From Callorhinchus milii (lineage: Eukaryota), in NCBI RefSeq assembly GCF_018977255.1, contig NW_024704743.1, positions 24,182,001 to 24,246,000 of the forward strand: a DNA stretch of 64,000 nt, in the 5' to 3' direction. The notes beneath the pieces are model-generated. The model was given only the letters and a program-made list of their open reading frames with translations. It was not told the DNA's origin and did no database searches. The translations under genes were made by a program, and so were the position numbers. Numbering within the stretch: position 1 is the stretch's first letter; the number at the start of each line of letters is the position of its first letter. This document shows positions 1 to 64,000 of this stretch, piece after piece.

Positions 1-1954
1 TTACAAACTAACACCATCACGTAAACACTGACAGTTCAGATTATTTTATTATGCCAGCCGAGATCGAGGAAATAGAATCCCATCCTTTTATCAAGTGCCT
101 GATGCACCTGACACCAGAGTACCACTTAATTTTTTTTTAAAGAAACAACTAAGTCTGTCCGCTTATTCTTGTAATTTTCCCGCTATTTGCATACAGCTCT
201 GTTCTTCGTCAGCCACTTCCACAGGCTCTGGATCTCTGCCCAAGCGGCCATTAAGCATGGCATTAGCAGTGAGTGAGTGCAGAAGGAATCAAGCCAAGTC
301 TGACGAGCTGGCTGCTACACATGTACAGTGTTGTGGAAAAGGTTAAAGCATGAACCTTGGCTGAACCCAAAAATCCTTCCTAACCCAGGAAAGGCCAGAT
401 CAATCTAGCCTGTCCATGCAACCACAGCTAAGAACAGCAAAAACAGCATGGACGAGAATTCAAACCAGTGAGGCCATGGTTAGTGAACTGCAGCTCTATC
501 CACTACACCAGTGATGGCCAATCTATGGCCCACAAGCGGCTAGGTAAGGTCTATGTTTGATCGGTAGTGTGTTTTTATTTTTTTCTTGATTTATGGTGCA
601 ACTTTCTGCTGGAGACATTGGCAACTAACTCACTGTAGTGGCTTCTCAGCTAAATGTGGCACTGGAAATTTTATGGCAGGTCGGCTGCACAAGCTGGAAA
701 CCGTGCAATGTGAAAGCAGTTATGAAAAAAGTACATGATATTTTGTGGATTCAGCTAACTTTCACAGTCCGTTAATCATAAAAATTGTATGACAGTTGTA
801 CCTGCCATCACTTCAAGAATATCTTTAACCAATTATTAATATATTAAAGAGGTTCTCTCATGACACTTCTTATGATGAGTTTGACAGGCTCACTCATTCT
901 TGCAACCAGTGATAAAATGTAGCTAAGTTTCCATTGATCCATTTGGTAATGAGATCTCCGTTTATCTCTACATGAGCTGTTTTGATCTCTAGAATGAGAA
1001 AGGGTTTGGTCCCAAAGTGAGTAGAAATAATGAGTGCAGAATGTATGGCATCATTGTACAAGTGCTGATACGAGTCATACTGGATAAGTCTAGAAGATGT
1101 GAAAAGCACTATATCAAATGCAAGGATTATTGTTATTACGTGCCAAAATTTTAGAAATTCATTTTCTTGAAGATCACTTCCTAAATAAGGAGGAGCAGAA
1201 CCAGGAAATAAAGCCAGAAACAAAGTCATCTGATATTCAGGAGTACCTACATCCTCCGCTCCTATTATTTCAGCAGCAACAATCAGATAAACGTCTACGG
1301 GTTTTACATTCCATATAGTCTGAATGTATGTCACCTTCCCACTTTTTCCAATAGCATAATTTCTACGCTTATGGCATCTTCTTAATCATAGTAATCCTTG
1401 TATTTGATATAACTCGTTGAGGTGACTCAAAGCACTTCACAGAATATATTGTAAAGTGGAGTGACTTTTTTTAAAATATACTTATGTTTCTCTTGGGGAA
1501 AAAAGAAGAACCACATAAGAGTTGAACCATTCTTTCTGTTAAACCCTTACCAATTTAATGAATTTAAACTAGCATGACCTTTGGAAATGTAGTTTGGATA
1601 GAAAGACAAAACTACACAAGAGTGAAAAGAGAGCTGGGCTGTCAGCACCTCCATTTCAGTATTGCAGTCCATGCCACAGGATCCATAACAAAGTGGATCA
1701 CATGGCCAGAAATCAATGGATTTTTTTTAACGTTAGGACAGTGATTAGTTAAGAAACAGCACTTCAATCACATAATACATCACTTCAATCATTCTAAAAT
1801 TTATAGGAAGCCTTCCAAATCTTGCTTTCCATTCCTCACCTCCAAGTCTGTGTACTTTAAACCATTCATAATAAAGTTCTTCCACCTAACGTCAATTCAC
1901 CTGAATGCTGAATTGTGTCAAATGGTTCAAAATAGTTAGCATTGTGTTGAAATA

Positions 1955-2380
1955 ATAATCTGAATCCCTGCATTTGATATCGCCACTTTCCACTTTCAGA
2001 TCAGGAAGAAATCTCAAAGTGCATCAGAGGATTTACCACGAAGTATAGTGACTACGTATTTTGCAGGCAATCACGTTATCCAAATTGCGCCCAATAATGT
2101 CCCACAAATAGCCATGAAGTGAATGACGATATTATGTGTGTGGGCGTTGGCCAGGAGAAACGCATTTCAAATAGTGACTTGGGATATTTAATGTCCACGT
2201 GAACAGGCAGACAGTACCTTGGTTTAACAACTCATCTGAAAGCAGCACCAGCAGCAATGCGGCACTCCCCTAGCACAGTGTTGGGCATGTCAGTCTACAC
2301 TGAATTCAAAGCCCCTATATGGGGCTTGAACGCACAACATTGTGACTCGTAAGCGAGTGTGCTACCAATATAGTCAGGCT
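1955..2380 (-). mobile_element. DeuSINE-like element
   Basis: Aligns by eye with 58985-59420. Confidence 0.68.
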
Positions 2381-2458
2381 GATGCCTATTATTGAAAACT
2401 ATTGCTGTTATTGTATAAAATAGTATTTTACACAGTAAATTAGTGTGGCCCAACCTAC

Positions 2459-2555
2459 CACTCTTGATGAATAAATTTGATACTACCAGTGCAGACACAA
2501 GGATGGTAAAGTGGTTTATCCATTGTTCCTTCTGACCGGCAAACCCGGCATATAT
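2459..2555 (-). CDS. MARCHF6: MARCHF6 coding exon 2 (RING-CH start)
   Basis: Acceptor TTTTTTCTTTCCCTCTAG|, donor |GTAGGT; 97 nt encoding (D)[31 protein letters not shown](C). Confidence 0.96.
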
Positions 2556-5500
2556 CTAGAGGGAAAGAAAAAACAGGAATTATTCTCATCACTCACTAAC
2601 ATTTTGCAAATGCTTACCTCTAGTTTAGAAATGTACTAGATTCAGTTCCCTTTACCTTGCTGGGCTGATCATAAGTGTTGATTATCATATATTCAGAAAG
2701 TTAAAACTTAAAAGTCTATACCAATTAGCTTATACCTACTGAAAACAACAGGACTTAAACATCTACTTGTGTGCACAGTGTCAGGACAGTAACCATCACG
2801 GTAACCATTGCACCTCCAAATTCATGTGCCCCTGCTATGTACCCAATGTGCCAACATGTCAGTCACACAATTCCACATGTCTCTGATCAATGGCTGTTAG
2901 CAAGGCAACATGTGAAGGTTGGGGTTATTTCCTCACGTTAAGGGAGGATGAAAATAGAAACATAAAATTAGAAGACAAGTCAACACCAGTTGCTCCAAGC
3001 AATTGAGTGAAGTCTGGCAAAGACAAAGTCATAAAATAGTCAACTTACGACTAAGGTGCCCCAGGTGACCTTAAAGAATGGAATACAGGTGGGGAAAAAG
3101 AAACACACGAAACATGCCACTTCCACAAATTTGTTATTTTTCATAGCTGCAGTACTATTCTACAGCTACATAACTCCAACAACAACAACATTACATTTAC
3201 AGAGCGCCCTTTACACCAGGAGGACGTCCCGAAGCGCTGAATAGTCAGGTGTCGGGGCCCGAACATGGGGGAGGTGTGGTGTAGGAGTGAGGGAAGGCAG
3301 GGAGGTGGGAGGGCGACCAAAGGCACGGTCGAAGAGAAGGGTCTTGAGACCGGCCTTGAAGAAGGCAAGGGAGGAAGCGAGGCGAAGGGACTGTGGGATG
3401 GAGTACCAGAGTGTGGGGGCAGAGAGGCTGAAAGCTCGGCCACCAATGGTAGGACGGGTCGGGCGGGAGACATGGAGCAGACCGGAGCCCGATGAACGGA
3501 GGGAGCGGGCAGGTTGGTAGGGAGTCAGCAGGTCAGAGAGGTCGAGAGGGCAAGGCCATGGATGGCCTTAAAGGTGAGGACGAGGATCTAGAACTCGATC
3601 CTCTGGGGGATGGGGAACCAGTGGAGTCAGGCAAAGTTGGGAGTGATGGGGTCGTGGAGTCTGGTGTGCGAGAGTACACGAGCTGCAGAGTTTGGGATAA
3701 TCTGCAGCTCGTGAAGGGAAGAGTTGGGAAGGCCGATGAGGAGGGAGTTCCCGTAATCAAGCCTTGATGTGACGAATGTGTGGGTGAGGGTCTCGGCAGC
3801 CTGAGGGGTGAGGCAGTGGTGGAGTCTGGCAATGTTGCGGAGGTGGTGGTAGGCAGTGCGGTCATGGCGCGGATGTGGGGGAGAAAGGACAGTTCAGGGT
3901 CAAACAAGACACCCAGGTTCCTGACTGGCTTAGTGAGGTTGAGTGTGCAGCCGTGGAGGCTGATGCTGCCAGCGCCTGAGGTGCGAGGCGTGTGAGTTGG
4001 AGAAAGTTGTCCCTCGTCCAGAACTTGATGTCCGACAGGCAGTCGGTCAGGACGCCGGTAGTCCTGGAGTTCAGGGTGGAGGCAGAGAGTACTCCAGTAC
4101 TATTCTACAGCTACATACCTCCAGTACTATTCTACAGCTACACACCTCCAGTACTATTTTGTATCACAATGTGGATTCACAATTGTTTACAACATTCTCA
4201 GTTTCGCAAGAGAATTCTTTCCCCTTACGATAACTATAGTAATGAAGTTAATCTGTCAATGGGAATGAATATGCATCGACTATTTAAAACTTCTGGTGCC
4301 AACTATTTGAATAGTTAAGGACAACTTGTTCAGGTGACTGGATTTCTATGAAAGTGCGATGAAAAGATTAAATATTAGTCATGCAAACCACTTGCTCGAA
4401 GTGGTCGTACTGACCACAAAATAAAACATTACATAATCTCATGAGAAAATGCTATACCACTATCACTGTATGCAATGAGCACATTAAGTTCAAAAGTCAC
4501 TAAACGTAACAAAAGATTGATTACGAAGAGTGGAAAGGAGAAAAATACGATTATTTCTCCATAATACTGGAGTTGACCTGGATGGTGTATGTCAAGAGTT
4601 TGCAATCTTCCCACGAACATTTGCAACAGACTTCAGTAAAAAAAAGTCATAATGCTAATAACTTCAACACATAAAACTATTTTAGTTAGAAGATGGTCAT
4701 TAATTATTTAGCACATTGGATATGGTTGCCACATTTCACCTGCAACTAGCAACAGATTTCCTTTGACATGATTACTAGGTTTTTAGATAATATCTCAGGA
4801 TATTCCCAATTCTCACAGATATAAATTGTCACAAGAAGAGTGAGAAGAGAGCTTACATTTTTTTTTAAACAGAGTAGTTGGGATGTTGAATACCCTGCCA
4901 ACTAAGGTGGTCACTTGTGGGCTTCAAAGGGGAAGTAAACAGGTATATATGAAAGTTAGAGGACTGAAGGGGTTTGGGGATAGGGACCGATAGCACAGCT
5001 TGCTCTAAGAGCAGTGCAGACTTAATGGGCCAAATGAGTTTCCCTGTAAATTTCCATAATTCATCCAAATTGATGGCACCTCCAACAATGCAGTGGAGCT
5101 CTCCTCCAGCTCTGCACCAAAATGTCAGCCAAGACTATGAGCTCCAAGTCCAGATGTAGGCTTCAACTGACGATCTTGACTCTAGAACAGTTGCGACTGA
5201 TTTTCAATAATAAACGACCTCTATTCAGCAACCACCTGTCTAACGCAACCAGTGTCCACTCTGTTAGCCCCGTCAGTTTACAGATGCCCTTTCCAGCAGC
5301 CAATTCTAAGTGAATTTAAGTGTACTTGCCTCCTTCAAGGCACAACTCAAGACCTTCCTCTTCACCGGGCCTTCGATCACCCTCCTTACCCCCTCATACC
5401 CTCCACCCTCCCTTTCTCCATTTACCAATGCCTGCTAAGCAGCCCACATAATGCACACAGCTTCCCATCTCACTGGTAAACAGCATTGGTAAATGCGCTA

Positions 5501-8500
5501 GGAGTCTACTGGGAGTCTACACAAGGACCCGTGGAAACCTCTAGTCCATAGGAGAGAAAAAGAATGTTAAAAAATAAATTGGAGAAAGGAGAAAAACGTG
5601 CCACACTCTCATATAGTTATAAGCTCCTACAGTTTAATGTTTCAATAGCTTATTCACACTGATCACTGGAAAAAATAAGTTGCACTGGGATCATACTGTG
5701 TCCTTATAAAAGAACTCTTAATCCACGTGAACAGTAGATTTGGAGTTAATCATTGACGTCCATCGTAACTGCTAACGCAGCCACGGTCACATTTGCCTTT
5801 GCTGCCAGTTTCTTTTCTGTGTGAACTTCCAACTCATCTTAGGATGACATGATTTACAATCAGTCCACAAAAACAGATTTCCATTGGAGAACACAAACCA
5901 GCCCCAAAGACCACCTTTTTTTTTTACCTCTACACATTTATACAAGTTTTGTTTTAAAACATGTGATGCAGTCATACTGATGACACAGCTTTCTGTAAAC
6001 TTAAGTAGTTGACAACTGCAGTATATTAACATTTTTACACATCAATTAGGGTACACTGGTGACAAAAATGTAGAAATGAAATATGAACAGCTGTTAGAAC
6101 TTAATATTCACTCTATCCATTTAACTGTTTGCAAACTCCATTAAGACCCTGAAAGAAACAACTAGATTCCAAACTACTCCTCAGACCAGCACTAACGGAG
6201 ACTACAAATTGAGCAGTTTTATTCTTTAGAGGTTATATCTAATTTACCGATAGCGTTGCATTTTAAATTAGCATAGGCATCATGATCCTACATTGTTTAA
6301 TTACATGAGACACGCTGTTTCAAGTCTATGATCCTCTCTTCAACCCACAAAAGTCAATCCCACACAAATCTTCATAAACGATTAGTTTACTCACTTTTGA
6401 GAGTTAAAACAATATCTCAGAAAGCCAACAAAATAGTTTGCAGTCTGAACGGGTTTTACTATTGAAACCTGTAGATTCTAAGTACCCATTTATAAATTTA
6501 AGCCCAAGTCAATGATGTGGCTGTTTAGATATTCATTCGGAATAAAGTTTTACTGCAGTAAAAAGTTAACTGACAAACAAAGCTACTCTGTGAACAAGGT
6601 TTGTACTTTCATCGAAAGGTATTTCCCTTCAGACAACTGTGAGGTTAACATAGGTAGGCAGCTTGTAAGAGTACTGAGCAGTTTGTTGTGGAGGAATGTT
6701 GTGGAATTTATAGCACAGAGACTGTCACTCTGCTCCAATGGTACCCACATTTGCAAATTGCCTTCGCAGCACAATTATTTTTTCCTCTCTCGTTATTTCA
6801 TCCTTTACCAAAGAATACTCCGTTCTTGTTCCTTCAATTCAACTCGCATCACTGATGCTTCTATTATCCCTCGCATCAGAATCACACAGAATATTACATT
6901 AAGCAACAGCAGTAAAATGCTGCCAAGATTGGAGACTCCTCTGACACTAAACTGTAATGGGACAGCTGGCACCGCCAGGGGAATTTAGAGCATGCTATCC
7001 CAGAAACAAAAGATGCAATGTGGGAGGGGGTCTTAGTTGAGATTCTGTGAGAGAGAACAAACAAAATTGCCTCTATTGGTCTAATATGAAGGTTTCAGTG
7101 CTGCTTGGCAATTCATAAAAGGAGGAAATACTATCAAGTGTTCAAAGCAGATTTTTAACTGGACAAAATTACCAGAGTAAAAAACAAATATACGGCTTTA
7201 CTCGCCCTGGAAAAACCATTTTGTGTTACTACTGTTCTTCTGCAGTCAACTGCATTGCTGTTCTCTACAGTAACATCTGTTGAAATCTATAAAACCATCA
7301 AAGAGGAAATCAGATACATTACTTTATTTGATGCATTTGTTGGTGCAAATTACCTCCATAAAATTAATTACTAATTATCGGGGTTTAACACACTCAAGAC
7401 ACTTTTACACGTGAACGGCAAGCTTTTAATCACGTTATGTATGATACATGAACACACAGAGGGCAGGGTCCATGTTGAGTTTCTAACCTCAGCTGCGATT
7501 TAAGAGATAAGACAAATGTATTATATTTGTGATGTCTAATGATTTGTTTCAAGGCTTTTAATTAATCTTTTATATACATTTAGAATGTAAACTACCCATA
7601 CTTATTTAATCCGATTGATTTGATTTAATAACTAGCTTAGCAGGGGTTAAAATTAGCTTTGCCGGACCAGTCGAGGTCAGCTTCTGATTACATGCCATAG
7701 TTTCCTGGGGTGATGTTCACGCCTCTGAGATAATGAGTAATCGGGTCCTTGAGCATAGATGTAAGAACAATGAACCATAGAAAGAAAAGGCTACAGCCTC
7801 AGACACCTGCCTATCTTAATGCTAAGAAACAAGCAGCTGTGGAAGGCTGCCCAGAAGTTGTACATATCTCTCTCTCTGCAAAAGCAGCCTGCGAAGGGTG
7901 GGGTCTATCTCTGCGACAAGGAGATAATAATGTTATTATTAATTATTATTAATATTATTCTTATGGAGTTAGTAACACAAAAGATGTAATTTGGGTACAG
8001 TGAGAAGTCAGGTTGGAAGGTCAACACTTCTTCCCAGTGGAACCGGGCAATATCATTTTTACTGTATCTATTGTCTCAATTAGAGCTTGTTTAATTTACA
8101 TAATACTCTGGATTATTACACAACTGTATTAGTCCTCTCTATCCAAATCTCTTACAAAAAAAGACCAAGTACTTTCACACAAAGAACGAGGAAGAGGGTG
8201 TTTTCCAAATGTTCATTCAGTGAGGAGTCGAGCCAAATAGAACAGGAACATCCCAGGTGGGGCATGAATAAGAGGGAAAGGAAGAATTTACAAAGTTTTT
8301 TTTTTGCGGTTAGAGTCCTAAAGGTCAGAGAGAAAGTGAAAGGCCAAATTTACATTGCTTTGGAACTTCGTCTGAGCGCTAAACAGTGTCATAGCGAAAA
8401 GGAAACGGGGGTGACTGAAGACAGTGGAAGAGGAAAGTCTTCAGATGTGATTTGAAGATGAGCAGATGAGCAACACAGAGGGATTGAGGCAATGAGTTCT

Positions 8501-11500
8501 AGAGAATCTGGGGATAATGGCTCATAAGGCAAATGATGTTCGCACAAGTATTACCATTCTGCCGTCAATACTTAAGCATTGTAATGCTGTCCAGAAGTTT
8601 GTACACGTAGAAGAAAACCACCACGTTTCATTTTGGTGATTTAGACTCAAAAAATGGTATCGGAGGTTGGGAGATATGCCTGACAGTGCTCCCACTATTT
8701 TTTCTGTTGTGCTAGTTATTTGCCTCACGAGGGGATTACAAAATAAATTCTAATGGGAGCCCACAGATGGGAGAACTTCTTGGCAGCAATAGAATACTTA
8801 CGTTCACGACCCTGAGACGTCCGCACAGGCACAGATCATCAACAGGTCAACTCACTCTGACGCCAACTTTTCACTTCGGGCTCCAAAAAAAATAACTACA
8901 CATTTTACAACACTGTATGTGGCGACCTTCAGAGACAAGCTTGGGTTGAAACACACAAATGTAAAAGTAGTGTAAGCACACATTCTATATCAAAAAAATG
9001 CAACAACTTGCAGACGAATTCCCCTCATCTGCCTCTCCAATCAGCCAAGATGGCTGATACCTGAGAGGACTACAAAGCTGACGGCCTCAGGACCCAAACC
9101 GCCAACAAGAGCAGACCCCGCATTCCTCTTTCCCATGAAAATGATTACTAGGTGGTCATTGGACTTAATAAACACCGGAATCTACAATACGTTTTTGGAA
9201 TCCTGGTTTAAAAGAAATGCGTTTTCCCTGTGAAAATCACGGTACGTTTAGTAACTTGCAGCAATGGAAAAAAACAGCAATAAACGTTTTTACGACAATT
9301 TACATTCAACAAAGCGCAATACACTTTCTCTTTTAATGACATTTCTTAACAAATTACTTATATTACTGGTTTTATTTATTTTAACATATTTCTTAGATTA
9401 TTTAAAAACATGGTGTTGCAGTTTTATTTAGTTTTTTTGAAAAATTACCTATTCAAGAGAAGACAAAGGAATTTCAAGGCATCGGACTACAGAGGATCTT
9501 AACGTCAAGTCCAATGTAAAGTGTGATAAACAAAATCAACCACTCTCAAAAATCATAAAATGCTGTGAAATTCCACTGTCTGATTTACTGGTCAAACCCA
9601 AACGTTCATTCATTTTGAATTGGATAAACACACTGATAAATAGTAAAGTACAAATAGTGAAACTGCCAGCAATTATCAGAGGCCTTGAAAATCTATTACA
9701 CAATTACGGTACTGTCTGCAAGGCCCTGTACTGTGGTGCAGGAGATAGAGCCCATATTTAACCAAGGTACTGATAAATTTAGTGATAGTTTCACATGACT
9801 CATCCTTCCAGCAGTATTTAACTCCCTCTCAACTTCATTCAACCCTTTGTCCAAAAAAAGTCCTAACATTGATGTACACTTTCTAGTTTACACAAAGCTG
9901 GACACGTAATGGTGACCGTCTACCCACCCCCCACCAGCACACAAGGTTAGCAACACATTTCCTACACATCGTGTCAAATCTACTCATCTGTAACCCAAAC
10001 AACCATGGATCACATAATTGCTCAAATTTTCTTTCATTTGCTAGGTCAAGATCTCCTATTGCCCAAGACAAGTTACAACAAGAAATTGCATCCTCCGACG
10101 AACTGAATCTCAACTGAGCGATATACAGTATAGCATATCAACAGTTCTTAATGTACTTTGTACAGAACACATACCTAAAAATGTGCTACAATACTAATCA
10201 ACTGTACAAAGTTACAACACTTTCTAGGTTTGGTTGAAGTCATGAAACACAGCACGTCCTTAAAATTTATCCCTTAAATGTTGTAGTCACTTTTAAGTTG
10301 AGGGTTTATTTTGTGGTTACACCAAGGTTAAATAGTGCATCTTTATTATTGCATGCAGAATTAAGTGAAGACTGTCATAAAAACATAAAACCTCATATTA
10401 AAAGGTTTTAGATGTGAATGTTAAATCTTCACTAGCCTTGCAACACTAAAATCCTATTTTTAGTCTCTTCAGCCTTTTGCTCCAAGAGTTTTACCTCCCC
10501 AAATCATTGCACATTCACTGTCTTCACAACCTCTTCTCGCAACAATATTCCAGAAGTAGTGATAATAGATAAACTGCACCTTCCAGATTTGTTACTTTAT
10601 ATATAGGGCTTCAGTTTCTCGTGGTTTAAAAAATAATTTTTCTGTTTTTTTTGCATTTTTTGGAGTTCTAAAAATTCAGGGGTTTTCACTTACTTTTAAT
10701 GGAAGATTCAGATTCGCCTGCACACATCCAGGGGAGAGAGGCACCTTCATACATGCACAGTGCCTCCCTCTTCTCACAAACACAACACCAGATGGAACTG
10801 CGCACCCGGAGGGGAGAGGCGGAGAGCGAGAGTTACGCACGTGCATTTGGCATCATGACAGGTAACCATTTTTACAGGGTTTTGCGGTGTTTATCGGATA
10901 AACAGCGATTTCTTTTTTGTTTGGGATGGTTTTTCAGTTAAACCCCAAAGTCAGAAGCTCTATTTATATAACCAATAATAATAACATTAATATAATAATA
11001 ATCCTTGCATTTGCTGGAGTTCTGTAGCTCAGTGGTTAGAGCACTCGCTTTGCAAGCGAAAGACCGGAGTTCAATTCCAGGCAGAGGGCGAAACCTTGGG
11101 CAAGTTTCCTTACTCCACACAGAGCCTAATAATAATCTCTCCAAAACCAAAAACAATAATAAATTGGTCATTTTCAATCTACGACTGTTTGTGGGACATT
11201 GCTGTGCGCAATTGGCTGCTGCGTTCGCCCACAAAAATATACAGTCAATTCACTTTACAGTGTGTTCTGTGAAGCTCTTTGGGACGTCCTCCCGACGTGA
11301 AAAGCGCTATATCAAAGTGCAAGGATTATTATTATTATTATTATTATTGATCTAGCGCCTTATCATGTCTTCTAACCACTAAGCTACAGTACTCCACAGA
11401 TAGGTTGTGTGTAAGAGTGAGTCGCAATTTTCTATTGTCACATAAAGTAATTTCAACAGATGTCATTTCTTTGCATTCAGAGACAAAGGAACTGGTGCAG

Positions 11501-14500
11501 TTGCTTTCAAATAGAATTATTTGACAGTCAGAGTCTCCATCCCAATTGCTATGCAATAGGGTATTTCACATAGGAGAAAATCTCAAAGATCTTTACAAAG
11601 TTGGAGTGGGAGTCTCAGCTGTGGCTAAAGACACAGTCAGAAAGGTAAGCATTTAGACTGATTATAAACACAGAGACCAGTTAAAAGAGTTCTGGAATAT
11701 GGCGGCAAAGTGTCTGAAAGCTCACCTGCTGATGATGGGGCACAGCAGGCACGTAACAGACCAGAATTGGCAGTGTTGAGGGGGTTGATTAGGGGCATAG
11801 GATGACAAGAGATCACAGATCTTGGGTTGGGCAAAGCCATGTTGGCCTTTGAAGGCGATGTCAAATTCTTAAGTCAATCTGCTAGAGCTGGGCAAGGATT
11901 GGAAAAATAAGCTTAGTGTGAGTGAAAACGTGCGTTACTTTGGCGTGGGTGACGATAATAATAATGCTTGCATTTGATATAGCGCCTTATCACATCTTCG
12001 AGCCGTCTCAAAGTGCTTCACGGAATATAATGGAAAAATTGTATGATCTGTGGATTGTGCAGAATAGAAGAAGGGAAGTCAGAGGATGGGCAAGTAAGGC
12101 CTGGTTTCAACTACACTGAGGAGGAGGTAGTGTTGGAGATGACGTAATGATGGAGATAGATTAAAAAAAGGCTTCGGGATCTTTAATGCTTTCAAAAGTG
12201 CTTAGCAAAGATTCATAACATTTGGGAGAACATTTTTGAAACAGCTGTACAATCAACTACCTCATAATTTAACTGAAATATAGGTTGTCACACAACACTG
12301 CATTACCTCCCAAGGGACCACATTGGATACTGCCCAAATATATATGATCAAATATTGTGTTGTGGTCAAATATTATATTAACACAAGTGACTGCAACATA
12401 ATAATGACATACTAGCAGGAAGAGTTTACTCACTAAGAAAGACAACAAGAGTTTCAAATTGGAGATATGATCTCTATAATAATCCTTGCATTTTATATAG
12501 CTCCTTATCACGTCTTTGAGACATCTAAAATATTATTATTATATAATCAATATTCTCTTTGGCACATAAAAGTTTACTCCATGCAACAATACTGCTAAAC
12601 GGTTCTGCGATTCTGAAACACACCCATACCTTGCAATTATGCTACAAATAGCATAATGATTTTTGCAGTAGTTACTTCCTGAAAAAAAGTAACACAATCA
12701 ATCAAGAGGCTATGATTGTGCCATGTTATGGGCAAGTGCATTAGAGTGCTACACTATTGCAGCAACCTGGAAGTACAGTATGATGTACCAAGAAAACAAG
12801 AGACTTGCAAGCAATTAAAAGATGTCATCTAATCAAGGTAATATTAAACCTTGAAAACGGCGTTACTGTTTGCCATCTGACAATAGATATAAAAAGTTAA
12901 AATACTGTTTAACCTCTGTCTGATCTTATTAATGTGACATTAATAACAGGACTGGATTCATTTAATAAATAGCTTAATAGATGTAATAGGAAAGTAATAG
13001 AGCATATGTTCTAGAAGGATGATAGCAAATTGACAAAAGAGCCTTCTTCTTCCAAACCTCACTTGTAATCTAAAATATTTAAAAGATAATGATCACAGAA
13101 ATATCAATCAATATCAAATGCTGTTATAATAGTAATCCTTGCATTCAATATAGCACCTTATCACATGTTCGAGACTTCTCAAAGGGCTTCACAGAATATA
13201 CGGTAAAGTAAATTGACTGTATATTTTGTGGGCGAAACGCGGCAGCCAATTGATATAGTGATAAAAACAAATAAACCTAGACGAAAACCGCATGCTAGGA
13301 ACCGAGTCATTATATTTTCTAGTGAACACAGCAGGGAGAATAGGAGAGAATCTCACTAATAATAATCCTTGCATTTGATATAGCACCTTATTGAAAAGCG
13401 CTATATCAAATGCAAGGACTATTATTATTGCATCATCAAAAAAAAACATCTCAAAAGACTTCACACAAGAATTTACTGTGAAATGCAGCGGCTATTCTTA
13501 GGCACAACTACAGCAAACCAGAAGATGTATTTCTGCCCAAGCACCAACGAGCCCACATCAGTTGAAATCCACCCCGCCCCCCCCCACCTTTTCGTACACT
13601 TTAGTACAACAAAATCCTTGGATCATTAATTTTTTTTCTCAAGAAAAAGTTAATTCCACCTATTTCTGATTTCCTGGACGAATGTCGGAGAGACAAAACT
13701 ATTAATTTTTTAAAAAAGAATCAATCCCATATATATATATATATGTATACACACACACACAGACTAAACCTGAAACCTACCCAGATGAGAGACACCCCCC
13801 CCCCACAAAAAAACAGGGCAGAGCGACTCCTTCTCTTCCTCAGCAGACCACCCGGGGGGGCAGAGGGACACTCCAATGATCCCAAATAAAATGTGTTACT
13901 TACGCCGTGGCTACAGACTTACACACCGTGACTCCCCCTCCCCCCCCCCCCATCGGGGTAAACTGATGTTCACTCCCCAACAACCCTGAACACTGAGGGG
14001 ACCCGGGGGGAGGGGGAGTGGGGGGGGAGAGAGGGGGAGTGAGGAGGGGGGAGAGGGGGAGTGGGGGGGGGGGGGGAGAGGGGGAGTGAGGGGGGGGGAG
14101 AGGGGGAGTGAGGGGGGGGGAGAGGGGGAGTGAGGGGGGGGGAGAGGGGGAGTGAGGGGGGGGGAGAGGGGAGTGAGGGGGGGGGGAGAGGGGAGTGAGG
14201 AGAGGGACAGTTCACCACCAACCCCTCGTCCCTCCCCAGGAGAACAACGAGAAGCCTCTCTAAGAAGGCCCGGGCACAGCCGCACTCTCCCCGGGGCCTC
14301 GCTCTGTGTCTCTCTCCCCGGGGCCTCGCTCTGTCCCTCTCTCCCCGGGGCCTCGCTCTGTCTGTGCCTCTCTCCCCGGGGCCTCGCTCTGTCTGTGCCT
14401 CTCTCCCCGGGGCCTCGCTCTGTCTGTGCCTCTCTCCCCGGGGCCTCGCTCTGTCTGTGCCTCTCTCCCCGGGGCCTCGCTCTGTGTGTGCCTCTCTCCC

Positions 14501-15272
14501 CGGGGCCTCGCTCTGTCTGTGCCTCTCTCCCCGGGGCCTCGCTCTGTCCCTCTCTCCCCGGGGCCTCGCTCTGTCTGTGCCTCTCTCCCCGGGGCCTCGC
14601 TCTGTCTGTGCCTCTCTCCCCGGGGCCTCGCTCTGTCTGTGCCTCTCTCCCCGGGGCCTCGCTCTGTCTGTGCCTCTCTCCCCGGGGCCTCGCTCTGTGT
14701 CTCTCTCCCCGGGGCCTCGCTCTGTGTCTCTCTCCCCGGGGCCTCGCTCTGTGCCTCTCTCCCCGGGGCCTCGCTCTGTCTGTGCCTCTCTCCCCGGGGC
14801 CTCGCTCTGTCTGTGCCTCTCTCCCCGGGGCCTCGCTCTGTGTGTGCCTCTCTCCCCGGGGCCTCGCTCTGTCTGTGCCTCTCTCCCCGGGGCCTCGCTC
14901 TGTCTGTGCCTCTCTCCCGGGCCTCGCTCTGTCTGTGCCTCTCTCCCGGGGCCTCGCTCTGTCCCTCTCTCCCCGGGCCTCGCTCTGTCTGTGCCTCTCT
15001 CCCCGGGGCCTCGCTCTGTCTGTCCCTCTCTCCCCGGGGCCTCGCTCTGTGTGTGCCTCTCTCCCCGGGGCCTCGCTCTGTCTGTGCCTCTCCCCGGGCC
15101 TCGCTCTGTCTGTGCCTCTCTCCCCGGGGCCTCGCTCTGTCTGTGCCTCTCTCCCCGGGGCCTCGCTCTGTCTGTCCCTCTCTCCCCGGGGCCTCGCTCT
15201 GTCTGTGCCTCTCTCCCCGGGGCCTCGCTCTGTCTGTCCCTCTCGCTCCTCACCTTCCTCGGTGCTCTCCAT
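2459..15272 (-). CDS. MARCHF6: E3 ubiquitin ligase MARCHF6, 5' part; join(15272..15254, 2555..2459), continues left of window
   Basis: Spliced translation [39 protein letters not shown] matches the recalled MARCHF6 N-terminal RING-CH ([39 protein letters not shown]); splice sites are canonical and phase-compatible. Confidence 0.95.
3177..4090 (-). mobile_element. L2-clade LINE, 5'-truncated
   Basis: [11 protein letters not shown]..., homologous to 44728-45868; (TTG)n tail at ~3177-3189. Confidence 0.9.
11016..11348 (+). mobile_element. Full-length tRNA-derived SINE
   Basis: Head with A box (TAGCTCAGTGG) and B box (GTTCAATTCC), body, L2-like tail, (ATT)n end. Confidence 0.92.
14005..14200. 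repeat. G-rich polypurine tandem repeat (~21-nt unit GAGTGAG(G)nAGAGGGG)
   Basis: About 9 imperfect copies visible directly. Confidence 0.9.
14283..15247. repeat. 31-bp GC-rich minisatellite (CTCTCTCCCCGGGGCCTCGCTCTGTCTGTGC)n
   Basis: About 32 copies, period 31 with shorter variant units. Confidence 0.97.
15254..15272 (-). CDS. MARCHF6: MARCHF6 coding exon 1 (MESTEE)
   Basis: ACAATGG Kozak context, ATG GAG AGC ACC GAG GAA G|GTGAGG, phase 1 matching exon 2, within CpG island. Confidence 0.9.
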
Positions 15273-15980
15273 TGTCGCTGTGTCCGGCGCTGCTCCCTCT
15301 CTCACACGGGGCCTCTTGTGGGGGGGTGTGGGGGTGGGGGTTGGGTGGGGGCGGCGGCTCGGGCCGCAGCTCAGGCCCGCGATCACTAACGGCGACTCTG
15401 ACGGAGGGAGAGGGGGGGGGAGGGGGAGGGGAGGGGTCTGTGTGTGTGTGTGGGGGGAGGGGTGGGGGTGGGGGGTATATGATGGGGAAGGAAGCAGTAT
15501 GTGTGTTAGGAGGAGTATCTGACAGCGTGAGTGATGGGGGAGGGGGGGGGAGTGGGCTGTGTGCGTCTCACTGTGTGTGTGTGTGTGTGTGTGATGATGA
15601 TGATGATGGGGGCGGGGGAGGGGGGGGGGGCGCTCCCAGGTTATCGCTGTGGTGGTTAGGATGGGGAGGGCCTGGAGCTGCCCAGAGGCCGCGTATCCCA
15701 CGGCAACCGGAACACGGCCTCTGCGCGGCGCCGCTCGATTATTTTTTTACGACACAATCGGACCCACCCCGCAACGCCGGGGTCCCGCGCATGCGTCGTG
15801 CAATCCTCCCCCGCCACCCCGCGACCTGTGAGGCTCAGGTTCAGGCTCAGGCTCAGGCGGCGCCACCCAGAGGTGGCCGCTGGTCACTGCAGCCACAGCT
15901 CGGCTTGCCCTCCCCCCCCCCCCCCCCACCCACCACCACCACCACAGCCCACTGGGAAAGAGTGGCCTGGGGCAGGCACT
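15273..15980 (-). promoter_or_regulatory. CpG-rich 5' UTR/promoter of MARCHF6
   Basis: CpG-dense and upstream of the ATG; NRF1-like GCGCATGCG (~15787), ETS-like CCGGAA (~15707), CTCF-like CCTCTGGGTGGCGC on minus strand (15860-15873). Confidence 0.7.
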
Positions 15981-15985
15981 GCTGC

Positions 15986-17122
15986 TGCTCACTCACTCTC
16001 ACTCACTCTCACTTACTCACTCTCACTTACTCTCACTCACTTTCACTCACTCACTTTCACTCACTCTCACTCACTCACTCTCACTTACTCTCACTCACAC
16101 TCACTCACTTTCACACTCTCACTCTTACTCACTCTCACTTACTCTCACTCGCTCTCACTCACACTCACTCACTCTCACTTACTCTCACTCTCACTCTCTC
16201 ACTCTCACTTACTCTCACTCTCACACTCACTCACTCTCACTTACTCTCACACTCACTCACTCGCTCTCACGCACTCTCACTTTCACACTCTCACTTACTC
16301 TCACTCACTCTCACTCGCTCTCACTCACACTCACTCACTCTCACTTACTCTCACTCTCACTCTCTCACTCACTCTCACTTACTCTCACTCTCACTAACTC
16401 ACTCACTCTCACTCTCACTTATTCTCACTCACACTCACTCTCCTTCACTCTCACTCTCTCTCACTCACTCTCACTAACTCACACTCACTCACTCTCACTC
16501 ACTCACTCACTTACTCTCACACTCACTCTCTTTCACTCGCTCACTCACTCTCACTCACACTCACTCTCACTCACTCTCTCACTCACACTCACTCACTCAC
16601 TTTCACACTCACTCTCACTTACTCTCACTCTCACTCACTCTCACTCTCACTCACTTACTCTCACACTCATTCACTCTCACTAACTCTCACTCACACTCAC
16701 TCTCACTTACTCACACTCACTCTCTTTCACTCTTTCACTCTCACTAACTCACTCACACTCACTCACTCTCACTCACACTCTCTTTCACTCACTCTCACTC
16801 TCACTCACACTCACTCACTCTCACTCATTCTCACTCACACTCACTCTTCTCACTCACTCTCACTCACTCTCACTTTCACACTCTCACTCTCACTTACTCT
16901 CACACTCACTCACTTACTCTCACTCACACTCACTAACTCTCACTCACTCTCACTCTCACTCACACTCACACTCACTCTCTTTCACTCTTTCACTCTCACT
17001 CTCACTAACTCACACTCACTCTCACTTACTCTCACTCACACTCACTCACTCTCACTCATTCTCACACACTCACTCTCACTCACTCTCACTCACACTCACT
17101 TCCTCTCACTCACTTACTCACA
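15986..17122. repeat. Compound (ACTC/ACTCTC)n low-complexity satellite
   Basis: 1.1 kb almost free of G on the + strand. Confidence 0.95.
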
Positions 17123-17534
17123 CCCCTTTTTTTTTCACATTCACATCATTTCACACCGATGATTTCCCCGGGAGAGACTTTAGGATATGGTCCACCCCCT
17201 GCCCACCGGCACAGTGATTTCCGGGTTGCCGGCTCCAGTCGGAAGTATTCCGAGAGTTTCGGCGTATGACGCAATGGCTTTAAGGACTGAGCTACTCGCA
17301 ACTCACCGGAGCAGCAGTTCGCTTGCATTTGAAGGGTGTTTGGGCGTGGGAATAGCTGGGTGTATGGAACATGCGGAAACCCATCACCAGCTTAAGAGTA
17401 TCCAAACCAAGCTGAGAATTTCATACGTTCCACCTACACATAGAAATTCCTGAGATAGGTTGTTGGAATGGGATGCACACTCTCTCCCGAGAGGGATGCA
17501 TCCTGCTTACCTAATTCTGGAAATTATTGATCAT

Positions 17535-18092
17535 AACAATAATAATAATAATCCTTGCATTTGATATAGCGGTGGCCGTGCCTTCAGCCACAATTCCCCG
17601 AGGCTCTGGAACTGCCTTCCTCACTCCCTTTGTCTCGCTCCCTCCCTTCCCATTTTCAGGTCTTTGCTGAAGACCTTTCTTTTCGACTGCGCCTTTGGTC
17701 ACCTTCCTCCCCCTCCCCCTGGCTCGGTCCCAGGATCCGTTCCTGTAAAGCGCTCTGAGACGCCTTCTGGCATGGATGGCGCTATATAAATACAAGTTGT
17801 TGTAGCGCTTTTCACATCTTCTCGACGTCTCAAAGCGCTTCACAGAATAGACTGCAAAGTGAATTGACTGTATATTTGTGGGCAAAACCCGGCAGCCAAT
17901 TGCTCACAGCAGTGTCGCACAAACAGTCGTGAATTGAAAATGACCAATTTATTATTGTTTTGTTTTGGAGGGATTATTATTATTAGGCGTGTGGAGGAAG
18001 GAAACTTGCCCAGGGTTTCGCCCTGCCTGGAATTGAACCCAGGTGTCTCACTTGCAAGGCAAGTGATCTAACCACTGAACTACAGGACTCCA
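17535..18092 (-). mobile_element. Full-length SINE interrupted by an L2 3' fragment (17572-17802, +)
   Basis: SINE tail is split; TAGCG is duplicated at both L2 junctions. Confidence 0.85.
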
Positions 18093-20009
18093 TATTAGTG
18101 TGGGTTGGCAGGAGCCAAGGCTTTGGGACCCCACAGTGTGGGTTGGGATTCTGCTGAAGTCGAACCAGCTGAAGCTGCATAGCTTGCCATTGATATCGCT
18201 GTTTGGCAAGCTTTCCCACTGCTTGTCCAGATAGGACCACCCTACCCTTTAGAGCTAGCAGCTGAGTGGGCAGATTCTCTACCCCTGGTGACTGGTCTGC
18301 CCTTCCAAGTACTACCGATAAGCCAGGCTGGCTGTGCTGTGATCAGCAGTGCCCTGGAGTACTGCCTGGTTCAGGAATCAGACTACTGAGACCACCAGAA
18401 GGTCGGCTCAATTCTGACAATCTGTTGCCAAACATGGAGCCAGTTCAGCGCTAAGGAGACCCTATTCCTCTCCCCCAAAGAGGATAGTCATTAGTTGGTC
18501 ATTTAACATCCGACAAACACTTGTGAGGTGCCTTGGGATGTCCTCCAGACATGAGCAATGTTATTTTGTTGTTGTTAAAATAAAGGTAAGCCCTGAATAC
18601 CTTTTTAACCTAAGTTATAAAAAAATCTCATTTAAGAAAAGGTGTATCACATTGGATCCCAACTCCTTTGCCCATCCCACCACCCCCACCTGCTTTTACT
18701 TCTGTTCAAATTTCCTTTCTTCCTTGCCTAGTGTAATATCCAGGTTATTTTTAAGATTCACCAATAAAATACATAGTGATTACACTTTGCAGTATATTCT
18801 GTGAAGCACTCTTGACATATCCTCCCAATGTGACAGGCACTGTACCAAATGTAAGGATTATTATTACTTAATATCTACTTTCACATCAAATAGATACACA
18901 CATCTATCAAAGTTTACCTAGTAGTAAGTTGGAATCCGGTTGTTAGTCGATTGGTAATAATCCCTTAAAAAAAATGATAGTTTGATCACTCGGTCCACAA
19001 CTGCTTGTGGGACACTGCTGTGCGCAATTGGCTGCCATGTTTTGCCCACAAATATACAGTCAATTCACTTTACAGTATATTCTGTGAAGCGCTTTGGGAC
19101 GTCCTCCCGACGTGAAAAGCGCTATATCAAATGCAAGGATTATTATTATTATTATTACACTTGTAATTGGCATCTGCTCATGCCTTCCAGTGATCTTTCT
19201 GAGAAAAGACCTTCACACTGTATTGGTTATCAAATCCTTCACTGTTGCATTCCAGAGCCGTCAATCATTGTCACAAAGTGTTGGAATGTGAAGGATGAAC
19301 AAATCTCTCATTCATCAAACTCTCTCTGGTGGCCTTGTCGTTGTGCATAGCTCTTTCGGTGATCCAGATAAGCCATAACGGGCCTTTTTCTGTGCCGTAA
19401 ATTTCTATCGTTCTATGGTTTGATTTATTGTAAGTGTTCAATCTGCGGGCTTGCATCATTTTGAGGCTGTAACCTCGGTGCTCCTGTGCTGTTGAACCAC
19501 TAAATTGTGATGGTGGTTGTGTCTGTATCTATTTTTGTGTCTCGTACAGTGGTGCTTTTGTGGCATGTAGTCAGTGGAGCAGTGAGACGTTTCAGCGTTG
19601 ACTGCTTGCGGTCTTCTATGGAGAAGACAAAAGGGTAGATAGGAACAGGGTACACAAAGGACATAGATTTAGAGTTATAAAGGACCGATACCAGGAAGTT
19701 TTTCTTCACTCAAGAGTGTCATTTTCTTTACCCAAGCGCTCTGGGACACTACCCTGCGATATAAATGCATGTTAGTGTCGTAATTCACAAGTGGAACAGG
19801 TTGCCAGGAAAGGTGGTAGAGGCCAGAACACTCGACTCAATTAAAAAGCTGCTTGATGCTGTGATGGGATGACAGTAGGGTGAGAGTTCTGGGAGGATGG
19901 GATAGGATATTTGATATATAAAACATCCATATCTGCTTTCCCAAAGATGGAAGCCATCCATGCTCCTTGGGATGCTACCCTGCGTGAGGGGCGCTATACA
20001 AGTTATTGC

Positions 20010-21295
20010 TGCAATGAGTGAGGGTGAGGGATGTGTGTGTGTGTGCAGTGAGTGAGGGTACACAATGAATGAATGTGAGCAGTGAGTGTGACCGGAGGTG
20101 ACGTCGGGGGCTGTATGCAATGTGTGCAGCGAGTGTGACTGGAGGTAACCAGGGGTTGAGCGTGCAGCGTATGCAGTGAGTGAGTATGAGCTGTGAGTGT
20201 GACCGGAAGTTAGAGGGGTGAGTGCGCAGTGTGTGTAGTCAGTGAGGGTGAGCAATGAGTGTGACCGAAGGTGAACGGACCGGGGTGCAGGGGAATGCGC
20301 ACTGTGTGCGGTGAGTGTGAGCAGTGAGTGTGAGCAGAGGTGACCTCCAGGGGTGAGTGTGCAGTGAGTGAGTGTGAGCAGTGAGTGTGACTGGAGGTGA
20401 CCGGGGGGGGGGGGGGCGGTGTGTGTGAGTGTGCAGAGTGTGGAGTCACTGAGTGTGTACAGTGAGTGTGACCAGATGTGATGGGGGGTGGTGGTGTGAA
20501 GTGTGGAGTCACTGAGTGTGCACAGTGAGTATGACCAGATGTGACGGGGGGGGGGGGGGGGGGGAGGTGAGTGTGCAGAGTGTGGAGGGAGTCAGTGAGT
20601 GTGCGCAGTGTGACCAGATGTGACGGGGGGGGGAGGTGAGTGTGCACAGTGAGTATGACCAGATGTGACGGGGGGGGGGTGGGGGGAGGTGAGTGTGCAG
20701 AGTGTGGAGGGAGTCAGTGAGTGTGCGCAGTGTGACCAGATGTGGCGGGGGGGGGGAGAGGGGGGAGTGTGCAGAGTGTGCACAGTGAGTGTGACCAGAT
20801 GTGACGGGGGGGGGAGGTGAGTGTGCAGAGTGTGGAGGGAGTCAGTGAGTGTGCGCAGTGTGACCAGATGTGGCGGGGGGGGGGGGAGAGGGGGGGAGTG
20901 TGCAGAGTGTGCACAGTGAGTGTGACCAGATGTGACGGGGGGGGGGAGGTGAGTGTGCACAGTGAGTGTGACCAGATGTGACGGGGGGGGTGAGTGTGCA
21001 GAGTGTGCACAGTGAGTGTGACCAGATGTGGAGGGGGGGGGAGGTGAGTGTGCACAGTGAGTGTGACCAGATGTGGAGGGGGGGTGAGTGTGCAGAGTGT
21101 GCACAGTGAGTGTGACCAGATGTGATGTGGAGGGGGGGTGAGTGTGCAGAGTGTGCACAGTGAGTGTGACCAGATGTGGAGGGGGGGGGAGGGGGGTGAG
21201 TGTGCAGAGTGTGCAGAGTGAGTGTGACCAGATGTGATGTGGAGGAGGGGGAGTGTGCAGAGTGTGGAGGGGAAGTCAGCGAGTGAGTGCGCGTG
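20010..21295. repeat. Compound minisatellite (GTGAGTGTGCA..GTGAGTGTGACCAGATGTG + poly-G)
   Basis: More than 20 variable units directly upstream of the tRNA. Confidence 0.92.
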
Positions 21296-21504
21296 ACCTG
21301 AGGTGACCCCGAGAGAGGTGATGCGCGAGTGCGTGCGCGCGTGCGTGCGTGCGTGCGCGCGCGCGCCCGCGTTGCCGTGACGCTCCCTCCCTCCCTCGCG
21401 GCAGCGGCAGCAGTAAGAGAGGGGGAGGGGTGTGAGAGGGTGAAGCCGGAGCCGCAGCGCCGCAGCGCCGGGGTTGTGAGCAGCCGCGGCCTGAGCTCCG
21501 TCGC

Positions 21505-21578
21505 GGCGCCGTGGCTTAGTTGGTTAAAGCGCCTGTCTAGTAAACAGGAGATCCTGGGTTCGAATCCCAGCGGTGCCT
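21505..21578 (+). tRNA. tRNA-Thr (anticodon AGT)
   Basis: GGCGCCGTGGCTTAGTTGGTTAAAGCGCCTGTCTAGTAAACAGGAGATCCTGGGTTCGAATCCCAGCGGTGCCT; full cloverleaf, A and B boxes, anticodon at 21539-21541. Confidence 0.97.
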
Positions 21579-21614
21579 CAGCTTCAGCCGCAGCAGCAGC
21601 AGCAGCAGGTGCTC

Positions 21615-21625
21615 TTTTCATTTTA
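21615..21625 (+). terminator. Pol III oligo-T terminator of tRNA-Thr
   Basis: TTTT runs beginning about 36 nt after the tRNA. Confidence 0.7.
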
Positions 21626-22324
21626 TTTATTTGCTGCCTTTCTTACCCCCACCCCCAACCCCAACCCCCCCCCACCCCCAACACCTCCACCCTTTCCCCT
21701 ACTTAAAAAAAATAAACAAAAAAAAACACTCCTCCCCCCCTCCTCCTCCTCCTCCTCCTCCATTTCCATTCCCAGTTCCCATCCATTTCTTTTTCAGGTT
21801 CTGAAAAAAAAGTCCAGTTTTCCAACGTTTATTTTTTGTGCAAATCGCAGCAGCAAAAGGGTATAATGGGGGGGGGAAAAAAAGGGTATATGGGGGGAAA
21901 AAATGCCCCTCCCCCTCCCTCTTACCCCCCCATCCCCTTGTGCTGCACACACCGCCCCCTCGTGGGCCAAGAGCCGAACTGTTCCCAGAGCTTCCTGAGG
22001 GAAGCACCAGGGGCCAAGGGGACGCACAGAAAAGACACCGGCGTGTAAAATGTTAATTATATATGTTCGCGTATATATATTTTTAGATATAAAGGTCCGG
22101 CGCGAAGGTTGAGTGTGTTTCCCCAACACGCGGGAATTTCGCCCGCAGTGTGCGCCATCGCTCCCACCGGACGCAGCTGTGGCCCCTCCTGACACGTCGA
22201 CGCTGTGATAGGGGGCACCGTTGCCGAACAGTGGAACGGTGGCTGTCGCGATGGTGAAAGGTCGAAGGGTTCTCAGCAGCGTCAGGAGGCGCGGCGCTGC
22301 TGGAACGTCCTCCCGTCCTCCTGG

Positions 22325-22722
22325 CTTCCCATATGCAGTTCGAGAACCTGGTCCTCACCTTCAAAGCCCTCCATGGTCTCGCTCCCCCCCTACCTCTGCG
22401 GACTCCTGACCGCCTACCATCCTGCCGGTTCCCTCCGCTCAGCGGACTCCGGCTTGCTTCATGTCCCCGCCTCGCTCGCCCCACCATTGGCGGATGGGCC
22501 TTCAGCCGCTCTGCTCCCACCGCTCTGGAACTCCATCCCGCAGTCCCTCCGTTGCCTCCTTCAAGACCAGTCTCAAGACCCTCCTCTCCGACTGTGCTTT
22601 CGGTCACCCTGCTTCCCCCCCCCCGCCGCCCTCCACCCTCCCCGATCCCGACCCCCAGCTCGGGTCCGAAACACTGATTGTCCAGGGCCTTGGGATGTCC
22701 TCCCGATGCGAAAGGCGCTGTG
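22325..22722 (+). mobile_element. L2 LINE 3' fragment
   Basis: LTFKALHGLAP, IGGWAFS; tail CCTTGGGATGTCCTCCCGATGCGAAAGGCGC. Confidence 0.85.
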
Positions 22723-23196
22723 CAAACGATCGAAGAAGACAAATTGTCAAAGGAAAGAATTGCAAAGCCAAATTTCTGTAAACTGCTTTTCATGTTAAAA
22801 AATAATAATAATCCTTGCATTTAATAACACCTTATCACACCTTCAAGACATCTTAAAGCGCTTCACAGAATATACTGTAAAGTGAATTGATTGTATACTT
22901 TGTGAGCAAAACGCGACAGTCAATTGCACACAGCAGTGTCCCACAAACAGTCGTGGATAGAGTGACCAAATTATTATTTTGTTTTTGGAGCGATTATTAC
23001 CCCTGGAAAAGCTATCCACCAATAGACTAACTACCATATTCCTACTTACTGCTCGGTAAACAGAGGCGAGTGGAATAAGGAAACGATTAGGACGTCCTTC
23101 CGATGTGAAAGTCGCTATACTTTCCCCAGCTCCACTATTCAAATAATCCATCTCATTTAGAACTCTGCTGCCCGCATCCTGATCCAGACCAAAAGA

Positions 23197-24646
23197 TCCT
23201 GAAAACCCTCCCTACATCCCTCAAACCCCGGCCGCTACCGCCCTATTTCTATCCTGCCCTTCCTCGCAAAAGTTCTAGAACGCGTTGTTGCCAATCAACT
23301 TTGCCCTCACCTCTCCTCCCACTCCCTCTTCGAACCCCTCCAGTCCGGTTTCCGCCCACAGTACAGAGACTGCGCTTGTGAAAGTCACAAACCACATCCT
23401 CTCTGTCTGTGACCAGGGCTCCCTCTGCCTCCTTGTCCTTGACCTCTCCGCCGCGTTCGACACAGTCGATCACGCCATCCTCCTCCATCGCCTTTCTTCC
23501 GTCATCCACCTCAGTGGGACCGCACTCGCCTGGTTCGAGTCCTATCTCACAAACCGCCAGTAGCACATCTGCACAAACAGCTTCTCCTCCCGCTCTCACC
23601 CGGTTACCTGTGGGGTACCCCAAGGATCCATCCTTGGCCCCCTCCTTTTTCTGATCTACATGCTCCCTCTTGGGGATTTCATCCGCAGACATGGGGTACA
23701 CTTCCACATGTATGCGGACGACACCCAACTCTATTTTCCCACCTCTCTTTGCGACCCCCAGTCCCTGATGTTCTGTCAGCCTGCCTGTCAGACCTCAGGG
23801 GCTGGATGAGCACAAATTTCCTTCAGCTGAACATTGACAAGACGGAAGCCATACTCTTTGGCTCTCGTCAATGTCCAAAATCTCACGGCTCTCACCTCCT
23901 CCACCTACCTGACCTCCCCCTAAAACTCTCCGAACCCATACCCTAGGCGTCAGGTTTGGCCCCCAATTATCCTTCCTTCCTCACATCTGGTCCCTCACCA
24001 GCAAATGCTTTCTTCCACCTCCGACGCATCGCCCGTCTCCGCCAATACCACTCCCCAAAAGCCGCTGAAACCCTGGTCCATGCCTTTGTCACCTCTTTGC
24101 TGGACTACTCTAACGCCCTCCTCGCCGGTCTCCCATCCACTACCATCCATAAAATCCAAATCATTCAAAACTCTGCCGCCCGCATTCTCACCCGAACCAA
24201 ACTTTGCTCCCCAATCACCCCAGTCCTTGCCAGACTGCACTACCTGCCTATCCCAGACAGGATCGATTTCAAGATCCTCACCCTTGTATTCAAATCCCTG
24301 CACTCCTCTGTAGCCCCCTACCTCTCTGACCTCCTCTCTCCTCAAAACAGTTGCCTTAGTTTCTCCGGATCTGGACTCCTCCGAGTCCTCCGAGTCCTCT
24401 GCTTCACCCTCGGTGGCCGTGCCTTCAGCCACTATGCCCCAAGGCTCTGGAACTGCCTTCCTCACTCCCTTTGTCTCGCTCCCTCCCTTCCCATTTTCAG
24501 GTCTCTGCTGAAGACCTTTCCTTTCGATCGCACCTTTGGTCACCTTCCTCCCCCCTCCCCCTGGCTCGGCCCCGGGATCCGTTACTGTAAAGCGCTCTTG
24601 AGACGCCGTCCGGCGTGGAGGGCGCTGTATAAATCAGAGTTGTTGT
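23197..24646 (+). mobile_element. L2 LINE, degenerate reverse transcriptase and 3' end
   Basis: [54 protein letters not shown]; has stops and frameshifts. Confidence 0.93.
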
Positions 24647-25107
24647 TGACCAAACTCCGTACTCCCATCTCACCAGTTCCTGCCAGGCTCCACTGGCACC
24701 CACCCCAACGCCGAACAGATCGACTTCAAGATTCTCACACTCGTGTTCAAATCGCTTCATTCCTTGGCACCTCCCTACCTCTCCAACCTCCTCACTTCCC
24801 AATCCACCACCTGGTACCTCCGCACGACTGGCACCAGCCTCCTTCTTGTCCCTCGCACCCTCCGCTCCACCATCGGAGGTCACGCTTTTAGCCACTACGC
24901 CCCGAAACTTGGGAATACTCTCCCTCAATGCCTGCATCGTGCTCCCGCGCTCCTTTTTCCAGTCCCACCTTAAAGCTTTCCTTTTCGACTGTGCTTACGG
25001 TCACACTCCCCCCACCCCCCAGGCTTGGAATCAGGCTCCGCCATTGTTAAGTGCTCTGAGATGCTGCCTTGCTTGGAGCGTGCTATATAAGTGCAAGTTG
25101 TTGTTGT
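24647..25107 (+). mobile_element. Second L2 3' fragment
   Basis: FKSLHSLAPPYLSNLL...IGGHAFSHYAP, (TTG)n tail. Confidence 0.85.
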
Positions 25108-27154
25108 AATTTGTTATTGTTTGTTGTTGTTGCCCAACATTTCCCCCTGCCAGAAATTGCAGTACTCTATAATAATAATAATAATAATAATAATAATCCT
25201 TGCATTTGATATAGCGCTTTTCACGTCGGGAGGACGTCCGAAAGCGCTTCACAGAACACACTGTAAAGTGACTCCATGTATTACATACAATCATACAGAA
25301 TCTACAGGAGCCAAAACAGCCCACTTGGCCCAACTAAGTTGTAGTGGGTTGCCCAATGTGACTCTCGCTTCTCAGATTGAGTAAAAGGGACCTTCACCTA
25401 TGTTCCTCAGTTCTCTCTTTTGGTGTACATCAACATTGGAGTGCTGGTTAAGAAGTTACTGTTTTTCCCATTTTATTTATTATTTTTCTGCCCATCAGGT
25501 TTGCTACCTGTTTTCTCAGTAGCCATTGTTTTTTCTGTTTTGAATAAGTTTCATTGTGTCCTGTCTGATCAGTAGGTACGAGTGGCATGAGATTACCTTG
25601 TTGCCTTGTTTGAAGTCCCTGTCTCCACTGTGATGAACTTATGCAGATAACACAAGTTTTTGCTCAAGTAAGTCACAAGAGGTGATAAGAGCTCCGAGAT
25701 GCTACCCTGAGCGCAGGGCACTGTAAAAATGCAGGTTGTTATAAATGTGAAAGGTTCAGATGTTTAATAAATTAAATTAAACATTAATTTATTACTCTTC
25801 AGAGTTTTCTTTAACCAGGGAGTACAGTAAAAACATGCCGTCCAACATAATACGCTTGTGTGAGCTGCATGGGTTTGACTGAGATTTCAGATGCGCTTAA
25901 GAAGTTGAAGGCCAACATGGATTCCTGAATACCCAATCAATAACCTCCTTTTTACTTAGCATTGTAACAATTACAACCCTTCTTTCTTCCTTTTAGCCAG
26001 TTTCTGTATCTATCCTCAACTTCATTACCGATTATCATCAGTTTGTAAAGGAATCTGTGTGTGGTATTTTGTCAAAGGGGGACTCAGAAGGAGGTCACAA
26101 TGGGCTTCTGTTTCACATTGAGCAGAATTGCCAAAAACAGGGAGCAAGTGACTCGGCCTTCCAAAATTAACTTACAAGGTTTGGTCTTACACTTCACAAT
26201 AACAACTTGCATTTATATATTTCCGCCCCCCCCCCCCTCCGGCTCAGCGTCACGCTCTGTCAAGTGCTCTGGGACACTGCCCTGCGTGGGGGTGCTACAT
26301 AAATGCAAGCTGTTGTTGTTGTTGTTGCCCTTCACATGGAGTAGTGCCTTGGAGAACTGAAATAATATACTTAAAAGTGTATTTACATGTGAGTGTATAA
26401 GTACAGTATGTCAATATAATCCACAGAGATTACCCAGCATCATACCCAATGTTACAGAATGGAAACAGGCCATTCGGCCCAACTAGACTGTGCTGGTGTT
26501 TATACTCCACATAAGCCTTGATCCCTCCAAATCACTTCCCTATTTAGCTCTATTCCCTTCTCCCTCAGATACGTACCAAATTTCCTCTTAGTTATGTTGG
26601 TGCTTCTGCTTCAACCACTTCTACTGGCAGTGAGTTCCACTTTCTCACTATTGTCTGCTCCGGCCTTCTGCATGTCCCTCATGCCCTCCATTCCACCATT
26701 GGTGGCCGCGTTTTCAACCACTACACCCCGAAACTCTGAAACACTCTTCCTCTATCCCTCTGCCTTGCCCCTTCTTTCCCCATCTTCAGGTCGCACCTGA
26801 AGACCTTCTTATTCACAGTCACCTCCCCCTACCTCTGGCTCAGCATTGTGCTCTACCACTGTCAAGCGATCTGGGACACTATCCTGCAAAAGGGTTGTTA
26901 TATAATTTCAAATTGTTGTTGTAAAGAAGTTACTTTGAAATACCATTTTAGATTTGTTACTGGGTATCTTATATTTACACCCCCTTGTTTTGGACTCTCC
27001 AACAAGCAGAAAGAGCCTATAAATTTCCACCTTTTTGAATCATTTAACTAATTTAAACACTTTATAATTTTAAACATGCTAGAGACATTTGAGATATCAA
27101 AAAATTATAGAAAAATGTAAATCACACGGAGAATACAAATGAACAAGACAAGGT

Positions 27155-28913
27155 TGTAATGTGTACAAAACTTTATTAACAAATGCTTATTTTAGTCACA
27201 GCAGACAATGAATAAATACTTAAAAATCATGACTTCAAATAATAAATACCTGTTAAATTTTGAAACTTGTTGCAAACGGTAAAGGCTAGGCTTCATTAAA
27301 GAACTAGTTGGCTACTTTTATTTTTAACGCGAAAGGCCATTTTTGTAAAGTAATAGAGAGCTGAAGATACGAGGATTGCTTTGTTCAATTTGCCATTGTT
27401 TAAAAACACTCTCAGTGTAAAAGAAAACCGGCTCATTTTAGAAGACCAGGTAAACAGTTCCAGTTCCAAATAGTTCCTCCAATAATTTACTAATAAAAGG
27501 ACCGTTTTTTAAAACATTTTGAATGTTATTTATTTTAGTCACCTCTATGAAACTCTTAAATGCTTCACACTGCAGCAAAGTCTTAGGTGCACAGAGGATA
27601 TCTTCTTTTTCAAAAAAAATACATTGCACAAAAGTGCTTCAAATTGTATATAACAATTCTCATAATGCTTATAGTTATATATCATCTGATTAAACTTCAT
27701 TTTAAACAGTGTTATGCTAGCCCTGTTTATTGGACATTTTGTATTTATAGGCAACTGAAAAAAAACCTCACATATTATTCTGTTAAAAATATTGTAATGA
27801 TTATGTATAAAGACATTTTATCATCATTCCTCTTCATCAAGGTTAAGATGAGTCTCACATACCTCTGCATAAAAGCAAAACATTTGCTTTTGTTAACTTT
27901 ATTACAAAAAATAGAAAAAGTACTTCAAGTCATTTCTAATACTAGAAGTGGTCCTGTGTATTAAAAGGTAGTTTTCGCTCAGCATTTACATTATTTAAGC
28001 AACAAAGTAAAACAACAGATCTATCCTTTTACAATATCCTGCCTTCTATCACTGTATTAATCTATGCATTTCAACGTGAATCTGTACCTTTTATTACCCA
28101 ACAACTGGAATAAAAGCAAACCTTTTGCAGAACTTCAAAATATACATTTCACTTTTAACACCATTGAATTATACTGTAAAACAGTATGGTAATATACAAA
28201 CAAATATGTATTGCAGATAAAATTGACAAACTTACTAAGTGTTAGACAATGAGTGGTGTTTCAAAAAGTTACTTAAAAAAAAATGATGACTTGTTGGGGG
28301 CCACAAAAATAATTAGTTAATAATTAATGTCAAAAATTTCTGAAAACATTGCCTATTAAAGTCCTTATATATAGTAGACATTTCCACTAATTGCACTTCT
28401 ATTTCTAGCATACAAATAAATGCTTCCAGCAGCTAAAATACAAATTATAAGTGAGAACAAAAATACATTTCTTTAAGTGAATACAAAAAAGTACTCTTTC
28501 CACACATCGCATTATCAATTAAACATTCTTTTCTTTTCTGCGTGGCCTTATCTGCATTATTTTGGTACAACCTGAGGATGCTCAAGGTATCAACATACAG
28601 GTTTCCCAGTGGATCAGTGCTAAACTACAGTGGCTTTGGATCTAGCTTGGCTGTGAAAGGTGAGCAGGCGAGCTGGACCGAGCTGTTTGGCAATGATCAC
28701 CTCCTGTAAGTGGAGAGTTCTGTTCATTGAGTTTTTCCCGAAGTCCCGAGCTGCATCTTGCAGATTCTTTAAACAAGTGATCGTATGATTGGAAACTGAT
28801 CCGGGTGCTTTGAAGTAACACCTTATCTCGAAGCCAAAGCATTCCGACTGTGCATGCTTTTCTGCTGCTATTTCTTTGTGTTTGTGTGTGTGTGTGAGAG
28901 GGTGGAACAGGGT
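27155..28913 (-). other. Probable 3' UTR of GSE1-like gene
   Basis: AT-rich 1.75 kb with no transposon fragments, running from the stop codon to an AATAAA. Confidence 0.6.
27172..27177 (-). terminator. Candidate polyadenylation signal AATAAA
   Basis: AATAAA on minus strand followed by U/GU-rich CTTGTCTTGTTC; repeats resume further downstream. Confidence 0.55.
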
Positions 28914-29033
28914 TCACCTGTATGATGATGTGGGCCAGCAATGTGTCAGGTCAAGGCACTTGCGCAGGTTGTTGAGAGCAGCCTGATGGCACTGGCGCTC
29001 CACTTCGAACCTCTGCTTACACAGCTTCAGCTC
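28914..29033 (-). CDS. GSE1: GSE1-like last coding exon ([13 protein letters not shown]...[17 protein letters not shown])
   Basis: TTTGTTTCTCTAG| acceptor, 39 codons + TGA; matches GSE1 C-terminal coiled coil. Confidence 0.92.
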   Translation of the reverse strand, partial: ELKLCKQRFEVERQCHQAALNNLRKCLDLTHCWPTSSYR

Positions 29034-32000
29034 CTAGAGAAACAAAAAACTCCACAAAATCAGCTGCTTTGTCATGTAGCATTTCTAAATAAGAATTCGG
29101 CCACAGTACTGATTTGTGACGAGGGAATTTTCAAATTCATCCATTTGAAAAAGGATCTGCTTTAAACCCTGGAGATCATAGATTTAACCTAATTTAACTG
29201 TAGACTAATCACCAAATAGAAAATTGTGAGTCAGAAGCACATGAAGAGTTAACATCTGAGGGAATGTCTCTCTGTGATTCAGTAAATCTAATGTAAACCC
29301 AGGTCCTCTTGCTTCCAAGGCGAGCGCTCTAACCAATACGCTGCAGGACTCCACGATCTATCCCTCTCCAACCACAAAATTCAGGATTACATTGAATTAC
29401 TTAGAACATTACTGAGAAAAACAGGCCATTTCGCCCAACCAGTCTGTGCTGGTGTTTATACACCAAGAGTCTCCACTATTCCTATTTCCTAGTTCCGTCT
29501 CCCATTCCTTTCATGTTCCCTCTCCCTCATGCATGCTTCAAGTTTTCTTTTAACTGACATCAACTCTTTTCACAGTTTAGCACTGGAATTTCAGCCCAGT
29601 GATTCCTGGGGTAATTACCATGAATAGGTACTGAGAATGCCAAAAAATAACTTTTTTTAAAAAAATTATGTTTAAAAAAGGATCGTCCTGGAGCTCTGAG
29701 TCACCTCTTTTTGTTAAGCAAACACTAATTAGACATAATCTGAGGTGACCCAAGCCATTGGTATCAATTTGATCACTGTTCAAACACTCTTATTCCTGTT
29801 TTTTATTCTCGTTGGGCATTTGTTAATTTTGGGGGGATAAATAAAATCAAAAATTTAGAGACAAGAATGTGGTTTTCATAACACGTAGACCTAGTTACCT
29901 TCTTCCTTGATAAGGAATTAGTTCCAAGTTTATGCCTAACAGATGTAGAATTCTGCATAGATGCACCCAAAGGGATATTACACCAGCCCAAACATTACTT
30001 AATCCTGGAGAAAAGAGACTATGCGCTGATGCTAAGACTTTGGTGTCTGGATTTCCTTAATAATCCAGGGATAATGATTTATTTTCCTTCTAAATCTAAT
30101 CAAAACATATGTGACACAGGCTTATGGCACCATTGGCTTGGTCACATCTTGGAGTAATGCTAGAGAGGGTACTATCTGATATGTTAATGTGCACATTTCT
30201 AACTACCTTTGATGTCGAAGGATACAAAGTACTATTCTAGAGTCAGATGGCGAGCAACACGGAAAAGCACGAGAGGTTGAACCACAGCTAACAGCAAACA
30301 TTCTTCATATGAGCAAAGGTCTCATATAACACAGCTCACATTTCCACTTGGTTCACAGGATAAGAGCAGAAATTGTGACCTAGGAAACTCGAGAAGCTCT
30401 TCAAAATGATCCTGGTATTGTGCCTGGAACATTAGTTTCAGAAGAGAAATGACTCAAAAACATGGTAACTAACTCTCCAGTGAAACCTCCCCACCCTTAC
30501 ATCTTTTGTGTATTTTGTGCAGCAATTCAGTGATGGGCAATTGTGTATTTTCCCACTTGTGCACCAAGTAGCTCCATTTTGTATTAGTTTCTGAGAGAAA
30601 TATCTTACCACAGGAACCTGATGTTGACAGGGTGGAACAGGCCACTTTGCGTACTCAGGTTTAAGCCCCTTTTAATTCTAATGACAAAACCCATTAGAGG
30701 TATCTGGATTTGGTCTTCCTGCCTGGTGGTGGAAACCAAACAGAAATAGGAAAAAGGGCTGTAAAGGCAATTTTAATAAGGATATGTATAGGGCTTTGGG
30801 CCACACTTGGGTTCACTACAAGATGAAGGCCTATTTGACTCTGACTTGTCCATTTGTGGACTCCAGCCCTGGGAACCAAATCTCAATCGAGACAATAACA
30901 GGGCCACAGACATTTGGGATCAGTACAAAAGGAAGGTAAAGTAGGTTCAGACACTCCTCTATGTTGCCACCATTCCCATGCCTCAAACCCAACTATAGAG
31001 AGGATTCCTGGATAAGAATCCCCAGTCTCCCTCGATTCATAATCTGCGCCATGAGCTCAACAGTCTTAATGTAATGTGTTAATGCACTGCACCTTCCTGC
31101 TTCACCTAGAGGCAGAAACTATTCAGAATTGTATTAGTTGTTCAGCTTAATATTAAAATTAATAGTCATTTGTTCAGTTGCTGCACTGTTATGTTAAATT
31201 AGGTCTAGTGTTGCAAATTGACAGTAATTTTATCTTTCCTTTTCACCAGTTAGCACGGATTGAGTACTGACTGAGTCCCGATCTCCGATCTTCTCCAGTC
31301 TGTAATCCGTCACATGAACCCAGTGAGATGTAATGGGATAACTATAAAGCATTCACCCATGTCTTTAAATGTTGTGGAAATGGGTATTGTAATTAGTCGC
31401 AAACTTAGCATCTAAAGTTGATGGATAATTGTGATGTGGTTACCTTTGGTCAGGTCTTGTAATTTTAAAGTTAATCATTTTTATTTTGTTCCCTTTCTTA
31501 ACTGGTTAATATTAATGGATATTTAAATTAAACATGTGCATAAATGCACTTGGAGACTTTTTTTATATATTACAGCCTGGAGTCAAATGAGACCAATGTA
31601 GAGGTACACTTTTTAACGTCTACATCCATCACACAAGCAAAGCGTTGGCTGCCTGATAACATTGCCACAGGAGCTGGGAAGTACATACAGGGTTGGGAGG
31701 ATTGATTTTTTTGTTCTCATAACTTCTTGTTATTATTTTGGGGTTTTATTTATTGGAGGAATACCTGGCTCCAGAAAGAAATGGGAGCAGCATATAGGGA
31801 TTAACTTATCTTCGATTCAGGGAGGAATGTCTCTTCAGCCACACACATACTAATTGATTGAACAGGGGTTTTAACTTTCATTTGGACTCATTCTACAAAG
31901 TATGAGCCATGTTATCAACACATGGCTTTGTCATTTGACATGCTTTGTCTTATTAGATCAGGTCTCTCCCTCCTCTCTATTACTCTAGACAGGATTCAAA

Positions 32001-35000
32001 CTGGGTCCAGATCCACAGCTCACCACAAAACAAAACCTCAGGTGGTGCGTACAGTACGCTTGAAAATATTTACTGGGAATTGGATAATTGTCTTCTCATC
32101 TCCAAAATGGTATTGTAATCCATGCTTGTCTCTTGGATTCTTATCTTCGTTTATTATAATGTCAATGTTGAGGTTTGTGAAATAAAAAGTTTAATATTTT
32201 TATTTAAAAATCTTGTGCTGTGATACTTTCCCATATGATGTGGCTTATCAGCAGGAATAATTTAAAAATCTTACCATAATAATAATAGTGTTTAATCCCA
32301 CGTTTTATCCCACACTACGCTCCACGAGCCTATGAACCCCATCCTTGCTTGGCTTCATTGGCTCCAAGCCCCCAGTGTATCAAATTTAAGATGCTTGTTC
32401 TCACTTTCAAACCGTCCTTGTCCCGCTCCTCCAATTTGGCTCTGTGACCTCCTTCAATCCTATCAACCCAGCTGCTCCGTTTGCTCAGCGAACATTGACC
32501 TACTTCATGTCCCCGTTCTATCCATCCCACCATTGCACTTTCCTCTCTCCACCCCCTTGGGTTACCACCCCCAGCTGTGGTGCCCAGCCAGCAGTGTTAA
32601 GCACTTTGAGACATGCTCCCGACGTGAAAGGCCCTATAAAAAGTTAAATTGTTTTGCAACAACTTTCTGGAGCCGCAGGGTTACTGTTCATTCTGTATAG
32701 TGAGACATTACTGATACTGATAAGTAGCTTCAGCTTCTTGATTATACAATAACCATTCAATGTAATACTCAACAACCTTTAATAATGAGCAAAGTTTTCC
32801 TATAAACACTAAAACCATCCTAAACATCTTCTGTATAAACATGCAACTAGCAATAAAACTCTTTTCCGTCTCCCAGAATGTAATGTTAAGACAGAGGATC
32901 TACTGTATAGAGTTTCACTTCTGGAACTGACACCATTTTTTAGTAGCATATGTGTGTAGGAAGAAATAAGACCAAAAATTCATGACCGAAATCAGCAACT
33001 ACGGAACAGACTATTTACCGTTTTTTATCCAAATCAAGAAACAGTATTTGACCAGTATAGATATGTGACCTCTGCACCGAATTTATAATAATAATAATCT
33101 TTGAATTTGATATAGCGCTTTTCATGTCTTCTAGTCGTCTCAAAGCGCTTCACAGAATATACTGTAAAGTAAATTCACTGCAAATTTGTGGGCGAAATTC
33201 CCACAAACAGTCATAGATTGAAGTGACCAATTTATTGTTTTTTTTTCTTGAGGGATTATTATTAGGCGTGTGGAGTAAGGAAACTTGCCCAAGGTTTCGC
33301 CCCTGCTGGGAATCGAACCCAGGTCTCTCGCTTGAGAGGCGAGTGCTCTAACCACTGAGCTACAGGACTCCACATTTCTGCCAATAATGCACATGAACTA
33401 GATAGAAAGCCACCTGCGCCTGAAGTGTCAAAATGAATAATAATCTTTACTTTTTTTATCATTGTTTTCATACATTATCTGCAGTCTTCAGTTTCTAATA
33501 GTTTGATGGTGTGCTATTCAATATACAGTGAAAGAACACGATACATTTGATTGGCAGCTGGGGGGAGAAAAGTAGGCAGAAAATCAAAGTGTTCAGAGTT
33601 ACATCCCTTACGAGCATTCTCTTAAAATAAATAGGTCCTTTTGCAGTAAATTATGATAACCTGCCATTCCATGCAATGGCTTAAAACAGCATGAGGGTTT
33701 ACTGTAGTTCATCACAGGTACAGCTGGTCTTTTCACACTTAGATGATTTAGTGTTGAACGTCTGTTACTAGGATTAAGGAAATTAGAAATCATCAGGACA
33801 GCAAAATGCTACACTGCAGCAATACACTTCTGCAAAGGCAGGGGGAATTGCATGTAATAATCACTGGTTCACAGAGGTGTCTCTTTAATCTAGACCTGGG
33901 CGATGGTATATTTCTTACCAACATATGTACACGGAGATTCTCTGCTGTAACGTTCAGTTCCTGATTTCTATTTTTGAGATGACTCAGCTGCTCCTCAAGC
34001 AGTTGCTGCTCGAGGTTTTTCTCTGCAAAATGAAAAATATTAACAAAGTATATATATATACATATACATAGTCCCATTTAATCCTTTCCCTCACCCCATG
34101 AACCCTATATCATCTTTGCTCGCAGAGAGCAGATTGCAGTGGGCAGAATCTGGCAAAATCAATGGTAACGATGATATAGAAGGCACACTTATTTTCTGAC
34201 ACAGCAGAGGGCATCTCTCTCTTGTTCAACTGAGAAATTTGGTGTCTAAAATGCAATACTGCAGTAAGCAAATATCAGATACCAAGCGTCACAGAACAAT
34301 GAATCCCAGATTTTAAGCTGGCAATCTTGTGATCCAAAATTGGCAAATCAGGAACCAAAATTAACACAACACATCCAGTGTGTGAATTTATTGCAATTTA
34401 GAAACTATTGTGTTTTATTTTAACCATACAATAAGTAATACTCCTTGCATTTGAAATAGCATCTTATTACATTGTCCAAATGTCTCAAAGCATTTCACAG
34501 GATGTTTTACTGTAAATTGCAATGATTGGGTATTTGTAGGCAAATGTATTGCAAGCATCTCCCTTCCCCCCCAATCCACTGACATCGGCAGCTATTCATT
34601 TCCCTTTCCACATACACAATTTGCATATGCGAAGGTTTGAGGAGTGATCGAATCCATTCTTATACTTGATGTGAAACTCTGTAGAATAGTTTCCACGCCA
34701 CACACTCTGCCTACTATTTTGTGAAGTATGACTCAATTCTGTGCACATTTCTCCATTGCATTCAAAATGCAATGGAGAAATATGCACAGAATTGGGCCTG
34801 CAAATATACAGTCACTCCACTTTACAGTATATTCTGTGAAGCACTTTGGGACGTATCAAAGATGTGATGAGACTCTATATCCAATGCAAGGATGATTATT
34901 TTTATTAAGTACAGTTCAGTGGTGTCGTTTCATTCACACTTTTTTCTCATTCTTACCTTCAAGGTACTCCTGGTAAGCTTCGAGGACCGCCGTGACCCCC

Positions 35001-38000
35001 TGCCATTTTGGCTGCCAATTCATCTCATCCTCGCTTTCAGATTCTTCAGCCTGAAGAACATCCTGTCTGCTTTGATCTAGATGTTGCAGGACCTCAGTTG
35101 TCTGCTGCTGCTGCCGCCGCTGTTGCTGCTTTGGTACGTCACACAATGACGATCGCGGAGCTATGGAACTGCAACTTCTATCACTCTGTGCTTCACCCAC
35201 TGAAACAATAATGAACAGCTCAATTACCACATCGCTGTATTGTGCAGGAAGATTATCCGATGTAGGTTAAAGCACAAAATAACTTAGTGATCATGCAGCT
35301 ATTCTATCTATGTCCAAGTGTACAAAATGGAAAGCGTTACTTAGAAGGTTCAGAATAGAATATCGTAGACAGAAACAGAGAACATTTCTCACTCTGATCA
35401 GTGTACAAGATCTTTTCAATTTTTAATTGCCTCTTACTTTTCTGATTATTCAAAGTAACATACACCATAGTGTGCCCACACGCAGCATTAGGAGCTTTGG
35501 AATGCAAAACATGGGTCACTCCCAGTGCTTGCTTGATGTTTGCGTGATCAGCAAATGTGTCTTGTTAAGTTCTGGTAGGTGGTAAAATACAGAGGTTCAT
35601 TGCACACTATATAAGCGTAACATCTGTTGAAGACTGTTTCACTCACTCGCCTTCCTAAATGCATAAATAATATGCAAGATAGCACAAGCTAACAATTCAG
35701 TTATTTACCACTGCTGCGAGTCAAGAACCACAAGGTGCAGATAGACTAAGGCTAACTTGAGTGATGACGATTAAGATCGCACTGTGTTTTGTACTGCTGG
35801 CTTGATTGATAAGGTTAAGGCAGTTATTGAGTTCCTCTCTCTTACAGCATGGGTAACTCATTCCTTTCCAGTTAACAAGATCAGTTTGGATGAAGAAGGC
35901 CTCTTTGACCCATTTGATCTCCTCCTTCCAGAAAACCCACCATACTGTCTTTCCATAACAGCATTAAGTTATATTTGGATTAATTCAGTGATGGGCCTCA
36001 ACCACCCTTCCTGGTAGCCTATTTCCAGTCATAAAATCAGAGAATCCTGCAGCACAGAAGGGAGGCCATTCAGCCCATTATGCCTGTGCCAGCTCTTTGA
36101 AAAAGCTATTCAATTAATCCCAATCCCCCGCTCTTTCCCCATAGCCTAGCATTTTTTTTCAAGTATATTTCGAATGCGCTTCAGGCTGCACAACCCAGAT
36201 CGTAACAATTCTCTGCGTAAAAACATTCTCATCTCCCCCTGGTTCTTTTGCCAATTATCTTAAATCTGTGTCCTCTGGTTACTACCAGTGGAAATAGTTT
36301 CTTCTTATTTACTCTATCAAACCCATCATAATTTTGAACTCCTCTATTAAATCTCCCCTCAACCTTCTCTGCTCTAAGGAGAATAATCCCTACTTTTCTA
36401 GTCTCTCCACATAGCTAAAGTCCCTCATCCCTGGTACCATTCTGGTAAATCTCCTTTGCACCCTCTCCAAAGCCTTGATATCCTTCCTAAAGTGTGTTGC
36501 CCAGAATTGGATACAATACTCCAGCTGAGACCTATCCAGTGATTTATAGAAGTTTAGCGTAATTTCCTTGCTTTTGTATTATATACGTCTATTTATAAAG
36601 CCAAGGATTCCATATTTTTTAAAAACAGATTTAACAAGTTGTCCTGCTACCTTCAAAGATCAGTCTTAACCTGGGCCAATAGAAAGGGCTGCAACAATTT
36701 TTCTGCTGAATCCACTGCAAACCACTTCCTCCGCTACAAACCTGTAATAACACAGTGTGCTAGACCCCGGGCCGCTGTGCATTGCTGCCGGCTGTGGGCG
36801 GAGCAGCCCCAGACACTCTTGCGTGGAGAGGCGCGAGCGGGAAATGGGCTTCGCTCACCCCAAGGCACGCTGTTGTCTGTGTGTCTCCCTCTTTTATGTG
36901 TGTGTCTGTTTGTGAGTGTCTTTGTGTGAGTTTGTCTGTGTGTATCTCTCTCCTCTACATGTGTGTGTTTGTGAATGTGTTTGTGTGTCTGTGAGTGTGT
37001 GTCTCGCTATGGCTGTGAGTGCGTCTCTATGTCTGCGAGTGTGTGACTCTCTCTGAGTCTGTCTCTCTCTGCATCTGTCTGTGAGTGTGTGTGTCTCTCT
37101 GTCTAGAAGTGTTTGTGTGTGTCTCTGTGGGAGTGCGTCTGTCTCTCTGTGGTGGCAAGCCCCAAGAGGCAGGAGTTGGTGACCGAACAAGAGTCAGGAC
37201 ACTGGGCTTCTAGTGTAGTGTAGGGTGGAAATGGACCATTTGACCCTTCAGGCCAGGGCTAGTGTTCCCCCCCACCACGAGTGGGCCATCCATTATTTGT
37301 TAAAGAGAGGATTAATACTTTTTGCAACAATCTAATATGTATTATTTCTGCATGTTTAGTCTTTAGCGATAACAGAGTTTTACTCCACGTTCATGTTTAG
37401 GTCTATCACATGTCAATCAATCTTTTAATTACTTCTCATGGAAAATCCCCTGATAGCTCCCATTAATTTGCAGTACTTCTTAGATTATAAAAGGATTCCA
37501 TAGGGTGGAGGTTGATGGACTATTTCCACTCGTTGGTCAGTTCAAAACGAGGGGCATAAATATAAGCTAGTTAGTAGCAGATCTAAGAGCAAGTTTAGGA
37601 GGTACTTCTTTTTGTAGATTTGCCCATACTTACATTCCGTACGTACCCCTGTGTTTCAGCATATTTCAGTTTTGCAGTTTCCAAGCAGAATCCATACCAG
37701 TGATTGTAGATTCAAACATAAAAAAGATGGGCCAGCTGCAGAACTAATGCCCTTTTGCACTGCTGCTAAATAGTATTAGTGTCATAATAAAAGCTGGCAG
37801 TTCTTTTGGCAATGTAAGAACAAAGCATTGAAATTGTATTTGTTAGTAGAAATGAAGGATTTCAAGCTCCCCTTTTGCCTAAAGTGAAAATGACCACTCT
37901 GAAGATAGTCCATCCAGGGAATCCTTCTGCCTCAGACGCCTCCCCCACCACCTTTAAAGCCCGCATTAAGATAATAATGATGACTCTTGCATTTGGTATA

Positions 38001-41000
38001 GCGCCTTTCACATCAGAAGGATGTCCCTAAACCCTTCATAGGATTTTACTGTAAAGTAGAGTGAATGTGATTTGTAGGCGATAGGAAAAAGAGCTATGAA
38101 TACAAAAGCTACGAAGCTTAATTAAATTTATACAAGACATCATTTAGGTTTGCTGTGTGCAAATTGTTAGGTTAGGTTTACAGTTTGCTGTGTGCAAACT
38201 GGCTACTGCATTTGTCTATAAAATACTGTCATTGCACTTTACAATAAATTTACTGGAACCTCCCTCTTCTTACTTTAACCGGCAGCCTCCCACTTTACTC
38301 CCGCCCTCTTCCTCTCTTTCTGTCTTTAAGTCCTGCCTCCAATCCTACCTCTATTAATGCACCTATGGCCACCGTCTCTTCCCTCTCCCCACCTTGCTTG
38401 GCCAAACCCATCCATGTGAAGTATTACCCTATGTGAAGGGCACTATATAAATGTAAATTGTCGTTTGTTGTAAATCCTGTGAAGTACTTTGACATGTCCT
38501 CCCGATGTGAAAGATGCTACGTTAAAAGCAAGGATTATTATTTTATTATTATTACAGCTCTTGGCACCCAATTACAGAGAGTATATCAGTGCCATGAAAG
38601 GAGGAGTAATGAGGAGCTCCAAGGAGAGGAAGTGGAGTTTTAAGTGAATAAAATTGAATTCAAAAAACAAAAATCTAGATATTACATAAAATAATAACAA
38701 TAATAATAATCCTTGCATTTGATATAGCGCTTTATCACATCTTCAAGATGTTTCGAAGGGCTTCACAGAATATGCTGTAAAGTGAATTGACTCTGTATTT
38801 TGTGGATGAAACGTGGCAGCCAATTGCGCACAGCAGTGTCCCACAAACAGTCATGAATCGAGTGACCAAATTATTATTTTTATTGAAAAGAAAGAGATCA
38901 TTTAAAGGTTGGTTTGTTTCCTGTGTTTTTCACTAGAGTGCATTACCTGGGTGATGATGTGAAGCCTGCATCTCAGCGCTCTGCAGCACGGAATCCTGGA
39001 AGTTGCGGGTGAACTGGTGAGGCGGTTTGAGTTTCCTATTCCTGTCAGTTACCATCCCATATGGTTTGCACTTGTCACTGGAGGCGCCGCTGAAATCTGC
39101 TGTTCCCAGCTTGTCAGATTTGTTCTCATTTACGCTGCTTGTGCGATCATTTGACACGGATTCCAGAGCTGGTGGTGTCAGCCGTGGCTCTGCCCGAGGC
39201 TTGGCTGGCAGTTTCTCATGAGGATGAACAGTTTGGCTGCTGTCAGGTGCAAGCACCGAGAGACAGCTGACGTCAGGTGCACCTGTCAGGCCGGAAGCAT
39301 CTGCCAGATGAAAACAGATAGTCTGTTCACTTCTCTGATGCCTACATGAAGTCCTGCTCTCCTTGGTGTAAATATTCTGACAGTAACATTACTCACATTT
39401 TGTGTGGAGAACATTTAAGGTGGAGGCTACTGCGGTTATCTGAATACTTAAGTGAGAAGCAGACCTGGGCATGGCTCAATCTGACCCAAAACTGACATAA
39501 GCAGTGATTGTAGGGTGTCAAATCAGACGTTTTGGCAATATTTCTTGTTGGAATTCAGGAAATGCAACCCCCTGCCCTCCTGAACTACTTTGCCATAAAG
39601 GTAATAATAATAATAATAATAATCCTTGTATTTGATATAGCGCTTTTCACGTCAGGAGGACATCCCAAAGCGCTTCACAGAACACACTGTAAAGTGAATT
39701 GACTGTATATTTGTGGGCGAACGCGGCAGCCAATTGCCCAGGGGACAAATACTATGCCCCCACAACTATTCTTTTACACCAAACCAGACAGGTTTGGCTT
39801 GGCTTTGATTTCCTGCATTTTATCAAACATTTTCCCAAACCTTCAGTGATCAAAAAAATAACATCTGCCTTGCACGGTTGGAGGCCTGTCTGACTGAGGG
39901 AAAGGCTCCAGACTGTAATAATAACTCACTGTGCTCATGAATAATTATGTATAACAGAGCCTCAGCAGCTTGTAGCTGTTTTTTTTTCGTCCGGCTGGTT
40001 ATAGCACCCAACTAAACAAGTCGAAAATTGTCACCCGCAACTCTGATCTTCTTGGACCTGCCTGCCCATTTCTGTATATCCAAGTGGCAGACCCTGGGAA
40101 CAAGGCAAACTGGAAACTCACAAAAGCCCCTTTTCTAATCCTATCTGGGGCTGTGGAGATTTAACTTTGGCACTTGCCCCCAAATATATCCATTTATATT
40201 AAGTGCGAGGATTATTAATTTTATTCACAATTTGGCTGCAGTTGTGAATATCTAACAGTGCGACATCCCATTGTTTACACTCCTCATAATATTCAGAATT
40301 AGAATATTCTCATGACCCAATTCAGGAATACAACTTTACGGGCTGTTTCCTGGTGGTGGGGGTGGGGTTGGAGTGGGGGAAACTGAGATGACTTTTCACA
40401 CCAACATCAATTTAGGAAAGAATGTGAAGGCATTCCTAATTAACACAAGTATCAGCTTAAGAAACACTGTAAAAAAATTGCTCTGTGTGCAATTAGCCGC
40501 CACATTTCACCCACAAAATACAGTCACTCCATCTTACTATGAAGCACTTTGAGATGCCTCAATGATGTGACAAGGCGCTATATCAAATGCAAGGGTTATT
40601 ATTGTTATTATTAATAAATAGTATCCTCATTGAATTTTACAGCAAAGGAGGAAATTCAGTCCATTGGGCTGTGCTGCTTCTCTGAAAGAGCTAAACATAT
40701 TGTCCTATTCTGTCCCATTCCTTACTCTTTACATTTTTCAAATATTTGTCCCAATATTTAAAACCTATTATGGGTTTGGCTTCAATCACCATTTTTGTAG
40801 AGAATTATACTGATTACAAACCCTTTTGTGTGAAAAACTCCTACCATCGTACTTTGTTTTCTTGGCAATGATCTTAAATTTACACCCTTTAGTTACCAAT
40901 TCATGACCACCTGGTTAACACCATACATTAAAGATGTCGGCCTGGCTCAGATGATAGCCTCCAGTTACAAGGTTGTGGGTCAAGACCCATGTAGTCTAGG

Positions 41001-44000
41001 CTGACACTCGAATGGGGGAGTGCTGCATTGTTAGAGATGCTGTCCTTTGGATGAGATGTTAAATTGATGTCCTGTTCAGATGGTCATTAAAGATCTTGTG
41101 GCGCAATTCGAAAAAGAGAAGAGTTTCTCCCGGTATCCTAACCAACAATTCCCTCAAAAAGAAATTGGCCATTCACTTCAAGACATTCCCGTGCGCAAAT
41201 TGGCTGCTGCATTTGTCTAGAAATATACAGTCACTACACTTAACTGTGAAGCGCTTTAAGAGTCTCTATATCAAATGGAAGGATTAGTTTTCTTAAAATA
41301 AGTAGCCTGGAATAACTGGTCTCACTCCAAAGTTCATTTTTTTCTAGCCAGTTTCTGTGGCTGTTGACGTAAACCATAGAAATTTAGAGCACAGGTCACT
41401 CAGCCCATTGTGTTGTCAACAAGTCAACGGTCGACAGGATTTTTGAGTTATCTGGTCAGTGACCTGGGTCAAGCCACAACCAAATGAGGGAATTCAAATT
41501 CGACAAAGTAATAAAAATAATAATAATAAATAAGGAACTAGAAAAAAAATCAGGAAATACATGATCTACAAATTGAATGTGGGCGTATGTGGCAATATAA
41601 AACAAACATAATCAACGGCGCAACTGGAGACTATTCAAAAATGGATTGACAAAATTCCTGGTGGACAAAATATCAACCTCCTGCAAAAAGTAGTTATTTT
41701 AGGAAGCTCAAATATATTAAGAAAAGTAACATCCATTCATCTGTAAAGTGGCAGTGTTATTGGTCCTACTGACCCATCACTCAAAACCATTTAGAAATTA
41801 TCTCTACAAAGTGATTTAAACTGTAATAACATAATATAATAATAAATAATAATCATTGCATTGTTCTTTTCACACTGGGAGAACATCTAAGGTGCTTCCC
41901 AGGATATACTGTAAAGTGTAATGACTGTGTACTTTGTGAGTGAATAGTACAGTAAGTGTTAAATGAGCACTGAGGTGACAATACATCAATGTTATTCATC
42001 TACAAAATACAGTCACTACATTTTACAATATATTCTGTGAAGTGCTTTGAGACGTCTGTGAAGGTTGCAATATCAAATGCAAGGATTAGTATCTTTCAGA
42101 AAAATGTTTAGATACAGGTGTGAGAAATGAAAATGCCACAATGATCCATAGATAATGCACATGGGAACACCTGCACAAGTGCACACATACACACACACGC
42201 ACACACACATACACACACACACATATATAGGATAACAAACATACACCCATGAGCACACCGCCACATTTGGATTGCGACATTGCTGGGGGTCAATTGACTG
42301 GCGCGCTTATCCACAAAACACACAGTCACTTCACTTTATAATAAATCCTGTGAAGTGCTTTGGGACGTCCTCCTGAAGTAATAGACGCTATACAAAAAGG
42401 ATTATTATTATCATGCACCCGCACACCCACACAAGCAAACACGCCCACACACACATGTTGATGATTCTTCCATCATAATATATCATAAAGTATTCTGAGG
42501 AATATCAATGTTTCATAATTCTGTGGAAGGGAGTATTATTAATGAATTAATACTGCAATACCATTATTTTTCCTGAAGGGAAATGTCAATTTAGTTTAGA
42601 AATGTCAAAGTGTGACAACATGTCCTATTGAGACTATTTAATCCTATCAGCACTGAATTATTGAATGCAATTTGACAAATGAGTGGGTTGCTGCCACTGA
42701 CATCATATACTTATTGGTCAGATCCAATAGCTCATCAGTTTTGCCCTCACAATCTCCTCACTTCTCCAAGATTTATGCGATCTCATGTCTGTGCCTTTAC
42801 CATTAAGTCAAGCTATTGACTTGATGAAACATCTGAAAAAATCTCCACCTTATTACATTTTTGTATTTGCTGCACATTAGCTCAATGCAATTTACTGTGA
42901 GTTATAACCTGTCTCGGGAAAACCGGAATGTCATTTTTAAGAGCCATTTTACTCACCTTTTGTCTGCGAAGGAATCAAGTGCTTTAAGTCAAAGAGTGCA
43001 AGAAATTCTTTCTTTTCCTCCAAATCTGCTGCCTTGTTCAGTTCACCTGAAGAATGGCTGAGAGAGAGGACACACAGTGGAGCTGGTCTCTTGTTGTCTG
43101 AATGAAGCAGGGATGGACTGTGTTCCCTCAGCATTCTGCGTCTCTTCCTCAGCTTCTGCTGTTTGACCTCTTCTTTCCTGCTCTGAGTGGTCAGCCCCAC
43201 AGCTCCGAGGAAATGGAGTTTCTGTGAGAAGAGTTTCATCGGAAACACAAATTATTTAAAATTATCTGGAGATTGGAAATTCCTCCAAGCCTTAGCCTGC
43301 AAGACCATTTTGTCTTAAAAGTCCTGTAGCTCAGTGGTTGCCAGGAAGGGTAGTTGAGGCCAGGACACTTAAAAAAAACACCTCGATGCTGATGGGAATT
43401 CACTAGGGTGGGTATTCTGGAACAATGAAATCAAATGATCAAATGGGCGAAAGGATTTTCTTTATCTAAACCAATATTGTGATCTTGTGAAAAGTTTCTG
43501 GATGATCTAAATTTTGGATGATCTGAAATGCTTTGTTAATAGACAAAATCTAGTTCCAAATGGATCCCCCCACCCACAGTGATTTGTACAGATATTAGAA
43601 ACATTATCATGTTCCACAAACTGCTCAACATTAATCAGGCATCATCTGCTTAGTATCACTTCACACCAAAAATAACTTTTTGGGTTTTGTGGCGTGTTTT
43701 GCAGGCTTCAGCCTTCCACCACGTATTATTCTATACTGAAATCAAAAAATGCACCTAATGTAAGACCTTTTTTTGTGAAGAATTGTGGAGAATTGTTAAA
43801 TTCAGTCTTCATTCAGGGTCTAGCTTTCCGTGGGTCTTAAAAAGAACCTGCTTTCAAATCAAGATAAATTTAAGATTTTTTTCAGAATCCCACAGTTTAT
43901 TTCTACTGTTAGTGGAGTTGGTGACTAGAAGACATAGGTATAAGATAGTCACAGGAGGAATGAAAGACAAGCTCAGGAGAATTTTTTTCACAACGAGTGT

Positions 44001-47000
44001 TGTTGGACTGTGGAATGCCTTGCCAAGTAAGACTGTAGAACCAGAGTCCATTGTGGGTTTCAAGAGGGAAGAAGACTGATATGTGAAAGAGAAAGGTTTG
44101 GTAAAGGGGAGTGGGATTGAATGTACTGCTTGTTCCAAGAAGCTGGTGTAGACTTAGGGGGCCAGATGGTCTCCTCCTGTGCTATAAATTTCTATGTTTC
44201 TATTTTCGCCCACAAAATATATACTCAATCCACTTTACAGTATATTCTGTGAAGCCCTTTGAAACATCTCGAAGACTTGATCAGGCGTGATTCCAAATGC
44301 AGGGATCATTATTATTATTACATTTTAATAACACGTCTTCTAGACGTCTCAAAGCGCTTCACAGAATAGGCTGTAAATTGAATTGACTGTATATTTGTGG
44401 GCGAAACTCAGCACCCAATTGCACACTGCAGTATCCTACAAAGTCGTGGATTGAAGCGACCAATTTATTTATTTTTTTCTTGAGGAATTATTATCAGGCG
44501 TGTGGAGTAAGGAAAGTTGTCCAAGGTTTCACCAGACGGGAATCAAACCCACGTCTCTCGCTTGCGAGGCAAAATCTTGGTTTGAATAAAGAAAATCCTT
44601 TCGCCCATTTGATCATTTGATTTCATTGTTCCAGAATACCCACCCTAGTGGGTACCCAACCTGTTCCAATCTTCAGTTACCTACTGGGTAAATAAAAACT
44701 TCCTGGTATCTGTTCTTCATTTTGTTTCCACAAACGGCTTCTCCTCCAGCCCCCGCACTGTCTTGTGCGGTGTTACTCAGGGCTCTGTCCTCGGTCCCCT
44801 CCTCTTCACCCTCTATATGCTTCCCCTTGGTGACATCATCCGCAGACATGGGGTTAACTTCCACATGTATGCGGATGACACCCAACTCTACCTTTCCTCC
44901 TCTACCCTCAACTCCACGACCACCGATGTCCTGACAGCTGCCTGTCCGACATCGAGTCCTGGACGAGAGACAACTTTCTTCAGCTCAACGTGCGCAAAAC
45001 TGAGGCCCTCCTGATTGGCTCACGTCAGCGCCTCCGCACCTCAGGCGCTGACAGCATCAGCATCCAAGGCTGCACTCTCCACCTCTCAAAGCCGGTCAGG
45101 AACCTCGAGGTTCTGTTCGACCCTGAGCTGTCCTTTCTCCCCCATATCCGCGCCACAACTGGCACCGCCTTCCATCACCTCCGGAATATCGCCAGACTAC
45201 GGCACTACCTCACCCCTCACGCTGCTGAAACTCTGGTCCACGCCTTTATCACCTCAAGGCTGGACTATGGGAACTCTCTCCTCGCCGGCCTTCCCGGCAC
45301 CTCCCTCCACAAGCTGCAGGTCATTCAGAACTCTGCAGCTCGTGTACTGTCCCGCACCAGGCTTCGCGACCACATCACTCCCACCCTCGCTCGCCTCCAC
45401 TGGCTCCCCATCCCCCAGAGGATCGAATTCACGATCCTCATCCTCACCTACAAGGCCATTCACGGCCTTGCTCCCTCCTACCTCTCTGACCTACTATTCC
45501 CCTATCTACCTGCCCATACCCTCCGTTCCTCTGGCTCCGGTCTGCTCCACATCCCCCGCCCCAACCGCCCTACCATCGGTGGTCGGGCCTTCAGCCTCTC
45601 AGCCCCCAGGCTCTGGAACTCTATCCCCCAGTGCCTTCGCCGCTTCCTCCCTTTCCTCCTTCAAGGTCGGTCTCAAGACCTTTCTCTTCGACCGTGCCTT
45701 CAGCTCCCCTCTCGACTCTCTACCCCCTCCTCGCTCCCTCCCTTCCCTCCCCTCACCCTGACCATTACCCCTCTGTTCAGGTCCCAACCCAACTGTCCAG
45801 CGCCTTGGGACGTCCTCCCGACGTGAAAGGCGCTCTATAAATGAAATCTTGTTGTTGTTGTTGTTGTTCTGAAATTACCCTTTGCACCTCTAAACTTATG
45901 TCCTCTTGTTCCACTGTTTTGAAGCACCTTAAATATTGTTATGGGTTATGTTTTCAAGCCCATTTATAATGTTGTAATACTTTTTGAGGTCTTCTCTGAG
46001 TCGTCTCCTTTCAAGAAAGAATAGCCCTGGTTTGTCTAATTGTTGCTCATTATTCACTGTGTTAACTTCAAAGTTAAGACTGAAATCAGTAACTTGCCAA
46101 ATTCTGCATGCTGAATGCGAAGGAAATAGAATAAATCTAGACCCAGATGAAATTTCTGCTCCTGGTTAGGTGAATGTGTGTGTCTGTGGAGGGGCAGTGC
46201 GGGTGTGTGTGTGTATGTGTGTGCGTTTGTGAAGGGGTTATGGAGGTGCATCGTGTGTGTGTGCGCATCTGTGTGTGCTTGTGTGTGTGGGGGGGGGGGG
46301 GGGGGGGTGGAGGGGCAACGTGTGTGTGTGTGTGTGGAGGGGGTATGGATTTGTAAGTAAGCATGACACACCCTCAAGTTACATTATCCACACAGGCAGA
46401 CCTTCTAGCAGTGGTTACTGGATTCAGCCTTTGAAACAGCATTTAAGTGTGAAGTCTCAGACTGCCTGGGTCAAGACATATCTCTTTTTCAGGTCAATAA
46501 GAGGAAATATGTAGTGGTGAGCTGCTGTTGCAAATAAAAACCTATCCAATAGTTTGTATTTAGAATCATAAACCAAATAAGGGCTGGTGCGATATATTTT
46601 TGCAGAATTAGGACTAATGATTTCCATTGATATTTTCAGATGAAGAGAATTTAAATGTTTTAACTTCCTGTATGTTAGATATGAAAGGACCAGGAACTAA
46701 TGTGAGGCTAATTGATTCCTGAATCTCAGTTACATGAATCTATAGTTACACGGGAAGTGCTTTAAGCTGTGAAAGAGTTATGAGATGTCTGTGTGTGCCT
46801 ACCCGAGGTGTGTCATCTAGCTTTAGAGGAGCTCGCTGGGCAAGTCTGTGCATCTTTCTTCTTATCACCTCCTTGCAGACTCCCCCATCTGAGGAGTTCA
46901 AACCAAAATGCTGTCCTGGGAAATGAAGATTGGTAAAGAAAAATACATACATTGTGAAAATATGTGCATCAAGAGACTGTCTCTATTCTACGCTTTCAAT

Positions 47001-50000
47001 TTCTACCATAGCATTTCTGCATCAAAATTCTACAACAATAACTTGCATTTAAATAGCACCTTTCATGTAGGGTAATGTCTCGAAGCGCTTTACAGGGATG
47101 GGGTTGGATACCAAGCGAGAGGGGGGAGCGGGAGGGGACATACATAGGCACATTAAACGAGGTAGGATTTAAGGCTGGACTAAAAGACAGAAAGGGAGGA
47201 GGCAAGAAGGAGAGGTAGTTAGAGAGAGAGGGTGTACAAGAGGTTAGGGATGTACGAACTGAAGGCTTGGCCACCGATGGTGACATGGAGAGCGCACAGG
47301 ATGCACAGCAAGCTCGAATTAGCTGAGTGGAGGGGGTGGGTGGAGGAGTATGTTAGGATGAGATCAGAGAGTGGGTGTCTGAGAGTGGATAGATTTGTAG
47401 GTGAGAGTGAGGACCTTGAAATCAATCCACTGTAGGACATGGAGGCAGTGAAGACTGGTGAGACTGGAGTGATGGGTGTGCAGAGATTGTCAAGGATGAA
47501 GCTGTGGGCGACAGAGTTTTGGATGAGTTGCAGCTTGTGAATGGTGAAGCTAAGGAGACCAATGTGCAGTGCCAGCACCTAAATTAAAAATCAGTAAACT
47601 ACAGCAACACTGAACATGAGGTTATTCAAGCTTTCCTCTCATACCACTTTGATACAACCCAAGTAACTCGCCTGTGACACATGATTTATGTAGCTTACTG
47701 CAGCTTATTTTGAATAACTCATCCAATTCTTGTGTAGAAATTCAACCTGGATTTACTCTATTAATGTAGCATTAAATAGTGTGCAGAATTTGGCAAAGAA
47801 TTTAGTTCAGTTACACCTTTGAAGTCTGTTTTATGTAGTTGATAAAAGAACTTACAGAAAACTGGCTTCAAAATTAAAGATCGTGTTTAAGGATTTGCCA
47901 AACTCTAGGCACTCTAAAATACATATTAATAGAGTAAATCTGGACAAGGGTAGAATTTTTACCTAATATTCTCTTACAGAGTGAGGCCCATCATACTCTG
48001 ATTGCTAAAAACAGTGATCATTACATTACATCTTTATAATGGGATTTACCATTGTGTATAATCTTGGTATAACCATGGACTGATCCCTATAAACATCCAT
48101 TTAACAGTTCTAGGCTTGTAGGGATAATGGGAGCTGAGTGGGAAGAATCCCTGGCTGCAGTGACTGGTCCTGCCAAGTCCTGCTGATAAGCCAGCCTAGC
48201 TATGCTGTCACATCCACATCCACCCAGTGAAGGCTCAAACTAGAATAGGGAAAGAATTCCATTCCAAGAAGATATTTATTGGAATGGAATACAGACTGTC
48301 TCCCTGGAGGGATGCATCCTGTTTACCTAATTCCAGAAAGTATTACGCTCAGGTTGGCAAGACCCAAGGCTTGGGGGCTTGTGTTAGGGAACACAAGCAT
48401 AACCTCAATGTGCCTCAATCACGGCACAAGAATAACCAACTGGTGACTCTTCTCCTTGGTGGGAAGGTAATTGGGGTCTCCTTGGAGCTGAACTGCCTCT
48501 AAAATGACGTGTTTGGCAACGGAATGTCAGAATCAAGCCCACCTTATGTGGCGGTCTCAGTAGGCCAGACTAGTCTTGAGGACTGGGACTCTTCCCTGTC
48601 AGCTCCTGCTAATGCTGCAAGCCAAAGGCCTTACGAGTAGGGTTGTCCTGGCTGGAGAAGCAGTGGGAAAACTTGCCAGACAGTGCTCTCAATGGCAGGC
48701 TAAGCGGGTTTAGCTGGTTACACTCCAGCAATTCCCTAACACAAGCGCCCAAGCCTTGGCTCGTGCCAACCTGCGCGTAACACTTTCTGGAATTAGATAA
48801 ACAGGATGCATCCCTTGGTGGGAAAGTAAGTGGGGTATCCTTGGAGCTGAACTTCCTCCAAAGTGACGTGTTTGGCAATGGAATATCAGAATCAAACCCA
48901 CCTTCTGTGGCAGTCTCGGTAAATATCTTATTGGAATGGAATTTCTATGTGTAGGTGGGATGCATGGAATTCTCAGTTTGGTTTCGATACTCTTAAGCAT
49001 GGTAATGGGTTTTTGCAAGTGTCACGAAATTTGGCTGAGCAAACAAAACAGCTCTATGTTGTGCCACCTAATATTTTTTCCTTATTCTAGCACAGCTATA
49101 AAAATATAGTACTCCTCGTCCCTCAGGAAGCTTGTTAAGAAATGTGGTGACATCAACATTCAGTCAGTTTACATTACAAGTAAACCTTGATAACATGGCA
49201 ATCTCTTGATCCCTAGATACATTTAGGGACTGATTTGTTTAAAGTGAAGGTGTCACCTTCAAGGTTTGCAATCGATCAGGTTCTTAATGACGTCACTTCC
49301 CTAAAGCTGTCTTTCTGCAGGTACTTCACTGTAAGTATTACATTCAACTTCAACCCATTTTGGACATCCAAGCTATCCCAGCCTCCCTCCCCATTATACT
49401 CAGTTTTGAGACTGAAACAAGAGTCAGTTAAAGTGACAAATCATGGAAATAATGAGTAAGGAACACATGGATTGATGCAGACTGATTAAAAAGAAGTAGA
49501 TGGGTAGTCTGGATGGTGTGCCTTGTACTAGATAGACTTTACCGTAAAGACACTGATATACTGGTATGTATTGTATTGAACTGTATGATGTGCACTGGCT
49601 GACGTATTTATCTGCATTGTACTGGACTGTATCATGACTGGCAGGTATATATATAGTCTACAGGACGGTGTCATGCAACACCCAGCTAGCTTGTCTTACC
49701 ATTCACCCTAGCTTCTTTCAGTTTTCTTTCTGCCAGATCTAACTTGCTGACAACAGGCTTCTCGAGTGGTGGATCCTCAATGCCCAGCCTGATGACTGGA
49801 GCATCACTGCTGCAAGGCACAGATCTGGTGGGTGCCAGAGAGTGCTCTCGTTTCTTCAGACTGAGATCAGCTACTCCAGAAGTGGTAGATAAATCCAAGC
49901 ATTCTCTCTGCAGCTCCTCTCGACGACTGTCTACAATTGGGTGTTTGAAGTCACTGTCAACATCTTTTACAGGCTGACGGCTGGAAGCCTGAGCCTTTAA

Positions 50001-53000
50001 GAGTGGCACCGTGACACATTTTAGACTTGCCGGTCCAGATTTCTTGATTACGCTCACATCTTTCTCAGTGCAAGTTTTAGGAAGCTCTGGATTAAAGTGT
50101 TCTCCAGCAGTCTTGTTCAAATTTTCACTTTTCAGTTCAATGTTCTGAACTCTTTCCGGGTCCCTCTGTACCTCGTAGTTATTCCTGGAGCTGTTAGTGC
50201 TGTAGTTAAGTGCTTGAGCTGATGGAACTGCATGAACAGATGGAAAGGGTCTTGGAAGAGGGGAGTGCTCTCTCAGAGGGTGCCGTGGTGAAATGAGAGG
50301 AGGAGGTGCTCTCAAGTGCAAGGGACGCTCTTGCTTTTCATCTTCAGGGGTGACTCTGCAGGAGAAAGACACATTTAATATAAGATAAAGATCAAACGTT
50401 ACTCATGGAGTAATTCCATGGTATGTGTAAATCTATCCTCTGGGAGAAGGGGTGGTGAGCATTGGTTCTCTGGTGACTGAAGAGACTCTGAAGAGACACA
50501 AGTAATTCAAGGCTTCGAGGATGTCTGACCAACCTGCCGGGCTCATCATTGAGACTTAGAGATGTAGTCATGCAGGGATATCACCAGTCACTTGCAAACC
50601 ACCTCCGCGTGCAGAGTGGGTGAACTCTATGATGTGTGAGTGGGAGTGGGGGGGGGGCTACATTCAAGTGACACATGTGTGTTTATTCCTGAGGCTGAGT
50701 ATAGAGTGAACAGCCTGTTACTCAGCTCAGCTGAGCCAATAAATAAGAGTGGGGGGAGGGGGGGGCGAAGGTGAAAACCTGTATGATTTTATACACGTGT
50801 GAAACCGTTTACGCTTTACAGGGAAAATTATTTCCATCGAGTGAGAACCAGCATTTGTCACAAATTAAAGATGGAATTTTCTGTAGATTGAGGATCAATT
50901 GAGCAGAGTTTTAATGAAACTTTTAGCATTTCATTGCAGGACTTTATTCTTCCCAACAAATCTATCATATTATCTGGCATATATCAAAGTCAAAATGATC
51001 TTGGAACTCTGAGCTTGCATATCAGAAAATGAGGTGCTTAAATAACCTTCAGTTTGGGTTATTCTCCAAATACCTCAGGCAACAATCTGAAGACAGCTCT
51101 CTATTTAAACATAATTTGCCTTTATTTACTCTTTAGTTTGGTATATGTGGGGTGAAGATTGTGACCTGTGATATGTTGATATGTAACTGTGTTACTTAAC
51201 ACCTCATTGAAAAATGTGGCCAGTCAATTTACTCATCAATTGGACTGCCCCCCTACCTGCCTCTCCACACACGTACACACACAAGCCGAACAAGGGAAAT
51301 ATGAAATCTGACAAAATAACTGAAATTTGCTTCACATAAGAAAGGCATAATGGTGAAGGTCTCACTACCTCAGGAAGGAAGAAAAATGAGACTGAAGTTT
51401 GGAACGAGAAAATAAATAAATAAAACGACATTAAGTATTGGAAAAGTATGAGAATTCTCACCTCTTTGGGCTATACACTAGTTCAGTTTATAAATCACTA
51501 AATCAGTGGGATTTTTAGTATATCCCCTGGAAAAGATATCTGTAATAGCTGAATTCCTGACGTCTCACTCACCTGCTTCTCTCCTGTTCTTGCTCTGAAG
51601 GTTGATGTCCTCGGATCAGATCAGATTGCTGCTGACGATGCTGCTGACGAAAGTCTACTCCATGCACTGGTCTGTCCTCCCTCTCTTGTTGCAGATGGCC
51701 GTGACGTACAGCACACTTCCCTTCCCGGGGTGAGCAATACGAGGACCCCATTGGTGGCACACCAAGAAGAGAAGATGCAGGAATTGCAACAGGCTCCAAA
51801 GGCAATGTCCGAAGTTTTCCACTTCCCAAGGACGACTCTTTTTGTTCTTTGAAAAATAAATATTGATCAGCAAACCATTTCTATTCCCTTCAAATAAAAT
51901 AATGCATTACAGGATATTCATGGAATCGTACAACGCATATGGAGGCTATTCGACCCATCATGCCTGTGCCAACTCTTTGAAAGAGCCATCCAACTAGTTC
52001 CACTCCCCCGCTTGCTGTGTTATTTTTAGACCAAAGTTGGCAGTTTCTCCTGGTGTGCTGGCCAACAATCACCCAAATAAAATTGATCACTCACTTCATG
52101 GCTGTTTCTGAGATATTGCTGCCGCGTTTTGTTTACAATATTTCCTGTGAAGCACTTTGAAACCTCATACTGGTGTGAAAGGTTCTATCCCAAATGTAAG
52201 GATTACTACTATTTATAATCAGTTATATTGCACACACAGTGATACTGGTAAATTTATTTTAATGCAGGCAAAAAGATGAGAAACAAAGCAAAGAAGAAAA
52301 TGTTTGGCATTATTTATTGCTTTTGGGATGCTACTTCTCTGTGTCTGCGTAATTAAGATAAAAAATAGCCCTTTATATTTAAAAAAATGGTAGATCTATT
52401 ATCTCTCTGTTACAGAAATGGTGCATTTGATATATCAGACAGTTGTTTTCTGTTATAATAATTATAATAATCTTTGCATTTGATATAGCACCTGATCACT
52501 TCGTTGAGGCATCTCAAACCTTCCCAGAATATATTGTAAAGTGAATTCACTGTTTATTTTGTGGGCGAAACGTGGCAGCCAATTGCGCACAGCTGTGTCA
52601 CACTAATAGTCGTGGATTGAGTGACCACATTTTTTTTTGAGGGATTATTACCCCCGGAAAGCAATTCGTCAATCGACTAACAACTAGGTTCCTATTTACT
52701 GCTAGGTAATCAGAGTCATGTGGAGTAAGGAAACTTGCGTAACTTTTTACCCAGCGGGAGTTATGAGCTGGTAAGCCACCTCTAGCATGAATTAACCAAG
52801 CTGCCTGCTCCTATTCCATCTAGGACCTCTATTGTTTCCTCTTTGTCCTTGCTGCTATTTCTGTCATTATTTTCTACCCTTTGATGTGTCCTGTAGGTGT
52901 CAGCCAGGAGATGGCTCAGAAATGAACAAGGCCTGCAATAAGATCCATATCTTATTCCTTCCAGGTATAGAAGGGCTTGTTTAATAAATTATTTATCACA

Positions 53001-56000
53001 CACAAAAAAAACACTTTCTAGAGTGAAAGCCTTCTATAATAAGCACAGGCACATGAAGAGTTAATAAAGTTCTGTGCTCACCCCATTAGTGGCTAATGCT
53101 ACCTTTATTGTGAAAATGGAGCAACATTGAAGTGTGTATTCCAGTTAGTTTTAATGGGGAGTTTGAGAAGACAATGTGAAAGTCACATTTATAAAAAATT
53201 AAGATTGTGCAATATTTTGGAAAAATCTTAAATTCAAGCTTAATTTGGGAACTTTTTTTCACAGGTCTTTGTAGGAACTGTGGAAAATTGGTTGCAAAAC
53301 TGTGATTGAATTTAAGATTTTTACCAAAATTCTGCATTATCTTAAGTATATGACAATGGTCATAAGGTGAAAACCATGGGACCTTTGGTCCCATCACTGG
53401 CTGTGTTATATGATGACATTGCCAAAAACTATAAATGAGTGATTTGTTTCCTCTACAATCTCTCTAACAAGCTGCAGAACATTACAGAATTAATTAATGA
53501 ATTTAATTTTGTTTCATGTCCAAAGCAACCAGTTTGTCAGTCTTAATTGTGAGGTTCTTGACATAAGAACATAAGAACTTGCTAGGCGAAAGTAGACCAA
53601 GGTCCATCTTGTCCGCCTTCTACCATCCTGGCAATTACTTGACATGTCATATCCCAAACTATATACCGTATCCATAGATATTATTTTCTAGCAGAAATCT
53701 ACCTAATTTGTTCTTGAAATAAACAACATTTTCTGCTTCCACTGTCTCCCTAAGGAGCCTGTTTCCATAAGTATACGACATCCGCCAACCAGCAGTCTGG
53801 TGCTACAGTCTGCAAGTCCAGCTAGCTTCTCAACATGACCATTGACAAGAGAGAGCGTGTGTTGTGGGGGGGGATGTTCAGTCTCTAGCACACTTGGAGT
53901 CCGCCAGTGTGTTTAATATCACAACAACAACAAAATTACATTTATAGAGCGCCTTTCACGTTGGGAGGACGTCCCAAAGCACTGAACAGTCAGGGGTCGG
54001 GGCCCAAGCATGGGGGAGAGGTGGTGTAGGGGTGAGGGATGGCAGAGAGGTGGGAGGGAGACCAAAGGCACGGTCGAAGAGAGGTCACCAAATTGACTAA
54101 CTATTATTTGGCACACAGGTGCTAATGAACAACACTGCGAAATATACCCCTCTTCAAGCTTTATTTATGGTTTCCTGCTGAGGATGATATAATGTAACTG
54201 TAAAGTATTGGCAATTGTGATAATAATAATAATCCTTGCATTTGATATAGTGCTTTTCACGACTTCTAGACGTCTCAAAGCGCTTCACAGAATAGACTGT
54301 AAAGTGAATCAACTGCATATTTGTGGGCGAAATGCGGCAGCCAATTGTGCACAGCAGATAGTGGCTACTAAGGATTAAATGGAAAAGACCTTTAAGTTCA
54401 CTCAGGGCAAATCAATGTTGAGCCAACTTTTGGAAGTATTTTGCTACCCCTAGCATATGCTCTAATTCTGAATAAAAGCACATGTGGCATTAATACAAAT
54501 ATATGCACATCAGGAATCAATGAAATTATATCATCTATGAAGGCAGTTATATTTACCTCTCCTAAAAAAAAATTGACTTGACAGAATGGGGCTGAAGTGC
54601 GTGCCTTTCAAATAAAGCCCAGTTAAGTGAAAACATAATGGTCCTTTTTAAAAGGAGCAATCTCATTGGAAACAGTAGAGGTTTACCCTTCCCTTCATCA
54701 CATTGATACCAGCTCACCAAACGTAGGCACTCAGAAAAAGATTACAATGGCAGTTCCAATAAAATGTAAAATAGAGGAAGGCATGGAATATTGGAGAATT
54801 GCACATGCCAGAAAAGGAAGTAGTTCCCCCAAAAAGTGAATGACCCATAAAGCTGCAGCTCTGTGGCATTGATGTATAAAAGCCGCATGTAATAGACATA
54901 TTACTAAGATGTACTGTGTAGAATCCATTTCTAGAATTACTTAGTTTCCGCAATGTTTCGTATAAGATATAGCGTAGAAGATAGTACAACGGCGGCCTTT
55001 GAAGCTGCTATTTAGTTATTTGTCACATGATTATCTGACATGAATATTATTTGTTTAACAACAACTTTTTTATATAATATAATAATCTTTGTATTTGATA
55101 TAGCGTCTTATCATGTCTTTGAGACGTCTCAAAATGCTTCACAGAATATACTGTAAAGTGAATTGACTGTCTTTTTTTAAGAGCATATATGTAGTGCCCT
55201 TCATGGATAGCATCTCGGAGTGCTTAACAATAACGGAGCTTGATGCCGAGCCAGTGGGGGTAGGTGACCTTCCTGGTCAAAGAGGAAGGTCTTCTGGTGT
55301 GACTTAAAGATAGGGAAGGAGGAGGCAAGGCAGAGGGTTTGAGGAAGAGAGTTTAAAGGGTTAACGTGGCAGCATGCTCAACAAGCCTACTGATGGAATG
55401 GAGGATAACCCAGAAGTGCTGCTCACTGGTCTCTCCATGACAACACTACAGGCAGCACAAGTGGTCAGTAGGTGTCTTGATGTGACTGATGCAATGGTGT
55501 GTGTTTGAAAACAAACCTAAAAGCTCCGTCAAATAGATTTTCAGGATGTGGTGCCCTTTGTCAGGGTCAGATTTATCTTTACAAACAACAATAAAAATCT
55601 TGATGCAATACCTGTATGAGCAGATGAAGTGCTCCACCATGATTTGGGGTGTTCATTGTTCCTATGAATGGGCTGGAATGGTTCCATTGCCGAGATGAAA
55701 TCCTTCCATCCTTCAAACCGTCTGGGTCCTGAATCACCGGCAGCAGTTGCATTCTGTTCTGCCCGATAGTCAAGGTCCATCGCTTTTTCCTGTTTCATCT
55801 CTTTCCTTCGCTTTATTTCTTTCTCCCATTCCGTTTCACTCTGTTTCTCTCTTTTCCTTTCCTGTTCTGTGATCGCTTCTCTCTTCCTTTCTCGCAAAGT
55901 CTCACATTCCCAGTCCTTTTCTTTCTCGTGCTCACGCTCTTTTTCACGCTGCTTTTCCTCCTCTATTGGCAACCTGTAGACCCAAAGATGAGCAGTGTGT

Positions 56001-59000
56001 GTTACTTTCTTTCCCTCGTGTGTAAAAATGGTTGTTTTGATGTGGCTCAAAAATTGGTTAAAAAATCCAAACAAAAAATTTGATCAAGCCTTCAGCTCCT
56101 CTGCCCCTACCCTTTGGAGCTCCATCCCACAGTATTTTTGCCTCGCTCTCCCTTGCCTCCTTCAAGGCCCATCCTCTTCGACCCTCCTCTTCGACCGTGC
56201 CTTCATTCACCCTCCTACCCCTAATCCTCCCTGCCCTCCACCCCTCATGATCCAAACCCCCAACAGGTCCAAATCCCTGACTGTCCAGCACCTTGGGATG
56301 TCCCCTCGACGTGAAAGGCACTATACAATTGTAACTTGTTGTTGTTCTCGCGCACCAGGCTCTGTGACCCCATCACTCCCACCCTCGCCCGACTCCACTG
56401 GCTCCCCATCCCTCAGAGGATCGAATTCAAGATCCTCGTCGTCAACTTTAAGGCCATCCATGGCCTTGCCCCCTCCTACCTCTCTGACCTGCTGACTCCC
56501 TACCAACCTGCCCGCTCCCTCCGTTCAGCGGGCTCCGGCCTGCTCCATGTCTCCCACCCGACCCGCCCTACCATTGGTGGCCGGGCTTTCAGCCTCTCTG
56601 CCCCCACACTCTGGAATTCTGTCCCACAGTCCCTTCACCTCGCTTCCTCCCTTGCCTCCTTCAAGGCAGGTCTCAAGACCCTCCTCTTCGGTCGTGCCTT
56701 CAGTTGCCCTCCCACCTCCCTGCCTTCCCTCACCCCTACCCCACCCCTCCCCCATGCTCGGGTCCTGACCCCTGACTGTCCAGCACCTTTGGATGTCCTC
56801 CCGACGTGAAGGGCGCTCTATAAATGTAATTTTGTTCTTGTTGTTCCCCTTCATAGCTCAAATGTGCACCCAGGGCTACTGACAATATTACTATTTAACT
56901 GAAGGCTACATGTCCTGTGTAATAGGAGAATGAGCTACAGAGTGGGTTAGTTGCCCTCTGGTTATCCTTGCTTCCCCCTTCAAAAAACATGTTATTTAGC
57001 AGTTCATTTGCATTGTGGATTGTACACACAAAACCTGATGACAGCATCCTCAGATTCTGTTGCAGAGCTCTTCTGTGAACCATTGTGCTGCCCACCCACA
57101 CTGCTCTACAGTTACAAACTGTCTTTAAGAAACAGATGAAACTTTATGAAGAATAATGCTCCTGATTTAAATGAAACAAAAATGTGTGGCAGTATTTTCC
57201 TACTGCTGATGATGCAGTGAAAGGTATGATATCTTAAAACAGATGACAAAAAATTGGATTTTTCATATTTTCACACCAGTAATTTACTTAACCAAGGTCA
57301 TGTAACCCAATAAGCTGGTTTTGTAGGAGATAACAGAGTGGGAGAATCAATGGATCCAAATAACACAAACATATGGAATTCACAGTAGCTGGCACAAAAA
57401 GGTCATACAAAAATTGAAGGAACCTTTATCTTCAACATGAAAGCATTTTTACTTATGAAACATACAATGTGAGACCTGCAATTCAGGGTGCAATTTAGAT
57501 AAAAAACACTGAGTGTCAGAGACTGGAAGAGTGAACCTCAAGCAGCTGATTTATTACCATTTTCAGAATCGTAAAAGATGTTACGAGGCTGAAACCCCTG
57601 CTACCCTAGGTGGGTGGTGGGGGTGGGGGAGCGGCATTGTATTATCACAGGCTACATTTTCTCGTACTCCTCCCTGCCCCCCCATAGAATAACAGGAAAA
57701 GCACAGCAAGTAAGTTAAGATCTGAAAGAGAAAGATTGGTTTATGTTTCGGGTATGCTCTTTTACCAGAAATGAAATAGTAAACACCAAATGTTAACCCT
57801 GCTTTCTATTGTAAGTGAAGATCAGCCCCCTGGGTGTGTATTTCCATCGTTATTCTGTCTTCTTCAGCATTCGTAGATTTTGTTTGAAACTTTACTTTCA
57901 AGGGGTGAAACATGCGACGTTTGGTAATTGTCACTGAAATTAATTATCGCAATAATGAAAATTGCAGTCAAACCAGTCAATAACTGTCAATAAAAGGAAC
58001 CTCTCACTTTTACCCATTTTGACACAATGGTTGGGACAGAAGCCACTGGAGTTGATGATGTTATAATCATTCCCCATACCAGTTTAACTGAACCCAAACC
58101 ATGAATGGTTTGACCCTTTTTCTTTTTTAAAAAAAACTGATACAGCTGCTCCCCTCCCGCAAAAGTTAAACAAACAAAAACACATTTCAGAAAAGGCTGC
58201 GATCCGCAATTTAATGCACGATTCACTTAATACTGACCTTCCGCCTGTCAGGATTGATAGATGGTCCGAGTGCAAGGCTGGGAGTGAAGGGTGAGCTGCA
58301 TCTAGGTGCTGCCTCATTCCACTACGGGACAAGTGCATATTGGGAGGCTGCAGATGTGGCAAGGCGCCAGGTTGTGGAATATGAAAGAACGGAGGTCGGA
58401 ATGATAGAACACAGGGGTCATCGATTCTGTGAATAAAAGACTGGGACATCACTCAAACTATTCTCTGAAGGCTAGAAAGATTCACTTGCAAGATTAATTC
58501 TTTTCTTTTATTAGTTTATAAACGTACGTTTTACTAACAAAACATATTTTCAGGACAAGAATTAATTTTAGCTAATTTTTTGTTAATTCTCCCCAATAAG
58601 GAACATTTCACTCTGACTTCAATTTGAACCATTGGAACAATTCGAAATTACACTTGGGGAGATATTTCATTTAGGTCTACTTTACACTTGGGCAGATATT
58701 TCATTTAGTCTATTTTATGCGGCCCTTTGCAGCATTCAGCATTGGACAAATTGTTGAAATCAGTCTTAATGTTGAAGTTGTTTTGCTGTAGCTCTTAAAA
58801 ATTCTCATAGAAACCTGGTTTCAAAATTAAGGCTGAATAAAATTCTAATAGCTCTAAAATGCTCTATAAATAGAGTAAACCTGGAGCCAGGTGGAATTTC
58901 TCTCCAATAATATAAAGGTATTAAGCGCTCTGCGATGTTATCCCTCGTGAAGTGTGCTATATAAATGCGTGTTGTTGTAGTTGCCATAATCCTTGCATTT

Positions 59001-62000
59001 GGTATAGCGCCTTTCACGTCAGAAGAACATCCCAAAGTTTCACAGGTTTTACTGTAAAGTGCAGTGACTGTGTATTTTGTGGGTGAACATGGCAGCTAAT
59101 TGTATACAGCAATGTCCTACAAACAGCCATAAAGTGAGTGATCAATTTTATTTGGGGAGACTGTTGGCCAGGACACCATGGAAAAGAAACTACCTTCTCT
59201 TTTCGAATAGTGCCATGGAATATTTAACGTCCACCTACAGGCAAACAGGCCTCCGTTTAAAATCTTATCCAAAGGACAGCATCTGTAACAATGGAGTACA
59301 CCCCCAGTCCACCCCCTATTGGAGTGTCATCTTAGACTATGTGATTCCAAGTCCTAACATAGGGCTGAAACCCACAACCTTCTGGCTCGAGAGTGCTACA
59401 ACTTGAGCCAGGCTGACACATATGTAAAATACTGCAATGCTGTTTTTAAGACGATTAAGATGGGTAGCTGAACTTATTTACTGGCTCTTCCACTTTAGGC
59501 ACAATGGGATGGTGCTGACAACAAGTAAACGGGTTTCGCTTACACTGTCTGGGTACTTACCTATATGTTGGATGATGAAAAGGAAGATGGGATAAGAAGG
59601 CAGGATGATAGTAAGCTGCAGATGCAGCGGCTGCTGATGAGTCCAACCCAAGGGAAGCCAGCGAGGACAAAGCTTGGATTTCATTGCGACTATGATATGG
59701 ACGGAAACTTGAGAGGAAGTCTTCTGCCCTGCTGTTGGAAGATACCAAGTGTGGGACTGGTCGCTGCAAACTGCAAAGTTACAGGCACTTGTGAAATGTG
59801 CTTTCCTGAATTGAGACTTCAAGACACATTCACTATACTCAAGGCACATAAGCACAGAAATGCACACTATTCAAAACCCTGCATTTCACACAATCTTATT
59901 GGATTAAAAACTTTCTCTGTTGGAAGATTTATTTGTGTTCAATATCTGTGATCCATATAGTCTTATGCTTCACAGGCCATCACCCACTTCTCCTTTCCCC
60001 ATATCGAAAGACCGTTTAACAATGTAGTTTTCTGGTTCATGTGTTCCGACCACAGAGGGTCTGTCTGGCTGACATTTGCATCAACTAGATGGCTCGCTAA
60101 CAGGCTGGAGAAGTTACTTGCAGAGGGCGGTGACAAAACAATAATAATAATCTTTGCATTTAATATAGTGCCTTATCACATCGTTGAGACATCTGAAAGT
60201 GCTTCATGGAATATACTGTAAAGATAATTGACTATATATTTTGTGGGCGAAACACAGCAGCCAATTGCACACAGCAGTGTCCCACAAACAGTCGTGGACT
60301 GAGTGACCAAATTATTATTATTTTATTTGTTTTTGAAGGGATTATTACACCCAGAAAGCGATCTGCCAATCAACTAACAACTGGATTCCTACTTACTGGT
60401 AGGTAAACATAGGCATGTGGAGTAAGATAACTTGCCTAAGGTTTCCCCCTGTCTGGGAATTGAACCCAGGTTCTCTCATTTGCGAGATGAGTGCTCTAAC
60501 CAGTACATTACAGGACTTTACAGGACAAAACAAATAGATTGCTTTTCCTTTAAAGTAGGAATAGGTATGCTTTTTTTGGAGGATGGCAATGTGAATTTGC
60601 ATTGTATTTATTTTATGTTTTGCCTAAATAAGTGGACAATAACATTGGTATCATGAAGGAAATAATTAAGACTGATCTTCATTTAACAGTCGTATTGATA
60701 GCAGATGATGATTATATTGATTAGCAGTTCCTGTGAGGTGCAATAAGTGCAGTCCTTGAGGCATATTTATAATCATTGCTGCTCTTGCACCACTGTTTAA
60801 CCTTTAGATTGTCAGGCAAATCTGCAAGACTCCTCTCGAGAAGGGCTAACTGATTTTTGTGTGCAAAAAAATCTTTCTTTATGCCTCTCCATCCTCTCTA
60901 GAAGATGCTTTGGCTGTTTCATTCCTTCCCACAGTGGTACAATTCAAAAGTCTCCAGGTACCCTCCAGCACCTTGTTCAAGTGATAATTTTTCTGGTTAA
61001 CGGCGTGTCTGACACATGTAGAAAGCCATTGTCATATTTAAGTGGTCGGTTTTGTTTGGTTGTTTGGTACTCTTAAGCATGGAGATGAGATGACCATATA
61101 TGTCAGATATCCCCGAAAAGCTTCATTATTCACATGATAAAACAAACAACAACCACAAATTACATTGTATAGCACCTTTCAGGTTCGGAGGACGTCCCAA
61201 AGGTGCTGGATAGTCATGGATTTGGACCCGATCTGGGGGTTGGGATCAGGAGGGGTGGAGGGTAGGGAGGATGGGTTAGGAGGATGACAGAAGGTGTGGG
61301 CGAAGATGAAGGTCTTGAGAGGGGCCTTTCAGGAGGCAAGAAGGGGACAAGGCAAATAAACTGTGGGATGGAGTTCTAAAGGGTGGGGGCAGAAGGGCAA
61401 AATGAAACAGCTCAAACTTGAAAAAAATACACAGTAAACCCCCGGCTTACTGGACTCCGGATTTCCAGAATTCAAACCTACCTAGCCTGACTGGGCCTGA
61501 AACGGAAATTTAAAAAAAAATATGTGGCCAGTGTGTGAGTAGACTCCCGCTAGCTCAACTTTCCTAGCATGCACCCCTGCCTCACCATGCTCGTTGGCCT
61601 TCAGTGGCCAGGGATATCAACTTTGACTCCATTTGAATCTCGCTTATTTGCTATCTTCTGCTTGCGGGATTCAGACAAATTACACATTTCCCTTCATTGA
61701 ATAACATCCCACCACTGATCAGCCCATTGCACTAACCTGTTTCAATCCTCTTGCAGTCTCTTGCCATTCTCATCACTATTCACAATTCTTGCTAGCTTGA
61801 TGTCATCTGCAAACTTTTATACCGTACCCCCTATATCCAAGTCGAGGTCCCTGTGGTATGCTACTAACCTTGGGACGCATGGCTTCTGGAGCGAATTAAA
61901 TGGGTTTCCTACTCTAACAAATGGCTGATTTCCAGCAAGGTGCATCACCACTGATGTCAGTTTCTGCAATTGTACACTAATACAGTTCACACAGGAATCT

Positions 62001-62814
62001 CACTGATGTCACTTGCATACTGAGCATTTGTTCTGTATATTTTGTTTGTGCTTTGTTTGTCACAAAACCCCAGAGACCCCCGGTGACCAGATTATAATGA
62101 GGTTGCCCTGTATGTGGACTCAGTGTCAGTTGGCAAGTCTAGCCTTCTGCTCTACATGAAAACTCAGTTTGGTACAATTGCTGATCCAAGTCAAACAGTC
62201 CAGGGCAGTGGCCAGTGTCACCGTCTGCTTCATTTTCTGTCCTCCAACACAGACACAAACATGAAGGAATTAAAGCAAGAGAAGGTTGGGACTGTCTGGT
62301 CATGGGAAGTGAGCAATGAAAATTGGAATAATACAGGATACACTGTGTATGAGGGAAGGATTTAATATTCATGTGTGAATATGTGTGTGTACATATGGTG
62401 TACATATGGATGTCTTGACTGGCACAGAATTTTATAAATATTTTAAACAGAACTCACATACACCACACAATATTACAGTCAACCTGATTGAAATGTTCAT
62501 GTGGGTGAAGTAAGGGAAAATCTAAAGTTTAAAATGTCTTATCCATTGATATCTAGGATGCTCTGAAGCTATGGGAGAGCAACCTAAAAATAATGTAGCA
62601 AAACATGACCATTATGATGAATGCTAAAATTAAGATAAGCAAATACTTACTTGATGGCTGAATATGGTAAATCTTGGGCAGAATTACTGGAGAGATAAAA
62701 AGCAGGATGTGAGGGTGCAGGGTGGGTGGGTACTGCAAGTTTGTCCTTTTTTAACAAAGACTCTGTGGACAGTGGGTGTTCACGACTGCTGGATCTCAGG
62801 GCACTGTCTGAGAG
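28914..62814 (-). CDS. GSE1: GSE1-like (genetic suppressor element 1 family) coiled-coil protein, 12 exons, 5'-partial
   Basis: join(62814..62651,59770..59561,58426..58238,55973..55612,51846..51573,50355..49700,46915..46803,43221..42957,39300..38947,35199..34957,34022..33919,29033..28914) = 3054 nt open frame. Collinear GSE1 motifs: [85 protein letters not shown]. Family is confident; ortholog versus paralog is not resolved. Confidence 0.92.
32320..32655 (+). mobile_element. Degraded L2 3' fragment
   Basis: PILAWLHWL remnant and shared tail. Confidence 0.7.
33085..33372 (-). mobile_element. Full-length tRNA-derived SINE
   Basis: Reverse-complement homolog of 11016-11348. Confidence 0.9.
33919..34022 (-). 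CDS. GSE1: GSE1-like exon (EKNLEQQLL...[10 protein letters not shown])
   Basis: CATTTTGCAG| acceptor, |GTAAGA donor, phase 1->0. Confidence 0.92.
34957..35199 (-). CDS. GSE1: GSE1-like exon (...ESESEDE...[16 protein letters not shown])
   Basis: ATTGTTTCAG| acceptor, |GTAAGA donor, phase 1->1. Confidence 0.92.
36030..36660 (-). mobile_element. CR1-type LINE 3' fragment
   Basis: GGAGGCCATTCAGCCC..CCTGTGCCAGCTC tail and CAATACTCCAGCTGAG typical of CR1 3' regions. Confidence 0.75.
36875..37150. repeat. Degenerate (GT/CT)n simple repeat
   Basis: Direct inspection. Confidence 0.8.
38947..39300 (-). CDS. GSE1: GSE1-like exon (...[12 protein letters not shown]...)
   Basis: TTTTCATCTGGCAG| acceptor, |GTAATG donor, phase 1->1. 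Confidence 0.82.
40935..41287 (+). mobile_element. Ancient DeuSINE-like (SacSINE1/AmnSINE-type) element
   Basis: GCTGACACT..GGGAGTGCTGCATTG..GATGAGATGTTAAA core recalled from the Deu domain. Confidence 0.72.
41533..41850 (+). mobile_element. R4/Dong-like (restriction-like endonuclease) non-LTR retrotransposon 3' fragment
   Basis: Frameshifted [12 protein letters not shown]...GATG...[24 protein letters not shown], stop ~41746. Confidence 0.7.
42957..43221 (-). CDS. GSE1: GSE1-like exon ([13 protein letters not shown]...[13 protein letters not shown]...EEKKEFL)
   Basis: CTTCTCACAG| acceptor, |GTGAGT donor, phase 0->1. Confidence 0.93.
43890..44200 (+). mobile_element. CR1-type LINE 3' fragment
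   Basis: VTRRHRYKI...[17 protein letters not shown]. Confidence 0.8.
44330..44570 (-). mobile_element. SINE lacking the first ~30 nt of its head
   Basis: Ends at CTTGCGAGGC; a matching head start is at 43320-43339 in the opposite orientation. Confidence 0.85.
44728..45868 (+). mobile_element. L2 LINE RT C-terminal half and 3' tail
   Basis: [34 protein letters not shown]; (TTG)n tail. Confidence 0.93.
46803..46915 (-). CDS. GSE1: GSE1-like exon (...[14 protein letters not shown])
   Basis: CATTTCCCAG| acceptor, |GTAGGC donor, phase 1->0. Confidence 0.87.
47030..47575 (-). mobile_element. Older L2 3' fragment
   Basis: [19 protein letters not shown] remnants. Confidence 0.75.
48130..49016. 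repeat. Unclassified interspersed repeat, rearranged; homolog at ~17370-17525 plus 18100-18480
   Basis: Multiple shared blocks, e.g. CTTAAGAGTATC.AAACCAA.CTGAGAATT and GGGATGCATCCTG.TTACCTAATTC. Confidence 0.8.
49700..50355 (-). CDS. GSE1: GSE1-like exon (APPPLISP...[16 protein letters not shown])
   Basis: CTTTCTCCTGCAG| acceptor, |GTAAGA donor, 656 nt, phase 2->1. Confidence 0.92.
51573..51846 (-). CDS. GSE1: GSE1-like exon (...[18 protein letters not shown]...)
   Basis: TTTTTCAAAG| acceptor, |GTGAGT donor, phase 1->2. Confidence 0.85.
53919..54085 (-). mobile_element. L2 3' tail fragment
   Basis: Closely similar to 3177-3340. Confidence 0.85.
55612..55973 (-). CDS. GSE1: GSE1-like exon, E/R/K-rich coiled coil
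   Basis: TCTACAG| acceptor, |GTATTG donor; [20 protein letters not shown]... parallels the GSE1 RE-repeat; phase 2->1. Confidence 0.85.
56085..56845 (+). mobile_element. Two tandem L2 3' fragments (junction ~56345)
   Basis: Two TTG tails; [21 protein letters not shown]. Confidence 0.88.
58238..58426 (-). CDS. GSE1: GSE1-like exon ([14 protein letters not shown]...[13 protein letters not shown])
   Basis: TTTTATTCACAG| acceptor, |GTCAGT donor, phase 2->2. Confidence 0.9.
58985..59420 (-). mobile_element. DeuSINE-like element
   Basis: Reverse-complement homolog of 40935-41287. Confidence 0.72.
59561..59770 (-). CDS. GSE1: GSE1-like exon (LQRPVPH...[11 protein letters not shown]...HPTYR)
   Basis: CTTTGCAG| acceptor, |GTAAGT donor, phase 2->2, strong motif match. 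Confidence 0.92.
60138..60518 (-). mobile_element. SINE, long-body variant
   Basis: Same head and tail plus ~70 nt extra body, also seen at 22801-23085 and 52455-52760. Confidence 0.85.
61140..61400 (-). mobile_element. L2 3' fragment
   Basis: Same tail motif (GGAGGACGTCCCAA) and 3' UTR. Confidence 0.75.
62651..62814 (-). CDS. GSE1: GSE1-like exon ([13 protein letters not shown]...AQDLPYSAI(N))
   Basis: TTCTCTCACCAG| acceptor, |GTAAGT donor, phase 0->2; not in the ORF track. Confidence 0.8.
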
Positions 62815-64000
62815 CTGGTGAGAGAATAAAATTATTGTTAGCTATCGCAAACCTTAATGCTAGCATCTGCTTGTAACAGCCAAGGAGGAAGAGTGCATCA
62901 TTTCATATGCAATTAAACAATTAGAGCTTGATTGGAGTATAAACGGAGAAATACTAATTTACATATTCACATGCTGGTGTTTTCATAATTAATCCTTTTC
63001 TACATAAGCAGGGCTGCCTTCTGTCTCTGTCTGTCTGGATCTGTGTTACTCTCTCACTCCAGGGACCTTATTTAATACAATATGCAATGGAGGAAAACTG
63101 TATTCGTGCCAACGAATTCACCAAAAACTAATTTTAGTTGAATGCATGTATTTCAATGATACCTAATGTTATAGTCAGTGCCACATAATTAGTTCACCGG
63201 CAAACTCCATTTTAACATAAATGTAGAAAGCATATACTCATTTTGCACAAGTAACTGAACAAAATAAATCATGACGATAGGAATACATAAAAATATTTTT
63301 ATACGTTTGTACAAAAACAACTGCATACATTTGTGCCTGCTACATGTATGTACTACAATGGTAAAATCAGATTTACGCACTCCATATTTTTGTTACCTCA
63401 ATGCGCTACCCTCTTTTTAAAGTAAAGGATTTTTTCAAATTCTATTTATTGAATTTGATATGTTCAGTAAAGTAATACAGATACATGATTCTGTTTTCAA
63501 TCTGAGGTCAATTTAATCCCAGTTGGATGCCATGTAACAGCCTAAAGCACATTACAAAACAAGCAGAAAGAGGAAACAGGACACGGAGCAGATGCCCACA
63601 GTTCCAAGAGCTTCAGTCGTACCACCGAACTAGGTTGGTTGAGCATGGTACTTAGCATCAGAAGTTCTGGATTGAAGTTCACTTTGGACCACACAATCCT
63701 ATTCTTTTCAATGTCAGTAAACTGAATACCATGTCTGAAGCAATGTGAAATTGGGGCATCCCCTGGGTTGAATTGGCTCCAACAAGCCTGGCCTGCAGCA
63801 ATCCAAGGCCATTATAGTCAACAAGGCTGCCCAGCACATCAATGAAACTTGGAAGTCTGGACGTATCCTCAAACTGCGAGATATAGTCCTGAATGACTAG
63901 GGCAGTCATAGATGGGCAAGTTTTGTACAATTTACAGTTAAATAGCGTCTTATACGTCTCAAAGTGTTTCACACAGCTAGTTGGGCACCCAAACCAGTGG

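Follow-up and report, generated by a model that had tools for sequence, protein, structure and literature searches.

The GSE1-like gene and its neighbour

The stretch analysed here, called the window, comprises 64,000 nucleotides of the elephant shark (Callorhinchus milii) genome (contig NW_024704743.1, positions 24,182,001 to 24,246,000). On its minus strand lies a GSE1-like gene that we rebuilt as 12 exons with 1017 codons and no internal stop (Table 1). AG is present at 12/12 acceptors and GT at 11/11 donors, and the phases agree, bearing out the 12 phase-consistent, stop-free exons and 1017 amino acids proposed in an earlier sequence-only reading. In the spliced model, frame 0 has a single, terminal stop, while the other two frames have 47 and 59. 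Because each of the 12 exons is 62–80% identical to its sevengill-shark ortholog, the model is far beyond chance. Over the whole window protein, identity is 68% to the sevengill ortholog and 30–32% to canonical GSE1. The model is incomplete at its N-terminus: a start codon is lacking, XP_007887979.2 is longer by 165 N-terminal residues, and no match to those residues was found within the window. The gene model of the sequence-only reading stands as to its 12 intact exons, but that reading overlooked the 165 residues, the absence of a 39-codon exon of sharks and rays, and the motif LDLS, which is specific to the paralog.

Table 1. Features of the window, in window coordinates
Feature	Position	Strand	Basis
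Exon 1 in window (not the gene's first)	62651..62814	-	splice/frame reconstruction, RefSeq comparison
Exon 2, Pro/His-rich, RPY and YYHP motifs	59561..59770	-	80% to shark ortholog, 51% to primate GSE1
Exon 3	58238..58426	-	splice/frame reconstruction, ortholog identity
Exon 4, Glu/Arg/Lys-rich long helix	55612..55973	-	predicted helix 354-430 of P0012
Exon 5	51573..51846	-	splice/frame reconstruction, ortholog identity
Exon 6: PPPLISP, LDLS, start of DUF3736	49700..50355	-	reconstruction, Pfam scan, RefSeq comparison
Candidate CtBP-docking region in exon 6	49854..49901	-	CLDLS 49901-49887; second xDLS 49871-49854
Exon 7, middle of DUF3736, ancestral acidic patch replaced	46803..46915	-	RNA contig pieces end at its edges
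Exon 8, DUF3736 core: KxxFLxxxGLT, basic RKRRR, EEKKxFL helices	42957..43221	-	PF12540, E 2.8e-21
Intron 8, without the 39-codon exon; RefSeq split point	39301..42956	-	
Exon 9, diverged FHESVL-type helix	38947..39300	-	RNA contig piece begins exactly at acceptor
Exon 10, coiled coil begins (WQG)	34957..35199	-	reconstruction, RNA contigs, structure model
Exon 11, coiled coil	33919..34022	-	reconstruction, RNA contigs
Exon 12, coding part and stop codon	28914..29033	-	RNA contigs extend to about 28350
MARCHF6-type gene, first coding exon	15254..15272	-	
MARCHF6-type gene, exon 2 (RINGv start)	about 2459..2555	-	best match yeast DOA10, E 1.6e-10

The gene is transcribed and spliced in exons 10–12, which are joined in RNA contigs by both the 10–11 and the 11–12 joins; the absence of any spliced transcript had been named as a result that would overturn the earlier reading. 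The spliced contigs come from two of the four sequencing runs compared, both from one study, and the comparison covered exons 7–12. None of the matching runs is recorded as RNA, and depth was not used because the depth and joint tables were overwhelmed by repeats. The edges of exons 7, 8, 9 and 12 also coincide with ends of RNA contig pieces.

Exons of a MARCHF6-type gene lie 13.6 kb downstream, also on the minus strand; the name rests partly on the N-terminus. The match of its exon 2 to yeast DOA10 agrees with the adjacency to MARCHF6 that had been proposed.

Conserved domains and structure

DUF3736 (PF12540) scores 118 bits for P0012 against a cut-off of 22.6, with 76.5 bits from exon 8 alone. 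Five of the six scanned paralog records that span the domain are above the cut-off; that of the bowfin falls below detection. The C-terminal region is predicted to form a helix of 81 residues (pLDDT mostly >90), and the 78-residue coiled coil is gap-free in all members, with a heptad register shared with canonical and invertebrate proteins. Together with the RKRRR stretch in exon 8, these findings agree with the retention of the C-terminal coiled coil and basic motif reported from the sequence.

Other motifs are less evenly distributed. The N-terminal motif FAAALRKLA, present in the RefSeq protein and coded outside the window, occurs in 18/20 paralog proteins and the FHESVL pattern in 3/20. 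A first-exon motif, YLQMKL, was found in 10/20 paralog proteins and 0/113 canonical ones. The longest of 46 paralog records has 1247 residues, so nothing among them points to the long N-terminal form known from canonical GSE1. When a shark ortholog was searched against PDB sequences, it gave one chance match (E 0.089), Foldseek with the C-terminal model gave no match at E 0.001, and the ESM Atlas gave no usable match for the DUF3736 region. A two-copy complex prediction for the coiled coil, made with no alignment, scored 0.02, which is evidence neither way. A crude pattern search of the window for a CMBL-type motif returned nothing convincing.

The acidic patch and the LDLS motif

Two differences separate the GSE1-like proteins from canonical GSE1. 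The first is the loss of an acidic Tyr/Asp/Glu patch in DUF3736, which by pattern is present in 0/20 paralog and 83/113 canonical proteins (fragments included); the patch region has a mean of 2.9 D/E residues in the paralog, while canonical proteins average 8.9 and invertebrate proteins 8.0. The 12-residue stretch that the sequence-only reading had set against an acidic GSE1 segment does align opposite this patch.

The second difference is the motif LDLS, found in 20/20 paralog proteins and 1/113 canonical ones. It is the sole 4-mer common to all 20 paralog proteins, and it lies in a region predicted to be disordered (pLDDT <50). A shuffle control for common 4-mers (1/300) takes no account of shared ancestry, and we place no weight on it. 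A second xDLS is present in 14/14 cartilaginous-fish and 0/6 bony-fish paralog proteins. Since both CLDLS and the second xDLS lie outside the strict P-x-D-L-S consensus, and since about 0.06 LDLS would be expected by chance in each protein of such size, the case for the motif rests on its conservation in roughly six independent lineages. LDLS is a candidate CtBP-docking motif with a non-canonical first residue, resembling the ALDLS of RAI2. In the RAI2 study (PMC11187106), binding to CtBP occurs via the central LDL of ALDLS, without other specific contacts.

ALDLS was also found in the N-terminal extension of 7/25 invertebrate proteins scanned. Invertebrate GSE1 has the acidic patch and, in its long forms, ALDLS.

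Phylogeny and distribution

In a rooted tree of 32 proteins (680 columns), the GSE1-like proteins form one clade (support 100/99) and canonical GSE1 another (100/100), with the invertebrate proteins outside. FastTree left the three vertebrate groups unresolved; a trimmed mixture-model tree resolved them. The C. milii gene groups with GSE1-like proteins of sharks, rays, sturgeon, paddlefish, bowfin, reedfish and lungfish. Both genes occur in six shark and ray species. The tree thereby identifies it as a second GSE1 paralog, distinct from canonical GSE1, as had been proposed. A duplication confined to cartilaginous fishes was rejected by the AU test (p 1e-36), as were separate origins for the bony-fish and cartilaginous-fish copies (p 0.0007). 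The tree and the AU tests place the duplication on the jawed-vertebrate stem, later than the divergence of amphioxus but earlier than the shark/bony-fish split; the search for lamprey or hagfish sequences that might narrow this date found none. Teleost proteins named “GSE1-like” were considered as orthologs and rejected, as they nest inside canonical GSE1.

The GSE1-like gene has persisted in cartilaginous fishes, in sturgeons and paddlefish, and in bowfin, reedfish and lungfish. It was apparently lost from tetrapods and teleosts, neither of which has a member among the matches listed. The lack of a tetrapod member there lends partial support to the proposal that mammals did not retain the gene. 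Root-to-tip distances for GSE1-like proteins are 0.64–0.89 in cartilaginous fishes and 1.4–2.0 in bony fishes, compared with 0.32–0.48 for canonical GSE1 (0.68 in perch), corresponding to about twice the canonical rate in cartilaginous fishes and 4–6 times in bony fishes.

No paper describing a second GSE1 gene appeared among the literature listings and abstract openings searched; subscription journals, bioRxiv supplements and ohnolog tables may list the pair. It is common for cartilaginous and non-teleost fishes to retain ancient paralogs. The gene alone is therefore unsurprising, and it is the exchange of motifs that is of specialist interest.

Proposed function

GSE1, a CoREST scaffold with links to cancer, has been little studied. 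According to PMC10681733, human GSE1 scaffolds CoREST, LSD1, HDAC1/2, HMG20A/B and USP22. Co-purification with RCOR1, LSD1, HDAC1/2 and HMG20A/B is described there and in PMC7613766 for human GSE1 only, and the functional regions of GSE1, including the one that binds CoREST, are not mapped in the parts of the GSE1 papers searched.

Overall, the locus is best explained as an intact, expressed, ancient second GSE1 that probably acts as a re-wired alternative corepressor scaffold, a corepressor role that we infer. The protein would be a mostly disordered nuclear adaptor. We lean slightly towards its DUF3736 helices, basic stretch and coiled coil allowing it to enter complexes of the LSD1/CoREST/HDAC type, as for GSE1, and we give similarly modest preference to docking of the invariant LDLS in the PxDLS cleft of CtBP. 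Such docking would connect the protein directly to CtBP, a link absent from vertebrate GSE1. With the acidic patch lost and a CtBP link present, the protein would thus be a re-wired scaffold and not a redundant copy.

The strongest alternative is that this real ancient paralog performs a subset of the GSE1 job under relaxed selection, as a decaying redundant copy in which LDLS has another role or none. The two- to sixfold faster rate, the loss of the acidic residues, the lack of any record of the long N-terminal form and the absence of the gene among the tetrapod and teleost matches listed are all consistent with decay. However, at least 20 species have retained the gene ever since sharks and bony fishes diverged, the coiled coil is uninterrupted by gaps in every member, LDLS outlasts all family-wide motifs, and the first exon is the paralog's own and conserved. 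We consider decay unlikely on this evidence. The faster rate, the undetected bowfin DUF3736 and the rarity of FHESVL fit decay as well as they fit re-wiring.

A more specific version of the re-wired scaffold is tentative and less likely than not: the duplicates may have split an ancestral job, with vertebrate GSE1 keeping the acidic patch and losing the CtBP-type motif, and GSE1-like doing the reverse. GSE1-like would then be a dedicated CtBP-to-CoREST bridge, dropped or replaced in tetrapods and teleosts. If true, this bridge would couple NAD(H)-sensitive CtBP to LSD1/HDAC.

Origin of the duplicate

Early genome duplication is the most likely source of the paralog, and the date of the duplication fits. 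Human GSE1 is at 16q24, and human MARCHF6 is at 5p15, the partner region of 16q. A small-scale event on the jawed-vertebrate stem, after which one copy was translocated, appears rather improbable; the function would then be as proposed above. While the tree yields a time window only, that window agrees with the genome duplications; the neighbouring gene, MARCHF6, is on the human partner region of 16q; and the two copies are on different chromosome-scale sequences in six species, as judged indirectly from host-sequence lengths, which differ in 6/6 species with both listed. The human IRX clusters cited as anchors lie at 5p15.33 and 16q12.2 (PMC2211742). They are some distance from GSE1, as a small-scale event would allow. 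GSE1 is not named in the main text and one supplement of a 2026 ohnolog database paper.

Annotation of the locus

Two RefSeq “GSE1-like” models of C. milii, XP_007887979 and XP_007887980, are the same locus cut between exons 8 and 9. Our model agrees with the first at 744/749 residues, starting at model residue 166, and with the second at 272/272, starting at model residue 27. For the split, RefSeq places two exons in intron 8: one near 41361 that ends the first model and one at 39471-39397 that starts the second. A 39-codon, phase-1/1 exon lies between exons 8 and 9 in 29/30 matched shark and ray records. A profile search of the whole window for this exon reached at best 5 bits, compared with 47 bits for an exon 11 control. 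A separate search of intron 8 scored 33, no higher than shuffled sequence (29–41).

If RefSeq were right, the elephant-shark gene would be two transcription units divided at intron 8, and the coiled coil would be made apart from the DUF3736 part. Models of two RefSeq annotation versions and an Ensembl-derived record all end after exon 8, a separate 298-residue model covers exons 9–12, the 39-codon exon was not found in the window, and there is no exon 8–9 joint among the RNA joints listed. However, exons 8 and 9 are phase-compatible, one ray model has the identical direct join, and the acceptor of exon 9 is the exact starting point of one RNA contig piece, whose 166 upstream letters are not contiguous with the exon. 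Moreover, the ends of the split models are ad hoc and occur in no ortholog, 13/13 shark and ray orthologs are single proteins, and loss of an exon from the assembly or from the species would explain the split. Two units are thus very improbable. Still weaker is the proposal that the gene is C. milii's sole, fast-evolved GSE1 ortholog, or a pseudogene: no canonical C. milii GSE1 is among the matches listed, but the tree refutes this reading, as the gene nests with shark GSE1-like proteins whose species (six of them) also have canonical GSE1, and its frame is open, its splice signals are intact and its RNA is spliced.

The annotation is corrected in two respects: RefSeq divides the elephant-shark gene, and “GSE1-like”, its label for orthologs of this gene in at least 19 other species, also names unrelated teleost duplicates. 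The C. milii models carry this automatic name only and are not flagged as a distinct ancient paralog.

Comparison with known systems

RAI2 (PMC11187106) is likewise disordered with an LDL-core motif, and in cartilaginous-fish GSE1-like proteins a second xDLS follows; we do not claim homology. The GSE1-like motif begins with C or S instead of A or P. In RAI2 the two motifs are 21 residues apart; in GSE1-like the second, without the first L, follows after only about 4, making RAI2-like polymerisation unlikely.

The teleost genes gse1a and gse1b also place a second GSE1 in one genome, and many are named “GSE1-like”. They are inside canonical GSE1, however, and among them the four that were aligned for the final tree have an acidic patch and no LDLS; they stem from a younger, unrelated duplication.

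The closest comparison is with canonical GSE1 (KIAA0182; PF12540), which is likewise mostly disordered and has the same motif order: FAAALRKLA, RPY, Glu/Arg helix, PPPLISP, SKLDL, DUF3736 and WQG coiled coil. GSE1-like differs in forming a separate clade, lacking the acidic patch, having LDLS and its own first exon, and evolving faster. The pair is a natural experiment, separated since before the shark/bony-fish split. The features kept by both (DUF3736 helices, basic stretch and 78-residue coiled coil) mark likely core contact surfaces, and the difference between acidic patch and LDLS provides two precise, testable hypotheses.

An intact and spliced GSE1 paralog

The 12 minus-strand exons of the GSE1-like gene give 1017 codons followed by one stop, in agreement with the intact frame proposed by a sequence-only reading of this DNA. 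All 12 exons have an AG acceptor and the first 11 have a GT donor, with phases that agree; the alternative frames of the spliced exons contain 47 and 59 stops. Pfam DUF3736 matches in exon 8 (E 2.8e-21). The low similarity to GSE1 described earlier was also observed, the protein having 30-32% identity to the canonical shark and monkey GSE1; identity to the sevengill-shark ortholog is 62-80% per exon and 68% overall. Exon 10 encodes about 10 inserted, Gln-rich residues that are specific to Callorhinchus milii; two runs and the older RefSeq model show a missense difference in the same exon.

RefSeq already carries the paralog under an automatic name in many species. In Callorhinchus milii, two models named "genetic suppressor element 1-like" cover the one gene: XP_007887979 matches at 744 of 749 residues, from model residue 166, and XP_007887980 at 272 of 272, from model residue 27. 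RefSeq thus cuts the gene at intron 8, and, since the former match begins at residue 166, 165 N-terminal residues are encoded beyond the window. The break is explained by a 39-codon exon of the orthologs, which directly follows exon 8 in 29 of 30 matched shark and ray records, has an equivalent in canonical GSE1, and was not found anywhere in the window by a profile search that detects exon 11 at 47 bits. This exon was either lost by the species or omitted from the assembly. Loss would be compatible with the matching phases of exons 8 and 9, and with a Mobula model in which the two are joined directly.

Contigs from four of the runs that contain exon 6 were aligned to positions 28000-47500 of the window, the part with exons 7-12. 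Sequencing runs X3 and X4, both from a single study, each contain one contig in which exon 10 is connected to exon 11 and exon 11 to exon 12 at the expected boundaries, and the paralog is therefore spliced; a join of exons 8 and 9 was absent among the joints listed, from which repeats displaced 593 others. Further contig pieces end at the borders of exons 7, 8, 9 and 12, and a contig from run X2 starts at the acceptor of exon 9, preceded by 166 upstream letters that were left unplaced. Exon 6 is present, whole or in part, in 11 of 13 listed sequencing runs, none of these recorded as RNA.

Phylogenetic distribution and origin

A search with a shark ortholog (120 of 126 matches listed) gave at least 15 GSE1-like clusters from cartilaginous fishes, 65-100% identical, followed by a steep fall to canonical GSE1. 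Among the matches listed, both genes were present in at least six species, where their host sequences differ in length (172 and 67 Mb in Heptranchias). From a profile search against 1.84 billion representatives, for which 150 of 1616 matches were listed, BLAST and a rapid tree (20 rows named) singled out GSE1-like proteins from paddlefish, bowfin, reedfish and lungfish, and single GSE1 homologs from invertebrates; a further search found two sturgeon proteins.

The main tree used 32 selected proteins and 680 conserved columns out of 1848, with long N-terminal extensions excluded. Seven cartilaginous and five bony-fish proteins form the paralog clade (support 100/99) and 12 proteins the canonical clade (100/100), with eight invertebrates outside. 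The vertebrate phylogeny bears out the proposed second paralog: the gene belongs to the GSE1 family and falls outside the canonical orthologs. The bony-fish copies are long-branched, yet share a first-exon motif and LDLS, a candidate CtBP-docking motif in exon 6, with the shark copies, and a separate origin for them was rejected by the AU test (p 0.0007), as was a cartilaginous-only duplication (p 1e-36). Teleost proteins called "GSE1-like" are nested within canonical GSE1 and were ruled out as members.

Consistent with the suggested loss in mammals, no tetrapod or teleost member appeared among the matches listed. This is moderate evidence, because one search missed reedfish and lungfish proteins from its own input and those searches identified no coelacanth, gar or cyclostome sequence. 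The duplication date fits the vertebrate genome duplications, and the paralog is probably an ohnolog. Human MARCHF6 lies at 5p15 and GSE1 at 16q24. In human, the IRX clusters map to 5p15.33 and 16q12.2 (PMC2211742). GSE1 is not named in the main text or one supplement of a 2026 ohnolog database paper, and our literature search found no publication describing a second GSE1 gene.

Neighbouring sequence

As first described, the neighbour is a MARCHF6-type gene. It lies on the same strand and starts 13.6 kb downstream; we take it to be MARCHF6 partly from its N-terminus. Human CMBL is located upstream of MARCHF6; crude patterns revealed no CMBL-type motif in 16000-28900. In the interval separating the stop codon of the GSE1-like gene from the start of MARCHF6, a tRNA-Thr(AGT) gene sits in a CpG-rich island. 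Other tRNA-like stretches are probably heads of a tRNA-derived SINE, and the one near 33300 has very high run coverage. A minisatellite begins directly after the MARCHF6 exon 1 donor and is a source of long spurious ORFs.

Features of the window
Feature	Position	Strand	Detail
GSE1-like gene	62814-28914	-	12 exons
Exon 8, helix and basic stretch	43221-43129	-	KxxFLxxxGLT
Exon 10	35199-34957	-	Gln-rich insertion
Missense difference	35164		exon 10
tRNA-Thr(AGT) gene	21505-21579	+	71 bits, high-scoring
Tandem arrays upstream of MARCHF6	15988-17114, 20131-21266		10-base unit, 112 copies; 54- to 128-base units
MARCHF6-type first coding exon	15272-15254	-	
GC-rich minisatellite	14285-15244		31-base unit, 32 copies, 93% matches
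MARCHF6-type second exon	~2555-2459	-	top PDB match yeast DOA10, E 1.6e-10
tRNA-like stretches	11021-11085, 18018-18089, 33298-33369, 60445-60516		
Decayed LINE reverse-transcriptase fragments	3144-4100, 44879-45823, 56315-56806		

Protein anatomy

AlphaFold2 predicted the first 914 residues to be largely disordered (663 with pLDDT <50) apart from one long Glu/Arg helix and shorter ones in DUF3736, and the C-terminus to be a single 81-residue helix. The claim of a kept coiled coil held: this helix is gap-free, and its heptad register is common to paralog, canonical and invertebrate proteins. The acidic patch within DUF3736 has a mean of 8.0 Asp/Glu in eight invertebrate, 8.9 in 107 canonical and 2.9 in 18 paralog proteins; judged from these sequences, it is ancestral and was lost by the paralog. 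The exon 8 helix and basic stretch may resemble part of PHF21A/B, which are CoREST subunits; an Atlas search lent this likeness no support. Long canonical and amphioxus GSE1 isoforms (P0078, residues 1-780; P0175, residues 1-690) have an N-terminal extension whose recurring Cys-rich units (CxxC...YFPFL...CxxC) resemble zinc-binding modules; it matched no Pfam family and is present in no paralog record.

Proposed function

All 20 paralog proteins, representing about six independent lineages, contain LDLS, vs 1 of 113 canonical proteins, at a different place in that one; it is the sole 4-mer that the 20 have in common. A second xDLS follows shortly in all 14 cartilaginous and none of six bony-fish proteins, and ALDLS occurs within the N-terminal extension of 7 of 25 invertebrate GSE1 proteins. 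Human GSE1 partners with CoREST, LSD1, HDAC1/2 and HMG20A/B, and is required for USP22 entry into the complex (PMC10681733; PMC7613766).

The gene is an intact, spliced and long-conserved GSE1 paralog. Its product may be a disordered nuclear adaptor, and we lean slightly towards its joining CoREST-type complexes through the retained helices and coiled coil. LDLS would serve as a putative CtBP docking site, with chances a little better than even. Slow decay instead of a re-wired adaptor would also fit: the paralog evolves rapidly, with root-to-tip distances of 0.64-0.89 in cartilaginous and 1.4-2.0 in bony fishes vs 0.32-0.48 for canonical GSE1 (perch 0.68), and is eroded in bony fishes, DUF3736 being undetectable in bowfin. 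For a re-wired adaptor, the testable novelty is the candidate exchange of an acidic patch for a CtBP-type motif.

A parallel is RAI2, where the LDL core of ALDLS contacts CtBP (PMC11187106); other non-canonical motifs also occupy the CtBP cleft (bioRxiv 10.1101/2025.06.30.662346). The paralog's motif is itself non-canonical, with C or S rather than A or P ahead of LDLS, which counts against docking. Polymerisation of the RAI2 kind is unlikely, given a second motif that departs from the consensus and stands very near the first.
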